In this document: positions 1 to 64,000 of the stretch, in pieces
How the letters are laid out: each line of letters begins with the position of its first letter
Position numbering within the stretch: the stretch's first letter is position 1
Source of the DNA: Naegleria gruberi
Taxonomy: Eukaryota
Direction: 5' to 3' (one strand)
Length of the DNA: 64,000 nt
Assembly (NCBI GenBank): GCA_000004985.1
Contig: GG738849.1
Translations under genes and position numbers: made by a program
The notes under the pieces: model-generated
The model's input: only the letters and a program-made list of their open reading frames with translations
The model's database searches: none
What the model was told of the DNA's origin: nothing

Positions 1-1084
1 TTCGGAAAAGAGCTATTCATCACATTATCACGATGTTAATTCATATGGATCTCATTACGATCCAAATTTAATGCAAGATGACATGTACAAGTACGATCAT
101 GATTACTATGGATACGATAGAAGATATAATTATCAAATGAGAGGAAGAGATTATTACGATCACAGAGGAACTTATCAAACTGATCCAAACTATAGGTACG
201 CATCACCAAAGGATGCCTATGCCTACAATTCAGCAACAGGTTATGACCATCGTTCTTCCACAAGTGGTGTTAATACTTCTTCTTCACAAGTTTCCTCTTC
301 GACTGGTACTCCAACCAGTGCAACAAGTGTTGATAAGGCATCTTTTTGGAACAATCCTCAATATAATAGAGATAATTATTACTACAAGCAACAACAGCCA
401 TACCAAGGAGCATATAGTACACAATCAACAACCAATGCTTCATATAGCACCCCTCCAAGACAAAATCTTCAAGTTGACACCAGATTCAATAATGCCAACT
501 ATAATAAGGCCAATGCATCAGCTTCCACACCTATTTCTACACCTTCCAAATTGTCTTCAACAGCTGGAAATTTCTCTACTCAACCTTCAACACCAACTAG
601 TGCCTTATCTAATCGACCAACAACAACGCCAATAAGTGCTAACACTGTTGCTTACGTAAACCAATCAGTTTTTCCAACTAACAGCCAACCTGTTGAGCAG
701 CAACAACCTCCAATGTGGGATTATAATGATTATATGGGAACTTTTAAATATTATGATAGTCAAACTCAAAAACATATTATTCGTGTAAGTGAGGGAGACA
801 ATGAATTGGATATGATTAATGAAAGCTTGGAGAGAATAAGGGAGGAAAAGAGACAACTCTATGAGAAATATCTTGCCTCACAAAAGAGGGTTTTGGAAAC
901 TGACTATAATTTAATGTTGGCTGAGCTTGATGTCATTGTCTCCAGCACATCAACTATGGACACCACCCCAGAAACAGTCACTCCTCCAATTTCTGAAACT
1001 AGTTTCTCTACTACTACTACTTCTTTAGATATTACATCCCCACAAACACAACTCGATACAAGTGCCATGCAAATTTCAGTATAG
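1..1084 (+). CDS. 5'-truncated CDS: Tyr/Asp/Asn- and Ser/Thr-rich low-complexity protein with a C-terminal coiled coil; function unknown
   Basis: The 71..1084 reading frame stays open back to nt 2 with the same Y/D/H-rich composition, so the gene starts upstream of the window. TAG stop at 1082-1084. The C-terminal 80 aa are heptad-like (ERIREEKRQLYEKYLASQKRVLETDYNLMLAEL). Confidence 0.5.
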   Translation, partial: SEKSYSSHYHDVNSYGSHYDPNLMQDDMYKYDHDYYGYDRRYNYQMRGRDYYDHRGTYQTDPNYRYASPKDAYAYNSATGYDHRSSTSGVNTSSSQVSSSTGTPTSATSVDKASFWNNPQYNRDNYYYKQQQPYQGAYSTQSTTNASYSTPPRQNLQVDTRFNNANYNKANASASTPISTPSKLSSTAGNFSTQPSTPTSALSNRPTTTPISANTVAYVNQSVFPTNSQPVEQQQPPMWDYNDYMGTFKYYDSQTQKHIIRVSEGDNELDMINESLERIREEKRQLYEKYLASQKRVLETDYNLMLAELDVIVSSTSTMDTTPETVTPPISETSFSTTTTSLDITSPQTQLDTSAMQISV

Positions 1085-1116
1085 CCCTAGATAGAATAAA
1101 GCTACATTTACTGCTT

Positions 1117-3064
1117 TTAATATTTAATGTCTTGGACTGGTTCATCATTTCGGGATGTACTCAAAGAGGAAACACTCTGTGTGTCAGAAATCATGCTGAG
1201 TATATTACTGCTGGTAAGTTTGTTCTTATTACTCCTTCCTGCTAGTACTGACAAGTTGGTATTACTCTGGCTGTCTAAAAGTTGTTCTCTCATGAATTTA
1301 ACTTGTTGAATGAGTTCTGAATTTTCTGAAACCAAATCATCGTATGCTCCTGTTAATATTGAGAGTTTGTCATTATTTTGCATGTCCCTTTTCTGCATTT
1401 GCTCCTCCAACCTTAAAATATAATTCTCTGATTGGGTCAGTTCTTTTGAAACAATTTTCCTACTCTTTCTTTCAGATTCCAGTTTTTCCTTTAGTTTTTC
1501 ATTTTCTACCTTTAATTGTTCAATTATTCCCTTTTGAATTTCTTGTTTAATCCTCATTTCCTTAACAATCCTTGATTCTTTCGGGGTTATGCTTAGAGAA
1601 GAAGAATCGAGAAAAGACTTTAAAGAGCTAGTTAAATTTCTTGTCCTTTCAGTTTGGGATCCATCACTTTCAATGGTCAATTTTTGAAGTAAGGAACTAA
1701 TTTCTGATGTGAGAGATTCTCTTAAGCTCTCTGTTGCTCTTTCATTTTCATACCTATATTTGATTTCTTCTATTTTCTCTCGAAGAGAATAAATTACACT
1801 ATCCTTTTCACTAGATGTCATATTCAACACGGGGAATTTCTTTGGAGTACTATTCAGTAGGGATTGAGAAAGCTTTACGATGGGTGAGTCTTCAGCGCTT
1901 GGAATATCTTTTCGCAAGGTACTATTAACACTTGACAATTCTTCATCAGAAAGATGTTTAGAGAGAGACCGTCTTCCTTTCTTTACGTATGGTCTTTGAC
2001 TTCTAGTGAGGAATTTCTCCAACTCTTCAACTTGTGTTACAAATTGCTCTTCCAAATCGTTCTTTTCCTTAGTGACATCGTCGAGAGCATATTTCAACAC
2101 TCTGTTTGCCTCAATCATTGAATAGAGATCATTATCGGTCTCTAACCCATCATCGTCAGGAATTGGGGTAATGTCAATATTGTGTACAGAATCTATGAGA
2201 AGAGATGAATTTCTTGAAGAAGAATTTACACTTTTGCTCTAGGAATTAGAATTTGTAAATCGTCATCTGCTTGCACTTCCTGATCAATTGAATCATCCAA
2301 ATTGTACACTAATTTTTGAATAGGTTGAGGTGAAGAAGGGTCTTCAGTATTAAAATCCAATTGACTTGCACCATTCGGAGAATCACTAAGGCCAGTCGAA
2401 ATTGAACTAATTTCCGAATTTTCCTCATCCTCTGTATCAGTCATTTTGTATTTATCTGTTGCATATATTCTTCTTGAAAGTGGTTTTTGAGGAGAGGAAG
2501 TTTTTGAGGATTTCTTAATGGCTGATTGAAACATTCTCTCAACTTTTAATCGTTGGGCTTTTTGAATATCAAAATTTTCGGAAATGGCATTACAATATTC
2601 GGATGATGTATTATTGTTCAAAATATAATTATTATTATTATTCGATCGAGATGGGATGGGTTGGAAGTATTATCTTGTTGATGGTAGGGTAATTCTCTGG
2701 AGTAGGAAAACTTTCTAGGAGCATTGCTTCGAATTGGATTGCTGGATGGATGATGGTAATTGATAATATTTTCCTGATATTGTTGAAGATTTTGTTCGGA
2801 AAGAGTTGGATAATGGCTTGATGAATTTAAGGATGAAGAAGAGGAATTGGCAAAGGATGAATTTCTCGATATGACTGCAATGGAAGTACTAGATGATGAG
2901 AGCGAGGGCCTTCTTCCCCGAGAGGAGGTGGATTTCATTGGGGAATTTGAGGCTGCTACAATAATGGCAGCACTTCTCATTCCCAGCTCATCGAGGTAAT
3001 TGCCCTCTCCAATCAATGATGATGATGAAGATGAGGAAAGCAATGATGAGGTCGGTAGACTCAT
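1117..3064 (-). CDS. Serine-rich coiled-coil protein; one gene read as three ORF pieces with two frame disruptions (-1 near 2230 and -1 near 2620-2660). Possible pseudogene, or assembly indels
   Basis: Minus-strand ORFs 3064-2618, 2621-2226 and about 2238-1117 abut or overlap, share S-rich composition, and each successive frame is open before the previous one stops. No GT..AG intron can be placed across the second overlap window. The first junction lies in an (AAT)4/TTTT microsatellite. The second overlap window is only 13 nt and contains an A4 run. An ATTTTGGCGCCAAAAT palindrome lies about 55 nt upstream of the ATG at 3064. Confidence 0.45.
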
Positions 3065-3114
3065 TTCTTTGAGAAGAATTTAGGTATTTTCTGAAGGAGA
3101 AAAAATGTAAATGG

Positions 3115-3130
3115 ATTTTGGCGCCAAAAT
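3115..3130. promoter_or_regulatory. Perfect 16-nt palindrome ATTTTGGCGCCAAAAT (E2F-like TTTSGCGCSAAA element)
   Basis: GC-rich palindrome in AT-rich intergenic DNA, about 55 nt upstream of the ATG at 3064 (minus-strand gene). Confidence 0.5.
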
Positions 3131-3218
3131 TATCAGTTCAACATTAAGAAATAATGTCATTTGAAGTGTAAAGCATGTTTCATAGAATATGCAAATAAAA
3201 GAAAGAAATATATATTTA

Positions 3219-5045
3219 CTATTTCTTTCTGAGAGTGAGTCCAGTGAGTTTGGACAGAGTGAAAAATACTAATGTGTGTAAAGTCACCAGATAAAAGAAG
3301 AGGAATAAACGACCAAGTTTGTGGGATAGCATTAAACCACTACATCTATAAATAAGCTTCTCAGCTGCATTCATATTGTTTAGTCTGTCTTCTCTTTCCT
3401 TCTTGTGGAATCTCTTGAAAGGATCTAATTCTTGTTCATAGAGCTTTTCGTACTTGTTTTGAATTGGTTCATATTCCATATTTGATTCAGGATTTGGTTT
3501 GTTTCTACTTGTTGATGTATTATTACCAAATGATTGTAAATATTTAGTCTTTTCATACAGCTTCAAATTCTCCTTTCTGAGTTTTCCAACCTCATTTTCA
3601 ACTTGTTCCATTTGCTGTTTCAATTGGGCATATTGCTCCTCCATGACATTATTCTTGTCTCTGAAACGGTTACGTTGCTCTGTAAGAATTGATATGAGGG
3701 ATTGAGCATCAGTGGATTCTTCATTCTTTGGTGATTTCATTAAATTGTCCACATTGGATTCCAATCTCTCAATCATGGATGCTTGTTCCTTTGTTTTGGC
3801 TGAAAGTTGAGTGAGTTCTGTGTTGAGCGTTTCGATTTTTTCTTCCTTTTCTCTATTGTTTTGATTGGATTTGGTCAAATCATTTTCCAATTTCATAACC
3901 TTTTCCTTCAATAATTGCTCAACAGTCTTCTCTTGCAAGTTATTGTCATAGCCAAATTCCAATTGTTGAAGTGTGTCAATTCGTTCTCTAAGTTTGGACA
4001 TTTCCTCTCTGGATGGTCTTTGATTCAATTCATGTTGAGTATTCAACAAGAGTTGATGTTGTTGGTGGATTTGATCTTGTAGTTGTTGGATATTTTCCAT
4101 TTTTTCTCTATTTTCCTGTTTAAGGTCATTAATCTTTGTCAGATATTCAGTTTTCATTTCATTAATCATTAATTCCTCATCTACTCGTCCTTCAGAATTT
4201 TCAACAACAGATTTGGCTTGAGATTTCAATTCTAAAATTTCATTTTCATACTTTAACACTTGCTCATGATGCATATCGGATTGATACTGTTTTGATGCTT
4301 CAATTTCTTCAATCTTAGTCTTTAGTTCATAATTTACATTTTGAGTCTCATTGTACAAGTTTGATAAACGGTCATTTTCATTTTTCAACTCCTTGAGTTC
4401 ACTTTGCATTATCAGCTCACGATCTTTGAATTTTTGAATCATTAACTCGTGCTCTTTGGATAATTCATTTTGATTCTTGTACTTTAAAATTTCTTCCTCT
4501 AGCTTTCTAATTGTAACTTCTTGATTTTTCAAATGAGTAAATTCATGTTCATATTCAGTCAATTGTTTTTTCAATTCCTTGATTGTATTTTCATATTCTT
4601 CCTGGCTAGCCTGTTGTTGTGACATTTGTTGATATTTACAAATAATGTGATATGGATCAGGGGCTTCTCTTATTGGCTGATACAATTCCAAGAATAATTT
4701 TTCAGCATTCATTCCTCTGTTTGTCAGAGAATCAATCTCATCTTGATACGATTTGAGCAGTTTTGAGAATGAATTTAATTTTTCATCATTATTCAACTTT
4801 TTAAAATTCTTTGTAAGAGTTGCCAAGTTTTTTCTACTATTAGCTGTTTGTTCTCTAACCTTTACAATATTTAATCCTTGTTCATCAAAAAAGTCTCTCT
4901 TTTTATCTAATTCAATAGTTTTCCACAATTCTTTACATTTTTGTAAATCATTTAAATACATCATTGTTACTGATGAGGTGGGAATTATCGGATCGTTATT
5001 AGAACCACCCGATGATGATGAAGGGACTGTTGGTTGCAACGACAT
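3219..5045 (-). CDS. CASP/Coy1-type golgin (CUX1-related coiled-coil protein with a C-terminal transmembrane anchor)
   Basis: 608 aa ORF. The N-terminus (MMYLNDLQKCKELWKTIELDKKRDFFDEQ...LKSYQDEIDSLTNRGMNAEKLFLELYQPIREAPDP) aligns with the CASP N-terminus. Long coiled coil, then the conserved C-terminal block EKLIYRCSGLMLSHKLGRLFLFFYLVTLHTLVFFTLSKL (compare human CASP EKLIYRSGSLLLSNKHARMVAFFYTLFLHCLVFLVLYKL). ATG at 5043-5045. Confidence 0.8.
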   Translation of the reverse strand: MSLQPTVPSSSSGGSNNDPIIPTSSVTMMYLNDLQKCKELWKTIELDKKRDFFDEQGLNIVKVREQTANSRKNLATLTKNFKKLNNDEKLNSFSKLLKSYQDEIDSLTNRGMNAEKLFLELYQPIREAPDPYHIICKYQQMSQQQASQEEYENTIKELKKQLTEYEHEFTHLKNQEVTIRKLEEEILKYKNQNELSKEHELMIQKFKDRELIMQSELKELKNENDRLSNLYNETQNVNYELKTKIEEIEASKQYQSDMHHEQVLKYENEILELKSQAKSVVENSEGRVDEELMINEMKTEYLTKINDLKQENREKMENIQQLQDQIHQQHQLLLNTQHELNQRPSREEMSKLRERIDTLQQLEFGYDNNLQEKTVEQLLKEKVMKLENDLTKSNQNNREKEEKIETLNTELTQLSAKTKEQASMIERLESNVDNLMKSPKNEESTDAQSLISILTEQRNRFRDKNNVMEEQYAQLKQQMEQVENEVGKLRKENLKLYEKTKYLQSFGNNTSTSRNKPNPESNMEYEPIQNKYEKLYEQELDPFKRFHKKEREDRLNNMNAAEKLIYRCSGLMLSHKLGRLFLFFYLVTLHTLVFFTLSKLTGLTLRKK

Positions 5046-5247
5046 TTTTTTTATGTGATGATGTCATTCGATTTTGTCAGTGGGCAATTTTAGATAGGTT
5101 TCTTTAGTTTATTTGATTAATATAAAATTGAAATTAGCAAATAATTTAACTTACGGATTATCATTATGATTTGTTCTATGATGGATTGAACATGTATTTA
5201 ATGAAAACTAGTTGTTATATATTATTAAAATTTTAAAACTAAAAAAA

Positions 5248-5550
5248 ATGGTAAGTTTTATTGGAGGGATGTGCTAATAATATTCTCATCAATTTAAAAA
5301 TTAGTCATCATCGGATCAAGCCAATCAATTGGAATTATTGAAGAATAAATTTGTTGGAGTTGGACATGCTGATATCACAAAATTTGAATGGGCTGTAAAT
5401 CAACATAGAGATAGTTATGCATCATATGTATCACATTACCCAATGTTATCATATTTTGCCATGATTGAAAATGAATCCGTTCATAGAGAAAGATATCAAT
5501 TTATTGAACGAATGATTAAACCTTGTGGAAATAAGCCAACTAAGCAATAA
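5248..5550 (+). CDS. Splicing factor 3B subunit 5 (SF3b10/Ysf3 family); two exons with an ATG-only first exon: 5248..5250, 5305..5550
   Basis: Exon 2 encodes ...NKFVGVGHADITKFEWAVNQHRDSYASYVSHYPMLSYFAMIENESVHRERYQFIERMIKPCG, which closely matches SF3B5. Exon 2 has no in-frame ATG. aaaaaaaATG at 5248 is followed immediately by GTAAGT; the intron is 54 nt with a GCTAATA branch and TTAG acceptor, and the frame is continuous. Confidence 0.8.
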
Positions 5551-5551
5551 T

Positions 5552-6385
5552 TTATTTTAACAACCAATACAGTAATACAAACGAAACAACTTGTAATGCA
5601 AGTTCAACCTTATACTTTCCAATAAAATTTAAAATATATCTAGTAAGTGAGGTTAGACCTCCACTGTTGCTACTTCTGGATTGTGATTCAATTGATGGTT
5701 TTTGATTATTCTGAGTTACAGAAGTGTTAGATTGGGTGGCTGGTATTGATTCCTTATGTGTCACTTGTTTTGTTGATGGTGGCAGAGCAGAATATCCTCC
5801 GTCATCATAATCCTCGTCTTGTGGCTCTGCAAAATATGCACCTCCAGATTGTTTGAATTTACTATTTCTATACATGTAGGAGAGCTTGTTAAAATTATTT
5901 TGATGCTCAGTAATGGCTTGTGCTTCTTTCATTTGTGATTCCTCTCGTTCCAAATAATCTTCCAATGTATGTCTTTCTTGTTGAGGAAGTGTTTTCATTG
6001 ATTCATTTCCGAGTAATTCTTTTGCCTTGTCAAATAATTGAAGTTTAATGCAAAATTGAATGTAGAGAGTTAAAGTTTTTTGAGATAAACTTGTTGGAGG
6101 AATTTCAAATAATTTATGTACTGATTCATATTCTTGTATTTCATAATAACATTGAATGAGTGTTGAAATAATAAATTCTTGAAGTTGCGAATTTCTAATA
6201 TTTAAAGTAATATTGTCAATACTTGTTCCGTATTGTTTTCCTATACATCCAATACATTCTTTAAATTGTTTTAATTTGAAATGTTTTTTAATTGTTGTGA
6301 TGGTCCACAAATCTACCTTTCCAACCTCCGATAATAATGATGCACCTGATGATGAAGAGCTACTACTTGTTGATGTACGGAGCAT
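5552..6385 (-). CDS. Tail-anchored membrane protein (poly-Ser N-terminus, helical middle region, single C-terminal transmembrane segment); function unknown
   Basis: 277 aa ORF with a C-terminal hydrophobic segment ELALQVVSFVLLYWLLK directly before the stop. Its stop codon (5552-5554) is 1 nt from the SF3b5 stop (5548-5550), so the two genes converge with overlapping 3' ends. Confidence 0.5.
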   Translation of the reverse strand: MLRTSTSSSSSSSGASLLSEVGKVDLWTITTIKKHFKLKQFKECIGCIGKQYGTSIDNITLNIRNSQLQEFIISTLIQCYYEIQEYESVHKLFEIPPTSLSQKTLTLYIQFCIKLQLFDKAKELLGNESMKTLPQQERHTLEDYLEREESQMKEAQAITEHQNNFNKLSYMYRNSKFKQSGGAYFAEPQDEDYDDGGYSALPPSTKQVTHKESIPATQSNTSVTQNNQKPSIESQSRSSNSGGLTSLTRYILNFIGKYKVELALQVVSFVLLYWLLK

Positions 6386-6417
6386 TTTTAATAATAATGA
6401 TTTATTATTGAAATTAC

Positions 6418-6427
6418 TTTTTGCGCC
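6418..6427. promoter_or_regulatory. E2F-like half-palindrome TTTTTGCGCC between divergent genes
   Basis: About 35 nt upstream of the minus-strand ATG at 6385 and 80 nt upstream of the ATG at 6502. Confidence 0.4.
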
Positions 6428-6501
6428 TTAAATTTAAAAAAGTGAACGTTAATCAGTACTGGTTATTTGAAAACTCTCATAAGGAATCATCTTTAAAAAA
6501 A

Positions 6502-8553
6502 ATGGAACAACCTTACCCTTACTCCCATTTTTCAACCACCAACAATTATAACCAAAGGAATAATATGTGGATGAAGGAATCAGAAGACCCTGCCTATGTA
6601 TATAATTATAGTGCCACAGACGATGATATGTCATCCTCATACGAATATTCTTCAAATTGGAGCCAAAGTGCCTCGAACTATTCAGCAAATACAGCAACTA
6701 CCCAATCTTCTCTCACTTCAAAAGAATCCGAGCAGGTTGATCAATTCTTATCATCACTCTATGGATCCGATTATGAAAATATTATTAGTGATGACTCGAG
6801 TTGGAATTCAAGGCAAACGTCTGACCAATTTAAAAACGTGGCCAATATGTCGTTAGCAGAGCTTAATGATGCCCTAAACATCATGTTGCCTTATGAATCA
6901 CCAAACAAAACTACTTCATCAGAGAATAGTAGTGGCAAAATTTCTTCTTCCCATTCACCAACTTTGAAACCTTCAACCAGAAAGACTTCAAATAATTCAA
7001 TCTTTCATGCCCTCTATGAGAATAGTAATGACTGTTTTAGTGGAGCAAAATCTTGTATTGATCTCTCGTCGACGAGTGGCAGTAACAAGGAGAATACCTA
7101 TGCAACTAGCCCTTTGTCCAGTAACAGATCATCTCTATGTTTATCGCCATGTTCTACCAGTAGCTCTCTAACAAAGGTTAGAGAATTCAATCTCCAAACC
7201 GAGAAGAGATCCAGAATTATTAATAATGATATTGTGAAAAAAGAGGAGAAAGAATGTACTTTTCGACCAAAAATCAATTCAACCTCGTCAAGCATTGTAC
7301 AGTGTGACAAGTTTCACGACAGATTAGTAAAATGGCAAGAGAAAAAACGAAAAGAAACTGAGAGAAAGAGAGAGGAATTACTTCAGGAAGAAAATACTCA
7401 ATGTACATTTAAACCAAAAGTATTTTCAGTATCCTCAAATACAGAATCAGATGCGTGTATCAAGCTATTCAACAGTGCAACAAAGTTGGTCGAGAAAAAG
7501 AAGCACAATATTAAAAAGTTGGAACAAGAAGAAATGAAAGAATGTTCCTTCAAGCCATCCATATCAGGAGATCCTTCAGTACAATCAAGGTATTTGGATC
7601 AATCAAAGAAATCAACATCTACTGTGGAGGATGAAGAATGTACCTTCCAGCCAAACATTAGAAAGTCCATTGGAGGACAAAACTCTTCCTATCTTAAGAG
7701 TAATCCCTTTGAAAGATTGAGTAAGGTAAATAGATCTAGAATGGAATTTGATGAAAAAGATTCATTGTTGGATGAATTGACTGATTTGGAATCAGTCGAT
7801 TCATCAAATCAATCAAGTTGGCAGTCTTCTAGACCAAGTTCTGCACCATCCTCAAGGGGAGGAAGAGCTTACCAGGCATCTGTTGAGGAAACTAGTAGAA
7901 AAACCTTTAAGGATTTCATAGACAGGCAACAAAACACAATGAAAAGGAAGGAGCAAAAGATAAATTTCATTAAGAGCAATATGGAACACTCACACAAGCC
8001 TTCAATCAACAAAACTAGTATTGATTTGGCGAAAAATAGAAGTAAGACACCTTTTGAAGAACGGGTAAAGAATGAAATTAACAGAAAGAAACTAAATGAA
8101 AGGCAACAATCCGCACTTGCTGAGAAAAATTGTACATTCCAGCCCCAAATTAACAAAACCTCAAAACAGCTACCCTCGAGAGGGGTGGAAGAGTTGAGTA
8201 AGGGAGATTTGAACCTGAAACAAAAGAAAATAGAACAAACAAAGAAGGTTCTTGAGAGAAGTGAGTTTAAAGACGTAACATTCAAACCAAAAACCAACAA
8301 TGGTACTAAAGCCAAGTCAATTCTCAAATTATCGACTGAACCAGAAACCTATATTGAAAGAATTACTCAATATAAGGAACGAAATGAATACAAGAAGAAA
8401 ATGATGCTGCTTTCAAAGGAACAAAAAGAGCTCGAAGAGTGTACCTTCAAGCCACAAATTCACGATGCACCAGTTTATGTTAAAGAGATTGCTAAATCGA
8501 TGGCATTTGCAAGACAATTAGAGAATCAAGAAATACAAATTAAATGGCGTTAG
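6502..8553 (+). CDS. Repeat protein with seven [EQ]-C-T-F-[KRQ]-P-x-[IV] motifs (ECTFRPKIN, QCTFKPKVF, ECSFKPSIS, ECTFQPNIR, NCTFQPQIN, DVTFKPKTN, ECTFKPQIH); possibly TPX2-like or microtubule-associated, unassigned
   Basis: The 6421..8553 ORF runs from a TTG; the first ATG with an A-rich context is at 6502. Seven evenly spaced cysteine-containing repeats separated by K/E-rich helical spacers. An E2F-like TTTTTGCGCC element lies at 6418-6427, about 80 nt upstream. Confidence 0.55.
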   Translation: MEQPYPYSHFSTTNNYNQRNNMWMKESEDPAYVYNYSATDDDMSSSYEYSSNWSQSASNYSANTATTQSSLTSKESEQVDQFLSSLYGSDYENIISDDSSWNSRQTSDQFKNVANMSLAELNDALNIMLPYESPNKTTSSENSSGKISSSHSPTLKPSTRKTSNNSIFHALYENSNDCFSGAKSCIDLSSTSGSNKENTYATSPLSSNRSSLCLSPCSTSSSLTKVREFNLQTEKRSRIINNDIVKKEEKECTFRPKINSTSSSIVQCDKFHDRLVKWQEKKRKETERKREELLQEENTQCTFKPKVFSVSSNTESDACIKLFNSATKLVEKKKHNIKKLEQEEMKECSFKPSISGDPSVQSRYLDQSKKSTSTVEDEECTFQPNIRKSIGGQNSSYLKSNPFERLSKVNRSRMEFDEKDSLLDELTDLESVDSSNQSSWQSSRPSSAPSSRGGRAYQASVEETSRKTFKDFIDRQQNTMKRKEQKINFIKSNMEHSHKPSINKTSIDLAKNRSKTPFEERVKNEINRKKLNERQQSALAEKNCTFQPQINKTSKQLPSRGVEELSKGDLNLKQKKIEQTKKVLERSEFKDVTFKPKTNNGTKAKSILKLSTEPETYIERITQYKERNEYKKKMMLLSKEQKELEECTFKPQIHDAPVYVKEIAKSMAFARQLENQEIQIKWR

Positions 8554-8630
8554 TTTATTTTCTTCTGTTTTATTTGCTTAATTAACATATTGTTTATGAA
8601 CAAAACGGTTTTCTAATTGGAAAATGAGGG

Positions 8631-8650
8631 AATTTTTGGCGCCAATTTTG
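8631..8650. promoter_or_regulatory. E2F-like palindrome AATTTTTGGCGCCAATTTTG
   Basis: 50-70 nt upstream of the ATG at 8702. Confidence 0.5.
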
Positions 8651-8701
8651 TTTCCCGCCTTTCAAATCACATCAAAATCTTAATAAAACAATTTAAAAAA
8701 A

Positions 8702-9980
8702 ATGGAACCAATTGATGACTCTGATCTCGAAAATGCTATGCAGGATACTAACTCTACAAATCTCTCCACTCTAGAGAAAAAGTTAAAGGAGAAGAATCAG
8801 CAGCTGAAAAAGGTTTGTATTATCTTGTTGTCTACGAATGTCAACACAACATAGCTATCAAAAGCTTTCTATGCTCTCCAACAAGAGAAGAGAGACTTGG
8901 AAGAGTATTGTATTGTGTTGGAATCGGAAAATATGGAATTTAAAAAAGTTAGGGAACAAATGGATTTCCTCAAAAGCAAAGACGAAGACATTGCTAGACA
9001 ACATCAAAAGCTTTTAGAAAATGAGGAAAGACACATTCAAAAATTGGAAAGAGATATTGAAAAGTATAAAGACGAGAAGAAGAAACTTCAATCAAAGATC
9101 AAGGATTACTTTCTTCCTGAAATCAAAAAATTGCAAATGCTTAGTTCAAAACTGGAAAAGAGTAACATTATGCAAAAAAATCAAATCAAGGAATTTAAAC
9201 GAGAAGTCCAAGAAAAGAATCAAAGGATTAATGAAATGATTGAAGAAAATAGAAGGGATGAATCTCTTCAGAATATCAAGTTTCTTAGAGATCAAAATTC
9301 GACACTTCAAGCAGATCTTAAAGTACTGAAACAAAAACTTGTCACAAAGAACGCATTATGTGAAGATCAGTATGTTGAGCTTCAAGATCTGAGAGCAAAA
9401 GTCGAGGATTTGGATAACAAGCTAGCAAGGAAAACAAATTGGAATCAACAGACTCAATTATTTTACACAGAAAAGAAAGAGCACATAGATGTATTAAAGA
9501 GGGAAAAGATGGCACTCACACGACAACTTAAAAAAGAAGGTAAAAAAGCAACGAAACGAGAAGAAATTATTACAGACCTACTGGAAAGAAATGCTAAACT
9601 GAGAGAGGCCCTTATATGTACGAGTGTTCCTCCAGCCACAGTAGTTGACCATGTTGTCGAAAAATCATTCTATGACAATGTTTCGAATCAACTTAAACTT
9701 ATACAGCAACAGTTAGATATGGACGTGGTTGGTGATCCGTAAGTACTATTAGTTTTATAAGATTATTAATTATCAAAATAATCATTTGTTTAAAAACAGA
9801 GAGCACATTGAAACCAACAGACTTGAAAAGGTAGTTCAAGAAATTCCAATCACATTCCCAACATCCCCACCAAGATTTGATGATAACAAAGAATTAACAA
9901 AAGAACTGAAAAATGAAAGTGCAAGACTTCTCACAAAATCAGTGTTTTTAACGAACGAATTTAAGGAAGTCAACATTTAA
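8702..9980 (+). CDS. Coiled-coil protein of unknown function; three exons (8702..8812, 8855..9738, 9800..9980)
   Basis: aaaaaaaATG at 8702. Intron 1 is 8813-8854 (42 nt, GTTTGT..TAG). Intron 2 is 9739-9799 (61 nt, GTAAGT..AAACAG). Both joins restore the frame of ORFs 8897..9742 and 9786..9980. The product is heptad-rich throughout. An E2F-like palindrome lies at 8631-8650. Confidence 0.55.
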
Positions 9981-10008
9981 TGAAACTTGTAAATATATAA
10001 ATTATAAC

Positions 10009-13000
10009 TTATTTATTGAGCATTTCTTTCAAAGCATTCTTTTGTTCAGTGGTTAACATCTTTTCCAAGTGAGGTAATACTTGTTGATTGACTTGGCATA
10101 ATTCCTTCATCACTTGAGGAAGTATCTCAATAAGATTTACATTATTAATTGGATCTTTTGATGACAAGACATCGTCAAAGTACTCCTCTTCATCATCGTC
10201 AAAGTCATCATCAACAAGTTGATGTAAATAATCATCCTCAACATTAGAATCTGTACCCATAGGCTCACCACCATACAAGACACTTTCAGCAGAATATTCC
10301 TTCTTCTTGTCGTTTTCATTTTCCTTTGCTCTCACAAAAGCATCAACCAAAAGAACAAATGCATGAAGAACAAATGGCATTTGTCTTTCCTTTGTCTTTG
10401 ACTTGGATCTAGTTCTGTATTTTCCTGATGATTCCTTTTCAATTTCTACGGATACAGTAACTGTTCCCAAACGTTCATCTCCAGTTTGGAGCAATTTAGC
10501 CAAAGCTGTTGCTGTAACCTTTAACTTGTAAGCTCCAAAGAAAAATTGTTGATTCTTGGACCACTTATTCAAAAGACAAACTAGCCCATTAGAATCTCCA
10601 ACCTTGATTGATTCCAAAAGGTTGAACATTTGCACAACATCTTGATGATGGAAAAGCTTGGCAAACACAAAAACTATTGATTGAATGAAGATTAATTCTT
10701 CTGAGACATTCAATTTAACAATGCAAGCAGATAGAATTTTTCCAATAATTTCCATGTTAAGTGCAGTACCAAGCTTGGTAAAAATTTCAGTAATTAATTC
10801 GCCAACACCAAAAGCAGCTGATTCACTGAAATTTGGTTGCAACAATCTGTAAATATATTCCAATAAGAAGTGGAATGAAGAAACTTGGTGGTTTTGACTT
10901 GTAAATCTGTGTTGAACTAGAATTTCCTCACTCACATGAACAATGGATCTCAGGCATTCATTGATTTTTTGGATCCATGAAGGATCTTCATTGGAAAATC
11001 CAAGAGACATCAAACTAGGGAAGAGAGAATTCAAAATTGTAATAGAATCTTCCTTCTTTGCACGAACAATAATGGTATTAGACAAGTTGAGCAAATTCTC
11101 TACGAAATCTGATTTGGTGGCAGTTCCACTACTTGTGAAAATTTGAGCAATTCGTGGAATGACATTGTTAACGAGTTGAGCCTCAGTTTCTGGGATTTGT
11201 GCAAGCTTGTCGAATACATTAATAATATCACTTGAAATAGCATGATCATTAGAAAACTTGTCCAATTGATTCAACATAATTGAAATAACATTGGCGCTTT
11301 GAGGAACCACAACATGAGGTAAGAACTGCAATATTTAGAAATTTAGAATCACTCACACACATATAACAACTTACATTTACAAAAACAGCAATGCTTTCCA
11401 ATGGAATGTACATGGTTTCATCTGTTAAATCATCAACCAATTTACACATACAAAAGAGAATGTTTTGTAAAATCTCATCCTTTCCTTGTCCAAATGATGA
11501 GATGAGAGGTTCCAAAATTGGTGAATGTAAACAGAAAATTCTTGCAACTGCTTGACAAGAGTATAATCTCAATGGAAGTGGTTGTTGCTCGTTAAGGTGA
11601 TTTACATAAATAATAAATAATTGCTTGATCAGTTCAAGACTATTGATCTTGTATAGTTTGGTATTACTGATTTGTCCTAAGAAGAAGCTTGAACATTGGA
11701 TGGCTCTCGATTTCAAAAATTGCAAGCTTTCTGTGTTGACTTTCAAGTCATTTTGAACAAGTTGATTCATAAGAGATGGCAGATCGAAAATCTTTGGATA
11801 ATCTTCAATACTATCTCTGAATCCTGTAAAACTGGAAATACACATCAAGCAGGCTTCTCTGAGTTTCCACCAAGTACATGAATTAGAATTTTGAATATAT
11901 AAATTTTGTGATTCTTGCATTCTCTTGTGATATGCTTCAAGTAAACTTTCAACTGCTAAATTATCATAAGTATCATGGAAATCTTCAATCAATTTAGCAC
12001 AAGCAATTCTAATACTATAGCTGGAATATTGATTGTCTTCCTCAGAGACAAATTGTTCTGGTTCAGTTTCCCAAAGTTCTGTCATACTTTCTGGTAATTG
12101 AGAGTAACCAATTAATAAATAAATTAATTGAACCAAATTTGCCTTGCTAGAAGATAGCAATGTTGAAAGCTTTGGATTTAAAACAATTGTCGCCAAAAGT
12201 TCAATTTGTTGACAAATTACTGTTGTAAAGTTAACATTTTCACCTTCACTATCATATCTAGCTGCAATTTCTTTTGTTGGAATACCACTTTCAGATGGCG
12301 AAAGAACAGCATGTTTAAAGTAAGTTTCATATTCCTTTTCCAAAGAGATACAAGTTGATTGTAAAACAACAATGATTGCTTGTTGTAATGTTTTTCCAAA
12401 CTCTTTGATAAGTGTATTCATCATCTTGACACATTCCATCTTGAATGAGCAATCAGATTCAACATTTGGAATCGGTTTGCAAATTTCTCCTAACACTATA
12501 TTCATAGTTGGCTCCAAAGCAGTAGCCAATAATTTCTTTGATTCTTCAATGAGACGATCATCAATAACTCTTTCTCCCTCCTCTGGAGCTTCTTCATAAA
12601 CTCCATCATCCCCATAATCATCCACATACTCATCATCTTCATCAGTTACATCCCCTGATACCATAGCAATTAAAGAAAACATTTCTGAACAAACAGTAAG
12701 AGCTTTAGCTCTAATAATATCAGGTAATTGAGCATTTTCAGCAATTTTCAACATGTAAGGTACTAAAACTGGAAAAACGAAAATGGTATGCTTATCAGAG
12801 AAGTGTTGAGCAACAAGTGACAAACACTTGAGAGCACCCAATGATTGAGCAAAATTTTGTTGATTTGTTAAACCATTTTCATAAATATTAATTAAAATTT
12901 GAATCAAATCATTCCATTCCTCAGGAAATTCATGTTCAGCTGCCTCTGATATACTCATACCAAAAGCTGTATTAATTTTTGAAAGGAAAGCAGGAGGTGT

Positions 13001-13522
13001 ATCAACTTCAAAATCACCAACCATTAAACCCAAAGGAAGAAGATCCTTGAATTGTTTTTTCAAATCTGCTGATGTAATAGTATTCCAATGTGTTTTAATA
13101 TAACCCTTCAATAAAACTGCTGATAATTGTCTAACAGCAGGATTTAAAATAACATTCTTAAGTTGTGATTCTTGTTGAATAATTTGATGAAGAGGAAAGT
13201 GAATAGAACAATTAAACATGTTATTATCCGAAACACAAAATCTATTTCGGAATGGAATATAATCATAAAGTGATACATGTAAAAGTAAAATTCCATAATA
13301 TGAACATCGTGATGGAAATGATAATAATTCATTTTGTGCTCCATTAATTTCCTGTGGTGATACCATCACACCACCTCCAATCTTGTATAAACATTGAGCA
13401 AGAATAGAAAACTCGCGTTGGAGTTCTTCCATTGTGAGAGGTACAAATGAGCTGAAGGGTGGTACTACCGATGCATGTGATGATGAGGCGTGAAGCGGCG
13501 AACCAACAACTTTTGGCATCAT
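10009..13522 (-). CDS. Importin-9 / Kap114-type karyopherin-beta; two exons (13522..11375, 11325..10009)
   Basis: The N-terminus has an importin-beta N-domain (ESQLKNVILNPAVRQLSAVLLKGYIKTHW). The middle (YSSYSIRIACAKLIEDF...TWWKLREACLMC) and C-terminus (YKLKVTATALAKLLQTGDERLGTVTVSVEIEKESSGKYRTRSKSK...) align with importin-9, and the protein ends in an acidic tail. A 49-nt minus-strand intron (GTAAGTTGTTAT...TCTAAAT...TTGCAG) joins ORFs 11249..13522 and 10009..11331 in frame. Confidence 0.85.
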
Positions 13523-13659
13523 TTTTTTTCAACTTCAATTTTTTCCTTCTTTTTTCATTTATTATTTAAAACTGCGAAAGCTTAAAACCAACACAAGCCA
13601 AACTCTATTGAAGTAGAAGAACACTCGAAAAGTAACTTGGCAAGTTGAGAATAAATTTA

Positions 13660-15789
13660 CTAAAAGTAAGGTTCGTGAGGAAGGTGGTTATTTTGTTTGC
13701 AACGTCTTGTCTTTTTGATTTTTCGTTTGCCATCTATTGGAAAATTCCAATCCAAAGCAATATAAAACAGAATGGATATAAAGAGAACTCCAGCTAGTGT
13801 AAATTGAACTGTTTGAACAGAGAAGAGGGTTCCAAAAACAATTCCAATGCAAACACCCAATGATTGAATTATTTTGAAAGAGGAGAAGGCTTCACTAGTC
13901 TTGGCATATTTAAAGTAATCACCTGTTCCACCAAGTACTGAATAAATTACAACATTCAATCCAGAATCGGCTAGTCCACAAATAATTTGAGGAACAAAAT
14001 AAGTGATATAACTTGGAGGCCAGTAAACTGTAGCAAACGATGATGATATGGCCAAAACGTGGAAAATAATTGTGGCTATCATGACTGGTCTTTTTCCAAT
14101 CTTGTCACTCAACCTTCCAAACAATAGAGATCCCACCACCTCACTCAACCCAAAGCAAGCAATAGCCCAAGGAACAATGAATGAATTGGAATGCTTTTGC
14201 ATGACTCTTGGCAAAACTCTGTAAAAGAATGCAATAGAATAGCCAGAGTAGAAGAATATTACAGAGAAGAGGATCATTTTTGGAGAAAGAATTACAGAAA
14301 TAGTATCCTTAATGTACACCAACACATTGGCAATTATTGCCAAAAGTCTATCCCTTGTGGATGGTGGTTTCGGTAATTCATATTCAATTGTAGCTACACT
14401 GAGATTTTCCTCATACATGGAAGGTAAATTGGTGCTGGCTTCATCATCTGTATCATCATTGATAGTGGCCGATTCTACTGTTAAAGAAGAATCTGATTTC
14501 ATGACCACCGTTTTAGGGTAGATTGTTTTTCCTGTATCTAGATGTTTGAATGAGCTATCATTATTCCGTAAATGTTCTGTTCTCTCTACCTTTCTAGGCT
14601 GAGATTTAAGTTGCATATTACTTATAGTTTCATGAAATGAAATATTTCTCAGTGGTGTTAATAGAATAATTCCAAACAATGAGATGATAAATAAAATCAA
14701 AAATAGCCAAAATTCTCCCAATGATAATTTCAACATTGAGGTTGAAATTAAATTTCCCAACAAGGAATTAAGTTGATAAATTGCAAAAAAGACTCCAGAA
14801 TAAAGTCCCATTACGTCATCAGCATGTGAAAGACCCTTTCTCAGAGGTCTATATCTACTCACAGTAAATGCAGAGTTGAAATGATCAATTTCCATCTTGT
14901 TTCTTTCTTTTTTAGCCATTCTTTGATAATAATTGGCAGCTCTTGTCAAAATTTCTCCATTCGCTATCCATAATAAACTTCCTCCCAATCCTGAAATTGT
15001 AGACATGGTATAGGAAACTGGAGCCATCTCCACTGACAAGCTCAACACAAATAAAGCATACAAGAAAGCTCCAACAATAATACTCGTCCTAAGTCCAAAT
15101 AATTTAATAATACTCGGTGTAACTATTGAAAATCCTGACAGAGAAGAATAGAGAACAATGGCAGATGCTGTTATTCTCCTCCTAATTTCAGTAAAATAGA
15201 ATAGTAAAATATTAAATGCTGAAAAGAGAATTAGAAATGAAATTCCCAATACCAACACATTGAAAAATCCCTTGTTGAAATACTTGATTTTAGTTGGAAG
15301 AGATGTTTTAAATTTCCGAAAGAGTGGACTCGGTGAACTATTAATTAAAAGTGGTGATCTTATATTTTCCAAATGATGATAATTACTTCTTGATGATTTT
15401 ACTTGATCCATTCCACTCAATATTGAATTGTTCCGAGATAATTCATCATCATCAAAATCCAATTCGTAGGGATCATCGTCATCATCCAGTGTATTATGAT
15501 TTACTCTACTGGGCGAAATCTCTTGACGATAATTAAATCTGTTCTGGTTACGATTTGAAGAGGGTGATTGTTGATAGTAATATTCGGCATGTCCACTTGT
15601 TAATAGAGTATTGTTATTATAATCATAGTGATGATGAGCATTACGTGATGGAGATTGTATTATCGGGTGTGATGATACATTGTGATGATTAGGAATAGAG
15701 GAATTTGGTGTCGTTAGAGTTGTTGTAGTGGTAGTGAGCATCATATTACTGCTAAATTCATCCCCACTACGCGCAGCATTATCAGCCAT
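13660..15789 (-). CDS. UNC93-like major facilitator superfamily transporter
   Basis: About 710 aa with 11-12 hydrophobic spans and the UNC-93 signature region (SGLGGSLLWIANGEILTRAANYYQ). The N-terminus is low-complexity and the cytoplasmic loop is long. The first ATG is at 15787-15789. Confidence 0.8.
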   Translation of the reverse strand: MADNAARSGDEFSSNMMLTTTTTTLTTPNSSIPNHHNVSSHPIIQSPSRNAHHHYDYNNNTLLTSGHAEYYYQQSPSSNRNQNRFNYRQEISPSRVNHNTLDDDDDPYELDFDDDELSRNNSILSGMDQVKSSRSNYHHLENIRSPLLINSSPSPLFRKFKTSLPTKIKYFNKGFFNVLVLGISFLILFSAFNILLFYFTEIRRRITASAIVLYSSLSGFSIVTPSIIKLFGLRTSIIVGAFLYALFVLSLSVEMAPVSYTMSTISGLGGSLLWIANGEILTRAANYYQRMAKKERNKMEIDHFNSAFTVSRYRPLRKGLSHADDVMGLYSGVFFAIYQLNSLLGNLISTSMLKLSLGEFWLFLILFIISLFGIILLTPLRNISFHETISNMQLKSQPRKVERTEHLRNNDSSFKHLDTGKTIYPKTVVMKSDSSLTVESATINDDTDDEASTNLPSMYEENLSVATIEYELPKPPSTRDRLLAIIANVLVYIKDTISVILSPKMILFSVIFFYSGYSIAFFYRVLPRVMQKHSNSFIVPWAIACFGLSEVVGSLLFGRLSDKIGKRPVMIATIIFHVLAISSSFATVYWPPSYITYFVPQIICGLADSGLNVVIYSVLGGTGDYFKYAKTSEAFSSFKIIQSLGVCIGIVFGTLFSVQTVQFTLAGVLFISILFYIALDWNFPIDGKRKIKKTRRCKQNNHLPHEPYF

Positions 15790-15958
15790 TATTATATTAT
15801 TATTCAAATCAAGTATTATAAGTTGTGTTACTATTCCGTAAATAATCTTGAAGATAAGCTGTCGCCAATTTTTTGTTCAAAATTTGTGGGCTTCTTCAAG
15901 AGTTGAGTGGAATCATAAGAAATATTAAATAATAATATATTAATATTAATCAAAAAAA

Positions 15959-16558
15959 ATGGAAAGAATGACAGAGGTTCATCGTCACATTCTTCAAATG
16001 ATGATGGCACACAAATTTATGGCTGAAGATGAATTGACTCGAAAATTAGAAGATTTTAAGAATAATTTTCAATATGAAACTCTGGTGCAAAATAACAGTG
16101 AAGAACGATTTGATATTGATCTTTCCGAGTTTATCACAACAATTAATTCTGCACTAAATTTTATGGATATGAAAATAGTTAGAGAACAACATCCAAAGAC
16201 AAAGAAAATATTATATACATTAATTAATCAAACGGAGGATGAAATTTCAAAGCTTGCAACACGTTATTCTATTGATGAACTGGAATTATTTAAAAGTATT
16301 TGTGAAGCAATAGCTAATGATAATGATGAAATTCTAACAATTGTTGTGGCAACAAGTAAACGTCCAAAAGCACTTTCAGTGGAGGCTGCAGAACAAGCTA
16401 TCAGATTATTTATAGAGGAAGGCTGGTTAGAAAATTTACCAGGTCAAGGATTGAAATTTGGATTTAGATCACAAACTGATTTGGCCAACTATATTTCTGA
16501 ATTACAGACTCTGGAAGAAGAAGAAGAACCACAAGGAGAAGAGGAAGAAGAAGAATAA
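15959..16558 (+). CDS. Nse1-like protein (non-SMC element 1 of the Smc5/6 complex), N-terminal winged-helix part only, with an acidic tail and no RING domain
   Basis: MTEVHRHILQMMMAHKFMAEDELTRKL and ...DLSEFITTINSALNFMDMKIVRE...ILYTLINQTEDEISKLATRYSIDELELFKSICEAIANDN align with the human NSMCE1 N-terminal region (MTDVHRRFLQLLMTHGVLEEWDVKRL...KLEDFINNINSVLESLYIEIKRG...). The ORF ends after EEEEPQGEEEEEE. Tim10 occupies the downstream space, so no RING exon can fit. Confidence 0.65.
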   Translation: MERMTEVHRHILQMMMAHKFMAEDELTRKLEDFKNNFQYETLVQNNSEERFDIDLSEFITTINSALNFMDMKIVREQHPKTKKILYTLINQTEDEISKLATRYSIDELELFKSICEAIANDNDEILTIVVATSKRPKALSVEAAEQAIRLFIEEGWLENLPGQGLKFGFRSQTDLANYISELQTLEEEEEPQGEEEEEE

Positions 16559-16733
16559 TGTAACATATATTGAATCTAGGAACTAAATATTAACTAAATG
16601 ATATTTTATTAATCAGATTATTTCCGATATAAATAATATCACATTCGAATTGTTATTACTATTACTGAATATATTGAAGAAATGATCCAAATTGATGTCC
16701 TGATATTATTATATTACCGAATAATGCTTGTTA

Positions 16734-17066
16734 TTAATCAGAATAGTTGGCATTTGGGAAATCAGCATGAAATTGGTCCATAAATGTTCTGGTCAACTCT
16801 ACAGCTTCCAAATACTTGCTTATACATCTATTTTGACAAATCATTTCTCCAGAGTGAATATCATTATGTTTAAAATTCAATCCGATACAATGTTTAAAAC
16901 ACTGATTCACCATCCTTTAAAAATTCTATCCAAACCACCTCCTCACACCAATTACTTACCTTCCATAATTATCTTTAATATTATAGGCTCTAATCTTTGC
17001 CAGTTCCAACTCTTCGGGAGTTTCAGCAGTAGCAACAATCTTCTGTACTGAATTATTGTTTGTCAT
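16734..17066 (-). CDS. Small TIM chaperone (Tim10-like, twin CX3C); two exons (17066..16960, 16914..16734)
   Basis: The spliced product MTNNNSVQKIVATAETPEELELAKIRAYNIKDNYGRMVNQCFKHCIGLNFKHNDIHSGEMICQNRCISKYLEAVELTRTFMDQ... carries CFKHC...CQNRC and matches yeast Tim10 (LVNNCYKKCI...CLDRCVAKYFE). The intron is about 45 nt with a GTAAGT donor; the only frame-compatible acceptor is AAG. Confidence 0.75.
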
Positions 17067-17144
17067 TTTTTATTGAAGAAAAAACAAATGGATTTTGATT
17101 TAAAAATTATTTTTAAAATTACAAATATTAAAAAATTCAAAAAA

Positions 17145-19019
17145 ATGTCCTACAATAATAACTATCATCGGGATAGACAATATAATAACGGAGGAGGTTC
17201 GTATCGTAATGATAATAGAGGAGGATCGAATAATTATCAGGGTAGTAATAATAGCAGAGGAGGAGGAGGAGGAAATTATTCATCATACAATTCTCACCAA
17301 GCATCAGCTTCATCTTCTCATATTCTTCCACCATCATCAAATCAGAAAAAGACTAAAATTATTCATGTCGATCCATCAGTTGTACAAAAAACAAAACCAT
17401 CTGTAAATACAAGCGTTCAAGAAATTATTCAAAGAAGACAATTAAAGTATCCAATATCTAGTGTGAATATTAGTGTTGGTAAATCACCTGTAGAATTGCC
17501 AACTGGTGAATTTCCTAATCCATTGGAACATCCATCTATATTAATTGATACAAAAACAGGTATTGCAATTGAAGATTTGAGTGCAGATACTGAAAATGAT
17601 TATATTAAAAAGTTACTGGAAAGTTGTGGACCTTACGCAAGTTGGAAACGGTTGAAAGACACAAATACAAATAGATGGAAAACTTTTGGATTTTGTGAAT
17701 ATCAATCATGTGCATCAGCTATTCGTGCAATGAAACTTTTGAACGGATTGGAAATTGAACCTGGAGTGTTTATTAAAGTAAAATGTGGTAAAAAAACCCA
17801 AACATTTATGGATCAATATCAACAGAAAAAACTAGAATTATGGTCTAAAAGGTTGAAGGAAAAGGAAGAACAATTATCAAACTTTGATGGTGGACAAGAA
17901 TTAACACCAGAACAAAAACAATTACTTGCACAACTTGAACAGCAAATGGGCTCTGCTAATGCACCTGTAGAAATTAGAGATAAGGATAAAGTTGAACTTG
18001 AAAAGTTTGAAACAGCTCTCGACCAAATCTCACAAGTAATTATCAAAGATTTGGTTGGTGAGAGAATGAATGTGGAAAATGAAAATAGATCCAGAGAATC
18101 GATCAGTCAGCAACTTGCTGTCTCTAACACTGTTCAAAAGATTGCAGAGTCTGGTGTCAGTAACGAAGAAACAGAGGCTACCAAAAATGTAATTTATGAT
18201 GAAATTCGTCGATTCAGAGATAATGAAAGACTGAAGGAAGAAGAAACCAAACAAATTGAAAAGAGAAGCAGAGAAAAGATTTATAAGGAGAAGAGACTTA
18301 AACAATCCAAACAATTGGAAAGGGAGAGAAGAAGAAGATTGAGATGGGAAAAAGAGAATGAACAAGACAAGAGACAACGAGAAATTACCATCAGAAATAT
18401 TGAAGAATTCGAAAGAAGAAGGGAAAGAAAGTATGGAGGTATTGATGGAACAGGTCAAGATTATGATACAAGTGATGACGAGATGGATATCACAGAAAAG
18501 AAAAAGATCCAAATCGAATTGCAAGAAAGATCTTCAAATTTACCAAGTCAAACAGCTAATGTCTCTATTGGATACTCTGAGGAAGACGAACAAGAAGCAT
18601 GGAGTGGAAGAAAGAAGAAGAAATTATCAGCCATTGAGGAAATTGAAAGATCCAAACAACAAAGTGAATATTTGGATTTGGAAAATATTTACAAATCTCT
18701 TCCAGTATCAACGGCTGATATATTTGCCTTTGCAATTGATTGGAATATTGTTGATAAGTATCATCTCTGGCAAAGTTTAACCAAATTTGTTGATGAAGGT
18801 GTTATCAACTTGACAGGTGATTCTGAAGAAAGTTTAAGTCAATTTATTTTGGGTAAGATTGAAACTCACTCTCCACCTCAGGAAGTAATTGATGACTTGC
18901 TTGAAATCTTTGATGACCAGACTGAACAATTTGTAGTAGGGTTATGGAGAAAGCTCTTAGTGGAAATGATAAGAAAACAACGTGAAGAAGAAATCAATAA
19001 TCAAGAAATTAATGAATAA
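17145..19019 (+). CDS. RBM25/Snu71-like splicing regulator (RRM, then an ER/RE-rich region, then a C-terminal PWI domain)
   Basis: RRM-like block GFCEYQSCASAIRAMKLLNGLEIEPGVFIKVK. Long charged R/E/K repeat region. C-terminal PWI-like sequence DIFAFAIDWNIVDKYHLWQSLTKFVDEGVINLTGDSEESLSQFILGKIETHSPPQEVIDDLLEIFDDQTEQFVVGLWRKLLVEM. aaaaaaATG at 17145, 78 nt from the divergent Tim10 start. Confidence 0.75.
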   Translation: MSYNNNYHRDRQYNNGGGSYRNDNRGGSNNYQGSNNSRGGGGGNYSSYNSHQASASSSHILPPSSNQKKTKIIHVDPSVVQKTKPSVNTSVQEIIQRRQLKYPISSVNISVGKSPVELPTGEFPNPLEHPSILIDTKTGIAIEDLSADTENDYIKKLLESCGPYASWKRLKDTNTNRWKTFGFCEYQSCASAIRAMKLLNGLEIEPGVFIKVKCGKKTQTFMDQYQQKKLELWSKRLKEKEEQLSNFDGGQELTPEQKQLLAQLEQQMGSANAPVEIRDKDKVELEKFETALDQISQVIIKDLVGERMNVENENRSRESISQQLAVSNTVQKIAESGVSNEETEATKNVIYDEIRRFRDNERLKEEETKQIEKRSREKIYKEKRLKQSKQLERERRRRLRWEKENEQDKRQREITIRNIEEFERRRERKYGGIDGTGQDYDTSDDEMDITEKKKIQIELQERSSNLPSQTANVSIGYSEEDEQEAWSGRKKKKLSAIEEIERSKQQSEYLDLENIYKSLPVSTADIFAFAIDWNIVDKYHLWQSLTKFVDEGVINLTGDSEESLSQFILGKIETHSPPQEVIDDLLEIFDDQTEQFVVGLWRKLLVEMIRKQREEEINNQEINE

Positions 19020-19134
19020 ATTATTTCACTAGCAATAATTACTTTAGTATTATTTAGCTTTTTGAAATGCAACACACTCAGCCAGTTCTTTAATAATTTA
19101 ATAAAAATCCGACGAATTTATTACATAAAAGTAT

Positions 19135-19725
19135 TTAGTTTCCCTTTTGTACAGCTTCCATAGTCTTGTTGAAAAGTTCATCTTCCGATAACTCTTCTGT
19201 GGATGTAGAAACAGTTTGTGTAATTTCTTTTTCTGGCTTTTCCAATTTTCTCTTCATTTGCTTTGTTAATTTGTATTCAAAAGGAACTCTCTTGTATGTT
19301 AATTGACCTCTCAATGGTTGAATGGCAGCGACTTTGTGTCCTCTCTTCAAAATTGTAAGAATTTGCTTCAAGTGTCTCTTACTATTGATAAGTCCTGGGT
19401 GTCTTGAATTCATTTCTTCGTACAAGACGGATGATGTTGCTCTTCCCAATTCGTTGAGTGTATTAATGACGTTATGGATTGGATAGGATGGTGTTCTGTT
19501 GTTGGTAACAGTCTCCAAGGTTTTACCCTTTAAACGATCCAATTCAGAGTCTATCGTTTCGGTAAAACTACTATTATTGTTATTAGTCATAGAAAAACTT
19601 CTACATTGTTGATAAAAGTTAAATGATGATGGTTTATGTAAGAAAAGGGTTGGAGTAGCGAATTTGTTGATGCTACCAGCAGATGAAAGTTTGGTAAGAA
19701 GGGAGAGTCTCTTCATTTTTTTCAA
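19135..19725 (-). CDS. Small basic protein with a presequence-like N-terminus; possibly a mitochondrial (ribosomal?) protein
   Basis: 196 aa. The N-terminus is rich in R/K/S/L without acidic residues (MKRLSLLTKLSSAGSINKFATPTLFLHKP). The C-terminal half is basic (RVPFEYKLTKQMKRKLEK). No confident family assignment. Confidence 0.4.
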   Translation of the reverse strand: MKKMKRLSLLTKLSSAGSINKFATPTLFLHKPSSFNFYQQCRSFSMTNNNNSSFTETIDSELDRLKGKTLETVTNNRTPSYPIHNVINTLNELGRATSSVLYEEMNSRHPGLINSKRHLKQILTILKRGHKVAAIQPLRGQLTYKRVPFEYKLTKQMKRKLEKPEKEITQTVSTSTEELSEDELFNKTMEAVQKGN

Positions 19726-19849
19726 TATTTTTATTTATTATTTTTTATTTTAAAAATTTGCAATTTTCTTTTTTTCACTCCTTAGTTGAATTGTTGGAGG
19801 AAATGTTGTCTTCAACTCCAATTACTAAGAATTTTAATTTAAGAAAATT

Positions 19850-21271
19850 ATATAATAGAAGGAAGTTTTTAATTTAATGATTGGTTGGAGTAACACGAAT
19901 TGGGTGAGCTTCAGTATTGAAAACAAACTTGTCAATTGGAATGATATGTTTTGGAGAGAATAATAAATAGAGATATTTCAATGTTTCAGCCAAGAAGAAT
20001 GATTGTTGGAAATCGTCGTGAACTGGAGACTGTGTTGCTACATTTCGAAGTCCACTGTAACCACCAGAGGCAATTTTGCATTTTGATTCAATTGCTTGGA
20101 AAATCTTCCATCCCCATTCTCTGTACTTTTCATCACCAGTAACTCTGTACATGATGAAAATACTTTCAACTGTTTCTGGTCTTAATAAATAAGTAGAGAC
20201 ACCAGGGTTAAATTTACCGCTGGCAGTGTCAAAGTGGAAAGTTTCTGGTCCAATTCCTGAAGGCATTTGAGCATAAGTTTCATAACATGTTCTTGTGAAT
20301 TCAGCACCAGTTTCAATTTGACGCTTATTTGAGATTTGGAATCCAGGAGTGGAAACATTGAAATAACCACCCAATGCAAACATACCAGCTGCAAAACATG
20401 CCAAATGGTCAACCTTGTGATGAGCTCTACCTTCGTATTCTGCAACATAGGTATATCCTTGGTTGGATTTGATAACCATATTCTCAAAGATACCCTTCAA
20501 AGTTGCCATGTACATGAATCTATATTTTTCAGCACCCTTTGTTCCTCTATTCAACAACCATTGTTTCAATAAATATTCATAGAATGAATCTCCCAAAGCA
20601 CCCAAAGAAACATAGTTAGAACACCAACTTCCAGAAGTTGGAGATATTTTGAGTGGATATAATCCATTGTCTGGCTTTTTGCTTTCCATGATATCCATAA
20701 CCTTAGTTACAGCATTATGATACTTCATATCCCCAGTCAATTCACTCAATCTTCTGAATTCCAATTGAAGAGAACCAAGTTCGCTCAAAATTGCACAATT
20801 ATTAGCCCAAGCAAATGTCTTTTTGGATCCAGTCTTCAAGTTAATTTCCGAATATGGAATACCAGTTGGTGAAGAGAAGGCAGGAAGTAATCTGTCAGCC
20901 ATATCTTTGGCTTTTTCGAGGAAGATCTTTTCCTTTGTCAAATCATACGCACTCACAAAACCTCCAACAACACGAATAGTTGTTTCAAAAACACTAATTC
21001 CACCATTAATTGTTGAAAATGAAGGCATGTCATTCTTAACATAATTCAATGATTTTTCATATTGTTGTTTCAAACCCATGATAACCATTGTATCAAGTGA
21101 ATCAATCAGTGTCATACCAAAACCTTTTGAGCTAGCAATCCAATTATGATAACCTTTGCTTACTGGTCTATATTCATCCTTTCCCCAAACATGTTCATAT
21201 CCTTTGAATGCGTGAATGAATGCATCTCTTACAGCCTTTCTTTTTTCGTTTGCACTGTCACTCATAAAATC
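19850..21271. repeat. Inverted segmental duplication, arm A (GH47 catalytic domain plus about 20 nt of 3' flank)
   Basis: The reverse complement of about 19850-21271 matches 47081-48505 with long perfectly identical tracts (including the last 170 nt of the CDS and the stop) interspersed with diverged patches. Confidence 0.8.
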
Positions 21272-21871
21272 ATTCTCATAATCGTCAATAGTCATCTGTT
21301 CTGGTTGATAAAGATAAGATTTTGGTCCAACTTTTAATTCCTCAGTCTTTGGTTGTTGAACAACTTCTATATGTTTTTCAACTATTGTTTCCTTTGTTGC
21401 TTCCTTAATTTTGACTTGTTGAATTGGTTGTTTTACATCCCTTGTTGGTGGTGCTTGTTGTTCTTGTTTTTGAGGTGTTTGTGGAGGTTTTGGAATTGGA
21501 GGAGGAACATTTGGTGGAGTTCTCTTTTCTTCTCTTGTTGTTTTAATAATTTCAATTTCATCATGCAACTCCAAATCTTCAATTCTTGGAAGAATTTCAA
21601 AGTTTGACTCTCTAGTATTACCAATTGAAAGAGTTGAAAAGAGGAAGATGAAAAGAACAATTGTTCCGAAGAGGATTAAAGTGTACTTCCAAAAATTACT
21701 AATATCTCCACTAGACTCACTCAGTTTCGAGGAAAAACCCTTCTTGTTATAAACTCCCAGAGGATCCAAATCTGCATCCTTAGAAACTGTTAATAATTGA
21801 GGGTTTACATTTGATCTTTTTATCAAATTTTTCCCCTCCTCAATCCCACTAAAATCGGATGATGATGACAT
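19874..21871 (-). CDS. Glycoside hydrolase family 47 alpha-1,2-mannosidase (type II membrane topology), paralog A
   Basis: 665 aa: cytosolic tail, transmembrane segment [21 protein letters not shown], Pro-rich stem, then a GH47 catalytic domain ([77 protein letters not shown]). The 3' two-thirds is near-identical at nucleotide level to the gene at 46594..48480. Confidence 0.9.
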   Translation of the reverse strand: [665 protein letters not shown]

Positions 21872-22068
21872 TTTTTTTGAAATTCGAACATCTCTAACCT
21901 CTTAGCCTTAATTCTCTAAATGTTGTGTTAATACTCTTTGAATAATTTGGGCTGATTCAGAATATTATTATATTATTATTTATTATATATTTATTGAAAT
22001 GAGACAGACAAAAATTGAAAAATTTAGGATACAATCTAGATAACAAGTGTAGAAAAATGGAAATCCAT

Positions 22069-23162
22069 TTACTTCCACATTTGACCCAACTTCATAACTT
22101 GGTGAGTCTTTGGACACAAGTTACAGATACGTCCACAAGCCTTGTTTGGAGTCAAGACAAATTCAAACATGAGAGCAGCAAAAATAGCACCCAAGAATGG
22201 AGCAGTGTAATAAATCCAACAATGCTTATAGAATGACCAAGAAATGAGCATTGGACCCAAAGCACGAGCTGGATTCATACAAGCACCAGTTAAAGCACCA
22301 GCCATGGCATTGGCACCAAGGGCCAAACCAATGTACAAGGCAGAAACGATCTTGGCAATAGGTTCAAAGTTGACTTCCAAGAAGATCTTGCTTTCATTTT
22401 CAACCATCTTGCTTGCTTGGTGAGGAGCAGAAGCATATGATTGAGTATTCAAGTGCTTAACCTTGACGGCAGCTCCGAAAATAGTAGTGACAAACATGAA
22501 GGTCATCAAGAGTTCAGAAGTGAAACCTCTAAGAGCAGTAGTAATGTCATCATTTGGTAAAATGAAAACAGCACCATCAATACCACCAGAAATCCAAAGA
22601 GTTAATGATGATCCGACAACAGCACCCAAACATTGGGCAATCAAATACAAAATACCTGACATGATACCAATATTACGAGTAACCAAAACACAAATAGTAA
22701 CAGCTGGATTAACGTGACCACCAGAAATTGGAGCAAAGACGTGAATGACAATAATCAAACCGAAAATGTGGCCCAAAGAACCACGAATATAATCACCTGG
22801 AACTTGTGAAGAATATTGAGAACTCAAAGTACCAATAAGAACGAACTATTGCAGGTTTAGAATAAATAATGTACTAATAATTGACTACTTACCAGCATGG
22901 TACCAATAAATTCACCCAAAACAGCACGCCAATCGAAAATAATATCGGGATGGGTAAAGAATGGGACAATGTTTGATGTAATTGGGGCTTCTTCGACTGG
23001 TTCTTGTTTATCCTCTAATTCAATTTCGTTGGCAACCAAATCTTTTCTTTGTCCTCTTTCGAGTTCATCCATACTAGTCTTACTGGCACCTTTCTTTCCA
23101 GCTGGTCTGTCGTACTTTTCATCTTCATCATGAAGAGGTTCCTCATAACGGGAGGCTTTCAT
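22069..23162 (-). CDS. Aquaporin / major intrinsic protein; two exons (23162..22893, 22845..22069)
   Basis: Two NPA motifs (SGGHVNPAVT and GACMNPARALGP) and six hydrophobic helices. Acidic N-terminal extension. A 47-nt minus-strand intron (GTAAGTAGTC...TCTAAAC...AATAG) joins ORFs 22857..23162 and 22069..22827 in frame (…GEFIGTML|FVLIGTLSSQ…). Confidence 0.9.
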
Positions 23163-23892
23163 TTTCTTTATAATTTGTTATAAAATACACAATATAAGTG
23201 ATTAACATGATGAGATAACAAAAGGTGATGACACCAATAGATGATGAAAATAAAATTTGGAGATGGATGTTGTGATCAAAAGTAATAAAGATGTTAATAA
23301 AAACAAGTCATCATTAAATAATAAATATCAAACAACAAGAATAGGATCATCACACAACAGGAGTCAACAAAAGCGCTGTAAATAGGAGTGTAACGGTAAG
23401 ATGACTTACCCTTCTTTAGCGGGTTGGTAAGGAATGTATTATTGAATTGTTTTTTTTTAATTTTACAAAATGTTGCAGACCTCTGTTTGGATAACTGGCC
23501 CTAAATAGAATGCAGACATCATAGATAATGCAAAATTTCACTTGAAAAAGTATTTTTATCATTGCTTTACAACATAATATTACAATCTTCAACTTAAATC
23601 TACTTTTGGAATGAATGCCATTCCATGTCGAACGGATACCAATGACTTTTGCTTCTTCAGCAATTAATAATTCAAATAACGTAATAGAACTAGATTAGAA
23701 ATTTCTTCTTCTTTCACCTTTAATTTAGAACAGACCCTCTCCGTGTAGTGATGTCACTTGTATCCTTATAATTTTCCTTCATTATCTCAGAGAATTGTCT
23801 TAATTGCTAAAATATTTGAAAATTAATTTTTTATTTTAAAAAGAAAAAATATTAACAATGCCTCCATACAAAGATCTTCATCGCGGACTTGA

Positions 23893-26413
23893 TTAATTCT
23901 CCACCAAGTATTCTCTGATTGTCGTATGATAACCCTTCAGTAAATGCTCAACAAACTTTTCATCTCTATTCTGTTCAATAGTATTGATGAGGTGAAGTAA
24001 CTTTTTGGAGGGAACATCCTCACCCTTCTCCATCAAATAGGTTTCTAAATAGACCTTCTTTTCCTTTAGCTCAGATAGTATATTCTCTACACTTGTATTG
24101 TTGTTGAAGAGATTGAAAATAGAGTGGTATTGGAGAATCTTTTGATTTTGATTCTTATTTTCCAACTCGTACATCCATTCTACAATATTGATTAGGAAAG
24201 ATAATAATAAGAAATGTTGATGAAAACAAAGAATACTTACCATCACCTTCAACTTTGGATTCTCTGATAATTTCGTAAATAGTTTGTGGAGTATTGTCGT
24301 GGGTTGTGTCTTTCTGATGTGAGTTGGAGGAGAATACTGAATTGTGTGGGATTATTCTGTCGACTGGTCTGACAACAAAGTGCTCATTATTTGCAGTTTG
24401 CTCGTCGACAAGGATGGATATTCTGTACAATGAAGCCAAATGGCTTAACCTTTGAGACATTTTACATGCATTGGAAATAATAGAGTAGACTCTTGAGGTT
24501 TTAGTTCCCAAGTTTCCAACGTAAGAAGAGCGAGTAGAGATTCCTATGAAGCACTCGATCTGAGTTTCGCTCAGATCTTGTTGTTGGTTGATTTGATCCA
24601 TAACTTTTCTAATTTTAAGAGCTAACTCTTGAGCTACCAAGTTGGACTTTTTCTTCTTGCTTTCTATTATTATTTGGTATTCATCTAGGGCAATAATTTG
24701 ATAATCACATTGGAAAACCTTTGCTGCTTCTGAAATACTAGTCAAAATTTTAGGGAATATACTTGAAACTGTTTCATGAGAATGATTTTTCAACAAGTTA
24801 CTCAATCTTACATTCACTACTGAGCACTCTTTGTGTGTGAGACCTAATTTAAAAAGACCACCCTTGTGATGAGTACCACTATCATTTGTTCGATTTCTGT
24901 CACTAAAACTACTGTTCAACCCAGTGCTAACCGAAATATCTGTTCCTTCTTGCTTCTTTTCTGCAATAGGTTCTTCCTCAATGTTTTGATTCTGTTGTAA
25001 TTGGAGGAATACTGATTCAGGAACAAAGGCCTTAATTTCTTTTAACCACTTAACTGTAATGGACAAGCTTGTATAGACTTGATTTAATTCATTGAACATG
25101 GAATTGGAATGTCTGACATTCTCAAGCTCGAAGATTTTGATAAATTCAAATTGGTTTCTGAGATAGGAAATTGGTTTCAAAATAATCATTGAAAGCACGA
25201 CTGAAAATGCAATACCAATAAGCGTAATCAAAACGGCAACACCAACCGAAACACCAATACTAATGTGAGTGGTTTGCAAAATATCTTGTGTTACTACAAT
25301 GACATACATATCCCATTTGATATTTTCAAATTCGTAAACAACATGTCGCACAAGATAATCAACACCATTTGAGGAAATTGAAGTACCTTTTGGTAGCTTA
25401 CTGATATCACCAATAGTTGAATTGATATCTTTCATTAACTTGCCTGCATTTCTAGCCGAAATATCAAAAATACTCAATCTTGACTTTTCATCAAATGTTG
25501 TACAATTGATACTGCCAGCTATTACATAGTCGTTTGAGCTTTCTTTGATAATTACAAAACCTTGGTCGAAGACTTGGACCTTCTTCTCAAGAAAATCACT
25601 AATACCAGAAAGTGGCTTGACAATTCTTGCAATACCTTTCAAATGTTTGGTTCCTTGAGCGAATAATTGTTGGTCATACACCTTGGCACCAAATGAAATG
25701 GACAAGGTTCCGTTTGTAACAATGTAAGGATAACTGAAAGCTCCCTCCTTCCCAATTCTAGCTGCTTCACTCACAGCAACATAGTAAAAGTCCTTCTTTG
25801 CCACATTGTAAGGAGTATAATCAATAGTTTCATTTAACACAAGAAGAGTACCATTCAACAAATAGGTATCACGAATTGAGCCAATGAAACCAGGAGGTTG
25901 ATAAGAGTAGACAATTTCCTGTTTACCTTGTTTTCCAATAATGGTATAGGAATATCTTTCTGAAGGATTTGTAAATGCATAACCAGCACTCAACCCACTC
26001 ACTTTGAAAGGAGTATAAAAGTATTTTCTAAAGTAATCAGTTGTAGCCAATCCATAATTATAGTGATCTGCCATCGTCATGCCAGTATTTTTCATTTCGT
26101 TCAAAACCGAGTCAATATAAACACTCATCTTTTCTTCAAGCAAACCAAGAACATTTTCAGTTAGTTCATCCACTGATTGATTCATCAATACAAATACAGA
26201 GACATAGATAGAAACAGAACACAACAAGACAAGCATTATCATTGAGACAATTATAAATGTCTTTAAAGAGCAACAAGTTGTTTTCTTTCCAGTGCCAAAG
26301 AAGGACCCATCATCAGAGAAAGATGCAATACTCTGGTCCTCCTTATGATTTTCTATAACACTTGCAGTGGTGGGTGTTATCTTCATGTCTTTTTTAAAAA
26401 GAATTGTTTTCAT
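23893..26413 (-). CDS. Receptor-type class III nucleotide cyclase-like protein: N-terminal transmembrane segment, about 370 aa extracellular sensor region, second transmembrane segment, cytosolic adenylyl/guanylyl-cyclase-like domain. Two exons (26413..24241, 24179..23893)
   Basis: Hydrophobic segments IIVSMIMLVLLCSVSIYVSVFVLM and GVSVGVAVLITLIGIAFSVVLSMIILK. The C-terminal domain (CSVVNVRLSNLLKNH...CDYQIIALDEYQIIIESKKK...IGISTRSSYVGNLGTKTSRVYSIISNACKMSQRLSHLA) resembles class III cyclase catalytic cores (KIKTIGDAYM / IGIHTGPVVAGVIG...NTASRME). A 61-nt intron (GTAAGTATTC...CCTAATC...TTGTAG) joins the two ORFs as ...KVEGD|EWMYELENK. The start is taken as the first ATG; the ORF opens at a GTG at 26479. 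Confidence 0.7.
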
Positions 26414-26592
26414 CAAATGTTTTAAAAAGTTGTAGTTTATGCACGAATCTGAACCTAAAGTCCAAAAGAACTTATGCACATTAGAATAATGCGTCTTTCG
26501 AAACTATCTCTTTCAGCACAAATAACAGCGATCTAACACTCCCACTTGGCAGAGATTTAGCTCAAGAACAAGCTGACACACAATAGGCATTG

Positions 26593-26610
26593 AATTTTGG
26601 CGCCTTTTTT
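26593..26610. promoter_or_regulatory. E2F-like element GAATTTTGGCGCCTTTTTT
   Basis: Upstream (minus-strand orientation) of the cyclase-like receptor gene starting at 26413/26479. Confidence 0.4.
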
Positions 26611-26699
26611 CTGTACAATTTTAGCTAAATTGTCAGTTCAATTGATACACAACTATGCCTCGATAATCCTTTAGTATGTATCGGTGTAGTCGAGAATGT

Positions 26700-27735
26700 C
26701 TAAAATCACTTTTTTTGTTCTACCTCAATGATCAGGAAAGGATGGATTTTGATAAAATTTGTTTAAATTTCTTCTGAGATTGAGGAAAAGCCAATGAAAC
26801 CCATATCTAGTGTAAGTAAATTCATGCACTTTTTAGAGAAGTGAAGGCCAAGAAATAGTGTCTTCTTTTCATACGCCCAAGGAAGATGATCTATGTTATT
26901 TACAAGAAAGAATCTGACAATTATTAGATTTTGAACTCAAATTAGTTTAGAATAGGTTTAATTTTGTCTAATGAGTGGAAAAGTTGATTCCAAACAACAA
27001 CAAATGAAAAGTTTATTGAAGGAACTATTTGAATTGCGTTTGGTTTCTTACTTCTAAATCAAATGAAAGATCTATTGTAGGATCCAGAATGCTTTCAATC
27101 GTTGCTATGAGATATTGTGTAGATTCCAACGAGCAATCCAGCATTTTACGTTTATGGCACAACACGAACAATCAGTGGATGATTAATTTTCTCCAGAATC
27201 TTCTTTGAAGAATCCAACAAGTTGTCACTAAGCATGGAGTAATTCTTCACTTCTGAAAGAGCTTGAAGAATATCTCTCAATATTTGAATACAGAACAGAC
27301 CTGGATCAGAAAAATTATGATCGTAAAGTTGACGCTCTGAAAGAAGTTTTTCTGTGACTGTTATTATATAATCATTGCTAACGTTTTACACAAAAAATTA
27401 CTCTCAATATGTTTTACAATATTCATGGCGTCCTGATTTTCATATCTTTTTTCGGATAATTTGAAGAAAATGTTGCATTGATTTTTCATTTCTCCATGAC
27501 CATAAATTTGCCTACTTCCTTCGCAATCGATTTCAGCATTCTTAATGCCATACTTTTCTAACGTACTAATATCGAATTGTAGAATATCTTTTTTAGATTT
27601 CGAATTATTCTCAGGTGTGTGGATTAACATGTCGTCTTTAATTTGAAGGGATAGCATTTCCTGATTAAGAATATTTAAATCATCTTGTAGCATTGCCTTA
27701 AAACAAAACATATCTAAATTAAGTAATAACAAGAC
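26700..27735 (-). pseudogene. String of short, mutually out-of-frame minus-strand ORF fragments with protein-like composition (weak Mo25/CAB39-like hints); probably a decayed gene
   Basis: Fragments ...NIVKHIESNFLCKTLAMII, RQLYDHNFSDPGLFCIQILRDILQALSEVKNYSMLSDNLLDSSKKILEKINHPLIVRVVP and MLDCSLESTQYLIATIESILDPTIDLSFDLEVRNQTQFK lie in three different frames with no GT..AG joins I could place. The region 26.5-29.7 kb otherwise lacks ORFs longer than 125 aa. Confidence 0.25.
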
Positions 27736-28261
27736 AGTAAACTGTTTTTTATCTCACCAAAAAAATAACAAACACCATACCCAATAATGATTGTGTTATC
27801 ACTCAACTCTGTCTCACCTTTAGAAAAAATGGAGGTTCACGACCACCCAAATATCTTTCTTGAATTGAATAGTTGGCCTCTGGCAAGGAAATGAAATTTT
27901 GAAACGATCTCAAGTTAGATGTACGATGAACTTTTTGCATACTATCTTTGATATCTTTCATGTCGAGATGTCAATTCCACCATTTTACTATAGACTTTTG
28001 ACGTTGTATCATAAAGTGTACTCCAACTCGCTCATTTTCCTTATAATCTACCTAGAATTGTATCACACAGTTATGGCATCTGTACTAGTTTTGAAACAAT
28101 TCATACCCTCTCATTCAGTCAATCAGGAAATGCTCAATGTCAACAATGTTTATCCATTTGAACACTCCATCTCAGAAAAAGTTCATCCAATGAGATACGA
28201 GTTTTTATTGTTACGGGTAGCATATACAATCAGAATTCAACATCTCAACAACGAAACCAGA

Positions 28262-28540
28262 TCTAATCTTTAGTCAATAAAGTTGAAAACAACCATCTTG
28301 TTATGGCTTCTGCAGTTCTGTCATCTTTTAGTCTTAGTTTTTCAAAAGCATGTCCAATCTTGGCTTCGTCATCTCCATTAAAACCTATCAATGCGGCCAC
28401 AATGATTTCCAGGTCAGAACCTTCCGTATCATTGGCATCTTTTGCTCTATTTTGCTTAGTCCAACACCACTGAAGCAGTTAACAATTCTTGGATGGACTC
28501 AACTGACCATGTGGAACAAGTATCCATATCTAATTGGTGC
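28262..28540 (-). other. Short minus-strand ORF pair: MDTCSTWSVESIQELLTASVVLD ends at TAA and continues in the +1 frame as KQNRAKDANDTEGSDLEIIVAALIGFNGDDEAKIGHAFEKLRLKDDRTAEAITRWLFSTLLTKD
   Basis: Non-low-complexity, protein-like composition. The junction is GAC TAA G (plus coordinates about 28455-28461). No homology could be assigned. Confidence 0.2.
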
Positions 28541-29679
28541 TGTCTCATTCTGAAAATTCCTGTTTTCCTTTTTAGAGTTTGGATTTTGGAGAAAGGATTT
28601 TCTTTTTTAAAGTATTTTCGTTTGTTCTATTGATTGTTTTATATTCCTTACTTCCTTCAGATAGACCTTCTGTAGATGAACTTTCCACTTCTGGTATGAG
28701 TTTTACAACTTCTTCCCCAAGAAATCAACAGGATACTTGGACACCCAACTATCATATAAAAGCTCCATAAATTCTTTCAACCTAGATATGCTTCTTGAAA
28801 ATAAGTGTACCTGAAGGGAAGTCTCTGCCATTTTGTTTTTATTAGATGGTGTGCAATCTGTTCGATAAACTTGCCCATAAACATGGGCTTGTATTGCAAA
28901 TGCTCTTATTGTTCTTTTGGCTTGTTTTCCTCCAGGAACGTAAATAGCTAGTGTGAAATGGGTGGGTATTTCATACGTAACAGAAACTTGCTTGTTATCT
29001 CCATTTAGAAGCTAGACATGCCGTGGGCCATGGTAGTAGTTGTATTTTTTTTTGTGTTAAAAATACATACCAACCGTAGTCTCCTTAGTTAACAGTCTAT
29101 TACTACAGGAGTTTCAAATGATGAATTGGATGTTGAATATCAGCAAGTTTCTAATTAAATAATAATAAAACTCATTATACACAAACACTACTTCAAAGGC
29201 ACGGTCATGATTCAATAGAATTTACTGACAAAGAAACATGCTGGCACTTCATGAAACATTCAATAAGAAGATTTTCTCTCCAAACTTAATGCCAGGTTTT
29301 GAGATACTGGTGGGCTTTGAATTTAACGAAAATGATTTGCATGTTGTTTGCCTTCTTGATGTGTTTTGAAGCTAAGGGAGTAGTGCACAATTTCCTTTTT
29401 GCTTAAAATATTTACCTCAAAACGGCATGGTAACTATTGACGATGTGGAATGGGAGTCTTCTTTTCATTGAAGGACTAACCACTTTCTGCTTGCATTGTA
29501 AAATCTCTAAACCTAAAAATAACTTCAAATACAAGATTGAAACAACAAAACCTTCAAATCCAAAAATACATATTCTAATTTTAAATTCAAACCAAAAAAA
29601 ACAACTTTTTGTGTAAACCTACTCGTTAAATTGCCTCTTTTGCAAAACGAAAATATAATTAAACCTATTAATTTCAAAA

Positions 29680-31093
29680 ATGATGATTAACAATACTATT
29701 AACGCTCAAGACAATATTGCTCTCTACAAGTACAAGCAACAATTAGAACAATTGGAAAATTGCAAAGGCTTGGGAACATCTGTTATTACCTTGTTGGTTA
29801 GTTGCAAGACTTCATTGACTCAAGTTATTTCTCAAATGGATCAACGTTTGACAAAGTCTAACAATATCAAGTCGTGTATTTAACAGGAATAGTGTTCAAG
29901 TGGCTACAAGGACTGTTATATCCAGATTAAAGCTATTGAAACAGACACCTGCTAATGGTTTGGCAATTTTCTGTGGAATGGTAAATCCAGATTCTGCTCC
30001 AGGTTTATTCTCTGATGATGAATCTAGTTTGGTGGTTGATAACGGTTTAGAAGGCTCTGACAATAATGCACATGTTGATTTGAAGAAATTGTGTGTTATG
30101 ATTGAACCACCAAATCCAATTGACAGCAATCTTTACTATTGTGACGATTGTTTCCATGTTGAACAGTTGAGAAGTCAATTGCAAGAATTTAATTCTGGAA
30201 AAACTTATGGTGTAATTGTTATTACAGGTACAGGTACTTTGTATGGTACTTTACGTGGAAATACCAGTAGTATTTTACGTGAATTTTCTCATGAACTTCC
30301 AAAGAAACATTCTAAGGGAGGTCAATCTCGTGAAAGATTTGCTAGAAATAGAGAAATTGCCAAGAATGAATATCTCAAGATTATTGCAGAGAAGGCAAAT
30401 GGTTTATTCGTTTCTTCAGCTCTCAATGCTCCAACTGTTGATGCTATTATTCTTGCTGGATGTGCAGAATTGAAGAATGAATTACTTTCTCTCAAATCTG
30501 ATTGTTTAGACTATAGATTGAGAACTAGAATTTTAACTGTTGTTGATGTTGCATATGGTGGCAGACCTGGATTTTATCAAGCTATTCAACTTGCACAAAA
30601 TGAAATTCAAGATTCTAGATTCTTGGAAGAGAGTGAAACCATTCAAGAGCTATTGAATTTACTTTCCAAAGGATCCAAGGCTGTTGTTGGTTTGGAAGAA
30701 ACCATGTTTGCTATTGCAAGTGGTTGGGCTAGTAAGGTAATCTTGTGCGAAAAGCAATCATCCTTGAAGAGAGTTACACTCTCTGATGATTCTGTTCACT
30801 ATTTGGAAGAAGACAAGATTAAATTCTTATTGGAAAGAAATTCTGTCAAGGTTGCTAGAATTGAAAACCTTATTGATTATTTAGTTGACAATTACAAGAA
30901 AATTGGTATTGACAAGTTGTCTCTTGTTACTGATTGTACTAATGAGGGAAATATGTTTTTGAAGGGCTTCTCAGGTATTGGTGCTATTCTAAAGTTTGAT
31001 GTAAATGTTGCCTCTCTTCTCTCTGAGGAGAAGGATAACTTTGAAGCTTTTGAAGAGGAAGCCTACAATGAAGACTTGTCCGAATTCTACTAA
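29680..31093 (+). CDS. Eukaryotic peptide chain release factor subunit 1 (eRF1), encoded in two frames: frame 1 runs 29680..29880 and ends NIKS-C-I-TAA; the +1 frame runs from about 29882 to 31093
   Basis: Frame 1 encodes LYKYKQQLEQLENCKGLGTSVITLLVS...RLTKSNNIKS (compare human [25 protein letters not shown]...TASNIKS). The +1 frame encodes NRNSVQVATRTVISRLKLLKQTPANGLAIFCGMV...GQSRERFARNR...GFSGIGAILKFDV (compare [32 protein letters not shown]...GGQSALRFARLR...). The frames overlap over only 32 nt (29852-29883), with the 0-frame stop in ATT TAA C. No GT-AG intron of plausible size fits. Confidence 0.85.
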
Positions 31094-31228
31094 ATGGATT
31101 AGAAAGTATATTAAGGATGAATTACAAATTAGATCCTTCAATTATTTGAACAACAACAAAATAAACTACAATTGTGTGAAGAATATTTTTTTGGCTTCTG
31201 CTGAATGGATAGCTATTGAGGGGTTAAG

Positions 31229-31242
31229 AAATGGCGCCATAG
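31229..31242. promoter_or_regulatory. Palindrome AAATGGCGCCATAG (GGCGCC core)
   Basis: About 60 nt upstream of the ARL2BP-like ATG at 31300. Confidence 0.35.
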
Positions 31243-31299
31243 TTAGTTAATCGTTGTATCTGTCTAAACATACAATGTCTAATAACAACTTTAAAAAAA

Positions 31300-31695
31300 A
31301 TGTCTGAAATTGTATATTCTGTTATGGAGTACTTGTTGGATGAACAATTCGGTGATGCTGTAGGTAAATTAAAAACATGATTCTAAATAATGGATGATAA
31401 GGTAGAAGAGTTCGGTAATAAGCACTGTGATATCTTTGAAATTGATGAAGAAGAACAAAAATTGGAATATACAAATGTATACAACAAATTCGTAAAGCTT
31501 TTTGAATCCAAAGTTGAAGAATTGCTTAAACAAAAGGGAGTCACACCTCAAGAATTTTATATTGAATGTAAAAGATTGTCTGAGGAAGAAAACGATCAAG
31601 AAATTGTAGAGTTCTTGTTAGCACTTTCAGATTATCAAGTATTTTACAACATGATGAAGGAAATCAAGTTGAGAAAACTAGGAAAACAACAATAA
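31300..31695 (+). CDS. ARL2-binding protein (BART)-like; two exons (31300..31359 or ..31363, 31402 or 31406..31695)
   Basis: The spliced product MSEIVYSVMEYLLDEQFGDAVEEFGNKHCDIFEIDEEEQKLEYTNVYNKFVKLFESKVEELLKQ...LALSDYQVFYNMMKE matches ARL2BP (FDAVVGYLEDIIMDDEFQ...EDTEENKLIYTPIFNEYISLVEKYIEEQLL...FTDFLAFKEMFLD). The intron is 42 nt (GTAGGT or GTAAAT donor, TTCTAAAT branch, AAG or TAG acceptor); both options give the same protein. An ATGGCGCCAT palindrome lies 60 nt upstream. Confidence 0.6.
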
Positions 31696-32113
31696 AACCA
31701 TTGTATTTTTAATAATTTATTATCATCATTGAGTAAGGAATTAGAGTAGTACGTTTATTGAATAAATGAAAAGAAATTAAAGGAATGGTACAGAATATTC
31801 TGTAACTTCTCACTCTATCTCAAAGTTGTAGAATGTTGTTATCAAAGTCTACTAAGGGACGTTTGTAACAAAATTTTCATTCATCAACCTGTCATCCCAG
31901 AGTGATATCAATGTGTCGTTGATGCAGTAATGTATGCCTTGTTGATTCCGATACTGTACAATTAGAAGTAATCAAAATTAATAGGTGTCACTTCTGATGA
32001 ATTAACAAAGCACAACAACCTTCCACCACTATTGCATTACCAATTCCGATACTCTTTTAAATTATAGTAAACGTACAAGTGTTGGATCAGGTCTTGACCC
32101 AACACTACTTTCC

Positions 32114-32347
32114 TCATGATCCTCCAAAACAATTTGGACCTTGTTTAGGTGGTCCTTTCACTCTTCCAATTGTTTTTCCTCCCGATCCTGAATAACCTCC
32201 AGATTGACCACCTTTGGATCCCTTGTTTTGTGGATTGAGTGAAGAGAAGAACAAGACAAGGAAGGATATAAATGCAGCCCACCAATACTTGATGGTTCCT
32301 ATCAATCCCCTAGATGATTGAATTTTACCACTACTGTCAATATACAT
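32114..32347 (-). CDS. Small (about 77 aa) single-transmembrane protein with a Gly/Ser-rich C-terminal tail; unassigned
   Basis: First ATG of ORF 32114..32491 at 32345-32347. MYIDSSGKIQSSRGLIGTIKYWWAAFISFLVLFFSSLNPQNKGSKGGQSGGYSGSGGKTIGRVKGPPKQGPNCFGGS. No family recognised. Confidence 0.3.
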   Translation of the reverse strand: MYIDSSGKIQSSRGLIGTIKYWWAAFISFLVLFFSSLNPQNKGSKGGQSGGYSGSGGKTIGRVKGPPKQGPNCFGGS

Positions 32348-32543
32348 TTTCCGAAGATCAGTTGTTGTATTGATAGTGAAGCGACAAAGAATGATCCCTT
32401 GGACAAAATTACGTATTTTTTTTCTATTTTTAAATTTTATTTTTGATTTTAAATTAAACACACATAAAGTTTTGATTAAGAAATTTTGCATTTGTTTTTA
32501 TTCTCATAGATTATGATATAAATGTTAATTTTTTGAAAAATAT

Positions 32544-35500
32544 TTAATTGGTATTGTTGAAATTTCGTTGTAATAAAAGTAAGGAATCATAACTCTTTAC
32601 ACTCTTCATGGTGCTAATCTTTTCATTATCTTTTGGAATCTGGAATGGTTTTTGTTGATCTTTGTACAAGGCACTATTTACAGGGAGGGGAGAATAAATA
32701 CCCAAATCTTCGCTGTCTCTTCGTGGAGAAAGGAGGAGGGGAGTGAGGCCACTTGTACTACCCTTTCTTTCCTTAAAATGTGGTTGATTTGAATGGTAGA
32801 CTTCATTATTTACAGGGCTAGAGCTGGAATTTTCCATTCTCTTTAGGATGAATCGGTGGAATTCATCAACAAATCTTTCCTGTCTTCTATTCTCAATAAC
32901 TCTGGTACCACGAGCAAGTTTGACAGCTTCCATAGCTTTGGCAGAGTCTAACAAGAGTGGTTGACGAAGTAATAGTACACAACTAGCAAGAGTACCTGAT
33001 CTTCCCAAACCAGAAACACTCTAAAAATTGTTTGTAAAAATTCAAAGCAAATATACAACATACCACAATTACAACATCTTCACCTTTCTTATCCAATGCT
33101 TCCTTAATCCATTCACACAATAGCAGTGTGTAATTCATTGGAGGAGGATGTCTTTGTTGGACTGGTAACATTCTTGTTTCTATACCCAAATTAGTTGCCT
33201 CTCTCAACAAGTTACCAGAGAGGTGTTCCAATTCGTCTTGTGTACTTAAAACAACGAGCTTTTTAACATTATTCTTTTGTAACACTTTCAAATCATTGAC
33301 CATAACACCACCATGTGAAGGACGACCAGGAATGATTGAGATACCAAGTCTTCCATACTTTTTCTTTTTTGGAGTTGCACCATTTTCTGAGTTTTGAGTA
33401 TTGTTAATTTCTCTCTTTTCAGCTGCTTGTTGATCGAGCATCTTTAAATTAATCCAATCAATGTGGTACTTGTCATTTCTGAATGCCTTTCTTTCAATCT
33501 TTTGAGCCAGAGCACATGCTGTTGCAAGGGCCCAAGCTCTTTGATAAAGAGTTAAAGAGTTCAATGTTGCCATATGAAGAGTGTATCTAAGAAGAACAAT
33601 ATCTAATTGAACTGGGTTACGATCTCCTCGGACCAATCTCTTTGTAATGCTTCTCAATTCAGCAACAGTCTCCCAAGCTCTCTTGAGCTTCTCTGATTTC
33701 AAACCAGGAAGTGTTGGAGGTAATGGTTCAGCCAAGTCTTTGACAGAAACAAGTTCCTTAGTGATTAATAAAGCCTCTTCGAGTTCCTTTTCATTTTCCA
33801 ATACAGTATACTCAAAGAGAACATCAGTCTCAAACTTGACCACATCTTTCAATATGTGAGTTCTCTCTGTATATTCAAAATCTATGAGCCATACATTTTC
33901 ATTGCTGTCTAGAATTACATTTCTTCCATTCAAATCGCCATGTACAAATGAAACGTAGTGGAATGATTTTGCTAAATATCCTTGCTTGATCTTTGGAATG
34001 GAATCTCTCAAAAAGTGTACAATATTCCTCACTCTAAATCCTCCTGGGAATATCAAATACTTTTCTTCACCATGAATTGTTGGCATTGTAACGGTTGAAC
34101 TAGAGCTATTGGTAAATACATTGGTACCATTTGAGGTTGATGTTGCAGAGATGGGTGTTGAGATTTCCTCAACATCCGAAACAGTAGGAGAATTATCTTG
34201 GGTAAGTTTTGGAACTTGTCTTGGCTCAAAGAATGAGCAATCTCTCAGTTCTGCAAACATTTTAAGTGTTCGATCTCGGACAGCATCTGGATTATCTGTT
34301 CCTCCAGTATGCCAGGCCCAGCCCTTTCCATTGAAATCATACGTTTCGAACAAGTCAATTTGTTCCAAAACTGCTGCATCATAGAATCTTCCCAAAACGC
34401 CATAAAAAACTCGATGGAGAACAGATTTGATAGTTTGCATACTTCCTCCACTAATGTACAACTCTCTGAATGAGCCTGCTGATGGTGTCTTGGGTTGCTT
34501 CTTACTTGCAAATGGAGAGAGTGGTGATTTAGGAGAAAGTAAATCTGAATCTGATGAATATTGAAAATCATCCTCAAACATGGAAGCATATGCAAATTTG
34601 ATACCAGCTCTATCTTTCAATTCAGTAAAACCACGAATTTGAGGAGCATTATTACCTAAAATTTCCTCAACCTTTTCAAAATTGACTCTTTCTCTTGTGA
34701 TGGGACCTCTCCTTCCTATTTTCAAAATTGAAGTTGCTTGAACATGTCCCATACTATCCTTTGAGTTGACTTTAAATACCCATGAGCCTGAATACCCTCC
34801 TGAAAGAGGAGTAAACATTACATCAGTGCTATCATGGTACAATAAACAAATAATTTCCTTATCTACATCCGAGATTTTGTTAATATCATCACCCAGAGTT
34901 TTCCAATGAATACATGGAATAATACGATGCTCCTCGATTGACTCGTTTGCATCATCTAGTTCCATATCATTATCAGAGGATGGTATTGACAAGTCAAATG
35001 ATGTTGAAGTGGGAGATGGTGATATTTGTTTGAAGAAAAAGGCTCCACTACTCACAATGGAACTACTAGGAGTCTTTTTCCACCAAAATGGTATCAGCCA
35101 TTCTTGAAAGTCACATAAACTGTAAAATATTGAAACACTAAAGTACCTTTCTAATTGTTGTAAGCTAGCAAAGTGTTGATGTCTGGAACGACTTGCTGTC
35201 AAGGCACTACAAGTACCAAGTATTTGAGCAAACCTTCTATATCTTGTGAAGAGCTCATAAAATAAATATTGAATTGTTGATTCTGTCCATACACCAATAG
35301 CTCCAATTTTAACATTGAGCTTTTTTTGAGTACCATTTGTTAAATTTTCTTGGTCGAGTTGTTTTTGTTTTTTCTGAATTGCGTTCTGTATTTTTTCTTC
35401 TAGATCTGTATTGAAAAATGCATTAACACTTGTAATGTTTACATAGGATTCATTCTCACGATTGGGCACATCTTTATCCAAATTTAATACCAAGTTGGCA

Positions 35501-36825
35501 CCTGATGTTCCCTTAACAGAAAATAACCCATTACAAATATACTTGTCAGGAGAATCATCCTCACTAGTGGAGTCTGTCTTTTTACAAACCAAGTGATCAA
35601 TTTCATTCCAAAAACGAACATGAATTATTTCTAAATGAGCTGATGATTGTCTTCTGGCCCAATTCATAAAGTTTTTCAGTGGACCACTTTTATAATCACT
35701 TCCTAATAAACGTTGGCTTTCAGGTTTGCCAACATGCATAAATGTGCTCGAGTCAAAATCGAGAGAGCCCGAGTAATTTGTTCCCACTTGTTCAGGAAAC
35801 TTTCCTATAAAATCATTTTGTAAACAATTCGTAATTAATATACTAAAATCCTCAATATCCGAATTTTCCAAATTATTGTTATTTGAATTTTGTTCATAGA
35901 TATGTTGTGATTTGGAAGTTGAACTTTCCAACAATGAATTATTGGCCATAATATTATTATTATACCTTGATAAACTTTCCGATAATGAATTATTAACAAA
36001 TTTCAATAGTGATTGATTTGTTATAGTAGCTGCTGTATTACTATTTTTTGAATATTGGTGATGATTGCCTTCTCGTTGCTGTTCTTGTCTACTAGAAAAA
36101 AAGTCTTTTTCACCCATTAACGGCGATTCATTTTTTTGATTCGTTGGTGTTGGTGTGTTGTTATGGTGAACATTCTTGATTGGAGCAGATGTTTGAAAAT
36201 TCAACAAGTTTTCATCTCCGTCCGACATTTGTGTGAGTTGTTTGGAGTTTAATACACAGTATTGGTCCTTCTCACTCAATGAATGAGGAGGATTGAGAAG
36301 AGAAGAAGTATTGAATGATGCTGTTGCTGCGGTAAAATTTGTTAGATTGGAAGAATTAATTGTGCTCTCGAGGTGATTATTTGGTTGTATTGAATGTGGT
36401 TGTTGTTGCTGATTGAACATCCAACGAGTGCCGTGTTGTCTTAAATTAATGCTGCTACTACTATTGCTCTTATTACTTCTTTCCGATGATGAGAGAGATC
36501 GATGATGAAATATATTATTGTGATGAGGTGTTGTTGAGATGGTTGGAGTGAGGCAATCATGATTGTAGTTGTTAGTTGGTGGCAGTGGTTCAGATATTCT
36601 ACGGAAAGAAGGGGAACCATTTGTATGATGATGCTTACTTGGTGATGATGATGATGTTTTAGATTCAACACTTGTGGTAGCAAAGAGTTTTGTTTGTTGT
36701 TCTTTCATGACACTTATTTTCAATGATTCTTTCTGAGCTTTTCCAATACTATGTGTTTGGAAATGATTTATTAGAGATGATGACATTGGATTCTCTTGTG
36801 GTTTCTGTTGATGAAGGTTTTGCAT
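32544..36825 (-). CDS. Large S/N/Q-rich protein with a central kinase-like domain (actin-fragmin-kinase / APH-choline-kinase-like fold) and a C-terminal CDKN3/KAP-like dual-specificity-phosphatase-like domain; two exons (36825..33064, 33020..32544)
   Basis: Kinase-like motifs YVSFVHGDLNGRNVILDSNENVWLIDFEYTERTHILKD (HGDL..N and DFEY, like APH/ChoK/AFK). The phosphatase-like end ...GEDVVIVV|SVSGLGRSGTLASCVLLL resembles KAP VHCYGGLGRSCLVAACLLL. A 43-nt intron (GTATGTTGTATATTTGC...TTTTTAG) joins ORFs 32983..36825 and 32544..33008; the unspliced read-through gives nonsense (VVCCIFALNFYKQFLECFWFGKIRYSC*). Confidence 0.7.
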
Positions 36826-37195
36826 GTTTTTTCTTCTGTTCTAGTAGGTGATGATTCTTCAACTGTTGTTGATCTGGGAAGGAAGTCCTGATTCAACGAT
36901 TGACAGATGAATTTGCAACATTTGTATTATTTATTAATTACAATCTTTATCTTATTTCTGTAAACAATTTCTTAAAGTAGAGTTTCATGTTTCTGATGTA
37001 TTTGAAATCGACTTTACAGTTTAGTTGTTCAACAATTTTCATTTATTGGAAATTATTAAACTAAAACCAAAGCATACTCAAATTTAATTTTCAATTTTTA
37101 TAACTCTTTTAACTAGTTTTATTAAATCATATTACCATATTTTATAACATTTTATTATTAATAAATATTTCTTTTTGAATTCTAACCACAAAAAA

Positions 37196-40100
37196 ATGAA
37201 ATTACACAACCGAAGAATTAAACCTGCTGGAAGTGGATTAATTTCAGCCGTGGACAAGAATGCATCCACTGGGAATTTATTGGCACCACCACAACAACAA
37301 AATTCATCAAGGAGTGCTTCACCATCGTCAAACAATGTCGGAGCAGGAAATTTTAATACACCATCATCGAGTTATAGAAAATGTTTATTGATGGTCCATG
37401 AGAAGGATTTTAGTGATCAGGAAATATTAATTAATGGAAAAGCAATTACGTGGCTTCAAATAGGAGATATTTTGGAAATTTCTCAACCAAAGACGCCACC
37501 TTCTAATGAACATAATGCTACTACTTCATCATCACCAGTTTCTTCATCAGTGAATATTAATAGTGCCTCAACACCAATTGATATTTCTGGTGTTGCCACT
37601 CAGAATTATTCGGATTTATCCTTCTCTCCTTTTTCTTCATATAAATCACCAGCAAAAGCATCAACACCACCAACAGGGGCAAGTTTTAAACAAGCACCTT
37701 CAGTGGGGAATGTTACAAGTAATGCACAACAACAACAACCACAACCTAGTTTTACCTCCTCAGCAAGTAATCCAAAGACATTTATTGTAAAAGTAACTTC
37801 TCTAGATGCACAAAAAGGTGTTCCCTATTTGAGCATTTCAAAAAACATTGCAGACGTTTTTGATTTTCAATCGAGAAAGGATGTTTATGTTCGAGTAATA
37901 CCAAAAGAAAGTGCCATGTTGGACTATGCTGTTTTTTCTATTCGGGATCACTTTCTTTCCAGATCAGATATGTGGAGATTTGGATTATATTTGAATGATA
38001 CTAGTGTTTATGAATCAAAAACTTTAACATGGCATGGTGGTATCAGAGTCCAAGTAAAGGAACTCATGAAAGAAACAACTGGAAAAGTGTCATCAGGAAT
38101 AATAGTTTATGGTCATACCAAGATAACATATCGTTCAAATTCAGCTGTAATATATTGGTTATTCCAAATGAGTAGAGAAATGTGGGAATATGACGAGTAT
38201 GGTAACTTGATTTTTGAAAGAGTTATTAATGGATTTATTAAAACAGTTTTTGATAGATGGAGAGAAGTTGGTGTTAACCACTCACTATCAATAGTATTCT
38301 TTTCGAGACACTACATAACAGAAGAGGACAAGGATAATTTTGAAGAGACGAGAAATGAAGAGGATCATATGGCATCCTTAGGAAATAGAACAAATATTAA
38401 TCATTCTATTATTGGATCTAAAGATGGAAAACGATATGTAGATTTTTACAAAGTAGTTGATTGTACTGAAACTCAAAGAATACGATCACAAGAAATCAGA
38501 ATTCTTTTAAAGAAGGAATTTTTAGAATTTGAAAATATGGTAAAAGGTATAGCAGAAAAGGAAAGAGTAGTATTGCAAAATTCATCGGCAGCAGATAGTA
38601 ATTTTATGGAAGCTATTAATTTAGTTTTAAACAGTTATGACAAGTATTACATTAATCGTGATCTTACTAGAACAGGCCAAGTTATTCTTTTGGTATCACC
38701 AGGTAGTGGAATGTTTGATGTACAAATACCAGTTTTGGGTAAGATTACTACCAAAAGGTTGATGGATGTTGGTTTATCAGTTGACCTTATTGCCCATTCT
38801 GTTCCCCCACTTCACTCGGTACCTATTTTCAGGTATAAAAAGAAAGAAGTTGGAGTTTCTAATAACCAAGAATCACCTCATTTGAAGGAATATACATATT
38901 ATAGATCTCCTGATTGGATCAATATTACATTTTACAGAGAAAATTATTTCAAGAATGATATTTGTATAGATCATGAGGATTGTGAATGCACAGATAGCGC
39001 CAGTAATCTCTTCCTCCCAGTTTCTAAAATGCCTAATTTAGAAACGCTTCCAACCAACATTCCACTATTTGAAAAATACTGGACTAACTTTAATTCAATT
39101 AATAGCAATTCTCATCATACCAATAACTCGAGTGGAAGTATTGCAGAATTGTGTCGTCAACATGATGAACAAGTTTTCAAAATCTTCCAACAATCTCGTC
39201 AAACCTCCCACTACCAAACATCTTCCCTTTCCAATATTTCCCACATATCTAAAAAGACAAGCCTCTCATCACACGACCTTATTCATGGAACACCAACAAA
39301 GCAGAGAGAGGAAAGGTCCATAATTTCCGACTCGAGTCCAAAGAATCCCCACATTATCAATCACCACCTGGAAGAATTGAAACAATCTGAACACATTTCA
39401 GGACTGCCCAGCAGTGGTAGCAGTGTTGGATTTGAATCATCTTTTGATACCAATCATCAGAATGACTTCAATGGATCAACACCAAGTAATAATGCATCTA
39501 CAAATACTCCTCAACACGGAGGTTCTCATTCAACTCATCATCTTCCAATCACTCATAATTCTGCCAGTTCAATGGTAAATATGGGCAGTGCAAATAGTGG
39601 TGTTCTGCGACGTTCACCACATTCTGGAACACCATTCATGGCTGAACTAGCTGAAAGACACAAGGCCAAAGAATTGTTCTACATGAAACTGTTCAATCCA
39701 TTCCATATGGATTCCGAAACCTTATCAAGCCCAGGCTCACTTCAAAACAACAATCAACAAAACACTTTCCACAGAAAGAGATGGGGTCACTTACATCCAA
39801 GTTCAGGTCTCAGACCAACCCAAAAATCAGAATATATCAAACATTTTCTTCTCAATGTTAACTGGCAAGGTGTTTCAGAACCTGCCTGTTTACCAATTAC
39901 CACAGATTATTGGCCTGAGTCTGCCCTTAAGATTTTGAATGATTTTGATTTGCACACACATACCATTACTGATACCAATAATATTTACAAAAGTATTTCA
40001 ACCCTTGTGAGAGAATTAGTTTGTCAAAGATTACATCAAGGTTTCCAATTATTTAATGATGATTTACCCAAAGATCCTCTCAGTAACCAACCAATTATAA

Positions 40101-41792
40101 TAACACCTTTGCCAACTCGTAATGATGATACAGATAATACTTCTTCTTCACTGCGATAACACTGAAAAGTCTGATGCATCCAATAATATGGAAGCTGATA
40201 ATATTTCAACTATATCCACTGGATCAAACAATTCTGAACTCTCAACTCAATCAAAGAGAGGAAGAGGAGGAAGAGCTCTCAGAGGAGGAAGAGGTGTCAA
40301 TGCTGCTGCAATGAGAAGAAGGCCACCAACAACCAATACTTCTAACAGCACATCAGAAACAACAGTAACACACGAATCTTCATCAAAACAAAAGGTAAAA
40401 CCTCAAAAGATGGAATATTGTCTTTCTTCAGCAAATCAATTCCACAAAATAACCTACAATCCAAATATTTCCAACATGGTTACAATTGATCGTTATGTTC
40501 CTAAGGTTGCTAAAAGTGCAGACAAACCATCATCAACTACAAGTAGTGGAACCAATAGCTCATCCAATAATAGTTCCTCTACAACACTAGTCAATGATGC
40601 TGATCCATTTAATAATGCTAGATCCACTTACACTTATAGATACATGCTTTGGAATCCAACTTTGAAGAGCTATGAATCCAGAGTTACCAGATTCAATTCA
40701 GCAGTTGACTATAATTGGAATAAGTTGGATTACTTGATTTGTGGTGATCACAATCAAATGACAGACGAACTGCACAACAGATCCCTTCAATTCCACATTG
40801 TGCCAATCAACAACTCTAACAAGAACTTGTTTGCCTCTCAAACTCAATTATTTGGAGCTTTCAATAATAATTCTAGTTTACAGGTGCTTGGTGGTTCTAA
40901 CAACAATTCTAGTAGTGATTTATTCTCACAAGCTTCTAACAGCTCTAATGAATACACCAAGAGATTGGAAAACTTTAAGAAATTTAAAGATGCAATTGTA
41001 AATAGGTCATTTAGGGGAATGGATGGAGATAATGTTGATGTTTCACTTATTGGAGATGAGAGCTCAACTAACCAAATACCATCCAACAGCTCTGCTAAAA
41101 CAGCCAAACTTCAATTTGTCCCACAAGAAGGAGGAATTGATGACAACAGTCGTGTGGAGTGGTTAAATATTGTATATAAGGCATCTTACCATCCTGCAGA
41201 ATTTTGGTCGTTTAAGGTACAATGGCTTGTCTGTACAGCTGCCCTCATTGATGAATTTTTACAGACATTGGCCAGAAGAGCCAGGCAATTAGGATTTGCA
41301 ATGATTCAAACTCCAGCTGAAATTGATAGCTATACAAACTTTGTTCATGCCTCAAAACAAGCTGCAGATAGATTGTTACATGGCAATTATAAAACAGGAG
41401 GTCTAGATCCATTGGAGAATGTACATCCTTTCAGAAGTTATGTCAGAATACCAATTACCTCAATAGAGGCAATGTATTCTATTAGAAATGCCATTTGTGA
41501 ACCTCCTCTTAATTTTATTCCAGACTCTTTCCACAGAAAGAATTCAAAGAGATTTATTCACATCAGTGGTTGCATTATTTTACATATTGATGCTATTAAG
41601 GGCTCTGATACTGCCCTAATTACTTGGATAGACAATCCATTCCAAACTTTTGATTTGAATGTTGCCAATTCAGTCGACCAAAATGATATACTCAACACTT
41701 TGAGAAAACTTGTATTCTCGGAGGCATCAGGAGCAGGCAAGTTCACTTTACAACTAACTCCTGGAAGTAATCCTTTTGAATATTCCCAATAG
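37196..41792 (+). CDS. DEPDC5 / Iml1 (GATOR1/SEACIT subunit) ortholog; coding sequence switches from frame 2 to frame 0 within 40104-40159 (CGA TAA C)
   Basis: N-terminal Iml1 domain (KCLLMVHEKDFSDQEILINGKAITWLQIGDILEISQP; RSDMWRFGLYLNDTSVYESKTLTWHGGIRVQVKELM...IVYGHTKITYRSNSAVIYWLFQMSREMWEYDEYGNLIFERVINGFIKTVFDRWRE...SIVFFSRHY; INLVLNSYDKYYINRDLTRTGQVILLVSPGSGMFDV). Middle (PACLPITTDYWPESA...RELVCQRLHQGFQLF). After the frame switch, the C-terminal region (YNWNKLDYLICGDHN; RVEWLNIVYKASYHPAEFWSFKVQWLVCTAALIDEFLQ) continues the DEPDC5 alignment. Confidence 0.8.
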
Positions 41793-41852
41793 TGCAATGA
41801 CTCAATTTCTCAAGTTGTACAACTATTCAAGAATAAATACGAAATAAATTAT

Positions 41853-44459
41853 TTATTTTCTTTTGTGTTTTCTTTCTGAGACTTGTTGGAATGCAAAATT
41901 ACTATCTTCCCAATCTTCTGGATTTTGCTTCTTTCTTATCTTTTTAGTTTTACCAGCATCTAATGCTCTATCATATTCATCCCTCCCAAAGACTTTTGGT
42001 GCAATAACTTTTTCATTGAAAATCTTTTGTTGCTTTGCCTTTTCTTGAGTTTCCTCATCATCCCAAACATCTACATCCTCAGAGTATTGAGAGCTAGCAC
42101 CCTTAAAGAGTTGATTGGCAGATATCTTGACGGATTGTGTTGTTGGCTCTTCAGATGTTTCATTATCGCTGCCTGATTGATCTGATTCATAGTCATCGAA
42201 CTTTCTCTTTTGACCCTTCTTTTCAAAGACATCTGTTTTAGTTTGACTTGGCGAGAATATTGGAGAATCAGAAGTGTAATTATCGAGAGAGAATGGATTT
42301 TGTGGTTTTCCATCGTCTCCATTTAAAGTTTTGATCGGCGTAGAAGGAACATTAACTCGAAATAATTTTTCAGTAGAAACGATATTCTTCTTAAGACCAT
42401 CCAAGTGATTCTTATTGACCCACATTGCTTCAATATTAGATGAAGAGGAAGAAGAGAGAGTAATTGGTGAGAGCAAACCTCCAACACCTCTCATAATATT
42501 GATAGGTGGAACTGATCTCATAGATTTAAGGACTTGAAGTTTTTGAGGTGTCAACTTTTCAAGAATATCAATTCTAATTGGAGCATAGAAAGGACTTGGT
42601 GGTTCTAGTTTTGAAGGAGGTGTAGTAAGCTTGGCAGATGTTGAGGTAGTCTTAGGAATGGAAAGGTTTGTTGGTTTCTTTGAATCGCTAGCTTTTTCTT
42701 CATTGGTCGTGGCAGATGTATTATTTGTATCGATAATTGTGGTAGTAGTACTAGTTGGTTGTTTAGATTGGTTTGATTGTTTTTTACGAATGACTGATTC
42801 TTTTTCATCGTCATCTTCCATCTTGTCATCAGATGAGCCTGTTGCTGGACTGGATGATGTTGAGCTTGGTGATTGAATTTCTTGCCACTTTTTGACAGAT
42901 TCCTTGAAAATTGCAGTACACTTATCAGACTTGAAATCATCCATATTTCTCGAGTAAAATAACATGTAAGCTTGTTGACCAAGTGCTGTATTTTGACTGA
43001 CTTGAGTGACAGAACTATCATCCATTCTATACCAAATACCATTACTATTTTTCACAAATGAGTAATAGTGACCAGAACTAGAGGACCCTCCAGAGTGTAC
43101 AAGAACACCATATAAACTGTAACGAGCAACAGTATTCTTATTGCTCATGTATGGGGAAATATCGAGGGTGTCTTCGTATGAAATCTTTTTGCTAACCTTC
43201 TTTCCGAAAATGTTAAAACGTTTGAGTTGGAGAATTAAATTAATTGGAGCCTCGTGAATTGTAAGCTTTTTAGAAGCTGTGACATAGGTATTAGTTTTTG
43301 GACACTTGTACTTGTTCTTTCCATCCAATCTGTCAGGAGTAATATAATTTTGGAATGATTTTTCAACTGATGTACAATTATTGAGTTGAAGTTCAATATC
43401 AATAAATGCGTCATACTTGTTGGAAATGTAATTTGTTTCCATAGTCTTAATTTGGCTTCTCAAATAGCCACCAAAAACTTGATGAACAGGATTAGTTTCC
43501 AATACTATATTATCCATCTTTCCCTTATATTTCTCTACGATAGCATTCTCCATCTTGTCAAGTAATTGAACAATAAACTCGTGTGCATCTTCTTGATACC
43601 CCAAAACAAATCCACCAATACCTTTCAAATGTTTGGCAATAAAACCAGGAGAAACAACATTAGATCTTGAAGATCTACCAGAAGATGTTTCATTTCCTAA
43701 AAACATTTCTCTTGCAAGGAGTGACATGGCATCAAGTGCATTGAACTTTTTCGATTGTTCTCCAATCTTTCTAGAAAGTAAAAAGTTTCTCAAAGCAGGT
43801 GTGTACATCAAGCATTGAAGTGCAGCATTCATGAAACAAGTATTTCCAAGATTTTGTAAACCAGGTCCAATCTTTTTAATTTCTGTCCAACTATTCAAAG
43901 AAATAATCTTTTCACGAGGAATGAGGAACATATTTGGAGGATCCAATTCCTTGTTATGTTCAATATCATCACCCTTTTTTGCTTCTGGTGTTGCAGATGA
44001 TGATGTTGATGATTTTGATGTGTGCTTTTCTGAATTTTCTTTTGAATTATCTGCTTGGTGGTCATAAACAAAAACATTCGTGGAAGTGCCATTAATTGGT
44101 TTCATCTTTGAAAAAACATTTTCATAATTGTCAGGAAGTTGTGCCTTCACAAATGAAATTCGTTGTTCAATTATCTCCGATGATCCTTTTAATAGTGCTT
44201 TTAATTGTTCATTATTTTCAATATCATCATCACCTTCTGTGTCTTTTTGATATCTTTTAACTTCTCTTTCATCCTCACTATCATCAGAAACTTCTCCTTT
44301 TCTACTACCATTCTTTGTAAAGACTCGTTTTCTTTTAGTTTCCTCCGAGCTATTGTTGTGGTTGCCATTCAATGTTGTTTCTTGTTGTTGCTGGCTGGCC
44401 CGTTTGAACATCTTTCTTGGCTGATGTTTTCCCGCTGCGTTAGGTGCTCGACCGCTCAT
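41853..44459 (-). CDS. Ubiquitin carboxyl-terminal hydrolase (USP/UBP family deubiquitinase)
   Basis: 868 aa. Cys box GLQNLGNTCFMNAALQCL and His box GHYYSFVK...WYRMDDSSV. Basic S-rich N-terminus and acidic/Ser-rich C-terminal extension. The first 80 nt of the CDS are noticeably GC-rich relative to the surroundings. Confidence 0.85.
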   Translation of the reverse strand: MSGRAPNAAGKHQPRKMFKRASQQQQETTLNGNHNNSSEETKRKRVFTKNGSRKGEVSDDSEDEREVKRYQKDTEGDDDIENNEQLKALLKGSSEIIEQRISFVKAQLPDNYENVFSKMKPINGTSTNVFVYDHQADNSKENSEKHTSKSSTSSSATPEAKKGDDIEHNKELDPPNMFLIPREKIISLNSWTEIKKIGPGLQNLGNTCFMNAALQCLMYTPALRNFLLSRKIGEQSKKFNALDAMSLLAREMFLGNETSSGRSSRSNVVSPGFIAKHLKGIGGFVLGYQEDAHEFIVQLLDKMENAIVEKYKGKMDNIVLETNPVHQVFGGYLRSQIKTMETNYISNKYDAFIDIELQLNNCTSVEKSFQNYITPDRLDGKNKYKCPKTNTYVTASKKLTIHEAPINLILQLKRFNIFGKKVSKKISYEDTLDISPYMSNKNTVARYSLYGVLVHSGGSSSSGHYYSFVKNSNGIWYRMDDSSVTQVSQNTALGQQAYMLFYSRNMDDFKSDKCTAIFKESVKKWQEIQSPSSTSSSPATGSSDDKMEDDDEKESVIRKKQSNQSKQPTSTTTTIIDTNNTSATTNEEKASDSKKPTNLSIPKTTSTSAKLTTPPSKLEPPSPFYAPIRIDILEKLTPQKLQVLKSMRSVPPINIMRGVGGLLSPITLSSSSSSNIEAMWVNKNHLDGLKKNIVSTEKLFRVNVPSTPIKTLNGDDGKPQNPFSLDNYTSDSPIFSPSQTKTDVFEKKGQKRKFDDYESDQSGSDNETSEEPTTQSVKISANQLFKGASSQYSEDVDVWDDEETQEKAKQQKIFNEKVIAPKVFGRDEYDRALDAGKTKKIRKKQNPEDWEDSNFAFQQVSERKHKRK

Positions 44460-44917
44460 TTTTTTGGCTTCAACTCAATAACAAAGATGAAAGAGTTTCA
44501 ATTGAGTTTCAATCCAATAATGAGAATGTTGCTGTATTGTTTGGATGATATTATCTAGGGTAATATTCTGAATTCAGGATAACAATTAGTAAAAAAATAA
44601 CATGAACTAATTTTTATATTTAAAAGCATGATAAATTATTTCAATGAATAGAAGAAGAATTATTTTTCATGTTAACCTTAAGCCAAATTCATATTCCTTC
44701 TAATAATTTCAAGTATAGCTTTCTATCCTTGTAATCAATCAGTCACTTTTTATCTCGAATGGAACATCTCTCAATCTCAATCTATTGAAATGTCTCTTCA
44801 ATCCAACACACTGCAATGTAAGATTGTGACTGCTTGCTGAGTTTTGCTCGTAGTAAAACACCAAGAAGCATCCAAAAAATCGTAGTGGCCATTTTAGTGC
44901 TATCAAAACCTAAAAAA

Positions 44918-46402
44918 ATGTTCAATTCTTTCCAAGCTGGCACTCAACAAGGCAGGGCTACTGCTTCAACTCAAGGAAACTTCCAAGTCGCTGATTTGCA
45001 ACAATATCTTCAAGAGAAACGTGTCGAAGATTTGTTTGTTAGCTTGATGCAAGCAATATGTCTGGAACGTCCTGCAAATGTTGTTACCTTCCTCCAACAA
45101 AAGTTACAACAAATTGAAGGATTTGCTTCCGGTGGTAGTGTTATACAACAACAACCAACTTTAATACAACCACAATCACAACAACAACCAATTCAACAAA
45201 CACAACAACCAAAACAAACTGCTAAATCTCCTACTACACAACCTCCTCAAGCTAAGTCTTCAATTTCTTTTGAAAATACTACAGCACAAATTCCACCAGC
45301 TAAAAATCCATCTCCATTCAGTTGGGCTAGTGGTAGTACTGCTTTGGAAGAATCTCGTCCAGTTGAAAAACCAACACCAAAGGAAAGTTCTCAAGGTGTC
45401 CGATTCCAAACATCATCATCAGAACCTGAAGGAATTGATTGGAACGAAAGCGAAAATCGTAGAAGAAGATATTCAATTTCCGTACCAAGAAGAAGAGGTG
45501 TTAGTAGTGAATCTTTAAGTGATTCTAAACCACTCACTGCTGAAGATTTACCTGTGCACAAAAAGACTCCAGATGAAATTCAAAAGCTTAAAGAAGCCCT
45601 TTCATCAAATGCTCTTTTCATGTCTTTGGAAACTGAAGATTTAAAGGTTATTCTCGATGCCATGTTTGAAGTTTCTGCAAAACAAGGTGATAATATTATT
45701 CGTCAAGGTGATGAACAAGGTGATTTATTCTATGTTCTTTACAGTGGTGAATGTGAAGCAATCAAAAAGACTGGCAATGAAGAAAAAGTTGTTAAGGAAT
45801 ATCAAGCAGGTGATGCATTTGGTGAATTAGCTCTTATTTATGGTACACCAAGAGCTGCTACTGTTCGTGCCAAGTCTGATTGTAAACTCTATGCTATTAA
45901 TCGTATTACATTCCGTCGTATTGTTATGATGAATACCAAACGTAAACGTGAAATGTATGAAGACTTTTTGAAACGTGTTCCGCTTTTGGAGACTTTGACT
46001 GACTATGAAAGAATGACTGTTGCTGATGCTCTAGTTCAAGAAACCTATAATCCAGAATCTGATAAGGGACGTTATATTATTAAGCAAGGTGATCGAGGTG
46101 ATGCTTTCTATATTGTTATTGAAGGTGAAGTTGCTGTCAAGAAGAGACTCAATCCTTCTGATGAGTCATCTGAAGAAATTGAATTGACAAGACTTAGCGT
46201 TGGTGATTACTTTGGTGAAATTGCCTTATTAACTGATCAACCTCGTCAAGCTAGTGTTGTCATTCCAGATGATGTTGAAGAAACTGTTAAATTTGTCAAG
46301 CTTAATAGAAAAGATTTCAAGAATCTTCTCGGACCTTGTGAAGAGATCTTGAAGAGAAATATGAGACTTTACAATCAATATGTTACTGCTTCTCAAATAT
46401 AA
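44918..46402 (+). CDS. cAMP-dependent protein kinase regulatory subunit, type-II-like, with an N-terminal RIIa dimerisation/docking domain
   Basis: RIIa-like LQQYLQEKRVEDLFVSLMQAICLERPANVVTFLQQKL. Q/P-rich linker. Pseudosubstrate RRRGVSSES. Two cNMP-binding domains with FGELALIYGTPRAATVRA and FGEIALLTDQPRQASVV. aaaaaaaATG at 44918. Confidence 0.9.
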   Translation: MFNSFQAGTQQGRATASTQGNFQVADLQQYLQEKRVEDLFVSLMQAICLERPANVVTFLQQKLQQIEGFASGGSVIQQQPTLIQPQSQQQPIQQTQQPKQTAKSPTTQPPQAKSSISFENTTAQIPPAKNPSPFSWASGSTALEESRPVEKPTPKESSQGVRFQTSSSEPEGIDWNESENRRRRYSISVPRRRGVSSESLSDSKPLTAEDLPVHKKTPDEIQKLKEALSSNALFMSLETEDLKVILDAMFEVSAKQGDNIIRQGDEQGDLFYVLYSGECEAIKKTGNEEKVVKEYQAGDAFGELALIYGTPRAATVRAKSDCKLYAINRITFRRIVMMNTKRKREMYEDFLKRVPLLETLTDYERMTVADALVQETYNPESDKGRYIIKQGDRGDAFYIVIEGEVAVKKRLNPSDESSEEIELTRLSVGDYFGEIALLTDQPRQASVVIPDDVEETVKFVKLNRKDFKNLLGPCEEILKRNMRLYNQYVTASQI

Positions 46403-46593
46403 GAATATTCTTTGGATAACAATTTTTAACTACATTCTAACTGCTCAACAAAACACATGTAAACTTAATGTAAAAAATAGCTAAGTAAACAACTAAAAAC
46501 ATCTCTGATTCTTTTCAAATATTTCAAAATAATATCAACAACGTCATCACTCCCCAACCTGTGTATTGTAGCAAGCAAAAATAAAAATTAAAA

Positions 46594-48480
46594 ATGAGTC
46601 AACTGAATGATGATGCTTCACCAGTGATGCACTCATCACAAAGTAGTTCTTCTGTTGGAGACCCTGAATTGGGTCAACCTACCAGTAGAAGCACAAGTGT
46701 TGCAACATCTACATCTACACAAAAACGAGGTGTGCAAACTTTTGTTGAAAACCAATCTTTTAATGCTTCTATTACGGAACCGGTTGGTAATTATACAAAA
46801 ACAACAAAAAGTTCAACCTCCAACCTGGCATCCTTCCTCAGAAGAAATAGAAAATTAATAGGATTTATAGTATTATTATTTATTTGCTTTTTGGTGTTTT
46901 TGTTTGTGAAATTTGATATTTTACATTTCTCTCCTGATAAACAAGTTGAATCGGAGCATATCGATTTAATAGATCCTCTTGACGATACGGCATCTGTAGA
47001 TAGAGATGACCATACAATAATTCCTTCATCCAAACCATCTTGGAAGAGGCCAGAATTAATGACCATCGACGATTACCAAAGTGATTTTATGAGTGACAGT
47101 GCAAACGAAAAAAGAAAGGCTGTAAGAGATGCATTCATTCACGCATTCAAAGGATATGAAAATGTTTGGGGAAAGGATGAATATAAACCAATCAGCAAGA
47201 GTTTCCACAATTGGATTCAAAATTCTAATGGTTTTGGTATGACACTGATTGATTCACTTGATACAATGGTTATCATGGGTTTGAAACAACAATATGAAAA
47301 ATCATTGAATTATATTAAGAATGACATGCCTTCATTTTCAACAATTAATGGTGGAATTAGTGTTTTTGAAACAACTATTCGTGTTGTTGGAGGTTTTGTG
47401 AGTGCGTATGATTTGACAAAGGAAAAGATCTTCCTCGAAAAAGCCAAAGATATGGCTGACAGATTACTTCCTGCCTTCTCTTCGCCAACTGGTATTCCAT
47501 ATTCGGAAATTAACTTGAGAACTGGTGAGAAGAAAACTTTCGCCTGGGCTGGTAATTGTTGTCCTCTCAGTGAGTTTGGTACTCTTCAATTGGAATTCAG
47601 AAGATTGAGTGAATTGACTGGTGATGAAAAATATAACAAATTAGTTACTAAGATTATGGATGTCATGTTTAAGAATAAGCCAGCCAATGCCTTGTATCCA
47701 ATCAAATTCCATCCTGATAATGGAAATTGGTGCTCCAATCATGTCTCATTGGGTGCTTTGGGTGATTCATTCTATGAATATTTATTGAAACAATGGTTGT
47801 TGAATAGAGGAACAAAGGGTGCTGAGAGGTATCGTGAACTCTATTTGGAAACTGTTAAAGGAATATTTGATCACATGGTTATCAAATCCAATCAAGGCTA
47901 TACCTATGTTGCTGAGTACAATGGCTCTCCATTCCACAAGGTTGACCATTTGGCATGTTTTGCAGCTGGTATGTTTGCATTGGGTGGTTATTTCAATATT
48001 TCCACTCCTGAATCCCCAATCTCAAATAAGCGTCAAATTGAAGTTGGTGCTGAATTCACAAGAACATGTTATGAAACTTATGCTCAAATGCCTTCAGGAA
48101 TTGGACCAGAAACTTTCCACTTTGATCCATCAAGTGGAAGATTCAGGCCTGGTGTCTCTACTTATTTATTAAGACCAGAAACAGTTGAAAGTATTTTCAT
48201 CATGTACAGAGTTACTGGTGATGAAAAGTACAGAGAATGGGGATGGAAGATTTTCCAAGCAATTGAATCAAAATGCAAAATTGCTTCTGGTGGTTACAGT
48301 GGCTTGCACAATGTAGGTGTTGCTAACCCTACTCAAGATGATTTCCAACAATCATTCTTCTTGGCTGAAACATTGAAATATCTCTATTTATTATTCTCTC
48401 CAAAACATATCATTCCAATTGACAAGTTTGTTTTCAATACTGAAGCTCACCCAATTCGTGTTACTCCAACCAATCATTAA
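46594..48480 (+). CDS. Glycoside hydrolase family 47 alpha-1,2-mannosidase, paralog B (type II membrane protein)
   Basis: 628 aa with transmembrane segment IGFIVLLFICFLVFLFVKF and a GH47 catalytic domain. The last 41 aa are identical to paralog A, with long 100 percent nucleotide tracts against the reverse complement of 19874-21271. Confidence 0.9.
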   Translation: MSQLNDDASPVMHSSQSSSSVGDPELGQPTSRSTSVATSTSTQKRGVQTFVENQSFNASITEPVGNYTKTTKSSTSNLASFLRRNRKLIGFIVLLFICFLVFLFVKFDILHFSPDKQVESEHIDLIDPLDDTASVDRDDHTIIPSSKPSWKRPELMTIDDYQSDFMSDSANEKRKAVRDAFIHAFKGYENVWGKDEYKPISKSFHNWIQNSNGFGMTLIDSLDTMVIMGLKQQYEKSLNYIKNDMPSFSTINGGISVFETTIRVVGGFVSAYDLTKEKIFLEKAKDMADRLLPAFSSPTGIPYSEINLRTGEKKTFAWAGNCCPLSEFGTLQLEFRRLSELTGDEKYNKLVTKIMDVMFKNKPANALYPIKFHPDNGNWCSNHVSLGALGDSFYEYLLKQWLLNRGTKGAERYRELYLETVKGIFDHMVIKSNQGYTYVAEYNGSPFHKVDHLACFAAGMFALGGYFNISTPESPISNKRQIEVGAEFTRTCYETYAQMPSGIGPETFHFDPSSGRFRPGVSTYLLRPETVESIFIMYRVTGDEKYREWGWKIFQAIESKCKIASGGYSGLHNVGVANPTQDDFQQSFFLAETLKYLYLLFSPKHIIPIDKFVFNTEAHPIRVTPTNH

Positions 48481-48505
48481 ATTTATACTTCCTTCTATTA
48501 TTTAA
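47081..48505. repeat. Inverted segmental duplication, arm B
   Basis: See arm A. Identity begins at gattttatgagtgacagtgcaaacgaaaaaagaaaggctgtaagagatgc and extends just past the stop codon (cttccttctattat is shared). Confidence 0.8.
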
Positions 48506-48853
48506 TTTCTTACTCTAAAGATATTATTTCCTTCTTACTGATACGTGCAATCATCATTGAATTAGAACATCATGAGGAAGTGAATGGTAATCTTCTCTCA
48601 CTGTTACACAGGCAGGAACAAATCAATGTCCAAAGTTCCTCCTTCGTTCTTCCCACATTAAAAAAAAGTTCAAGAGTTCAGTCTTCATCCAACAAAGAGA
48701 GAAGACACATTGTTTTTGCTAAAACAACATTCGCGACATCATATTTTCAATCCTTTAAAGTAGAGATTGACTTTATTATTGTGTGGATCGGAAATCTTGT
48801 CTATCAATTTAGATCATCATCATCATATGGAATTATCATTAAATTAATTAAAC

Positions 48854-51800
48854 ATGAAATCAAATAGTTCGGATGACTCTCCCACAACAGCAATTGCATC
48901 AAATATAATGGAATCAGTCAGACAACATCCTTCCATATCCCTAACTACAAGTAACAATGGTGGTATTCAAAATCAATTATCAACCTCGTTAACGAACAAT
49001 AATTCTAACACTTTATCTCCACTTAAGAGAAATAATATGTTTTGTAGCACTGCTTTCGAAAGTAGTGGATCGGGTGATGGTGATTTATTTGACTTTGAGT
49101 TAAGATCATCAAAGATGAAATCAACAACATCAACCCCAACAACACCTGTAACTTCGAATGTATGTTTTTAAAGATGATGATCATTATTAACGTTTTTAAT
49201 ATGCTTTCTAGACAAGGAACAATATGAACTTTCCAATTAGTAGCAGCACCAATCCAATTATTAATAATCAACAAGTAGATGTTACAATTGATCATCAACC
49301 AAACAAAGAAGCAAAAGATGAATCTGATTATGGTGTTAACATATCTGATACATCATCAACAATGACTTCTTTGGAACCATTAGGAGCAATCATTTTTGAA
49401 CAAAATTCAATTGAGGAACTGAGTTTTGAAGGAAAACAATTAAATGATGAAACCTTTCTGAGGGGTGTTACATTGAATATCGACAAGGGAGTCATTATTA
49501 ATTTACAAAATCAATTACAAAATCATTTACAACAGTATTCTTTGAACACAGCAAGACCTATTGCAGCAGATGAGTAAGTTTAATTTCAAAATTAATTTCA
49601 AAACTAATTTCAAAAGCCCTCAACAATATCATCTCAGAGCTTTACAGAATGTAAAGGAATTGAATCTGTCTGAAAATCAATTATACAGATTTCCTTTCAG
49701 TCTATTCTTCCTCAATTTACCGTCATCACTTTTATCATTAGGAAGCCCTCAACATAGGAAGAATAATGACTTATTACTTCCAAATATTACAAAATTGGAT
49801 ATTTCTCGAAATATTCTCAAAGTGTCAAGAATAGAATCAATTTTAAAGAAACAAAAGAATTTTGAAAAGATTCTGGAAAAGGAAAGAAAGGAATATTTGA
49901 AAGGAGAATCTAGTTCATCACATCGTAAAGTCTCATTGTCATTATTTAAAAATCAGGAAAATAAGGATTCTAATCTATCTGAGGAAGATCATAGGTCTTA
50001 CAGATATGAAAGTCTGAAGGAACTCAAGATGAACTTTAATCAGCTGAAAGTATATCCTCTCTTTGTTCACACTTTCTTCCCAAGACTGGCCAAATTAGAT
50101 TTAAGTTTCAATCATTTGAATTCTGAGAGTATTGAACTTTCTGAGAATAGAAACTCTAAAAGCTTACAAACCATGTTCGAAAAGGAGAGAGGAGTCAAGC
50201 AAAAAAAGTTGGGACTTTTCAATAGAAAGAATCAACACAACAATGATAATAGTCCTCCAAACTTTCTTTCTGTTCACTCTGGTTCTGATGTTGAGACAAG
50301 TCCTGTTGTCAGCAATATACCTACAAACGAAATATGGTCACCAAATACATCGGCAAATGTAGATGAAAAAATTTTCACAAAATCCCACAGTAATCCTATT
50401 AATCCTAACACTCGATTTTTTGAGGCTGGAACTTCAGATCCCTCATTAACAGAGTTAGATTTGTCTAGTAATTTGTTCAAAAATTTCCCCATTTCTCTCA
50501 AGCTTAGGAATTTGAGAATTTTAAAACTCAATAAGAATGTGCAAATGAATCCTATGGCTGAGAAATCGAATATTGGTGATGTGTCAAAGAAGGAAATGAA
50601 ATTGTTGGCTGAAAGTTCAGAAAAGGGCTTTGATTTTGATTCAGACCTTCATAGAGTATGCAAAGACAATTTACCTAATCTGGAATATTTGGAAATGGTT
50701 GATTGCAAATTTGTTACATTCCCTTCCAATATCTTGTGTATAGAACCATTGAAAACCTTGATTTTTGATAAGAATCCATTTGGTGCTGGAAGTTTGCAAC
50801 ACAGAAGTCAGCAAATCGTGCAAAAGGTTAAAATATTATCAAAAGACAAGAATACATCACCAAATATTCTCGAAAAAATCAGTGATGACAGCGATATTAA
50901 CGATTCCTTATTGAGAGGATTCCCAGATCTTACTCAAATTGGATCCAAGTTTAGTATTGGTCTTACAAAATTGTCTGTAAATAGTTGTAGATTGAACCTA
51001 GAGCAAGATTTACCTAGAATTCTCAAATTTTTACCTACACTCAAGTGCCTTAAAGCAAGTAATAACTTATTCAAGGGAAAGATTGATTCTACTTTTGAAG
51101 TTTATTCAAATATTGAAGATTTGGACCTTTCTAATAACTACCTCCAAGGTTTTTCCTTCAATATTTTCCCAAATGCCAAGTTAATTAATTTGGAAAACAA
51201 TAAGATTTGTGAGGAAATAACATGGATTCCTAATTCTATTATCTCCTTCAACTTGCAAAATAACCTATTCTCTGGAGATTTAGAAAAGATTATTTCTAAA
51301 TGTACAGGCCTAGAGGAATTAATTGTTTCTAAAAACAATTTTACATCACTTCCACTAATTGATAATTTCCCATTGTTGAGAAGTTATAAGGTTTCTGAAA
51401 ATAAGATCAGTCTCTCACAATTCCCATTATTGGCCAGTAATAATTTCGACATGAATAACTTGGAAGCAGTTGAAATTGCAAACCATGGCATTCTAGATAT
51501 TCCTTCCGAGTTCTTTACTAGATGTTCCAATGTCAGCGTTCTTGACTTGTCCAGTAATTTTATCAGAAGTATTCCTAGCGAAATAGCAAGACTCACAAAA
51601 TTGACTCACCTCTACTTGAAGTATAACGAAATCTCTGATTTGGTCGAGGAAAGTTTTATGACATTGGCAAGTCTTAAATATATTGAAGCAAAGCAAAATT
51701 CAAAGAGGGTATCCCAACTCATAGAATCAGATAGTAACTTGCATAAATGGCTTGTTGACCACTCGATTGATATTTCAGAGAATAGTTTTAAAGAGCCTGA

Positions 51801-52320
51801 CCTCATTGAACCAACCTTATATCTAGGATGTAAACAATCCTCCTCTCATTACTCTACCTTAAAGAATATTGGTATTACTCACATTTTAACAATAGCAAGT
51901 GAATTCAATCCAAGATTTCATGACAGAGAGTACTCATCACTGCCAGATTTTACAGAAAAATTATCTTTCATAGAATCAAGTCACGAGTTTGTCACAAAAC
52001 ATGTGAAAATGAAGGAAACTCAGAATACAGATCTAATTGCTACTTTTGAAGAATGCTTACCTTTCATTGAAGAGGGTACAGATCAGTCTCAAGGTCCCAG
52101 AAAGATTCTCATTCACTGTCATGTTGGTATCAATAGAAGTGCCAGTATTGTGATAATGTATTTGATGAAGAAGAATCAATGGACTCTCAATGAAAGTTTA
52201 AAATTTGTAAGAGACAAGAGACCTATAGTTCTTCCAATGCCCGAGTTTGTTAAACAATTGAAACAGTACAATATCCAATTGAGAAAGGAAAGAAAAAAGG
52301 ATTCTGGGGTTGGTTTTTGA
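48854..52320 (+). CDS. Leucine-rich-repeat protein with a C-terminal dual-specificity phosphatase domain (Dictyostelium MPL-type MAP kinase phosphatase architecture); three exons (48854..49159, 49212..49573, 49617 or 49638..52320)
   Basis: S/T/N-rich N-terminus. More than 15 LRRs (LQNVKELNLSENQLYRFP, LAKLDLSFNHL, LTELDLSSNLFKNFP, ...). DSP active site ILIHCHVGINRSASIVIMYLMK. Intron 1 is 49160-49211 (52 nt, GTATGT..TTATTAAC..TCTAG). Intron 2 starts with GTAAGT at 49574 and ends at AAG 49616 (43 nt) or CAG 49637 (64 nt); both are in frame. Confidence 0.8.
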
Positions 52321-52612
52321 ATGTTGAGTTCTTGTGAATTATCCAAAGGTTATTTATCAAATAAATAATATGAGATGACTAAAAGTTAACGAGTTCTATA
52401 AAAATCATTGAAATTATTTTCAAATTTGGTGAGAAATAGAATTTTTAGTATCTAAAACATTTGGTGATTTTGTTAAATTACAAAACTGAAATATCAAATT
52501 AGTTTCCTTATTCGATTTCTATTTCAGTAAATCATTCCCCTGTATTTTTTATAATTAAACAGATTTACTCAACTATTAACTTTATTCCAATTTAATTATA
52601 TTACATGTAAAA

Positions 52613-53080
52613 TTATTTAACCTTGGGAGCAATGAAATATCCAGCCTTAACATCCAAAGTATTTCCTTGAATTAAATTCTTTCTTCTTGCTATAGATTCA
52701 GCTTCTGATGTATTCGTTGTCGGAATGTCCTCTCTCCATCTATTATTTCTCTCCTTATAAAATTGCATTGGTGAATACATTGGAATTGTCTCGGAAGGTA
52801 CTTTTGCTTGTTGTAAAATATCCAAACAAAGTACAATATTATTTACATCCTTTGTTAGTTTTTCCAATTGATTTTCCTCTTTAATTGAAACTCTAGATAA
52901 GAGACAAAGTTTGTTGATTTGTTCCTTTGAAATGATTGAATTTTTTGTCGACAGTGCCGAGTCATCATTTACTCTCATCAATTGTGCTATTGAAAAACAA
53001 CTCTCTGGCATGGATCCGCTAGCTTTAAGTTGACTCAGTGTTTTTCCTCTCAAATGTGTTAATACTCTACTTGCAGACAT
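52613..53080 (-). CDS. GatC-like protein (subunit C of the mitochondrial Glu-tRNA(Gln) amidotransferase), tentative
   Basis: 155 aa with a GatC-type helical region (INKLCLLSRVSIKEENQLEKLTKDVNNIVLCLDIL) and a C-terminal YFIAPK motif (compare human GATC EEYFVAPPG). Confidence 0.5.
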   Translation of the reverse strand: MSASRVLTHLRGKTLSQLKASGSMPESCFSIAQLMRVNDDSALSTKNSIISKEQINKLCLLSRVSIKEENQLEKLTKDVNNIVLCLDILQQAKVPSETIPMYSPMQFYKERNNRWREDIPTTNTSEAESIARRKNLIQGNTLDVKAGYFIAPKVK

Positions 53081-53126
53081 TTTTTATATTTCTTACTAAT
53101 ATTTAAATAATATTCAATATATAAAA

Positions 53127-54586
53127 ATGTCAATACATTCAGAAACCAAATCACCATCATCATCATCGGAACATTCGGCACCATCTTCAATTAAAAACTC
53201 GAATGAATTAACTATTAAACAAGAAGGAAATGTTAAAAAATCATTCATCTTGGGATTTTTAATTAGAATGATTGTAATATTATATAGTATTTGGCATGAT
53301 AGTACATGTATGTTGTTTTGATTTGATACTAGTAATATATAATAGAATTATTTGTTAATTTCTTCAGTCGAGGTTAAATATACAGATGTGGATTACCAAG
53401 TATTTTCCGATGCAGCACAATTTGTTGTGGAGGGAGAATCACCATTCAAAAGAGGAACCTACAGGTATACACCACTCTTGTATGTGTTTTTAAAAATCAT
53501 TCATCATTAGAGTATTTTAATTATTATCAAATTTATAATAGGAGTTTCATGATGATTCCAAATATTTTGATTCATCCAATATTTGGAAAATTAATATTTT
53601 GTGCTGTGGATTTACTTGTTTCTTGGATTGTTTTTCAATTACTAAATTCGAATTTTCACAGATTTTATTCGAAAAATAATAGTGGAAATAATTTTAGTCT
53701 CCTCCTTACTAATTGTACAATTTTATTCAATCCAATTCTGATTAATGTATCTACGAGAGGAAATGCAGATCAATGTATTGTATTACTAGTTCTATTATCA
53801 TTATATGCTCTTGATAAGAAAAGATTACTCGAATCGAGTATATGGTTTGGTCTGGCTGTGCATTTCAAAATTTATCCAATCATTTACTTGCCAACCATTC
53901 TAATTTATTTATGGTATAGTGTTGACTATTTAATGTCAATTAAGGAAAAAATCAAAGCTTGTGTGTTATATTGTTTAATAAGTGGAACTGTATGCCTCTC
54001 TCTCATTGGAATATTTTACTTTATTTATGGATTTGAGTTTTTATACGAATCTTATTTATATCATGCAGTGAGAAGTGATAATAGACATAATTTTTCAATT
54101 TACTTTTATTATCTCTATTTGGGAGGAGCTAATGGAGCTGATAAGGGTTCAAGATTGATTTCACTTCTTGCCTTCTTACCTCAATTTATTTCACTCTTGG
54201 CTCTCTCATGGAAAACCAATAGGAAGAATCTCTTCAATACCATATTTACACAGACATTCCTATTTGTAATGTTCAATAAGGTGTGCACAGTTCAGTATTT
54301 TGTATGGTACATTTCATTATTTGGATTTACTTTACAAGCATTTTTCTATGAGAGAATGAATCGTGAAACACGCTCCAAATCCTTGACTATCCTTATTTTG
54401 TGTATTGTATTTTGGTTTATTGGACAAGGTGTTTGGTTATCAAATGCTTATAGATTGGAATTTTTAGGAGAAAACTCCTTCTTTTCAATCTGGTTGAGTG
54501 GTCTTTTCTTTTTCATTATTAATGCCTGCATTGCCATTGTATTTAGACCAGTCAATGAAAAGATCCATAATAATAAAACAGATTAG
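53127..54586 (+). CDS. GPI mannosyltransferase I (PIG-M / Gpi14); three exons (53127..53307, 53368..53464, 53542..54586)
   Basis: The spliced product contains [31 protein letters not shown]|[25 protein letters not shown] (compare human [64 protein letters not shown]), [17 protein letters not shown], and the C-terminal [13 protein letters not shown]...[18 protein letters not shown]. Intron 1 runs GTATGT (53308) or GTACAT (53302) to TTCAG 53367. Intron 2 is 53465-53541 (GTATAC..AATAG). Confidence 0.85.
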
Positions 54587-54869
54587 CATTGTTGTATGCT
54601 GAACAAATAAACACTCTATGTTGTCGACAAGGTTGAAATGCAAAATCGAATTGCTATTGCCATTCACAAAGCAAAATGAAACCTCTTTATGTTACTCAGT
54701 CCAAACAAATCATTGCAAAGGCTTTTTTTAAAAAATATGAAAACATTGTAGCGCGGATCGTTTAAACAAGCAATTAAAGTACCTCATCTCAACTCTCTAC
54801 CAACAATAATCAAAATAGCATTGAAAAGAGGAGCGTTTGCAGCAAAACAATATTACATTTGAAATTTAA

Positions 54870-57188
54870 ATGATGAATTCCCCTAGTAAAATTGAAGATA
54901 CACCTCCATCTACAAGATTGGACGGAACAGACATCAAATTAGAGCCTTTACATCTTTCTTCGACAGAGGAGAATGATGTTTCATCCCAATCCTCTCAGTT
55001 GACAACAAATTCTGACCCTAATTCTATAACCTCTCCGACAACATCTAGTAGTGATTCCCTTCCATCTCCTACCACCTCTATAATTCCGACCATTATTCAT
55101 CAAACAATTCATCATCAATTTTTAGATATTCTACATTTGCCCGAAGAACTTCAAATTTATATTATTCAATTTTGCACACCTCTAGAGCGTTTTCAGGTTA
55201 TTTGCAGAATTTCTAAACACTTCTATAATCTTATTTTCTCCCATAAAGGTTGGAGTTGTGTTGTTGGTTCCATGACCTCTCCTCACATCAAGGACATTTC
55301 AAGTTGCATTTTCGATTGTGCTTGGTTTTCGAAAAAGAAAAAACTTCACACCCTTGCTGTAGGTCTCTCTAGTAGTACAAGTGGTGAAGTCACTGCCTCA
55401 GCAAGTGTAGGTAGAAGGAGGAGAGCCATTCTTCAAGCAAGACTTCCATCCAACAATGGTGATGGTGAACAACAAGAAATTGTCATTAATAAGGACAAAT
55501 CCGACGAAACAATTGAAAATTTATTTAGCAAATGCAATTTTGAACACATTGAAGTGAATTGCTCGACAGTACCTAGCACTAGACTTTTGCTAAGCTATGC
55601 AAAAGAATACTGTAAATATTTAAAAACATTGATATTTGGTTACAATTACCACGTAGATATTAAGGATTTAATAGAGAACATCTTGATTCCATTTTCTAAT
55701 CAATTGGAAAATTTACATTTTAGCTTTCAATGGGATTCTTCAATCATTTACAATGGTCAGGACACCTTAAAACCAACAAGCTCTCCTGTTCAAGACCTAA
55801 ACGTGAAACCTCAACTCTTATTCTCTCCAAAGGGCATTCCATTCTTTGCATCTCCTCAATCCAAAAAAACGGAAGAAAAGCCAAAACCGGCCACTATTAG
55901 TCAATTACCAATTGTGGACTGCTTTACTCCTTCTTTCGAGTTGACCAAACTTAAAATACTGGATATTTTTATTGGCAACTCTTCTGCCATAGCCAAGCAG
56001 TTCTTTATCAAAGTATGCCAATCCTCTCCTAACTTGAGAGTTTGTAAATTGAAAGGAGACATTCAAATAGAAATGCTATTATCCCTTTCTAAATTTTGTA
56101 GATATTTGGAAGTTTTAATTCTGTACAATACCGGTAAAGAGAAGTTAACAGATGAGTCAATAAGTGACATGTTAAAAATTGGAGGGGCTTTCAACATGTC
56201 ATTACGAGTTTTATCCCTGTCATGTCCTTCATTAACACTCAGATCTATTGCACTGATAACAAAGTTTTGTAAAAATTTACAATACTTTGCCATATCAAGT
56301 CTAGATATTAAGAGGGAATCAAATAATGACTATATGACTTTCCACAAACTCGAGCAACTTAAAGTCCTTAAAGTCAAAGATGAAATGAATCATGCAAACT
56401 GGCTATCAGACAGACTACTAAAATGTCTATCAAGTGACATTGAATATATTCAGGTACCTGTACCAACTGATGAATCAGATGTTACATTCACTCTTTCAAG
56501 TGAAGAGATTTCCTTTAAAAAACTCAAAAATTTGAGGCTAACACAGATTAATTCAGAAACTTTTCCAAATTTTTTCCTGGGAGGATGTGCCAACAATCTT
56601 CAAGAGCTCTATTTGGAGTTTGATAATACTCAATGTAGCATGTTGAATCAATTGAAATTATTTGTTCCACAACTGGTAAATTTGACCACACTCACCTTGG
56701 AAATGTCAGAATTTGATTCCACTCTTTTCACCATACTATCACACCTTCCCAACTTACGTAGGCTTTACATAAAGACTCGAGGAAATATTGAAAAGTATGA
56801 AGCTGAAAATGGATGGAAACTCAAAAGATTAATGAATTTGGATACCCTTGTAATTAATAGTGCTTCAATATCCCAATTTTTCACAGAAGATTTTATCATT
56901 TCTCTTAACAATCTAGTAATGATTTGGCTTGCTTGTCCAGTAAATTGCAAGGCAATCATTGATCATGAAGAATTATCTGAAGAGGATAAGCTGAATATTT
57001 CAGTGGAAAATGTCATTAGATGTTGTGACCAGTATATTCACGATCATTTCGATGAATTATCTCAAGAGGAAAAATTGGAAATGAAGAAGGAAATCAAACA
57101 CAGACTAATGGGTGACACTCAATACGAATACAAGTTTATTAGTCCTAAACCTAATATACTAATGCAAAAACATTTTTGCACATTTTAA
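54870..57188 (+). CDS. F-box / leucine-rich-repeat protein
   Basis: S/T-rich N-terminus, then an F-box (LHLPEELQIYIIQFCTPLERFQVICRISKHFYNLIF), followed by LRR-like segments (LKILDIF..., LRVLSLSCPSL..., LQELYLEF...) through 772 aa. Confidence 0.7.
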   Translation: MMNSPSKIEDTPPSTRLDGTDIKLEPLHLSSTEENDVSSQSSQLTTNSDPNSITSPTTSSSDSLPSPTTSIIPTIIHQTIHHQFLDILHLPEELQIYIIQFCTPLERFQVICRISKHFYNLIFSHKGWSCVVGSMTSPHIKDISSCIFDCAWFSKKKKLHTLAVGLSSSTSGEVTASASVGRRRRAILQARLPSNNGDGEQQEIVINKDKSDETIENLFSKCNFEHIEVNCSTVPSTRLLLSYAKEYCKYLKTLIFGYNYHVDIKDLIENILIPFSNQLENLHFSFQWDSSIIYNGQDTLKPTSSPVQDLNVKPQLLFSPKGIPFFASPQSKKTEEKPKPATISQLPIVDCFTPSFELTKLKILDIFIGNSSAIAKQFFIKVCQSSPNLRVCKLKGDIQIEMLLSLSKFCRYLEVLILYNTGKEKLTDESISDMLKIGGAFNMSLRVLSLSCPSLTLRSIALITKFCKNLQYFAISSLDIKRESNNDYMTFHKLEQLKVLKVKDEMNHANWLSDRLLKCLSSDIEYIQVPVPTDESDVTFTLSSEEISFKKLKNLRLTQINSETFPNFFLGGCANNLQELYLEFDNTQCSMLNQLKLFVPQLVNLTTLTLEMSEFDSTLFTILSHLPNLRRLYIKTRGNIEKYEAENGWKLKRLMNLDTLVINSASISQFFTEDFIISLNNLVMIWLACPVNCKAIIDHEELSEEDKLNISVENVIRCCDQYIHDHFDELSQEEKLEMKKEIKHRLMGDTQYEYKFISPKPNILMQKHFCTF

Positions 57189-57251
57189 TAAAGGATTGAG
57201 TGTTCTTTCAATGCTTTGTAAACAATAATTGCCAAATTTAAACAAAAAAAA

Positions 57252-58482
57252 ATGTCTTCAAGCACCGAACCAACAACATCTTCATCAAACTCGGAACAAT
57301 CACTGTATGCAAATTCTGTTAATGATGACAATAATGCATATAAAAGAGTGGAAAAAAGCTATAGAAAACACTTTGTTCCAAACAAGCATGGGAAAATGGT
57401 TGGTAGGTTTATTTGGAATAGTTTCGGTTGTAACACAAATAGAGGCCGATTATCCAGACACAACTAATGTGATTGATTTTCATAATTTGGAAAATAATAC
57501 CCCTGAAAATTTACAAGTTTTGGAACAAGTACAACTTCCTAGTACTGAAATGGATATGAAACATTTTGAAACGGCTTTGGAAAAGTATAATAATTATTTT
57601 GCTAATGATGAACATTTAAAGTCAACCATGTCATTTACAAAGGAAGAACTTTTAAGCAAAAAGATTTATACCTTTAAAGGATATCCTGGTTTTTATGTTA
57701 TTAAAGATTTAATGACACCAGAAAAACAAATCTATTGGATAAAGCAAGCACTAGAAACCTATCCAAATCCACCAAATATTACCAATCACACAATGAAAAA
57801 CGGAGAAATCTTGGATATTTTCAAGAGAAGTGTTGAAGGGGATGAATCTGCAAAGAACTATCTTAAAAAATTGGCTTGGTGCACTCTTGGATATCAATAT
57901 GAGGTGAGTTTTTGGATGATTTTCAAAAATTTACAAGTTGGATTTGTTAAAACAATTTAGTGGACTACAAGAAAATATCACAAGGATAAATTTGTTCAAT
58001 TCCCACATGATATTGGAAATTTCTGTGACCTCATTGCTTGCCAATGTAATTATGGCCCATACAAGCCAGAGGCAGCCATTGTCAATTTCTACTCAAAGGA
58101 CAGACTTATGGGAGGTCATGTTGATGATGCTGAATATGAAATGACCAAACCAATCATCAGTTTGAGTATTGGATCAAAATCAATTTTTTTGCTTGGAGGT
58201 GAAACAAGAGATACTGAACCAAAGGCTATTTTCTTGGAATCTGGTGATTGTATGATTATGGGAGGAAGAGCAAGATATTGCTTCCATGGTATTGCTAGAA
58301 TTCTCAAAGATACTATTCCAGAATATCTTCAAACTAAGTTCGTCGATCCAAAATATAAAATCTATGCTGAATATATGGAAAGAGACATGATGAGAATTAA
58401 TATTAATGCAAGACAAGTTTTTGTCGATGAAGAACAGAAGCAAGATTTTGATACTAATGGTCCTGTAACATCATCTCAATAA
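57252..58482 (+). CDS. ALKBH1-type Fe(II)/2-oxoglutarate dioxygenase (AlkB homolog 1); three exons (57252..57402, 57443..57903, 57961..58482)
   Basis: NAYKRVEKSYRK...VIDFHNLEN..., YTFKGYPGFYVIKDLMTPEKQIYWIKQALETYPNPPNITNH, KLAWCTLGYQYE|WTTRKY...GGHVDDAEYEMTKPIISLSIGSKSIFLLGGETRDTEPKAIFLESGDCMIMGGRARYCFHGIARI all align with human ALKBH1. Intron 1 is 40 nt (GTAGGT...TGTAACAC...AAATAG) and switches the frame from 0 to 1. Intron 2 is 57 nt (GTGAGT...TTTAG). Confidence 0.8.
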
Positions 58483-58500
58483 ATTTTTCAAAGTTTGTTT

Positions 58501-58532
58501 TTTGCCGCCAATTTTTAATAAGCGCCAAAACC
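58501..58532. promoter_or_regulatory. Two E2F-like half sites: TTTGCCGCCAA and AAGCGCCAAAAC
   Basis: 30-60 nt upstream of the ATG at 58562. Confidence 0.4.
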
Positions 58533-58561
58533 AACCGTATTACATTTTAGAATCAAAAAAA

Positions 58562-60316
58562 ATGTATTCCGTTCATCGTCACAGAAAGATGCTTGATGAT
58601 GCTCGAAATAAGGAGGAGCAGAGCAAGGTTATCATGAGAAATCCATCACCCAAGAAATCATTGTTTTCTCCTCCTCCTATTTATGCCCAAGATAAGTTTA
58701 AGGAACCTCCAACAAGTTTGAGGAATCAGCTTCCCGAGGAAACACCAAGAAATTACATTTTGGAAGATTTTAAAAAATCGTTCAAAGTACCTCCGAGGAC
58801 ACCACTTGCTGACACTCAGCACTTTATCCTCAACAAGTATAAAAACATTCATAGATCTAAATTTTCGGAAAATCATGACACTTTAACCAATGATATGCTC
58901 AATGCTGCAGAAACTGTAAGCAGGGTTTTGGAACAGTGTGATCCCGATGATGAAAAATATAATATTAGAATACTTTTGGAGGAATTGAATAGACTTGATA
59001 TTCAACAAAAGAAAAGGAAAAGTCTTGTTCCAATGAATCCAATATCCTACACTAAAAAGGAAAATAAGAAAAACATGGAATCAACAACACGAGAAAATCT
59101 AGAGTATTCTTCATATTCTCCTGCAAATAGGAATTTGGAATCTTTTAGTAGCTTTTCAATGAAAAGACCAGGCTCTGCCCCGAGTTGTAGACAACATTCA
59201 GTAGCCAGTGTACCAGTATCAGTTTCGAGAACATTGATAAGTAATAACTCTCAATACTTGTCATCTGTAATGCCTTCGAAATGTGTAAATAATTTTGTGG
59301 CAAATAGGCCAAGCTCAGCATCAAGACCGAGTTCTGCCAAACGTCCATCTAGTGTAGCCCATGTAAGGTACCTTACTGAAGGAAGAGTACCCCCAACTGA
59401 CATTTGGGATTGTGAAGAAGAGAAAAATGCAAAAGAACAACAATTGAACGAAATGTTGTACGATCTAGTTTGTGAGTATCACTATCTTAAAGAGAAGGGA
59501 AAGGAAGAAACTGAGAAGGAAAAGAAAGAATACCAAGAAATGAAAATTAACTTTCAACGAATTTATCCACTCATTAAGAAACATTTCCAAACCTATTTTG
59601 CATCGAGGAAGGAAATTAAGTGGAACGATCAAAAAGTAATACAACTTAACAAGGATATTGAAGATATAGCTCTTGAGGAGCAAATTAGAGATAGAGTTGA
59701 ACAAGAACATATGGATTTTCTAACTAAAAAGCTCAAAGTCAACCAGATTAGAAAATCCTTCAAAGCTCAAAGACAGCACAACTTTTTAAAGAGAGTAGTT
59801 GTTAATGATCCTAGAGCCTTGTCTCAACTGCAGAGATTGTGTACAGATGAGAGTCTTGATGAAGCTTTGAATGAGGAGGTAGAAGACTGGGAAAACGCAG
59901 ACTATTACGATATGAATGATTATGGGAGACCTTCATTTGAGATACCCAAAATTGATCTTACAAAAACAAAGAAAAAGTCTGTCGATCTTACCTCAGTTGG
60001 TGGGCAGACTGCAAGGGTTGGTACCCCGACTATTACGACCAATGACAGAAATGCTCATCTGAAATACATGAGACTAATGACACCAGAAGCAACTCAAACT
60101 TTGAGAAATAGTGCAACTCCTGATGCTTCTACCTATAGACCATCATCCAGACCTCTCAGTTTAAAACGTCCATCATCTAGCCAAAAGCAAAGAACCCCTC
60201 CTGGATTTGAGGAATTGGACAAACGAACTGAGATTTCAATGAAAAATCCGTTGAACGAAATTCATGATTTTGAAAAGAGAATGGTAGAGGCAAAAAAGAA
60301 GAATTCCAAGTGGTGA
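58562..60316 (+). CDS. Unknown basic/Ser-rich protein with RPSSA/KRPSS repeats and a central coiled coil
   Basis: 584 aa from aaaaaaaATG at 58562. Repeated NRPSSASRPSSAKRPSSVA and SSRPLSLKRPSSSQ motifs (basophilic kinase-site-like). E/K-rich helical middle. E2F-like TTTGCCGCCAA / AAGCGCCAAAAC elements lie 30-60 nt upstream. Confidence 0.5.
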   Translation: MYSVHRHRKMLDDARNKEEQSKVIMRNPSPKKSLFSPPPIYAQDKFKEPPTSLRNQLPEETPRNYILEDFKKSFKVPPRTPLADTQHFILNKYKNIHRSKFSENHDTLTNDMLNAAETVSRVLEQCDPDDEKYNIRILLEELNRLDIQQKKRKSLVPMNPISYTKKENKKNMESTTRENLEYSSYSPANRNLESFSSFSMKRPGSAPSCRQHSVASVPVSVSRTLISNNSQYLSSVMPSKCVNNFVANRPSSASRPSSAKRPSSVAHVRYLTEGRVPPTDIWDCEEEKNAKEQQLNEMLYDLVCEYHYLKEKGKEETEKEKKEYQEMKINFQRIYPLIKKHFQTYFASRKEIKWNDQKVIQLNKDIEDIALEEQIRDRVEQEHMDFLTKKLKVNQIRKSFKAQRQHNFLKRVVVNDPRALSQLQRLCTDESLDEALNEEVEDWENADYYDMNDYGRPSFEIPKIDLTKTKKKSVDLTSVGGQTARVGTPTITTNDRNAHLKYMRLMTPEATQTLRNSATPDASTYRPSSRPLSLKRPSSSQKQRTPPGFEELDKRTEISMKNPLNEIHDFEKRMVEAKKKNSKW

Positions 60317-61009
60317 ATAAGTTGTTAGGAATGAATTATGATGTGGAAATATTTGGAAATGATGGAACAGGTTCTGAAAGTGAATTAACTCTACCAGAGG
60401 AGTTTTTTAATAATAATTGAAGATCCAACAATATTTATTTAGTCAGTAAAGATGTTCAGGTTATGTTCATCCATTGCAACTAAAAACATTAGTGATTGTC
60501 ATGATATTTCAAAAAATCTTATTACTCGAGTTTTACAAAGATTTCTAGTTATTAAACAACACGTTTTAATTGCCAATTTTCAAAGATATTGAATTCCTTT
60601 TTAATACTAAACCAAACTTCCATTAGAAAATTGTGAAATACATTGATGCAAAACACTTAAGGAACTCTCCAAATGACAAGTCCTTTTATGTACCTTTTGT
60701 CGCTGAGGTCCAAATTAATAGTTTGTATCGGCTTCATAAAAATCGCTTTCTTGAAAAATCCAACAGAAAAAAAAATTGATCTACTTGCAACAGTACAACC
60801 ACCAACAACATAAACAACAACTACGGAAACAACAACCCGAGAGGACTTTGAAGATTTGAATTTTCATCATCACTTATTCCGTGTGTGTGCTTTTGTGTAG
60901 ATCGACATTTCTGCTTCATTTGCCACATTATTTGTATATAAGCCTTCATATATTTTCATCAATCCAGTAAATAATAATAATAATACAACAGAAATTGACC
61001 CAATTTAAA

Positions 61010-62614
61010 ATGCAAAAGGAATCATCAACAGCAATCTACTCTAATATTGGTGGAGCAATGAAGAGACCACTCAGTAAACAACAATTACAACCACTGCGCT
61101 ACCAAGAAGAACCTCTACTCTCCCTTCTTTCATTCTCCCATCAACAACATTCTGATCTTTTACCACCTCCCCAAATCAAGAGAGTTAAATCAAGCTCTCA
61201 CCTTACTCCATTTTACCTCTCCGAGACCTTTTCCTTTACCCCAGTTTTGACCACTCCGCCAACTCCAATCACTAACATCCCTACTAACCAAACCAATTGT
61301 CAGGTTATTAATGCACTTACCTCTCACCCAATTGAAATTAGTGAATTTCAAAAACCATTATCTCCACATCACCACCAATTTTGCCCACACCACCATGATT
61401 TTATTATGAATAATAAGATTATGGACATGTCATCCGAGCCAACCATAGAAACAATTCTTAGCAGAATCAGATATAACAAGGAATTGAAGAGGCTTGTCTT
61501 GAATTTTGAAGGATTACACGTTTGTAAGAGAGAACATATTAGAAACGTTCGTGATAGCATTGAAGGTGTGGTACTGGCCTACCACCCAAATGAACCAGTC
61601 AAGGTTCAATGTATTGTAAACTATGACAATTACGTTATTGATGATCATCTTATGGATGAATATACCGAATCAGTTGTAGTATATCTACAAAAATATTATG
61701 ATAGTATTGAGCGATTCACTACAAACAACTTCCTTCAAGAGCAGGTTAAAAAGTTAGAAACGGCACTCACAAGATATAGGAAATCTTCCATCATATCTCC
61801 AAAAGTTAATGTTGGAAAGAGAATTGTAGGCTCTAGATATGTAATTCAAGACTTGTTGGGTGTTGGCACTTATGGTAGAGTTAGCTTGGCACAAGATAGA
61901 GAGAGTGGAGATCTAGTAGCTATTAAGGAACTCTCCAAACACAAGGTTAACTCTATTGGAATTATGGACTGGGTCAGAAGAGAAATCCAAATACTGAAAA
62001 CCCTTGGAAAACATCCACTTATTTGTACTTTATTTGATGTAATAGAAACAGAAGAAACAATATTCCTCATTATGGAATATGTAGAAAATGGTGCAATTGA
62101 AACTCCCTATGACGAACATCAACAATTCCCAGAAGAGACCTGTAGAAAATATTTCAAACAAATGACAGATGCTCTTGATTATATCCACAATGTACATAAC
62201 GTTTGTCATAGAGATTTTCAATTGTCCAATGTATGTCTAGATAAGAATAGTAATGTCAAGGTGTGTGACTTTGGCGTTGCTGACTTTTTTACCATGAAAG
62301 AAAAGTCTCACCAACTTTTTGTTGGCAATAGCAATTATAGTTCACCGGAAATGTTAATGAAAAAGCCATACTACGGTCCTGAAATTGATGTCTACATGCT
62401 TGGTGTCTGTTTGTACAAAATGATGACTGGCTTTTTACCTTTCAGAAATGCACAAGCTAAATTGATGGGTTGCATGACTGTTCCTCTCGAAGAAGAGGAA
62501 GATATGAGTGATGACGCTAAAGATTTAATAAGAAAGTTATTGGAACCAGAGCCTGAAAAGAGAATCACTATTCGTCAAATTAAGCAACATCCATTTTATT
62601 TGCGTTCTGAATAA
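61010..62614 (+). CDS. Ser/Thr protein kinase (CAMK-like catalytic domain at the C-terminus) with a 270-aa N-terminal extension and an atypical catalytic loop HRDFQLSN
   Basis: GVGTYGRV, VAIKEL, HRDFQLSNVCLD, VCDFGVA and YSSPEML kinase subdomains are present. Gln replaces the usual Lys of HRDLKxxN. Confidence 0.8.
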   Translation: MQKESSTAIYSNIGGAMKRPLSKQQLQPLRYQEEPLLSLLSFSHQQHSDLLPPPQIKRVKSSSHLTPFYLSETFSFTPVLTTPPTPITNIPTNQTNCQVINALTSHPIEISEFQKPLSPHHHQFCPHHHDFIMNNKIMDMSSEPTIETILSRIRYNKELKRLVLNFEGLHVCKREHIRNVRDSIEGVVLAYHPNEPVKVQCIVNYDNYVIDDHLMDEYTESVVVYLQKYYDSIERFTTNNFLQEQVKKLETALTRYRKSSIISPKVNVGKRIVGSRYVIQDLLGVGTYGRVSLAQDRESGDLVAIKELSKHKVNSIGIMDWVRREIQILKTLGKHPLICTLFDVIETEETIFLIMEYVENGAIETPYDEHQQFPEETCRKYFKQMTDALDYIHNVHNVCHRDFQLSNVCLDKNSNVKVCDFGVADFFTMKEKSHQLFVGNSNYSSPEMLMKKPYYGPEIDVYMLGVCLYKMMTGFLPFRNAQAKLMGCMTVPLEEEEDMSDDAKDLIRKLLEPEPEKRITIRQIKQHPFYLRSE

Positions 62615-62695
62615 AAAAGTTCAAATCTTAAAATTTCTAAAGGAGTCTTTGCAAATTGGATTTACTTTAACAAGGTTCTTCTGAATCTGGTGAAA

Positions 62696-64000
62696 CTAAT
62701 TTTTTTTAATAGTTTTCTTGATAGTTGTAAGAGTGGAAAGTATGGAATCAAAACTTGGTCTAATTTCAGGTTCCGACCAGCACTTTTTCATCAACAATAC
62801 AAACAAGAAAATAACAGAGGAAAGTGCTTCTGGTTTGACACCTTCTTTTTCTGGGTTGTGATAAATACTTATCCATCTCTTACATTGATCTCTATTATTG
62901 AAAGGAATGAGTGGTCTAATTCCATGAATGATATATCTGGCTAGCTCTGTACCATTTCTATTGTTGAGTAATGAATAAATCTTCAAATCCTCTGATTGAT
63001 TGCTATCAGAATCGGTGAAATAGCTTGGATCTACACGTTTAGATATTGAGTATGGAACAGTTTCGAATAGAATTTCATACATGATAATTGCAAAACTGAA
63101 AACATCAATTTTTGCATCAATTGGAAGACCTTGCAATACTTCAGGGCTAGACCACAAGAGTGTACCAACATTGCCAACCAATTCATCAGATGTATTCTCC
63201 ATCGATGAAGTACTGAGACCAAAATCACAAACCTTACATTCACCATTCGATCCAATCAAGACATTACCTGGTTTCAAATCTCTGTGAATAATTGATGAGG
63301 AATGCAAATAGGCCATACCCTTACAAATATCCATCATGATTGAAACTTTTTGTTTGAATTTGAGCATAATCTTTCCCTTGACTGCATTGGAAATTAATCC
63401 ATCCAAGGAGCCACTTGGCATCCATTCAGTAACAAGGAATTTCTCTCTCTCGGTTACACTCACTCCAAAGAATGCTACTATATTAGGATGTCTGAGTTGA
63501 CTGAGCAAACTGGCCTCCTTTTCGAATGAGGTATCATCACTGCTGTATTTCACCTTCTTTATGGCAACCTCAACACCTCTCCATTCTCCTTTAAATACTA
63601 CACCTCCACCTCCTTCTGCAACTCTTGTCAGGAACTTTAAATCCTCCATATGAATAATATAACTAACATCCTTAAATGTGATTGCATCGGAATTAATAAA
63701 TTGAAAGTCCAACAATCTCTTTTGTAATTCAATTTCATTCTTTTCCTTTGTTTTCAACAATTCGAGGTTTCTTCTCAATTTCAAAACACCCTTTGCGATA
63801 CCAATAGTAACTCCAAAACCAATTAACAAGGATAAAATAGATGCTGAAATAACAATAATTGCAATGAAAAGGTGAGTATTGTCAACGTTGCAATATTCTC
63901 CCATATTGGTCCACAAGTGATCTATATCTGTAGGACAACTACAAACAGTTGAAACCTTCTTGGAGCTATCGAATAGACATGTTCCCTCTCCTCCACACAA
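62696..64000 (-). CDS. Receptor-type TKL-family Ser/Thr kinase, 3' part only (N-terminus lies beyond the window end)
   Basis: The partial ORF encodes a Cys-rich ectodomain end (CGGEGTCLFDSSKKVSTVCSCP...EYCNVDNTH), the transmembrane segment LFIAIIVISASILSLLIGFGVTIGI, and a kinase domain (VAIKKV, HRDLKPGNVLI, VCDFGLS, GTLLWSSPEVL). Stop at 62696. Confidence 0.8.
   Translation of the reverse strand: MCGGEGTCLFDSSKKVSTVCSCPTDIDHLWTNMGEYCNVDNTHLFIAIIVISASILSLLIGFGVTIGIAKGVLKLRRNLELLKTKEKNEIELQKRLLDFQFINSDAITFKDVSYIIHMEDLKFLTRVAEGGGGVVFKGEWRGVEVAIKKVKYSSDDTSFEKEASLLSQLRHPNIVAFFGVSVTEREKFLVTEWMPSGSLDGLISNAVKGKIMLKFKQKVSIMMDICKGMAYLHSSSIIHRDLKPGNVLIGSNGECKVCDFGLSTSSMENTSDELVGNVGTLLWSSPEVLQGLPIDAKIDVFSFAIIMYEILFETVPYSISKRVDPSYFTDSDSNQSEDLKIYSLLNNRNGTELARYIIHGIRPLIPFNNRDQCKRWISIYHNPEKEGVKPEALSSVIFLFVLLMKKCWSEPEIRPSFDSILSTLTTIKKTIKKN

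Follow-up and report, generated by a model that had tools for sequence, protein, structure and literature searches.

GC-rich elements upstream of Naegleria start codons as putative, conserved E2F-family sites

We analyzed a 64-kb stretch of Naegleria gruberi DNA (hereafter, the window) in which a preliminary description, made from the sequence alone, had noted GGCGCC-centred elements shortly before several start codons. The sites and the genes that they precede are listed in Table 1. A search for recognisable domains in genes A, B, D and E2 returned none, and a spindle or microtubule role, as suggested earlier for one of the flanked genes, is conjectural. Gene C, whose product resembles a receptor-type cyclase of the membrane, is no obvious cell-cycle gene. 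The model of gene A requires a short intron near 2230 and one frame change, the latter in an AAT repeat at about 2650, and the gene B family is nearly confined to Heterolobosea. The best protein matches are from Naegleria and Willaertia, in agreement with the earlier argument that the DNA does not come from a Dikarya yeast.

Table 1. Elements and associated genes in the 64-kb window
Feature	Position	Strand	Location or product
Gene A	1117-3064	-	Serine-rich, C-terminal coiled coil, no known domain
Full palindromic E2F-type site TTTTGGCGCCAAAA	3116-3129		52 bp upstream of gene A ATG (3064, minus strand)
TTTTTGCGCC	6418-6427	+	Between divergent genes E1 (ATG 6385, minus) and E2 (ATG 6502, plus)
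Palindromic core TTGGCGCCAA, first of tandem pair	8636-8645		57 bp upstream of gene B ATG
Second gene B element TTTCCCGCC	8651-8659	+	43 bp upstream of gene B ATG
Gene B	8702-9980	+	Coiled-coil protein, ~388 aa, two short introns
Gene C	24155-26413	-	Membrane protein: extracellular region, transmembrane helix, weak adenylate/guanylate cyclase domain
Half site TTTGGCGCC	26596-26604	+	183 bp upstream of gene C ATG (26413, minus strand)
Variant palindrome ATGGCGCCAT	31231-31240		60 bp upstream of gene F
Gene F	31300-31695	+	BART-domain protein (ARL2-binding, CFAP36-like), one intron; PF11527, E = 5e-19
Consensus TTTCCCGC(T), ambiguous position	44428-44436	+	Within codons 8-11 of UCH ORF (ATG 44459, minus)
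Site TTTGCCGCC	58501-58509	+	53 bp upstream of gene D ATG
Site GCGCCAAAA (TTTTGGCGC on minus strand)	58522-58530	-	32 bp upstream of gene D ATG
Gene D	58562-60316	+	584 aa, RPSSA-type repeats and coiled coil, no known domain

All seven positions named in the preliminary description carry sequences as described there, and the placement upstream of start codons was right. Several details need revision. Full palindromes had been placed at 3115, 8631 and 26593; only the first is a complete 14-mer, the sole exact copy in the window, which scores as two overlapping TTTSSCGC matches. The second is 10 bp long and has T-runs on either side with no A-run, departing from the flanking T and A runs ascribed to the palindromes, and the third is a half site whose distance of 183 bp exceeds the proposed range of 30-100 bp. 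Among the presumed half sites, those at 58501 (in an 80-bp spacer 3' of an AlkB-like gene) and 58522 fit the consensus, while the one at 6418 matches neither TTTSSCGC nor the relaxed TTSSCGS and was left out of our site count. The variant announced at 31229 is a palindrome with the GGCGCC core only and without the T-run. The claimed match to the E2F consensus thus applies to most of the listed elements, the exceptions being 6418, which fails outright, and the 31231 variant. Two further consensus matches, at 8651 and 44428, had been overlooked; the latter can alternatively be read as lying 17 bp upstream of a second in-frame ATG of the UCH ORF. The motif is seen in both orientations and is sometimes paired.

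The E2F cis-element TTTSSCGC, optionally as the palindrome TTTSGCGCSAAA, is present in the window well above expectation. There are eight strict matches at six loci (one being the perfect TTTGGCGCCAAA) versus 1.09 expected, and none of 100 shuffles gave more than three. GGCGCC occurs four times versus 0.39 expected, and strict TTTSSCGC occurs five times in the 8.7 kb that contain no long ORFs, versus 0.12 expected. GCGCCA heads an unbiased count of hexamers in upstream DNA (4.9 kb; 8 versus 0.15 expected). About 4-6 of the 31 window genes, or roughly 1 in 7, carry the motif: A, B, C, D and possibly F and UCH. The Nse1 promoter (15959) has no site.

Enrichment near start codons, which the preliminary description proposed to examine genome-wide, is borne out in a pool of 214 kb that comprises the window and L001-L008, eight of ten Naegleria, Willaertia and metagenome loci. 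As these loci were chosen through orthologs of motif-bearing genes, the statistics describe a biased genome sample: 19 of 23 strict sites fall in the 9.4% of sequence that lies no more than 250 bp upstream of a start codon (binomial P ~2e-16). The sites at CEP44, gene G, TBCC, IFT20, a WD40 gene and L008:21637 turned up incidentally in locus flanks. Distances to the ATG range from 10 to 230 bp, are typically ~50 bp and mostly 30-70 bp, which in a compact genome places the sites near the transcription start. This short and fairly constant spacing is what a general core-promoter or transcription-start element of the genome would show, as opposed to a gene-specific regulatory site. We consider that reading very improbable, given the small share of window genes with the motif, its varying orientation and occasional pairing, and its absence from most neighbouring housekeeping promoters at all loci, with Med7, LSM, RPL38, UMP1, acyl-CoA dehydrogenase, PABP, RabGAP, GH47, PIG-M and eRF1 among the motif-free neighbours.

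Orthologous promoters retain the sites. The motif is present before gene B in five species, before gene G in four, at the CEP44/TPR divergent promoter in four, before the WD40 gene (CCCGCCAAA) in two, before IFT20 in two (ATGGCGCCAT, ~50 bp upstream in both N. lovaniensis and N. fowleri) and before DEL in two, with variation inside the degeneracy of the consensus. The two-part module of gene B is shared by the window, N. lovaniensis, N. fowleri and an ENA Naegleria-like contig. At the orthologous positions, the first element reads TTGGCGCCAAAA (L006), TCCCGCCAAA (L003), TTCCCGCC (L004) or GGCGCCAAAA (L005), and the second reads TTTACCGCC in L003, L004 and L006; GGCGCCAAAA is the only element of the Willaertia promoter. 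The gene C site is less constant, being conserved in one of three orthologous promoters (two of four with the window): N. lovaniensis has TTGGCGCCAA ~215 bp upstream, and no site was found in the N. fowleri ortholog (492 bp of upstream sequence available), in L009 or in the N. fowleri paralog in L010. GGCGCC, CCCGCC and ACCGCC interchange between orthologous sites, with the CGC core and the T/A-run constant; we read these swaps (GG versus CC at two positions) as the S-S degeneracy of the E2F consensus.

One could still regard the elements as chance or compositional matches, or as remnants of a dispersed repeat, that have no function. The sample is small (eight matches in one window), and the 44428 site possibly lies in coding sequence, as do 3 of the 23 pooled strict sites. 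This explanation is hardly credible in view of the shuffles and of the persistence of the sites across species in promoters that, between Naegleria and Willaertia, are otherwise unalignable. The preliminary description had also raised a dispersed repeat family as a possible source of the motif. No such family was found: seven aligned upstream regions share 36% mean identity and nothing beyond the core, and the flanks of the sites are unrelated, so we rejected a mobile-element remnant. We take the GC-rich palindromes to be real, evolutionarily conserved promoter elements.

The genus has the factors that would bind such elements, in answer to the search for E2F/DP winged-helix proteins that had been called for. 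The source data to Medina et al. 2016 (PMC4862756) include E2F, DP, DEL and RB sequences from N. gruberi. Human E2F4, as bound to DNA in 1CF7, has exactly the same DNA-binding helix (24 residues) as NgruE2F, a PDB search with NgruE2F matched E2F8 (4YO2), and both E2F and DP with the intact RRxYD recognition helix are found in the genus. Naegleria DEL is a two-domain, E2F7/8-like factor, and its orthologs from N. lovaniensis and N. fowleri carry PF02319. In N. lovaniensis, the DEL locus (22.5 kb) has just two strict sites, both in the DEL promoter and one with 17-nt identity to the window site at 8651. N. fowleri keeps TTTGGCGC exactly and the second site as CTCCCGCC. In animals and plants, E2F7/8 and DEL1 are themselves E2F targets, and the two conserved sites of the Naegleria DEL promoter are comparable to those of the E2F7/8 and DEL1 promoters. 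These atypical two-domain E2Fs (E2F7/E2F8 in animals, DEL in plants) bind sites of the TTCCCGCCAAAA type. In Willaertia, the site at TBCC (TTTCCCGCCAAA) fits the E2F7/8 consensus.

We therefore favor, with a probability of about 0.7, the interpretation that the elements are putative sites for E2F-family winged-helix factors in Naegleria promoters. Animal and plant E2F cis-elements have the same consensus (TTTSSCGC; palindrome TTTSGCGCSAAA as in DHFR; plant TTTCCCGCC), including the GG/CC degeneracy, are likewise palindromic or tandem, occur in either orientation near the transcription start, and are read by a factor with the same recognition helix. They differ in that the targets seen in Naegleria, which are predicted from sequence, are not the classical replication genes. 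The sites would be bound by an E2F-DP heterodimer, by the two-domain DEL factor, or by both. The RRxYD recognition helices of two winged-helix domains would touch either half of the (G/C)GCGC(G/C) core, and the T-run would fix orientation and affinity. By analogy with animals, plants and Dictyostelium, an RB-type pocket protein may keep the promoters off until CDK activity frees E2F, with DEL acting as an RB-independent repressor that is itself under E2F control. Binding itself, the sign and timing of regulation and the programme controlled are what we infer.

Other known site classes fit less well. NFI sites contain a spacer, and the GCC box lacks a T-run. The RFX X-box (GTNRCC-N0-3-RGYAAC) has half sites that differ from the core TGGCGCCA, and RFX is reported absent in Naegleria (PMC12183034). 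The CDE/CHR element of DREAM/MuvB, in which the LIN54 motif CHR (TTYGAA) lies 4 nt downstream of a GC-rich CDE, was also rejected: TTTGAA/TTCAAA adjoins just 4-5 of ~30 promoter sites, in mixed orientation and spacing, and the window has zero forward CDE-N0-6-CHR matches.

The recognisable targets are atypical for S phase: CEP44, IFT20, TBCC, the BART protein, the receptor cyclase and coiled-coil proteins, in a sample without MCM, PCNA, RNR, ORC or CDC6 promoters. A different, possibly lineage-specific factor might bind the GGCGCC/CCGCC cores and drive a microtubule-organelle programme of basal body, flagellum and spindle, the likeness to E2F being coincidental. Such a factor would account for the identifiable targets CEP44, IFT20, TBCC and the BART/CFAP36-like protein, and for the sites at IFT20 and gene F (ATGGCGCCAT), which have no T-run and could belong to another factor. 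It would also suit an organism that has neither RFX nor FOXJ1 and in which the cilia-gene regulator is not known (PMC12183034). We nevertheless regard this as unlikely, since the variants TTTGGCGC, TTTCCCGC and TTTGCCGC and the palindromic TTTGGCGCCAAA all fit the E2F consensus and interchange between orthologs, and since sites are present on the DEL (E2F7/8-like) promoter. No other factor family known to us has this site specificity.

If the sites do belong to E2F-family factors, a further issue is which genes they serve. The cell-cycle regulon originally proposed is a conjecture; the identifiable targets are mostly centriole, flagellum and tubulin-folding genes. The occurrence of sites at CEP44, IFT20 and TBCC in the related loci and at the BART protein gene in the window may point to a tie with microtubule organelles. 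In the examined sequence, a site precedes all four recognisable microtubule or cilium genes (those just named), compared to 0 of ~25 recognisable housekeeping genes, a grouping that is post hoc and small. Interphase Naegleria amoebae have no microtubules. It is conceivable, though we would bet against it, that E2F-family sites form a shared cis-regulatory code of the Naegleria microtubule-organelle programme, covering spindle-related genes in mitosis as well as de novo basal-body and flagellum genes in the amoeba-to-flagellate differentiation.

Two known systems bear on this idea. In Dictyostelium, the RblA/E2F regulon places mitotic, centrosomal and S-phase genes under the RB-E2F axis (Strasser et al. 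2012, PMC3386910). Its mitotic set has a tubulin-folding cofactor besides spindle components. Dictyostelium is likewise an amoeba, and its tubulin-folding and centrosomal targets compare with TBCC and CEP44. However, the Dictyostelium evidence is expression in an rblA mutant, whereas that for Naegleria consists of sequence and its conservation; moreover, Naegleria, unlike Dictyostelium, makes its flagella and centrioles de novo, and it is this programme, not mitosis, that IFT20 and CEP44 belong to. In vertebrate multiciliated cells, E2F4/5-Multicilin (MCIDAS/GEMC1) turns on centriole and cilium genes outside the cell cycle (PMC12183034). The likeness is that E2F-type sites precede CEP44, IFT20 and the BART protein gene; the difference is that vertebrate IFT genes are driven by RFX/FOXJ1, both of which Naegleria lacks. 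The tie between Naegleria differentiation and E2F-type sites is a proposal by analogy. To our knowledge, Naegleria also lacks XAP5.

E2F, DP and RB are thought to be as old as the last eukaryotic common ancestor, while most E2F binding sites on record come from animals, plants and a small number of other groups. We found no description in the literature of E2F-type sites in Heterolobosea (Discoba); such elements are of the expected kind, and the lineage is new. With conserved E2F-type sites in Heterolobosea, including those of the DEL promoter, the site and part of the circuit would be equally old. If the shared code exists, the way in which vertebrates employ E2F with E2F4/5-Multicilin would have an ancient counterpart in Naegleria, and the coiled-coil targets A, B, D and G would be candidates for new centriole, flagellar-root or spindle proteins. 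Naegleria is a classic system for the de novo assembly of centrioles and flagella. According to a 2025 review, the transcription factors of its cilia genes are not known (PMC12183034). The motif provides a testable hypothesis for the control of these genes and a way of picking out uncharacterised coiled-coil genes as candidate members of the programme.

The E2F consensus TTTSSCGC (hereafter the strict site; further forms of the motif are TGGCGCCA, CCGCCAAA and TTTTGGCGCCAAAA) has 8 matches on the two strands of the window, against 1.09 expected from dinucleotide shuffles, and none of 100 shuffles produced more than 3. GGCGCC is found 4 times (0.39 expected), and the 8.7 kb without long ORFs hold 5 strict matches where 0.12 are expected. 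When the hexamers of 4.9 kb of upstream sequence are counted without bias, GCGCCA ranks highest (8 versus 0.15), followed among non-AT words by CGCCAA and GGCGCC. The preliminary description had proposed E2F-like palindromes upstream of start codons as a cell-cycle regulon, and all the sequences that it quoted are found in the window. Three of its elements had been called full palindromes; the one at 3116-3129 is the sole full 14-mer, that at 8636-8645 is a 10-bp palindrome, and that at 26596 is a half site. Its element at 6418 lies outside even the relaxed consensus, and the one listed at 31229 is indeed a variant (ATGGCGCCAT at 31231), also off consensus. Two further sites had been overlooked: TTTCCCGCC at 8651, the second member of a tandem pair in the gene B promoter, and TTTCCCGC at 44428, within the first codons of the UCH ORF.

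The window has a G+C content of 33-36%, and its long ORFs are densely packed and broken by a few short introns. Its genes are of eukaryotic type (CASP golgin, importin, GH47 mannosidases, IML1, UCH, PKA regulatory subunit, LRR dual-specificity phosphatase, PIG-M, TKL kinases). The closest relatives of two of the proteins, those of genes B and C, come from Naegleria lovaniensis, N. fowleri and Willaertia magna, with identities of 43-44% for gene C; the gene B protein shares 75% identity with its N. lovaniensis relative and 55% with that of Willaertia. An exact look-up of one of the window's proteins gave no match. The simplest source of the window is N. gruberi or a near relative. An Rfam search of the window gave no match. 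On the minus strand, the overlapping ORFs 10009-11277 and 11249-13522 apparently form one importin-9/11-like gene (10009-13522) split by a frame change or an intron; GCGCCAA at 11291, considered as a site before a TPR gene, was rejected because it falls inside this gene. Some 3.2 kb at 26500-29680 lack any ORF longer than 125 aa, the rest of the window being about 80-85% coding; Pfam, Rfam and repeat signals are all absent there, and the stretch may be non-coding or may hold a gene that is decayed or rich in introns.

The flanks of the sites have nothing in common beyond the core, and a dispersed repeat was rejected on this ground. Yeast motifs (PACE, MSE, the RFX/Crt1 X-box and NFI) were also discarded, for mismatch to the sequence or to the organism. 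The window and eight related loci (L001-L008) make a 214-kb pool, 9.4% of which is promoter class, defined as non-coding sequence no more than 250 bp 5' of a start codon. This class holds 19 of the 23 strict sites (binomial P ~2e-16), in a pool that is biased because its loci were reached via motif-bearing genes; sites met incidentally in the locus flanks, without selection, are still independent observations. A general core-promoter element was rejected, as too few promoters carry the motif.

The related loci come from two metagenome contigs and from the genomes of N. lovaniensis, N. fowleri and Willaertia magna; they hold orthologs of genes C and B and, in L010, a paralog of gene C. In four Naegleria-type genomes the gene B promoter carries a module of two parts, and in Willaertia one element (see table); outside the module these promoters are not alignable among the species. 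At orthologous sites, GG, CC and sometimes AC interchange at the two S positions, and the CGC core and the T/A-run are constant; this interchange is the very degeneracy by which the E2F consensus is defined.

Sites and site-bearing promoters in the window and in related loci
Feature	Genome or locus	Position	Sequence	Remark
Gene A site	window, 1117-3064	52 bp from ATG		gene on minus strand
Gene B promoter	window, 8702-9980 (+)	57 and 43 bp from ATG	TTGGCGCCAA-ttttg-TTTCCCGCC	
Gene B promoter	N. lovaniensis		TCCCGCCAAA-cct-TTTACCGCC	
Gene B promoter	N. fowleri		TTCCCGCC-tcc-TTTTACCGCC	
Gene B promoter	ENA contig		TTGGCGCCAAAA-ct-TTACCGCC	
Gene B promoter	Willaertia	directly 5' of ATG	GGCGCCAAAA	
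Gene C site	window, 24155-26413	183 bp from ATG		gene on minus strand
Gene D sites	window, 58562-60316 (+)	53 and 32 bp from ATG		
Gene F site	window, 31300-31695 (+)	60 bp from ATG		
DEL promoter	N. lovaniensis	-232	TTTCCCGCC	
DEL promoter	N. lovaniensis	-88	TTTGGCGC	
DEL promoter	N. fowleri	-74	TTTGGCGC	exact
DEL promoter	N. fowleri		CTCCCGCC	first site; outside strict pattern
CEP44 bidirectional promoter	L003	13106-13304		
CEP44 bidirectional promoter	L004	13184-13268		
CEP44 bidirectional promoter	L005	13169-13236		
CEP44 bidirectional promoter	L006	5896-5935		

Other promoters in the related loci carry sites as well. Gene G, a neighbour of the gene B orthologs, has GGCGCCAAAA, ACCGCCAAAAA or GCGGGAAA at 10-50 bp 5' of its ATG in four species, and the divergent CEP44/TPR promoter has TTTGCCGCGC, TTCCCGC, TTTGGCGCCAAA or CCGCCAAAAA, likewise in four species. 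This bidirectional promoter measures 40-200 bp and has a single E2F-type site in Willaertia and in each of three Naegleria-type genomes; the divergent neighbour of CEP44 is the TPR gene in L003, L004 and L005 and a 164-aa ORF without identification in L006. The gene order G, B, TPR, CEP44, WD40 is kept around gene B in the species of L003-L006, not in the window. Two species keep a site of the form CCCGCCAAA at a WD40 gene, the TBCC gene of Willaertia has TTTCCCGCCAAA at 47 bp 5' of its ATG, and IFT20 has ATGGCGCCAT about 50 bp 5' of its ATG in N. lovaniensis and N. fowleri. This variant, at L001 12629 and L002 3191 (IFT20) and at the window's gene F, stands 50-60 bp 5' of cilium-associated genes and may be a motif subclass. 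Among the orthologs examined, the gene C site is common to the window and N. lovaniensis only, and L009 and L010, 15 kb with further gene C relatives, hold no strict site.

The E2F/DP factors invoked by the preliminary description are present in the genus: Medina et al. 2016 (PMC4862756) list N. gruberi E2F, DP, DEL (an E2F7/8-like factor with two winged-helix domains) and RB in their source data. The DNA-binding domain of NgruE2F aligns with human E2F4 of the E2F4-DP2-DNA crystal structure (1CF7), with an identical recognition helix, and its coiled-coil/marked-box region aligns with pocket-protein-binding fragments of E2F4 and E2F5. Given the identical helix and the presence of RRRVYDALNVL in NgruDP, the same binding specificity would be expected. 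A concatenated N. gruberi E2F, DEL and RB query found the DEL orthologs of N. lovaniensis and N. fowleri and nothing else. The 22.5-kb N. lovaniensis DEL locus has just two strict matches, and the 340-bp promoter of DEL holds both. Animal E2F7/8 and plant DEL1 are themselves targets of E2F, and the conserved sites on the DEL promoter would fit an E2F-type network. As N. lovaniensis and N. fowleri are close, this footprint weighs less than those kept between Naegleria and Willaertia.

The gene B promoter (window 8651-8667) and the N. lovaniensis DEL promoter (L007 9769-9785) share all 17 nt of TTTCCCGCCTTTCAAAT, and N. fowleri DEL has CTCCCGCCTTTCAAAT at the matching place (L008 about 9790). 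This shared stretch suggested that E2F and CHR might form a composite (DREAM) element, TTCAAA being CHR (TTTGAA) in reverse; such a neighbour occurs at only 4-5 of ~30 promoter sites, in mixed orientation, and the idea was dropped as inconsistent.

CpG is depleted throughout the window (observed/expected 0.39 in ORFs and 0.51 outside), with GpC near 0.8-0.9, a pattern that would fit cytosine methylation. Since every E2F-type site contains a CpG, methylation could affect the sites.

The elements are real, non-random, conserved promoter elements of E2F type. The preliminary interpretation stands in its essentials, with 6418 and 31231 removed from the consensus sites and with the cell-cycle label as a putative one. 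Our literature search found no description of E2F sites, or of any promoter motif, in Naegleria.

As for the genes concerned, gene C encodes a receptor-type cyclase-like protein and gene F a BART/CFAP36-like protein; relaxed-threshold Pfam, PDB sequence and full profile searches assigned no function to genes A, B, D, E2 and G. The gene B family has 6 representatives in 1.84 billion proteins and is nearly restricted to Heterolobosea. Gene A has a continuous reading frame only if two features are assumed: a 37-nt GT..AG intron near 2230 and, in an AAT microsatellite near 2650, a frame change that may reflect an assembly error or an unusual intron. In protein E2 (window 6502-8553) the motif (E/Q/N/D)(C/V)(T/S)F(K/R/Q)P recurs seven times, ~40-100 residues apart; the protein matches nothing in Pfam or the PDB, and its promoter is without a consensus site. 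The recognisable motif-bearing genes in the related loci are CEP44, IFT20 and TBCC, and the recognisable housekeeping neighbours in the loci examined are without the motif.

The RB-E2F axis of Dictyostelium controls mitotic, centrosomal and tubulin-cofactor genes besides S-phase genes (PMC3386910). Expression of tubulin cofactors and of some axonemal genes goes up in Naegleria in mitosis and differentiation alike (10.1101/2024.01.08.573270), and the organism is without RFX, FOXJ1 and XAP5, the regulators of its cilia genes being unknown (PMC12183034). Together with the CEP44, IFT20 and TBCC targets, these facts make it possible, and testable, that the E2F-type sites are tied to a microtubule-organelle programme, a tie drawn from a handful of genes classed after the data were seen. 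The elements are of a well-known kind, found here in a new lineage, and in that respect of moderate interest; the link to centriole and flagellum genes is the more interesting, unproven part of the finding.

What the first reader, a model, noticed from the sequence alone, without database searches (positions are those of the whole stretch)
28440..40160. Recurring pattern: ORF ends at TAA and the conserved continuation is in the +1 frame (ATT TAA C, CGA TAA C, GAC TAA G)
Three independent cases in 12 kb (eRF1, DEPDC5, and a short minus-strand ORF at about 28455) share the same geometry: a sense codon, then TAA, then continuation one nucleotide downstream. Random indels would produce +1 and -1 breaks at arbitrary distances from the first downstream stop. 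Here all three +1 cases are compatible with a shift exactly at the stop, as in the stop-codon-dependent +1 frameshifting described in Euplotes, although this genome uses the standard code. The alternative explanation is systematic assembly error. The two -1 breaks in the gene at 1117-3064 show that not every break follows this pattern.
Basis: inference. Interest (0 to 1): 0.6.

Follow-up and report, generated by a model that had tools for sequence, protein, structure and literature searches.

The report
Frameshift switch in Naegleria eRF1 gene
The only gene for the protein that ends translation (eRF1) in the amoeba Naegleria gruberi and its relatives is interrupted by a conserved stop codon, so the ribosome must slip one base forward to finish it, a self-regulating design known from bacteria and giant viruses; the other two cases in the finding are not shown to be the same thing.

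Summary
The window is Naegleria gruberi.

1. eRF1 is a real, conserved recoding site. A 67-codon ORF ends ..NIKS-C-I-TAA-C, and the rest of eRF1 continues in the +1 frame. The same in-frame TAA-C after an NTT codon sits at the same residue in 11 distinct gene sequences I read. These include N. lovaniensis, Willaertia magna and a 99%-identical sister strain. 45 of 46 other eRF1 loci with both halves are unbroken. Substitutions that are silent only in frame 0 place the shift at NUU-UAA-C. This matches bacterial prfB (CUU UGA C) and Megavirus eRF1 (CUU UAA C). I found no report of it for a cellular eukaryote.

2. The minus-strand ORF is a copy damaged by a 10-nt and a 1-nt deletion relative to the intact sister-strain gene.

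3. The DEPDC5 break lies in a low-complexity linker. It is absent in Acrasis kona DNA and in the N. fowleri protein model, and it remains unresolved.

Two other +1 breaks checked in the window are ordinary 43-49 nt introns. A genome-wide Euplotes-like pattern is not supported. An eRF1-specific programmed +1 frameshift, probably autoregulatory, is.

The parts
29680..29880 (+). eRF1 ORF-A: 67 codons in frame 0 (MMINN...TKSNNIKSCI). It holds the GTS loop and NIKS motif of the stop-codon-reading N domain.
   Evidence: Pfam eRF1_1 on the orthologous small ORFs
29878..29884 (+). Shift site ATT TAA C: last frame-0 sense codon (Ile), in-frame TAA, and C at +4. The T at 29881 is skipped, and AAC (29882-29884) is the first +1-frame codon.
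   Evidence: the equivalent [A/C/G]TT TAA C is present in all 11 distinct sequences read
29890..29892 (+). Second frame-0 stop (TAG), two codons after the TAA, so simple readthrough cannot rescue the protein.
   Evidence: read directly from the sequence
29882..31093 (+). eRF1 ORF-B in the +1 frame: 403 codons (NRNSVQ...YxCxxxF, GGQ, C-terminal domain ...SEFY) plus the true terminator TAA-A.
   Evidence: gap-free alignment to human eRF1 across the junction
37175..40159 (+). DEPDC5/Iml1-like ORF-A, ending CGA TAA C (stop at 40157-40159).
40104..41792 (+). DEPDC5 +1 frame, open from 40104. Similarity to N. fowleri resumes at 40158. The break is not conserved in N. fowleri or Acrasis kona, and its cause is unresolved.
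28263..28548 (-). Disrupted copy of a small conserved gene (intact 98-aa orthologue P0052 in L064). It has a 10-nt deletion near 28467 and a 1-nt deletion near 28454. GAC TAA G is an out-of-frame reading of GGA CTA AGC.
33021..33063 (-). Canonical 43-nt intron (GTATGT...TTTTTAG). It explains the +1 break between the 1280-aa and 154-aa ORFs and is conserved in L064.
11326..11374 (-). Canonical 49-nt intron (GTAAGT...TTGCAG). It explains the +1 break between ORFs 11249..13522 and 10009..11331.

Best explanation
The real feature is a programmed +1 ribosomal frameshift in the eRF1 gene of Naegleria gruberi, conserved in heterolobosean amoebae. Ribosomes translate 67 codons in frame 0 and reach NUU-UAA-C (AUU UAA C here; CUU or GUU in relatives). 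UAA followed by C is a weak terminator. If eRF1 does not promptly occupy the A site, the P-site Ile/Leu/Val tRNA re-pairs one base forward on UUU, or the incoming Asn-tRNA reads AAC out of frame. Translation then continues in the +1 frame to make full-length 470-aa eRF1. If eRF1 is plentiful, termination yields a useless 67-aa fragment. Because the stop is read by the gene's own product, this forms a negative feedback loop like bacterial RF2.

Shown here: the split, its exact position, its conservation, and the weak versus strong stop contexts. Inferred: that the event is ribosomal, and that it is autoregulatory.

The other two cases are not shown to be this mechanism. The minus-strand ORF is a copy carrying two deletions. 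The DEPDC5 break is most likely a strain-specific +1 lesion or sequence error, less likely a 76-nt intron or an opportunistic use of the same UAA-C shift.
For: Identity: the best hit is N. gruberi eRF1 at 100% identity, and it is the only N. gruberi eRF1 found.

Conservation: the in-frame TAA and +1 continuation occur at the same codon in N. lovaniensis, Willaertia magna, metagenomic relatives L003/L009, L004/L005, L014, L015, L065 and L066, Naegleria sp. L067 and sister strain L064. L064 has no indel in the gene. Small ORF-A products in the protein database all end ..IKS[S/C/R][I/L/V]. 45 of the 46 other eRF1 loci from the metagenome scan with both halves are in a single frame.

Position: in Willaertia and L015 the +1 frame is closed just upstream of the site. 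L067 differs from N. gruberi by ATC>ATT, AAG>AAA and TGT>TGC. These are silent in frame 0 and non-synonymous in +1. So frame 0 is read through codon 65.

Product: the fused protein aligns without a gap to human eRF1 across the junction, NIKS-CI-NR versus NIKS-RV-NR.

Stop contexts: the internal stop is TAA-C in all 11 sequences read. The true terminator is TAA-A in the six genes checked to their end.

No intron: no GT..AG candidate was listed for N. gruberi, and possible GT..AG lengths are inconsistent between species (read).

Precedent: CUU UGA C in prfB, and CUU UAG C / CUU UAA C in the Mimivirus/Megavirus eRF1-like genes, with frameshifting shown experimentally (PMC3521657).
Against: There are no transcript, ribosome-profiling or protein data, so the ribosomal nature of the event and the feedback are inferred.

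No conserved RNA structure or other stimulator was found downstream, so it is unexplained how efficiency is made high enough for an essential protein.

In most species the +1 frame just upstream spells S-R-V-F, echoing the canonical S-R-V. This initially suggested an earlier shift. It fails in L067 and Willaertia but is an odd coincidence.

The P-site re-pairing for AUU and GUU keeps only 2 of 3 base pairs.

The search for a second, unbroken eRF1 in Naegleria was limited to one word-indexed protein search.
Confidence: 0.85

Rival explanations
1. Genome-wide, Euplotes-like decoding: in Naegleria an internal TAA generally directs a +1 shift, so eRF1, DEPDC5 and the small ORF are three instances of one widespread mechanism.
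For: DEPDC5 also has TAA-C with AAC as the +1 codon. It is the only TAA-C among 28 long-ORF ends in the window. Similarity to N. fowleri runs in frame A to 40150 and in frame B from 40158. The 556-codon downstream frame is still fully open.
Against: The small ORF is explained by two deletions relative to an intact orthologue. The DEPDC5 linker is one continuous frame in Acrasis kona DNA and in the N. fowleri protein model. Two other +1 breaks checked are canonical introns. -1 breaks also occur. No further TAA-C +1 pair was found in about 125 kb of heterolobosean sequence. The motif differs from the Euplotes AAA-UAA/UAG.
Confidence: 0.1
2. Assembly or sequencing indel errors account for all three breaks.
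For: The window has other unexplained frame breaks (1117-3064). The small ORF differs from the sister strain by indels. DEPDC5 could not be checked in a second assembly.
Against: For eRF1 this is excluded. The same interrupted structure appears in independent assemblies of many taxa from different projects. Across the 7.7 kb aligned with L064, which spans the whole eRF1 gene, the net length differences inside long ORFs are multiples of 3, and none lies in eRF1.
Confidence: 0.03
3. The eRF1 frame is restored at the RNA level, by a tiny intron, U-deletion editing, or polymerase slippage on TTT, rather than by the ribosome.
For: No transcript data were available with certainty. Willaertia annotators modelled an 'intron' over the site.
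Against: No GT..AG pair gives a consistent +1 correction across species: 16 nt in N. gruberi, 20 nt in L003, 24 nt in L004 (read). All are far below the 43-92 nt introns seen here. Such an intron would also delete 5 conserved residues. A run of 3 T is too short for known slippage. The gene-sized contigs L003 and L009 start at the same base in two samples, and L014 is also gene-sized. They look like transcript assemblies and still carry the TAA, which is suggestive only.
Confidence: 0.05
4. The shift is real but happens one or two codons earlier: a +1 after the Ser of NIKS, a -2 that re-reads CG to give NIKS-RVF-NR, or a +1 after codon 65. The TAA would then be a by-product of Phe-Asn (TTT AAC) in the +1 frame.
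For: The +1 frame reads S-R-V-F-N-R in 8 of the 10 sequences read upstream of the site. The variable bases (first positions of codons 65 and 66) are third positions in the +1 frame. TTT and AAC never vary.
Against: L067 has TGC at codon 65, which is silent in frame 0 but changes Val to Ala in +1, and AAA for Lys, which changes Ser to Asn in +1. Willaertia has Leu, not Arg, at that +1 position. The -2 product is one residue longer than every canonical eRF1, whereas the stop-site product aligns without a gap. Codon 66 is always I, L or V like canonical Val66, never TTT. No known mechanism shifts at UCG-U or UGU-A. A single T insertion into the canonical GTT AAC explains how the site arose.
Confidence: 0.05

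Closest known systems
Bacterial RF2 (prfB) autoregulatory +1 frameshift, CUU UGA C
   Same: A release-factor gene split into a short ORF and a +1 ORF. An in-frame stop is read by the gene's own product. The P-site codon is NUU followed by U, so the tRNA can re-pair on UUU. C follows the stop. N. lovaniensis and Willaertia have CUU UAA C.
   Different: The protein family is unrelated (eRF1 versus RF2). The stop is UAA, not UGA. No Shine-Dalgarno-like stimulator is possible on an 80S ribosome, and none was found. AUU and GUU variants are also used. The site lies inside the stop-codon-recognition domain, two residues after NIKS. In prfB the first ORF is about 25 codons (from my own knowledge).
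Mimivirus R726 / Megavirus mg280 eRF1-like genes (Jeudy et al. 2012, PMC3521657)
   Same: An eRF1-family gene with a +1 frameshift at CUU UAG C (Mimivirus) or CUU UAA C (Megavirus) in the 5' part of the gene. The internal stop context is weak and the terminal one strong. The Megavirus heptamer is identical to that of N. lovaniensis and Willaertia.
   Different: The viral genes also need an upstream UGA readthrough, and Naegleria ORF-A has no in-frame UGA. The viral proteins have an N-terminal insertion and a C-terminal deletion. That paper states the mechanism was otherwise found only in bacteria and that other eukaryotic RFs have no internal stops. I could not test whether the shift is at the homologous residue or whether the proteins are related, because R726 was not retrieved.
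Euplotes genome-wide +1 frameshifting at AAA-UAA/UAG
   Same: An internal stop codon triggers a +1 shift, with no need for a large RNA structure.
   Different: In Euplotes more than 10% of genes are affected, the sites are not regulatory, and UGA codes for Cys (PMC4759687, PMC10235951; abstracts seen). Here only one conserved gene is involved, the genetic code is standard, and the P-site codon is NUU.
Yeast Ty1 / ABP140 (CUU AGG C) and EST3 (CUU AGU U) +1 sites
   Same: A seven-base signal with CUU in the P site, a slowly decoded A-site codon and a following C, without a downstream structure (from my own knowledge).
   Different: In yeast the pause comes from a rare sense codon, not from a stop, so there is no link to release-factor level.
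Antizyme +1 frameshift (UCC UGA U) and plant eRF1 readthrough/NMD autoregulation (PMC5397192)
   Same: Both are sensor logic. An in-frame stop in a regulator's own mRNA is recoded according to the level of what it regulates. Plant eRF1 also autoregulates through its own termination efficiency.
   Different: Antizyme senses polyamines and uses flanking RNA elements. Plant eRF1 uses readthrough of its normal stop plus a 3'UTR intron and NMD, with no frameshift.

Membership tests
Release-factor autoregulatory +1 frameshift (prfB type) | The release-factor coding sequence is split into a short 5' ORF and a long ORF in the +1 frame. | tested here: met
   ORF-A 29680-29883 and ORF-B to 31093, offset +1. 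The fused product aligns to eRF1 without a gap.
Release-factor autoregulatory +1 frameshift (prfB type) | The in-frame stop at the junction is one read by the encoded factor, and it is conserved. | tested here: met
   TAA at the same codon in 11 distinct sequences. eRF1 reads all three stops (established knowledge).
Release-factor autoregulatory +1 frameshift (prfB type) | The P-site codon can re-pair in +1 (NUU U), and the stop has a weak context (C at +4). | tested here: met
   [A/C/G]TT TAA C is invariant. True terminators are TAA-A in the six genes checked. TAA-C occurs at 1 of 28 long-ORF ends in the window.
Release-factor autoregulatory +1 frameshift (prfB type) | An upstream Shine-Dalgarno-like stimulator. 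| tested here: not met
   Not applicable to 80S ribosomes. The upstream bases are the NIKS codons. No conserved structure was found and there was no Rfam hit.
Release-factor autoregulatory +1 frameshift (prfB type) | Frameshift efficiency falls as release-factor level rises (feedback). | not testable with these tools
   Needs reporter assays or ribosome profiling with altered eRF1 dosage.
Giant-virus eRF1-like recoding (Mimivirus R726 / Megavirus mg280) | A CUU UAR C +1 site in an eRF1-family gene. | tested here: met
   CUU UAA C in N. lovaniensis, Willaertia and L067; AUU or GUU in the others. The viral motif comes from PMC3521657.
Giant-virus eRF1-like recoding (Mimivirus R726 / Megavirus mg280) | An additional upstream UGA readthrough. 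| tested here: not met
   ORF-A is open from ATG to TAA with no UGA in any taxon read from its start codon.
Giant-virus eRF1-like recoding (Mimivirus R726 / Megavirus mg280) | Sequence or phylogenetic affinity, and the same shift position. | not tested
   R726 and mg280 were not retrieved. The 26 giant-virus eRF1 loci fetched are all unshifted, and most are canonical-like.
Euplotes-type genome-wide stop-dependent +1 frameshifting | Many unrelated genes carry internal stops that require a +1 shift. | tested here: not met
   Within 64 kb only eRF1 is supported. The small ORF carries two deletions. The DEPDC5 break is not conserved. Two other +1 breaks are introns. There were no further cases in about 125 kb. 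The sample is small.
Euplotes-type genome-wide stop-dependent +1 frameshifting | AAA-UAA/UAG shift motif and a variant genetic code (UGA = Cys). | tested here: not met
   The motif is NUU-UAA-C. Long ORFs are free of all three stops.
Spliceosomal intron | GT...AG boundaries of plausible length that restore the frame, conserved between species. | tested here: not met
   For eRF1 no candidate was listed. The possible GT..AG spans are 16, 20 and 24 nt in different species. This feature is met for the breaks at 33021-33063 and 11326-11374. For DEPDC5 there is a single weak candidate, 40119-40194.

The most novel reading that the evidence does not exclude
UAA-C may be a general, eRF1-titrated +1 shift signal in Naegleria. 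On this reading DEPDC5 (CGA UAA C, +1 codon AAC, with a still-intact 556-codon downstream frame) is expressed through the same slip. The eRF1 feedback loop would then set a cell-wide balance between termination and frameshifting that lets +1 insertions survive, an early stage of the Euplotes condition. A second unexcluded reading is that the heterolobosean gene and the Mimiviridae release factor, which share the CUU UAA C signal, are related by gene transfer that carried the recoding signal with it.
Probability: 0.12. Interest if true: 0.85.

Novelty: new variant of a known kind. Interest (0 to 1): 0.72.

Why it matters
Release-factor autoregulation by a stop-codon-dependent +1 frameshift is a textbook bacterial circuit. 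The 2012 giant-virus paper described it as otherwise exclusive to bacteria, and I found no report of it for a cellular eukaryote in six full-text searches.

Here the sole eRF1 of a whole amoeboid lineage, which includes relatives of the pathogen N. fowleri, can only be made by frameshifting. This has several consequences.
- It gives a natural eukaryotic system for studying stop-codon-stimulated +1 frameshifting with a minimal linear signal.
- It offers a cellular counterpart for the Mimivirus/Megavirus release factor, whose origin is unexplained.
- It shows that the public Naegleria and Willaertia eRF1 gene models are wrong. They are truncated, split in two, or carry a false intron, and so lack the NIKS/GTS stop-recognition region.
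- Comparative studies of eRF1 and the genetic code that used those models would have been working from incomplete proteins.

Tried and rejected
1. Synteny of the eRF1 neighbours with N. lovaniensis, Willaertia and metagenomic loci, tried to judge the small minus-strand ORF. Only eRF1 itself is shared. Pfam on the small ORF gave nothing. It was resolved through the representative-protein search and the sister-strain contig.

2. An intron explanation for eRF1 was rejected (plus species comparison).

3. An earlier-shift or -2 model suggested by the +1-frame 'SRVF' was rejected using L067 and Willaertia.

4. A conserved RNA structure 3' of the site: none was predicted. Rfam had no hits in 28000-42000.

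5. Two giant-virus scans to find Mimivirus-type release factors returned only unshifted eRF1/aRF1-like genes.

6. Independent DNA for the N. gruberi DEPDC5 junction: exact-product look-ups failed. Only the N. fowleri protein model and Acrasis DNA were obtained.

7. A crude scan of about 125 kb for more ORF pairs at TAA-C was dominated by spurious alternative-frame ORFs and yielded no new case.

8. Literature searches for a prior report of an eRF1 frameshift in Naegleria or Heterolobosea found none. Subscription-only papers are not covered.

Full report
**Source and setting.** The window is from Naegleria gruberi. The conceptual eRF1 protein hits 'eukaryotic peptide chain release factor subunit 1 [Naegleria gruberi]' at 100% identity on an 850-kb contig. 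The region is gene-dense, about 34% G+C. Long ORFs are free of all three standard stops, so the genetic code is standard.

**Checking the observation.**
- ATT TAA C is at 29878-29884.
- CGA TAA C is at 40154-40160.
- GAC TAA G is on the minus strand at 28461-28455.

The argument that a shared geometry is informative does not hold. Whenever two ORFs overlap with a +1 offset, a shift at the stop is always possible. Only conservation can say where the frame actually changes. I therefore examined each case separately.

**eRF1: the break is real and conserved.**
- ORF-A (29680-29883) encodes 67 residues ending ..TKSNNIKSCI*. The +1 frame continues NRNSVQVATRT.. through the YxCxxxF and GGQ motifs to ..SEFY* at 31093.
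- Public gene models miss this. The N. gruberi, N. lovaniensis and N. fowleri-like models start at an internal Met (MVNP..). The Willaertia model removes 19 residues around NIKS as an 'intron'. N. lovaniensis has two separate gene calls.
- I read DNA for 11 distinct sequences: the window, sister strain L064, Naegleria sp. L067, N. lovaniensis L001, Willaertia magna L002, and metagenomic or unnamed-assembly relatives L003/L009, L004/L005, L014, L015, L065 and L066. All show the same structure..AT[C/A/T] AA[G/A] TC[G/T] [T/A]G[T/C] [A/C/G]TT TAA C [A/C]G[G/T/A]...
- L064 is an Illumina metagenome contig, 99% identical to the window over the 7.7 kb that spans the eRF1 gene. It has no indel in the eRF1 gene, and the net length differences inside long ORFs in that alignment are multiples of three. 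This excludes assembly error.
- A profile search with ORF-A found further small gene products that all stop at the same residue..IKS-SV, -CI, -SL, -SI, -CV and -RL.
- 45 of the 46 other eRF1 loci from the metagenome scan that show both halves read through in one frame. The exception, L053, rests on a partial alignment and may hold an intron.

**eRF1: where the shift happens.**
- Frame 0 is clearly coding up to NIKS.
- In Willaertia and L015 the +1 frame has a stop inside ATA-AAG, which limits the shift to three codons plus the stop.
- In most species the +1 frame there spells S-R-V-F, echoing the canonical S-R-V. I therefore considered an earlier +1 shift or a -2 shift.
- L067, which is 86% identical to N. 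gruberi in protein, settles this. It has ATT AAA TCG TGC CTT TAA C where N. gruberi has ATC AAG TCG TGT ATT TAA C. Three of the changes are silent in frame 0 (Ile, Lys, Cys) and alter the +1 reading from SSRVF to LNRAF.
- Frame 0 is therefore read through codon 65, and the shift is at NUU-UAA-C.
- The resulting product, NIKS-[S/C/R]-[I/L/V]-NR, has the same length as the canonical NIKS-R-V-NR. It aligns to human eRF1 without a gap across the junction.
- A single T inserted into an ancestral GTT AAC would create GTT TAA C. This is an inference.
- Readthrough cannot help, because frame 0 has a TAG two codons further on.
- No GT..AG pair gives a consistent correction across species (read).
- No conserved RNA structure follows the site, and Rfam finds nothing.
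- The internal stop is TAA-C in all 11 sequences read. The genuine terminator is TAA-A in the six genes checked to their end.
- Among 28 long-ORF ends in the window, TAA-A is the commonest and TAA-C occurs once.

**eRF1: mechanism.** The anatomy matches the known minimal +1 sites. The P-site tRNA on NUU can re-pair on UUU. The A-site codon is slowly decoded, here a stop in the weakest context. A C follows. Because the stop is decoded by the product of this same gene, low eRF1 should favour frameshifting and high eRF1 should favour termination after 67 codons. That is the RF2 logic. The split, its position and its conservation are shown. The ribosomal nature of the event and the feedback are inferred. 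The contigs L003 and L009 begin at the same base in two samples, and L014 is also gene-sized. They look like transcript assemblies and still carry the TAA. This speaks against RNA-level correction but is not proof.

**Comparison with what is known.**
- Bacterial prfB uses CUU UGA C.
- Jeudy et al. 2012 (PMC3521657) showed that the Mimivirus and Megavirus eRF1-like genes need a UGA readthrough and then a +1 shift at CUU UAG C or CUU UAA C. They state that this autoregulatory mechanism is otherwise found only in bacterial factors, and that other eukaryotic class-I RFs contain no internal stops.
- N. lovaniensis and Willaertia carry the Megavirus heptamer exactly. Naegleria lacks the readthrough stop.
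- I could not retrieve the mimiviral sequences to test positional or phylogenetic homology. The 26 giant-virus eRF1 loci I fetched are all unshifted.
- Six full-text searches found no report of this feature in Naegleria, Heterolobosea or any cellular eukaryote.

**The minus-strand ORF (28456-28548).**
- A search of 1.8 billion representative proteins found a family of small proteins and a 93%-identical 98-aa member, P0052.
- Its contig, L064, is syntenic with the window.
- The intact gene reads ..LLTASVADGGVGLSQNRAKD.. In the window copy a 10-nt deletion (GTGGCAGATG) and a 1-nt deletion (the C of AGCC) give a net change of -11 nt.
- The conserved GGVGLS motif lies in the third frame. The TAA is an out-of-frame reading of GGA CTA AGC.
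- This is a damaged copy or a sequence error, not a shift at a stop.

**DEPDC5 (37175-41792).**
- The +1 frame is open from 40104, so the shift could be anywhere in 40104-40159.
- The region is a Ser/Asn/Thr/Asp-rich linker.
- The N. fowleri protein model runs through its linker without a break.
- Acrasis kona DNA has one continuous frame through its linker.
- The break is therefore specific to this N. gruberi sequence.
- Points for a shift at the stop: similarity to N. fowleri extends to 40150 in frame A and resumes at 40158 in frame B. The stop is TAA-C with AAC next. The 556-codon downstream frame is still open.
- Points against: there is no conservation, and CGA cannot re-pair in +1.
- One weak intron candidate exists, 40119-40194, with GTAATG..GGAAG boundaries. 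It is 76 nt and its composition looks like coding sequence.
- My estimates are: recent lesion or sequence error about 0.6, PRF about 0.2, intron about 0.2.

**Other breaks in the window.**
- The +1 breaks at 33021-33063 (GTATGT..TTTTTAG, 43 nt, conserved in L064) and 11326-11374 (GTAAGT..TTGCAG, 49 nt) are ordinary short introns.
- The gene at 1117-3064 has two -1 breaks, one beside an (AAT)n tract.
- A crude scan of about 125 kb of heterolobosean sequence found no further long ORF pair joined at TAA-C.

**Verdict.** The recurring-pattern claim is not supported. One of its three examples is a well-supported, conserved programmed +1 frameshift in the eRF1 gene. It works like prfB and like the mimiviral release factor. 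I found no report of it for a cellular eukaryote in the literature I could search.

Noticed in passing
window 29680-31093; L001:9667-11131; L002:10001-11432: Public gene models of eRF1 in N. gruberi, N. lovaniensis, a N. fowleri-like Logan assembly and Willaertia magna are wrong. They are truncated at an internal Met (MVNP..), split into two genes, or carry a false 'intron' over the NIKS region. All lack part of the stop-codon-recognition domain.
   Followed up: yes
L003:265-285, L014, L015, L065, L066 (and P0071-P0073): Several of the frameshift-bearing lineages have RIKS instead of the near-universal NIKS motif. All lack the canonical Arg65 except P0090 (NIKS-RL). I did not examine whether this alters stop-codon recognition.
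   Followed up: no
window 32544-36825 (-), L064:322-4585: A 1280-aa protein (Pfam TCAD9) continues after a 43-nt intron into a phosphatase-like loop, VVIV|SVSGLGRSGT. The catalytic His-Cys of the HCxxGxxR motif appears to be replaced, so it may be a pseudophosphatase.
   Followed up: no
window 1117-3064 (-): A Ser/Asn-rich coiled-coil-like gene has two -1 frame breaks. One is beside an (AAT)n tract near 2620-2670, the other near 2228. Neither has a convincing GT..AG intron of the right phase.
   Followed up: partly
window 28263-28548 (-); P0052-P0063: A family of small proteins (about 96-170 aa in most hits) with conserved motifs W-x-V-x-x-I-x-x-LL, GG[VI]GL and ..VxALxxFxGDxExKIEHA.. and no Pfam match. 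The hits are unnamed ENA metagenome proteins where I looked them up. The window copy is disrupted.
   Followed up: partly
L064 (ENA ERZ929261, 8958 nt) vs window 27960-37145: An environmental metagenome contig is 99% identical to and collinear with the window over 29471-37145, and about 95.5-99% identical over 27960-28883. It gives a second strain of N. gruberi, or a sibling species, for checking any frame break in 28-37 kb.
   Followed up: yes
window 31390-31695 (+); L064:5450-5755: A small ARL2-binding (BART domain) gene lies immediately downstream of eRF1.
   Followed up: partly

Follow-up and report, generated by a model that had tools for sequence, protein, structure and literature searches.

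A split eRF1 gene in Naegleria gruberi and its relatives, probably decoded by a programmed +1 frameshift

A release factor gene divided between two frames

How can a full-length eRF1 be made from a gene that runs into a stop codon after 67 codons and resumes in another frame? Such a gene lies on the plus strand of the 64-kb stretch of Naegleria gruberi DNA that we analysed (the window), within which it is the only eRF1 gene, as an earlier, sequence-only reading had stated. Its first part, ORF1 (29680..29880, frame 0), begins with the ATG at 29680 and supplies the first 67 codons of eRF1 (MMINN...GLGTSVITL...TKSNNIKSCI), among which the GTS and NIKS stop-recognition motifs can be read directly. 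ORF1 ends with ACA AAG TCT AAC AAT ATC AAG TCG TGT ATT (T K S N N I K S C I) and is closed by a TAA at 29881..29883; the conserved N-domain that had been described for frame 0, up to TKSNNIKSCI and then TAA, reads just so at 29680-29883. The second part, ORF2, is open in the +1 frame (29882..31093) and consists of 403 codons plus a stop, with the coding part at 29882-31090 and the true stop, TAA-A, at 31091-93. It starts with AAC AGG AAT AGT GTT CAA GTG GCT (N R N S V Q V A), reads NRNSVQVATRTVISRLK...YYCDDCF...KGGQS...EDLSEFY, and holds the remainder of domain 1, domain 2 (GGQ) and domain 3.

The +1 frame is closed by a TGA at 29849-51 and open from 29852, and the overlap of the two open frames therefore covers 32 nt (29852..29883), the length given in the earlier reading. 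This is the sole place where the frame can change. At its 3' end lies the heptamer ATT_TAA_C (29878..29884), made up of AUU as the P-site codon, UAA as the 0-frame stop and C at +4; the base that a +1 shift would skip is the first T of the stop, at 29881. A second 0-frame stop, TAG, follows at 29890..29892, two sense codons (CAG GAA) past the first, so that any product of in-frame readthrough would end there. Genuine gene ends in the window prefer TAA-A (9/26), and a tRNA scan of the 64 kb found no tRNA genes.

When the 67 codons of frame 0 are joined to the 403 codons of the +1 frame, the fused product of 470 amino acids reads ...NNIKSCI-NRNSV... across the junction, in the stretch ...NNIKSCINRNSVQ..., and all three eRF1 Pfam domains score above their curated cutoffs (eRF1_2, 106.6 bits; eRF1_3, 45.8 bits; eRF1_1, 32.4 bits with a cutoff of 23.8 bits). 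The eRF1_1 match covers residues 24-103 of the fused protein and spans the junction; this domain was undetected in ORF1 alone and in ORF2 alone. The motifs GLGTS, SNNIKS, YYCDDCF and KGGQS are all present in the fused product, and G213-G214-Q215 is invariant in the family alignments. That skipping the T of TAA gives a gapless fit to human eRF1 was borne out by alignment, with no gap across the junction over human residues 7-101. The product of ORF2 is 100% identical to an N. gruberi protein named 'eukaryotic peptide chain release factor subunit 1'.

Deep conservation of the break under selection

Comparison of the orthologous site in related species had been proposed as a check on this locus. 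We fetched 16 distinct lineages, namely N. gruberi, N. lovaniensis, Willaertia magna and 13 environmental relatives, from genome and metagenome assemblies; some are only ~38% identical in protein. The break NTT_TAA_C is kept at the same codon in 16/16, always two codons past (N/R)IKS, with RIKS replacing NIKS in nine of them. ORF1 is conserved at all homologous loci and is intact from its ATG to the shift stop in every lineage whose 5' end is present. The P-site codon is ATT in eight lineages, CTT in four and GTT in four, and in a subset of 13 loci its first base is A five times, C four times and G four times, with UU_U fixed. The heptamer is invariant while neighbouring synonymous sites are saturated: the Arg codon just past the site occurs as five synonyms (AGG, AGA, CGT, CGG, CGA) and the Val codon as four, while the third base of NTT and the codon AAC are constant in all lineages. 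C follows the stop in all 16, even though most of these genes encode Asn by AAC less often than by AAT (15-30% AAC in Naegleria and Willaertia genes). The same Val-Asn pair is free in the unshifted eRF1 genes that we fetched, which use GTC, GTG, GTA or GTT and AAC or AAT.

The position of the shift can be read from one lineage, L061, in which AAT ATC AAA TCG CGG GTT TAA C encodes NIKSRV, followed by NRQSV. This is the canonical eRF1 sequence plus exactly one extra T, which fixes the shift at the stop. Thus, the claim that ribosomes shift at ATT_TAA_C by skipping the T of the stop, in the manner of prfB, gains strong support both from the invariance of NTT_TAA_C and from the frame-0 reading of L061. 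A different path between the frames, by a -2 shift or an earlier +1 shift through the +1-frame string 'SRVF', a mimic of the canonical SRV, was considered and rejected because in L008 the string is altered (S>N, V>A) by substitutions that are synonymous in frame 0 and because L061 has the canonical R-V in frame 0.

The sequence-only reading had offered a 1-2 nt indel or assembly error as its fallback. An extra T within a T-run is indeed a typical error, and public gene models call the region non-coding or splice around it, which speaks for such an error or for a very short unrecognised intron. However, the identical feature recurs in sixteen independent assemblies, genomes and metagenomes alike. 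Exhaustive enumeration of GT..AG pairs upheld the earlier argument that an intron would delete conserved residues: every pair that fuses the frames removes NIKS or the NRxSV/RLK block, or else spans only 13-25 nt, whereas real introns in the window measure 42-55 nt. In addition, L061 leaves room for one base only, and L069 has a genuine 42-nt intron 5 nt past the stop and still needs the +1 shift. The indel and intron readings are already refuted by these comparative data, and we give them practically no weight.

Frame 0 and the +1 frame bear similar marks of constraint. The ratio pN/pS is 0.11-0.42 in ORF1 and 0.10-0.23 in the 32 codons of the +1 frame immediately 3' of the site, and between N. 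gruberi and L008 the substitutions AAG>AAA and TGT>TGC, upstream of the stop, are silent in frame 0 and non-silent in the +1 frame. These patterns indicate purifying selection on both frames right up to the site. They also bear on whether the locus might be a decaying or non-essential paralog of an intact eRF1 encoded elsewhere, or a source of two separate polypeptides. Divergence is unusually high in the N. gruberi protein, whose score against human eRF1 is only ~246 bits, and amoebae do have paralogs, one of eRF1 being reported in Acanthamoeba (PMC3521657). Yet purifying selection acts on the two ORFs in each of the lineages, and GGQ, NIKS, YxCxxxF and the acidic C-terminal tail are all retained. 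Some frameshifted members are close to canonical eRF1 (L061 has 57% identity to the human protein) and others are divergent, a gradation expected of an orthologous eRF1 lineage, and no canonical eRF1 labelled Naegleria or Willaertia was among the matches listed in our protein searches. As for separate polypeptides, the 32 conserved codons directly 3' of the site precede any ATG, so ORF2 is not translatable on its own, and domain 1 needs both halves. We consider this pair of explanations highly improbable.

The frame might instead be restored in RNA, either by editing that removes a U or by polymerase slippage on the run of three T. Heterolobosea belong to Discoba, a group with known U-deletion editing, but within that group such editing is known only from kinetoplastid mitochondria, and we know of no U-deletion editing of nuclear mRNA. 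As for slippage, known transcriptional slippage sites are far longer than a run of three T. Four contigs of 1.3-1.7 kb (L008, L015, L020 and L068), each carrying this gene alone with short flanks, look like assembled transcripts and keep the extra T. Finally, editing would leave the selected C at +4 unexplained, AAC being used in 16/16 lineages against the local codon bias. Repair at the RNA level is therefore very unlikely.

A proposed slippage mechanism and its regulation

The best explanation for this locus, in N. gruberi and across its clade, is in our view a programmed +1 frameshift at AUU_UAA_C coupled to negative autoregulation by the level of eRF1, a reading that we regard as probable. 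Full-length eRF1 would be made only upon a +1 shift at this heptamer. Once 67 codons have been read, the P site would be occupied by peptidyl-tRNA-Ile paired with AUU, while UAA would stand in the A site. With C as its next base, this UAA is in a weak termination context; in yeast, UAA-C and UAG-C rank with the stop contexts that best induce frameshifting (PMC3521657). Two outcomes would then be open. In one, eRF1 binds and a useless 67-residue peptide is released. In the other, the peptidyl-tRNA slips by one base from NUU to UUU, keeping two of its three base pairs, which would place AAC (Asn) in the A site and let translation in the +1 frame complete the 470-residue factor. A free first base together with a fixed UU_U is what re-pairing in the +1 frame would be expected to leave, and it is from this pattern that we infer the slippage. 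As the competing reaction would be catalysed by the gene's own product, the frequency of shifting would be tied to the eRF1 level: scarce eRF1 would lead to more shifting and abundant eRF1 to less, a negative feedback suggested by analogy with prfB.

The site probably arose when a single T was inserted into an ancestral GTT AAC (Val-Asn), an event that would in one step have given rise to the stop, to the slippery UU_U and to C at +4. We lean towards a history in which this one ancient insertion, giving GUU_UAA_C immediately behind the NIKS motif, founded a heterolobosean prfB-like feedback loop on a working eRF1 that has since been kept clade-wide as a sensor of termination capacity. The same shift could, however, be constitutive and non-regulatory, a 'saviour' frameshift by which efficient slippage, at a stop that happened to be shifty, rescued an essential gene from the ancient T insertion and was then frozen, much like the neutral shifty stops of Euplotes. 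The sequences call for an obligatory shift and are silent on regulation; a constitutive shift would be expected to leave the same signature, the site is one insertion away from canonical GTT AAC, and the sites of Euplotes are described as neutral and without regulatory function (PMC10235951). Against this, the gene encodes the very factor that competes with the shift, a coincidence found also in bacteria and giant viruses (PMC3521657, PMC5397192), and the 64-kb window holds no sign of the pervasive shifty stops known from Euplotes. Moreover, across at least 16 lineages, with protein identity down to ~38%, the site has never been reverted by a one-base deletion, and this persistence suggests that it is advantageous, beyond being tolerated. 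We thus think a constitutive shift unlikely, and the regulated shift remains our preferred reading.

What might assist such a regulated shift? The Ser codon of NIKS (TCG, 29872..29874), 7-9 nt 5' of the stop, is a candidate 5' context element. It is TCG in 12/13 loci of one count and in 14/16 overall, with TCT in its place in Willaertia and L068, and in N. gruberi this rare codon is the sole TCG among the 42 Ser codons of the gene. A downstream RNA stimulator was rejected, since RNAalifold, run on ten lineages over 113 nt, predicted 2 pairs without covariation, and the single-sequence fold 3' of the site had z = -0.47. Upstream, the sequence reads AAR UCG NGU, with no purine-rich stretch resembling a Shine-Dalgarno element. 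Eukaryotic 18S rRNA lacks an anti-Shine-Dalgarno sequence.

Relation to known recoding systems

The locus is like prfB in how it works and lies outside the prfB gene family. Both are class-I release-factor genes in which a short 0-frame ORF is ended by a stop that the factor itself reads, and in both the functional protein is made only via a +1 shift. As in prfB (CUU_UGA_C), NUU followed by U allows re-pairing on UUU, the P-site codon being literally CUU in 4/16 of our lineages, and C follows the stop. However, eRF1 is not homologous to RF2, and only eRF1-family Pfam domains were found here. The stop is UAA in place of UGA, the P-site codon may begin with A, C or G, and the site stands at codon 68, in the stop-recognition domain, as opposed to codon 26. 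No stimulator of the Shine-Dalgarno kind is present, and none is possible on the eukaryotic ribosome. Lastly, feedback has been demonstrated for prfB, whereas for eRF1 we infer it.

While the analogy to prfB that the sequence-only reading drew is supported, that reading overlooked a precedent of the eRF1 type, CUU_UAR_C in giant viruses (PMC3521657). Jeudy et al. 2012 (PMC3521657) described the class-I release factors Mimivirus R726 and Megavirus mg280, which are of eRF1/aRF1 type and whose synthesis, as in the gene described here, depends on a +1 shift, at CUU_UAG_C or CUU_UAA_C. N. lovaniensis and Willaertia have exactly the Megavirus heptamer. The viral genes differ in also needing readthrough of an upstream UGA, which is absent here, ORF1 being uninterrupted; in addition, the gene described here is cellular and chromosomal. 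The viral factors form a deep branch of their own, and the heterolobosean sequences a separate clade (16/17 sequences, bootstrap 195/200). In a scan of viral contigs, one giant-virus contig (L075) carried a split release factor with UCC_UAG_C ~40 codons further 3' and with NIKS and its flank intact, and four other viral eRF1 loci were unshifted; a second scan of viral contigs found no further split release factor. As L075 shifts at a different codon, its site is not positionally homologous to the heterolobosean one. Homology with the giant-virus frameshifts thus found no support among the viral loci scanned, four of them being unshifted and one split elsewhere.

In plants, eRF1-1 is autoregulated by readthrough combined with nonsense-mediated decay (NMD) (Nyiko et al. 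2017, PMC5397192). There too, a eukaryotic eRF1 senses the efficiency of termination at a stop codon in its own mRNA, but the plant sensor is the normal stop together with 3'UTR introns, and the protein comes from standard decoding, whereas in Heterolobosea no functional protein would be made unless recoding takes place. Since UPF1, SMG1 and SMG9 are present in N. gruberi (PMC5709506), termination at codon 68 could also feed NMD.

Two further eukaryotic systems invite comparison. Antizyme (UCC_UGA_U) resembles the eRF1 locus as a cytoplasmic +1 shift at a stop that serves as the sensor of a feedback loop; it differs in sensing polyamines and in using 5' and 3' RNA stimulators, while here there is no conserved structure and the quantity sensed is presumed to be eRF1. 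In Euplotes (AAA_UAA/UAG and others), the +1 shift likewise occurs at an internal UAA with a sense codon in the P site and requires no downstream structure, but it affects many genes and is considered non-regulatory, in contrast to the single, anciently conserved site in eRF1. The only other frame break in the window, at 40157 in DEPDC5/IML1 (CGA_TAA_C), was considered as a second shifty stop and rejected: a 76-nt GT..AG intron at 40119-40194 restores the frame, and the break is absent in N. fowleri, where the equivalent linker reads straight through. The remaining adjacent-ORF junctions in the 64 kb are ordinary introns.

A literature search that covered few subscription journals yielded no description of eRF1 frameshifting in Naegleria, in Heterolobosea or in any cellular eukaryote. 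Most likely, the eRF1 recoding circuit evolved independently and varies a type of recoding circuit that is already known. If the proposal is true, no circuit of this sort would have been known from a cellular eukaryote before, and release-factor frameshift autoregulation would have been invented independently a third time, bacteria and giant viruses being the other two cases, here with a feedback that works without an rRNA-pairing stimulator. The control of eRF1 level in eukaryotes is poorly understood, and the plant readthrough/NMD loop is the sole eukaryotic eRF1 circuit described (PMC5397192). The prfB loop has so far been regarded as bacterial, with the giant viruses as an oddity, and eukaryotic class-I release factors were described as free of internal stops (Jeudy et al. 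2012, PMC3521657). A deeply conserved NUU_UAA_C in a cellular eRF1 would mean that this solution had evolved once more, now on 80S ribosomes, and would inform the debate on whether giant viruses inherited their arrangement from an ancestor or reached it by convergence. It would also offer a minimal natural +1 signal for eukaryotes, one that lacks downstream structure and has only a short stretch of conserved 5' context, through which the rules of eukaryotic +1 slippage and termination context become directly testable. At a more practical level, all public gene models of this locus in Naegleria and Willaertia are truncated or mis-spliced, and the eRF1 of this clade will consequently be mis-scored in surveys of translation factors and of genetic-code evolution.

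The eRF1 gene and its public models

The window is AT-rich (~34% GC) and densely packed with genes, and both strands carry long ORFs. A protein search found an entry with 100% identity to the product of the long ORF at 29900-31093, annotated as 'eukaryotic peptide chain release factor subunit 1 [Naegleria gruberi]'. The sequence-only reading had claimed that this eRF1 gene is split between two frames that overlap by only 32 nt, and that skipping the T of TAA yields a gapless alignment to human eRF1. Direct reading of the DNA bore this out in all details. On the plus strand, ORF1 (frame 0) runs from the ATG at 29680 to the TAA at 29881-29883 and encodes MMINNTINAQDNIALYKYKQQLEQLENCKGLGTSVITLLVSCKTSLTQVISQMDQRLTKSNNIKSCI, while ORF2 (+1 frame) is open from 29852, following a TGA at 29849-29851, to the TAA at 31091-31093, and encodes NRNSVQVATRTVISRLKLLKQTPANGLAIFCG..., YYCDDCF and KGGQS; both frames are therefore open over 32 nt. 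The true end of the gene has a TAA-A context. The fused product of 470 aa aligns without gaps across the junction to human eRF1 residues 7-101. Pfam eRF1 domain 1 matches it with 32.4 bits (curated cutoff 23.8) over residues 24-103, spanning junction 67/68, and matches neither ORF1 alone nor ORF2 alone; domains 2 and 3 both lie within ORF2.

The public N. gruberi model for this locus (29680-31093; 371 aa) is wrong, beginning at Met-100 (MVNPDS). Its N. lovaniensis counterpart (L001, 2167-3631) is wrongly annotated as two genes of 80 aa and 376 aa, and the Willaertia magna model (457 aa; L002, 2501-3932) carries a false intron that drops ~20 codons, including NIKS.

Conservation of the break and of its codons

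Nearly all eRF1 homologues from the protein search are N-terminally truncated at the same point, the exception being the W. magna model P0006, which is spliced around the break. We fetched the DNA of every retrievable homologue: the named species N. lovaniensis (L001) and W. magna (L002), environmental or Logan contigs (L003/L004, L005, L006, L007, L008, L009/L010 and L011), additions from a metagenome scan (L015, L020, L021 and L061), and three more distant lineages from an exhaustive HMMER search (L068, L069 and L070). The same break was found in 16 distinct lineages, with protein identity to N. gruberi down to ~38%. All 16 share one layout: ...[N/R]-I-K-S-x-[I/L/V], then NTT TAA C, then in the +1 frame AAC (Asn)-Arg-x-Ser/Ala-Val. 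The P-site codon directly before the stop is ATT in eight lineages, CTT in four and GTT in four; every stop is TAA with C directly after it, so that comparison with relatives, a check that the sequence-only reading had proposed, finds the NTT TAA C heptamer kept throughout. As a fallback, that reading had also offered a 1-2 nt indel, meaning an assembly error or a functional copy elsewhere. Because the identical break is conserved across homologues, it is neither an error nor a sign of a decaying gene.

We then built a neighbour-joining tree from ~30 canonical eRF1s, two archaeal aRF1s and 17 sequences carrying or implying the break. Sixteen of the 17 (15 of the 16 loci plus the homologous protein P0023) formed a clade with bootstrap 195/200; the partial, slow-evolving metagenome sequence L061 was left unplaced, outside this main clade. 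R-I-K-S replaces the near-universal N-I-K-S in nine of the 16 lineages (L006, L007, L009, L011, L015, L020, L068, L069 and L070; the equivalent of 29863-29865), and NIKS is kept in Naegleria, Willaertia, L003 and L061.

Synonymous sites flanking the break are saturated: the Arg after AAC is encoded by AGG, AGA, CGT, CGG or CGA, and the next Val by all four codons. Despite this, all 16 lineages have T as the last base of the P-site codon and AAC for Asn, although in the Naegleria and Willaertia genes counted here only 15-30% of Asn codons are AAC. A naive product of codon frequencies over 13 counted loci is ~1e-6 for AAC and ~4e-7 for the P-site codon. The corresponding Val-Asn pair varies freely (GTC, GTG, GTA or GTT with AAC or AAT) in eRF1 genes that the metagenome scan recovered without the shift. 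These codon patterns argue for selection on the shift signal itself. Both reading frames are also constrained, with pairwise pN/pS of 0.11-0.42 over the last 55 codons of ORF1 and 0.10-0.23 over the 32 +1-frame codons that follow the break. In N. gruberi, those 32 codons precede any ATG, and thus could be translated only by ribosomes coming from ORF1.

The NIKS Ser codon (29872-29874) is TCG in 12 of the 13 counted loci and in 14/16 overall, with TCT in Willaertia and L068. TCG is nearly absent elsewhere in these genes: of the 42 Ser codons in the N. gruberi gene no other is TCG, and in six of the genes this codon is the sole TCG. Lying 7-9 nt 5' of the stop, it may be a 5' context element, acting as a stimulator or a slow codon.

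Introns, other frame breaks and the point of the shift

We enumerated all GT..AG pairs able to fuse the eRF1 frames; each removes NIKS or the NRxSV/RLK block, or measures just 13-25 nt, in agreement with the earlier claim that an intron would delete conserved residues. True introns in the window, including those with GTAAGT or GTATGT donors, are 42-55 nt long. One lies just 3' of eRF1 in the small plus-strand gene for an ARL2-binding BART-domain protein (31300-31695), whose 42-nt intron (31360-31401; GTAGGT...GATAAG, with an AAG acceptor), once spliced, widens the Pfam match from profile positions 21-113 to 3-113. L069 contains a genuine 42-nt GT..AG intron (337-378; GTTTGT...TTATAG) starting 5 nt 3' of the shifty stop, a natural control for the look of a real intron beside the site; because its length does not alter the phase, the +1 shift remains necessary. 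Restoration of the frame at the RNA level, by transcriptional slippage or U-deletion editing, is unlikely: the run of three Ts is shorter than known transcriptional slippage sites require, and nuclear U-deletion editing is not known.

The window has just one other frame break, in the plus-strand IML1/DEPDC5 gene (37175-41792), where a 994-aa ORF (frame 0, IML1 domain) is followed by a 556-aa ORF (+1, DEPDC5_CTD). Its CGA_TAA_C at 40157-40159 is the sole TAA-C among 26 long-ORF ends in the window, and no N. gruberi protein over the C-terminal ORF appeared among the database-search matches. This could be an indel or another recoding site, but the break is not conserved, as the matching low-complexity linker of N. 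fowleri lies in a single open frame, and removal of a 76-nt GT..AG intron (40119-40194; GTAATG...GGAAG) would bring the two ORFs into frame. It is thus likely an unannotated intron, and we reject pervasive shifty stops of the Euplotes type.

Upstream of the eRF1 stop, the +1 frame happens to spell S-R-V-F-N-R, near the canonical S-R-V-N-R, which prompted us to consider an earlier +1 or -2 shift. Two loci rule this out. L008, which shares 86% identity with N. gruberi, differs by AAG>AAA and TGT>TGC; neither alters the frame-0 protein, but in the +1 frame they would give S>N and V>A. L061, a 1066-nt metagenome contig (site at 503-509) that is 57% identical to human eRF1 over 249 aa, reads AAT ATC AAA TCG CGG GTT TAA CCG ACA GTC G, which translates as NIKSRV in frame 0 and as canonical residues in the +1 frame; apart from a single T added between GTT and AAC, this is the canonical eRF1 sequence. 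Together these sequences indicate that frame 0 is decoded to the last sense codon and that the shift occurs at the stop codon, its first base being skipped.

Proposed mechanism, possible regulation and precedents

Taking regulated and constitutive readings together, we consider it very probable that eRF1 can be made only through a +1 ribosomal frameshift at NUU_UAA_C, and that this shift is anciently conserved. In the proposed mechanism, NUU occupies the P site and UAA-C the A site, and termination would compete with slippage of the peptidyl-tRNA by one base (+1) onto UUU. Re-pairing at the second and third anticodon positions would predict the pattern observed, an invariant UU_U preceded by a first base that can be A, C or G. 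Eukaryotic Ile, Leu and Val tRNAs for NUU codons usually have A34/I34. TAA-A is the favoured context at genuine gene ends in the window, and UAA-C and UAG-C are among the stop tetranucleotides most prone to frameshifting in yeast (PMC3521657). We found no conserved RNA structure 3' of the shift site.

As eRF1 catalyses the competing termination, the shift rate is expected to depend on eRF1: scarcity would increase shifting and abundance reduce it, a negative feedback as in prfB. Control by eRF1 level is plausible on this analogy, and we favour a regulated frameshift as the probable reading; a constitutive one seems rather unlikely. Stopping at codon 68 would leave ~1.2 kb of mRNA untranslated, and since N. 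gruberi has UPF1, SMG1 and SMG9 (PMC5709506), NMD could reinforce the loop.

A possible second eRF1 elsewhere in the N. gruberi genome is a real caveat, as a paralog of eRF1 has been reported in Acanthamoeba (PMC3521657). Against this, both ORFs are under purifying selection, all catalytic and recognition motifs are retained, and family members grade from near-canonical to divergent. The site probably originated when one T was inserted into the canonical GTT AAC (Val-Asn) to give GTT TAA C, which would have made the stop together with the slippery UU_U and the C at +4; the NUU pattern then survived V>I/L and R>C/S substitutions. L061, which retains canonical residues on both sides of the break, is either a slow-evolving early branch or a separate origin of a GTT_TAA_C site.

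The formal analogy to bacterial prfB (CUU_UGA_C) drawn at the outset holds for the logic of the signal and very nearly for its sequence, but eRF1 and RF2 are not related and the eRF1 site has no Shine-Dalgarno stimulator; the locus works in a prfB-like way outside the prfB family. The closest precedent is the eRF1/aRF1-type class-I RF of Mimivirus (R726) and Megavirus (mg280), in which UGA readthrough is followed by a +1 shift at CUU_UAG_C or CUU_UAA_C, as demonstrated in E. coli by mass spectrometry in a study according to which such a motif was known in bacterial RFs only (PMC3521657). In the heterolobosean genes, by contrast, no stop requiring readthrough precedes the shift site. In plants, eRF1-1 is regulated via readthrough and NMD, and termination-factor autoregulation has by one count been invented independently three times (PMC5397192); if our reading is true, Naegleria eRF1 would be the fourth instance and the third via frameshift. 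A frameshift in a cellular eukaryotic eRF1 is unreported in the full-text literature covered, which included frameshifting reviews of 2016 and 2022 and few subscription journals.

Among giant-virus eRF1 loci from IMG/VR, four (L071-L074; 47-50% identical to human eRF1) are uninterrupted. A fifth, L075 (IMGVR_UViG_3300045431_000245, 1965-3039), encodes a divergent eRF1-type RF with a +1 change at UCC_UAG_C (2226-2232), ~40 codons 3' of an intact PNIKS region and without a readthrough stop further 5'; the layout is similar to that published for Mimivirus/Megavirus, but the P-site codon differs. Given the different position of the site in L075 and the lack of an upstream readthrough stop in the heterolobosean genes, independent origin of the heterolobosean and viral frameshifts appears the better reading.

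What the first reader, a model, noticed from the sequence alone, without database searches (positions are those of the whole stretch)
33000..33080. Kinase-like domain fused to a KAP-like phosphatase domain in which the catalytic Cys position appears to be Ser
Using the only GT..AG pair available (43-nt intron, 33021-33063), the junction reads ...DVVIVV|SVSGLGRSGTLASCVLLL. The CX5R phosphatase signature (KAP: HCYGGLGRS) is therefore S-V-S-G-L-G-R, a substrate-trapping or pseudophosphatase configuration. A one-nucleotide-shifted junction would give C-V-S-G-L-G-R, but that requires non-GT/AG boundaries. So either a kinase-like domain is paired with a dead phosphatase, or the splicing here is non-canonical, or there is a sequence error at the junction.
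Basis: partly seen in the sequence, partly recalled or inferred. Interest (0 to 1): 0.5.

Follow-up and report, generated by a model that had tools for sequence, protein, structure and literature searches.

The report
Conserved dead phosphatase fused to kinase
This Naegleria gruberi gene really does encode serine where a KAP-like phosphatase domain should have its catalytic cysteine, and the change is an old, conserved feature of a protist branch of a bacterial kinase-phosphatase fusion protein, not a splicing or sequencing artefact.

Summary
The gene lies on the minus strand: exon 1 is 36825-33064, a 43-nt GTATGT...TTTTTAG intron is 33063-33021, and exon 2 is 33020-32544.

The spliced 1412-aa product is identical to the annotated Naegleria gruberi protein XP_002681824.1 (NAEGRDRAFT_63037). 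Relatives encode V-S-x-[S/A]-G-L-G-R in uninterrupted DNA (Willaertia, Acrasis, four metagenome relatives) or in transcriptome-derived proteins (Percolomonas, Heterolobosea BB2, Luapelamoeba). A second N. gruberi-like isolate has the same junction sequence.

- **Ser-type proteins:** 18 of 18 have Ser, none has the preceding His, and only 3 keep the general-acid Asp. GxGR is invariant. They form one clade.
- **Cys-type proteins:** 105 relatives, the named ones bacterial, keep HC and Asp.
- **Ser codons:** both families are used (AGT and TCN).
- **Selection:** the domain is under purifying selection.
- **Fold and relatives:** the phosphatase-like domain is closest to KAP/CDKN3. The kinase-like domain is Pfam TCAD9, APH-like, with intact catalytic motifs. 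An N-terminal isochorismatase-like domain lacks its nucleophile Cys in the whole family.

Best reading: an MK-STYX-style pseudophosphatase, probably a phosphate-binding regulatory module. This is a new member of a known kind, of moderate-to-low interest.

The parts
32544..36825 (-). Whole gene (N. gruberi NAEGRDRAFT_63037, 1412 aa). Exon 1 is 36825-33064, the intron is 33063-33021, and exon 2 is 33020-32544 including the stop codon.
   Evidence: ORF list. The spliced translation is identical to P0209 / XP_002681824.1.
33021..33063 (-). 43-nt phase-0 intron (GTATGT...TTTTTAG) placed directly before the Ser codon. It is present in the second N. gruberi-like isolate and absent from all other relatives whose DNA was read.
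   Evidence: typical intron for this window; same intron in L012, with one SNP at 33056; no intron at this site in L001, L002, L006, L007, L008 or L011.
32994..33066 (-). Degenerate P-loop V1254-S1255-V-S-G-L-G-R1261-S-G, interrupted by the intron. Ser1255 (AGT, 33020-33018) replaces the nucleophile Cys. Val1254 (33066-33064) replaces His. Arg1261 is at 33002-33000.
   Evidence: The register against the bacterial HCxGGLGR and against KAP is shown.
33139..33168 (-). Equivalent of the general-acid loop, LPVQQRHPPP (aa 1220-1229). The bacterial P-I-x-D-Q Asp is Gln here.
   Evidence: Alignments. Asp is present in 102 of 105 Cys-type and 3 of 18 Ser-type sequences.
32847..33474 (-). KAP/CDKN3-like dual-specificity-phosphatase fold with its N-terminal linker helix (aa ~1118-1312).
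   Evidence: AF2 pLDDT 91.3. Foldseek best hit is 1fpz KAP, E 4.8e-11, TM 0.87. The profile against PDB sequences gives 1fpz at E 9e-35. Single-sequence Pfam hits: PF22785 27.9 bits (curated cutoff 27); PF22784 and CDKN3 fall below their cutoffs.
33475..34908 (-). TCAD9 protein-kinase-like (APH-like) domain, aa ~640-1117. Motifs: Gly-rich loop LSGGYSGSWVF (34806-34774), Lys in SILKIG (34731-34714), catalytic loop HGDLNGRN (33942-33919) and metal-binding IDFE (33891-33874).
   Evidence: Pfam PF19974, E 2.6e-38, 132.7 bits. The catalytic-loop and IDF/IDY motifs are kept in nearly all homologs that cover them, and the key residues are invariant in A4. The AF2 model of the W. magna ortholog has aminoglycoside and ethanolamine kinases as nearest PDB folds.
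35071..35850 (-). Isochorismatase/nicotinamidase-like domain, aa ~326-585, without the family's nucleophile Cys. GVWTESTI (35295-35272) lies where isochorismatases have T-x-x-C-V.
   Evidence: Profile A3 against PDB: 3hb7 isochorismatase hydrolase at E 6.9e-9. The aligned motif there is GVWTNVCV, against GVWTEAKV in the bacterial relatives and GVWTESTI here.
35851..36825 (-). Low-complexity N-terminal extension rich in Ser, Asn, Gln and His (aa 1-325). It is absent from the bacterial relatives.
   Evidence: Translation. Only 25.8 % identity to W. magna over the part that aligns.

Best explanation
The locus is the annotated Naegleria gruberi gene NAEGRDRAFT_63037. It encodes a three-domain protein: a Cys-less isochorismatase-like domain, an apparently active APH-like kinase domain (Pfam TCAD9), and a KAP/CDKN3-like phosphatase-fold domain.

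**Shown.** The canonical 43-nt intron gives V-S-V-S-G-L-G-R, so the catalytic Cys is genuinely Ser. A single clade of protist relatives shares this state and has also lost the adjacent His. Most members, including this one, have lost the general-acid Asp as well. The clade keeps the phosphate-cradling G-L-G-R and is under purifying selection. Relatives with the same architecture, the named ones bacterial, keep H-C and Asp.

**Inferred from established PTP enzymology.** Cys-to-Ser PTPs are catalytically dead but still bind phospho-substrates, as in the KAP C140S-phosphoCDK2 complex. MK-STYX, with HC changed to FS, is a natural example. On that basis the domain is a pseudophosphatase.

**Inferred mechanism.** The domain no longer reverses the reaction of the neighbouring kinase. 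Instead it acts as a non-catalytic phosphate or phospho-ligand binding module that holds, senses or presents the kinase's phosphorylated product (or a phosphorylated partner), and so regulates or localises the kinase.
For: - **Sequence and splice enumeration:**
- **Identity to the public model:**
- **Relatives without an intron at this site encode Ser directly:** W. magna TCC; Acrasis AGT; metagenome relatives TCC, TCA and AGT; L011 reads GTG AGT GTT with no intron.
- **Transcriptome-derived proteins also have Ser:** Percolomonas, Heterolobosea BB2 and Luapelamoeba.
- **Independent isolate:** same junction sequence.
- **Column counts, Ser-type:** Ser 18/18, His 0/18, Asp 3/18, G and R of GxGR 18/18.
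- **Column counts, Cys-type:** His 99/105, Asp 102/105.
- **Single origin:** the Ser-type sequences are monophyletic in a neighbour-joining tree of 84 sequences.
- **Selection:** dN for the PTP-like domain is 0.25, against 0.7-0.8 in the tails, with dS saturated.
- **Fold:** confident PTP fold, with KAP the nearest solved structure.
- **Kinase:** motifs intact and fold APH-like.
- **MK-STYX precedent:** PMC2873733.
Against: - No activity, binding or transcript data exist for this protein.
- Strict invariance of Ser across both codon families is more than a merely dead site would need, so a chemical role for the hydroxyl cannot be excluded.
- Three early-branching Ser-type members still have the Asp.
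- The kinase substrate is unknown, so 'binds the kinase product' is inference.
- The relative orientation of the domains could not be examined with these tools.
Confidence: 0.75

Rival explanations
1. Non-canonical splicing restores the Cys. A 40-nt GT..GA intron at 33059-33020 would give VVIVVCVSGLGR and an active CX5R phosphatase.
For: The read-through frame contains TGT TGT just inside the intron, so a Cys codon is physically close by.
Against: - It needs a GA acceptor and a weak GTTGTA donor, while a consensus GTATGT...TTTTTAG pair is present and typical for this genome.
- It adds one residue relative to every relative, bacterial ones included.
- Relatives without the intron encode Ser at this position, and L011 reads GTG AGT GTT contiguously.
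- The His and the general-acid Asp would still be missing.
Confidence: 0.02
2. A sequencing or assembly error at the junction hides a real Cys codon.
For: None beyond the a priori possibility. AGT and TGT differ by one base.
Against: - An independent metagenome contig (ERR1078381, L012, 98.9 % identical over 4.6 kb) has the same exon ends and the same AGT. Its only nearby difference is an intronic SNP at 33056.
- All 18 Ser-type relatives have Ser.
Confidence: 0.01
3. The domain is still an enzyme that uses Ser1255 as nucleophile, or carries out different phosphoryl-transfer chemistry. Alternatively, Ser1255 is itself a phospho-acceptor written by the fused kinase, giving a stable mimic of the phospho-enzyme intermediate.
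For: - Ser is invariant in 18 of 18 sequences across deep divergence and is encoded by both AGY and TCN codons.
- GxGR is intact.
- Some members keep the Asp.
Against: - The His that tunes the nucleophile is lost in all members, and the general acid in 15 of 18.
- The P-loop Gly at +2 is Ser or Ala in 16 of 18.
- Engineered Cys-to-Ser PTPs are inactive substrate traps; 1fpz and 1fq1 are themselves such a KAP mutant.
- MK-STYX became active when His and Cys were introduced at its active site (PMC2873733).
Confidence: 0.08
4. The domain is a decaying relic with no function, left over after a bacterial gene was acquired.
For: Three catalytic residues are lost. The protein has acquired long low-complexity tails.
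Against: - The domain is 68 % identical between Naegleria and Willaertia, with dN 0.25. That is close to the isochorismatase-like domain (0.27) and far below the tails (0.7-0.8).
- PGR, S-x-x-G-L-G-R and R-x-x-R motifs are invariant or near-invariant across the clade.
- The AF2 fold is confident.
Confidence: 0.05

Closest known systems
MK-STYX / STYXL1 (animal DUSP-family pseudophosphatase)
   Same: A dual-specificity-phosphatase fold in which the signature His-Cys is naturally replaced by a hydrophobic residue plus Ser (FS there, VS here). The P-loop Arg is kept, and the protein is retained as a non-catalytic regulator (PMC2873733).
   Different: - It belongs to a different DSP subfamily (MKP-like with a CH2/rhodanese domain, against KAP-like here).
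- MK-STYX is not fused to a kinase.
- Here the general-acid Asp is also lost, and the domain's relatives that keep the Cys include named bacterial proteins.
KAP / CDKN3, and its engineered C140S trap bound to phospho-CDK2 (PDB 1fpz, 1fq1)
   Same: It is the nearest solved structure by both sequence profile (E 9e-35) and fold (TM 0.87). The crystallised form carries the same Cys-to-Ser change. It is a phosphatase fold that docks onto a kinase.
   Different: - Natural KAP has HCYGGLGRS and is active.
- It acts in trans on CDK2 pThr160, whereas this domain is covalently fused to an APH-like kinase, not a CDK-like one.
- For the window protein alone, the Pfam CDKN3 hit is below the family cutoff (15.2 against 20.7 bits).
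Bacterial isochorismatase-like + TCAD9 + DSP-PTPase proteins (for example Leptospira neocaledonica P0016, L. koniambonensis P0020, and P0014 from Candidatus Dormibacteria)
   Same: The same three-domain order, 27-41 % identity over the query region, the same kinase motifs, and the same Cys-less isochorismatase-like domain.
   Different: - The bacterial proteins keep H-C-x-G-G-L-G-R and the P-I-x-D-Q general acid.
- They are about 770-790 aa with no low-complexity tails.
- The kinase metal-binding motif is DFF rather than DFE.
EGG-4 / EGG-5 and STYX (pseudophosphatases that bind phosphorylated kinases or substrates); stated from my own knowledge, not tested here
   Same: The concept of a dead PTP-fold domain acting as a phospho-dependent binder or regulator of a kinase.
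   Different: They are unrelated subfamilies, act in trans, and replace the Cys with different residues (Gly in STYX).

Membership tests
Active Cys-based PTP / dual-specificity phosphatase | PTP alpha/beta fold with the P-loop at the C-terminal end of the central strand | tested here: met
   AF2 pLDDT 91.3. The top 50 Foldseek PDB hits are all PTP or DSP folds.
Active Cys-based PTP / dual-specificity phosphatase | Nucleophilic Cys in (H)CX5R | tested here: not met
   The position is Ser1255, preceded by Val.
Active Cys-based PTP / dual-specificity phosphatase | General-acid Asp on the loop before the P-loop | tested here: not met
   The bacterial P-I-x-D-Q aligns with P-V-Q-Q-R, so the Asp is Gln here.
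Active Cys-based PTP / dual-specificity phosphatase | P-loop Arg and glycine cradle | tested here: met
   G-L-G-R1261 is present and invariant in the clade.
KAP/CDKN3-like subfamily (Pfam PF05706 and relatives PF22784, PF22785) | Sequence match above the family threshold | tested here: inconclusive
   Window protein alone: PF22785 27.9 bits (cutoff 27), PF22784 23.4 (27), CDKN3 15.2 (20.7). The family profile A1 hits KAP 1fpz at E 9e-35 over 170 positions.
KAP/CDKN3-like subfamily (Pfam PF05706 and relatives PF22784, PF22785) | KAP is the nearest solved fold | tested here: met
   1fpz and 1fq1 rank 1-3, E about 5e-11, TM 0.83-0.87 normalised by target length.
Pseudophosphatase (MK-STYX type) | PTP fold with the nucleophile Cys naturally replaced, conserved among relatives | tested here: met
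   Ser in 18 of 18 clade members. The clade is monophyletic.
Pseudophosphatase (MK-STYX type) | Retained under purifying selection | tested here: met
   dN is 0.25 against saturated dS. The domain is 68 % identical to W. magna, against 26-36 % in the tails.
Pseudophosphatase (MK-STYX type) | No phosphatase activity, but phospho-ligand or partner binding | not testable with these tools
   Needs recombinant protein assays.
TCAD9 protein-kinase-like family (Pfam PF19974) | Profile match above the gathering score | tested here: met
   132.7 bits against a cutoff of 40, E 2.6e-38.
TCAD9 protein-kinase-like family (Pfam PF19974) | Intact kinase catalytic residues: Gly-rich loop, beta-3 Lys, HxDxxxxN and the metal-binding Asp | tested here: met
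   LSGGYSGSWVF, SILKIG, HGDLNGRN and IDFE are present. The key residues are invariant in A4.
TCAD9 protein-kinase-like family (Pfam PF19974) | APH / choline-kinase-like fold | tested here: met
   Model of the W. magna ortholog, 76 % identical to the window protein over the modelled segment. Best PDB folds are APH(3')-Ia and ethanolamine kinase, E about 3e-6, TM about 0.55 by target; the resemblance is modest.
Isochorismatase / nicotinamidase-like hydrolases (PF00857) | Sequence relationship to the family | tested here: met
   Profile A3 against PDB: 3hb7 at E 6.9e-9 and the nicotinamidase 1ilw at E 7.4e-6.
Isochorismatase / nicotinamidase-like hydrolases (PF00857) | Catalytic Cys in T-x-x-C-V | tested here: not met
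   TESTI in the window protein and TEAKV in the bacterial relatives align with TNVCV and TEYCV.
vWA-MoxR 'ternary' conflict systems (Kaur et al. 2020), from which TCAD9 takes its name | Linkage to vWA, MoxR and VMAP genes | tested here: not met
   Two bacterial loci (L009, L010) show no such neighbours. The eukaryotic genes sit among ordinary housekeeping genes. Only two bacterial loci were sampled.

The most novel reading that the evidence does not exclude
The invariant Ser is chemically used, not a dead placeholder. One version is a PTP-fold enzyme that works with a Ser nucleophile. The more intriguing version is that the fused APH-like kinase phosphorylates Ser1255, creating a stable phospho-enzyme mimic that switches the protein. 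Either would be a new mode of PTP-fold function, arising when a bacterial self-opposing kinase/phosphatase fusion was adopted by amoeboid protists.
Probability: 0.07. Interest if true: 0.75.

Novelty: new member of a known kind. Interest (0 to 1): 0.33.

Why it matters
Pseudophosphatases are an established class of signalling regulators. This adds a separate case that appears undescribed: none of the three literature searches that bear on it found it. It is KAP-like, permanently fused to an apparently active APH-like kinase and to a second domain that has also lost its nucleophile.

The case comes with a natural before-and-after series. The Cys-type relatives, the named ones bacterial, have H-C and Asp. 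Some early-branching protist forms have Ser plus Asp. Naegleria and Willaertia have Ser without Asp. That series makes the route from enzyme to pseudoenzyme directly testable by reversion mutants.

For genome annotation, the practical message is that the public N. gruberi model is correct and the domain should not be labelled an active tyrosine phosphatase.

Tried and rejected
- **Splice enumeration:** I listed every in-frame GT/GC-AG and AT-AC intron around the junction. None yields CX5R.
- **Operon clues in bacteria:** the neighbourhoods of two relatives are not conserved. A Band_7 gene lies upstream in Leptospira only. They gave no functional lead.
- **Kinase domain against PDB sequences:** only weak hits confined to the catalytic-loop region (RNase L, GCN2, RIO2; E 6e-4 or weaker), so I relied on the fold search instead.
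- **Organism identification:** an exact look-up of a neighbouring GH47 ORF found nothing. Identification came instead from the cluster of P0064.
- **Taxon names:** a look-up for eight further Ser-type representatives returned none.
- **Literature:** searches for TCAD9, for 'pseudophosphatase' with 'Naegleria', and for the accession numbers found no paper on this protein.
- **SECIS scan:** an Rfam scan beside the neighbouring SelK-like ORF found nothing.
- **Domain orientation:** I could not examine it because model coordinates and PAE are not exposed.
Full report
**What is in the sequence.**
The feature lies on the minus strand. A 1280-codon ORF (36825-32983) runs into a stop 27 codons after ...GEDVVIV, and a second ORF in another frame continues with ...GLGRSGTLASC.... 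Removing 33063-33021 (43 nt, GTATGT...TTTTTAG, phase 0) joins them into a 1412-aa protein whose junction reads GEDVVIV|SVSGLGRSG.

The quoted peptide has one Val too many. The statement that this is the only GT..AG pair is not exact. Four GT donors (33075, 33072, 33066, 33063) are in frame with the acceptor at 33021. All of them give Ser, because AGT (33020-33018) is the first codon of exon 2. The remaining in-frame pairs either delete the P-loop or, as with a GC..AG pair at 33048-33021, keep Ser with no CX5R spacing. The only way to obtain Cys is a 40-nt GT..GA intron at 33059-33020, giving VVIVVCVSGLGR.

Other ORF-joining introns in the window are 40-61 nt. Their donors are GTAAGT, GTATGT, GTAGGT or GTGAGT, and their acceptors end in AG. 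The 43-nt intron is therefore ordinary for this genome.

**Identity of the locus.**
The spliced protein is identical, residue for residue, to P0209. That is Naegleria gruberi 'predicted protein' XP_002681824.1, also known as EFC49080.1, NAEGRDRAFT_63037 and UniProt D2V2L1. The window is therefore N. gruberi, and the public model uses the same intron. No paper in the searchable library mentions the accession.

**Is the Ser real?**
Three independent lines say yes.

1. *Relatives without the intron.* The Willaertia magna gene (68 % identical over the query region) is intronless and encodes VVIVSMSGLGRSG with a TCC Ser codon. Acrasis kona encodes CIVSASGLGRCG with AGT in an uninterrupted stretch. 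Three eukaryotic metagenome contigs encode IVSLSGLGR (TCC, TCA) and IVSCSGLGR (AGT). A closer metagenome relative, L011, reads GTT GTG AGT GTT TCG GGA TTG GGT AGA. This matches, at the junction, what the spliced N. gruberi mRNA should read (GTG AGT GTT), with no intron.
2. *Transcriptome-derived proteins.* Percolomonas sp. WS, Heterolobosea sp. BB2 and the amoebozoan Luapelamoeba hula also have Ser at this position.
3. *An independent isolate.* A metagenome contig 98.9 % identical over 4.6 kb (L012) has the same donor, acceptor and AGT codon. Its only nearby difference is an intronic SNP at 33056.

The canonical junction is also colinear with every relative. Bacterial G-E-D-V-V-V-H-C aligns residue for residue with G-E-D-V-V-I-V-S, whereas the Cys-restoring junction would insert a residue. 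Non-canonical splicing and sequence error are therefore very unlikely.

**What the protein is.**
Pfam gives a strong TCAD9 hit (PF19974, 132.7 bits). TCAD9 is listed among protein-kinase-like families in a 2026 preprint. Pfam also gives weak hits to the DSP-PTPase families PF22785, PF22784 and CDKN3 at aa 1175-1305. Database searches recover a family of about 770-790-aa proteins whose named members are bacterial: Leptospira, Myxococcales, Planctomycetota and Candidatus Dormibacteria. Their architecture is isochorismatase-like + TCAD9 + DSP-PTPase.

- **Kinase domain.** The kinase catalytic-loop and IDF/IDY motifs are kept in nearly all homologs that cover them, and the key residues are invariant in alignment A4. 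They are a Gly-rich loop, Lys in SILKIG, HGDLNGRN and IDFE/IDFF. An AF2 model of the W. magna kinase domain (pLDDT 78) has aminoglycoside and ethanolamine kinases as nearest solved folds. This fits the remark by Kaur et al. (PMC7159879) that the APH-like kinases they saw in ternary conflict systems may act on small molecules.
- **C-terminal domain.** It models confidently (pLDDT 91.3). By fold and by profile it is closest to KAP/CDKN3, with 1fpz at TM 0.87 and profile E 9e-35. The crystallised 1fpz and 1fq1 proteins are themselves the engineered Cys-to-Ser trap.
- **N-terminal globular domain (aa ~326-585).** It is isochorismatase/nicotinamidase-like (3hb7, E 6.9e-9). The family's nucleophile Cys (TNVCV) is Lys in the bacterial proteins and Thr in Naegleria.

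**The active-site pattern across the family.**

| Position | Ser-type (18 distinct sequences) | Cys-type (105 sequences) |
|---|---|---|
| Nucleophile | Ser 18/18 | Cys 105/105 (by selection) |
| Preceding His | 0/18 (Val in 11) | 99/105 |
| General-acid Asp | 3/18 | 102/105 |
| P-loop Gly at +2 | Ser or Ala in 16/18 | Gly 97/105 |
| G and R of GxGR | 18/18 | 105/105 |

The three Ser-type sequences that keep the Asp are Percolomonas, BB2 and one metagenome fragment. In a neighbour-joining tree of 84 sequences covering the kinase C-lobe plus the PTP domain, the 12 Ser-type sequences form one clade with no Cys-type inside it. This points to a single ancient conversion. The Ser is encoded by both AGY and TCN codons, even between the close pair Naegleria (AGT) and Willaertia (TCC).

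Between those two species, synonymous sites are saturated. Non-synonymous divergence of the PTP-like domain is 0.25, close to the isochorismatase-like domain (0.27). The kinase domain is at 0.18 and the low-complexity tails at 0.7-0.8. The domain is therefore under purifying selection.

**How it most likely works.**
*Shown:* the domain has the PTP fold and an intact phosphate cradle. It lacks the nucleophile Cys, the His and the general acid, and this state is conserved.

*From established enzymology:* Cys-to-Ser PTPs do not turn over but still bind phospho-substrates. MK-STYX is a natural HC-to-FS pseudophosphatase that became active when His and Cys were introduced at its active site (PMC2873733).

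*Inferred:* the Cys-type (bacterial) form pairs a kinase with an opposing phosphatase in one polypeptide. In the protist clade the phosphatase has become a non-catalytic phosphate or phospho-ligand binding module that retains, senses or presents the kinase's product or a phosphorylated partner. The strict invariance of Ser leaves a small chance that the hydroxyl is used chemically, either as a nucleophile or as a phospho-acceptor for the fused kinase.

**Comparison and novelty.**
The closest known kind is the MK-STYX-type pseudophosphatase. The closest structure is KAP. The closest relatives are the bacterial three-domain proteins. It fails membership as an active Cys-based DSP, because the Cys and Asp tests are not met. 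It passes the fold, selection and conservation tests for a pseudophosphatase. Activity and binding could not be tested.

No paper describing this protist clade turned up. It is a new member of a known kind. It is a neat pseudoenzyme case with a built-in evolutionary series, but it is not a surprise to specialists, and the gene model is already public and correct. I score interest at about 0.33.

Noticed in passing
window 32108-32350, minus strand (just downstream of the focal gene): A small ORF reads MYIDSSGKIQ...NCFGGS-TGA-GK-TAG. With the TGA read as Sec (Cys was substituted for the search), it matches Pfam SelK_SelG (PF10961, E 6.9e-5, 23.8 bits against a cutoff of 23.3). It is a candidate selenoprotein K with an in-frame UGA two codons before the stop. 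An Rfam scan of 31600-32600 found no SECIS element at E <= 1.
   Followed up: partly
window 35272-35295, minus strand (aa 511-518), and all relatives examined: The isochorismatase/nicotinamidase-like domain lacks that family's nucleophile Cys. It is Thr here (GVWTESTI) and Lys in the bacterial relatives (GVWTEAKV). Two of the three domains in the Naegleria protein therefore lack their canonical nucleophile.
   Followed up: partly
window 33021-33063; loci L001, L002, L006, L007, L008, L011, L012: The intron at the Ser codon is found only in N. gruberi and the near-identical isolate L012. It is absent from Willaertia, Acrasis and four metagenome relatives, so it looks like a recent intron gain placed exactly before the signature codon.
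   Followed up: yes
L012 (ENA metagenome ERR1078381, contig k127_377858) against window 32400-37000: An N. gruberi-like isolate in an environmental metagenome is 98.9 % identical over 4.6 kb. Its prokaryote-style gene call reads through the intron, giving the truncated 1274-aa protein P0064.
   Followed up: yes
P0004 / L007 8001-10007: The catalytic loop reads HGDLNGKTFSNILTTIGRNILVD. This is an 11-residue insert inside HGDLNGxN and is probably an unspliced in-frame 33-nt intron in a prokaryote-style gene call on a eukaryotic metagenome contig.
   Followed up: no
P0059 (902 aa; Logan/ENA, contig 584 kb): This relative has an N-terminal calponin-homology domain (PF00307), then the isochorismatase-like and TCAD9 domains, and no phosphatase domain at all. 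It is a second way the family has dispensed with phosphatase activity.
   Followed up: no
window 31300-31695, plus strand: The neighbouring gene encodes an ARL2-binding BART-like protein (PF11527, E 2.4e-23). It has one short intron near its 5' end (about 31363-31402).
   Followed up: partly
window 19874-21871 (minus) and 46594-48480 (plus): Two paralogous glycosyl hydrolase family 47 (alpha-mannosidase) genes lie about 25 kb apart. Both have near-full-length Pfam matches (E about 1e-157).
   Followed up: no
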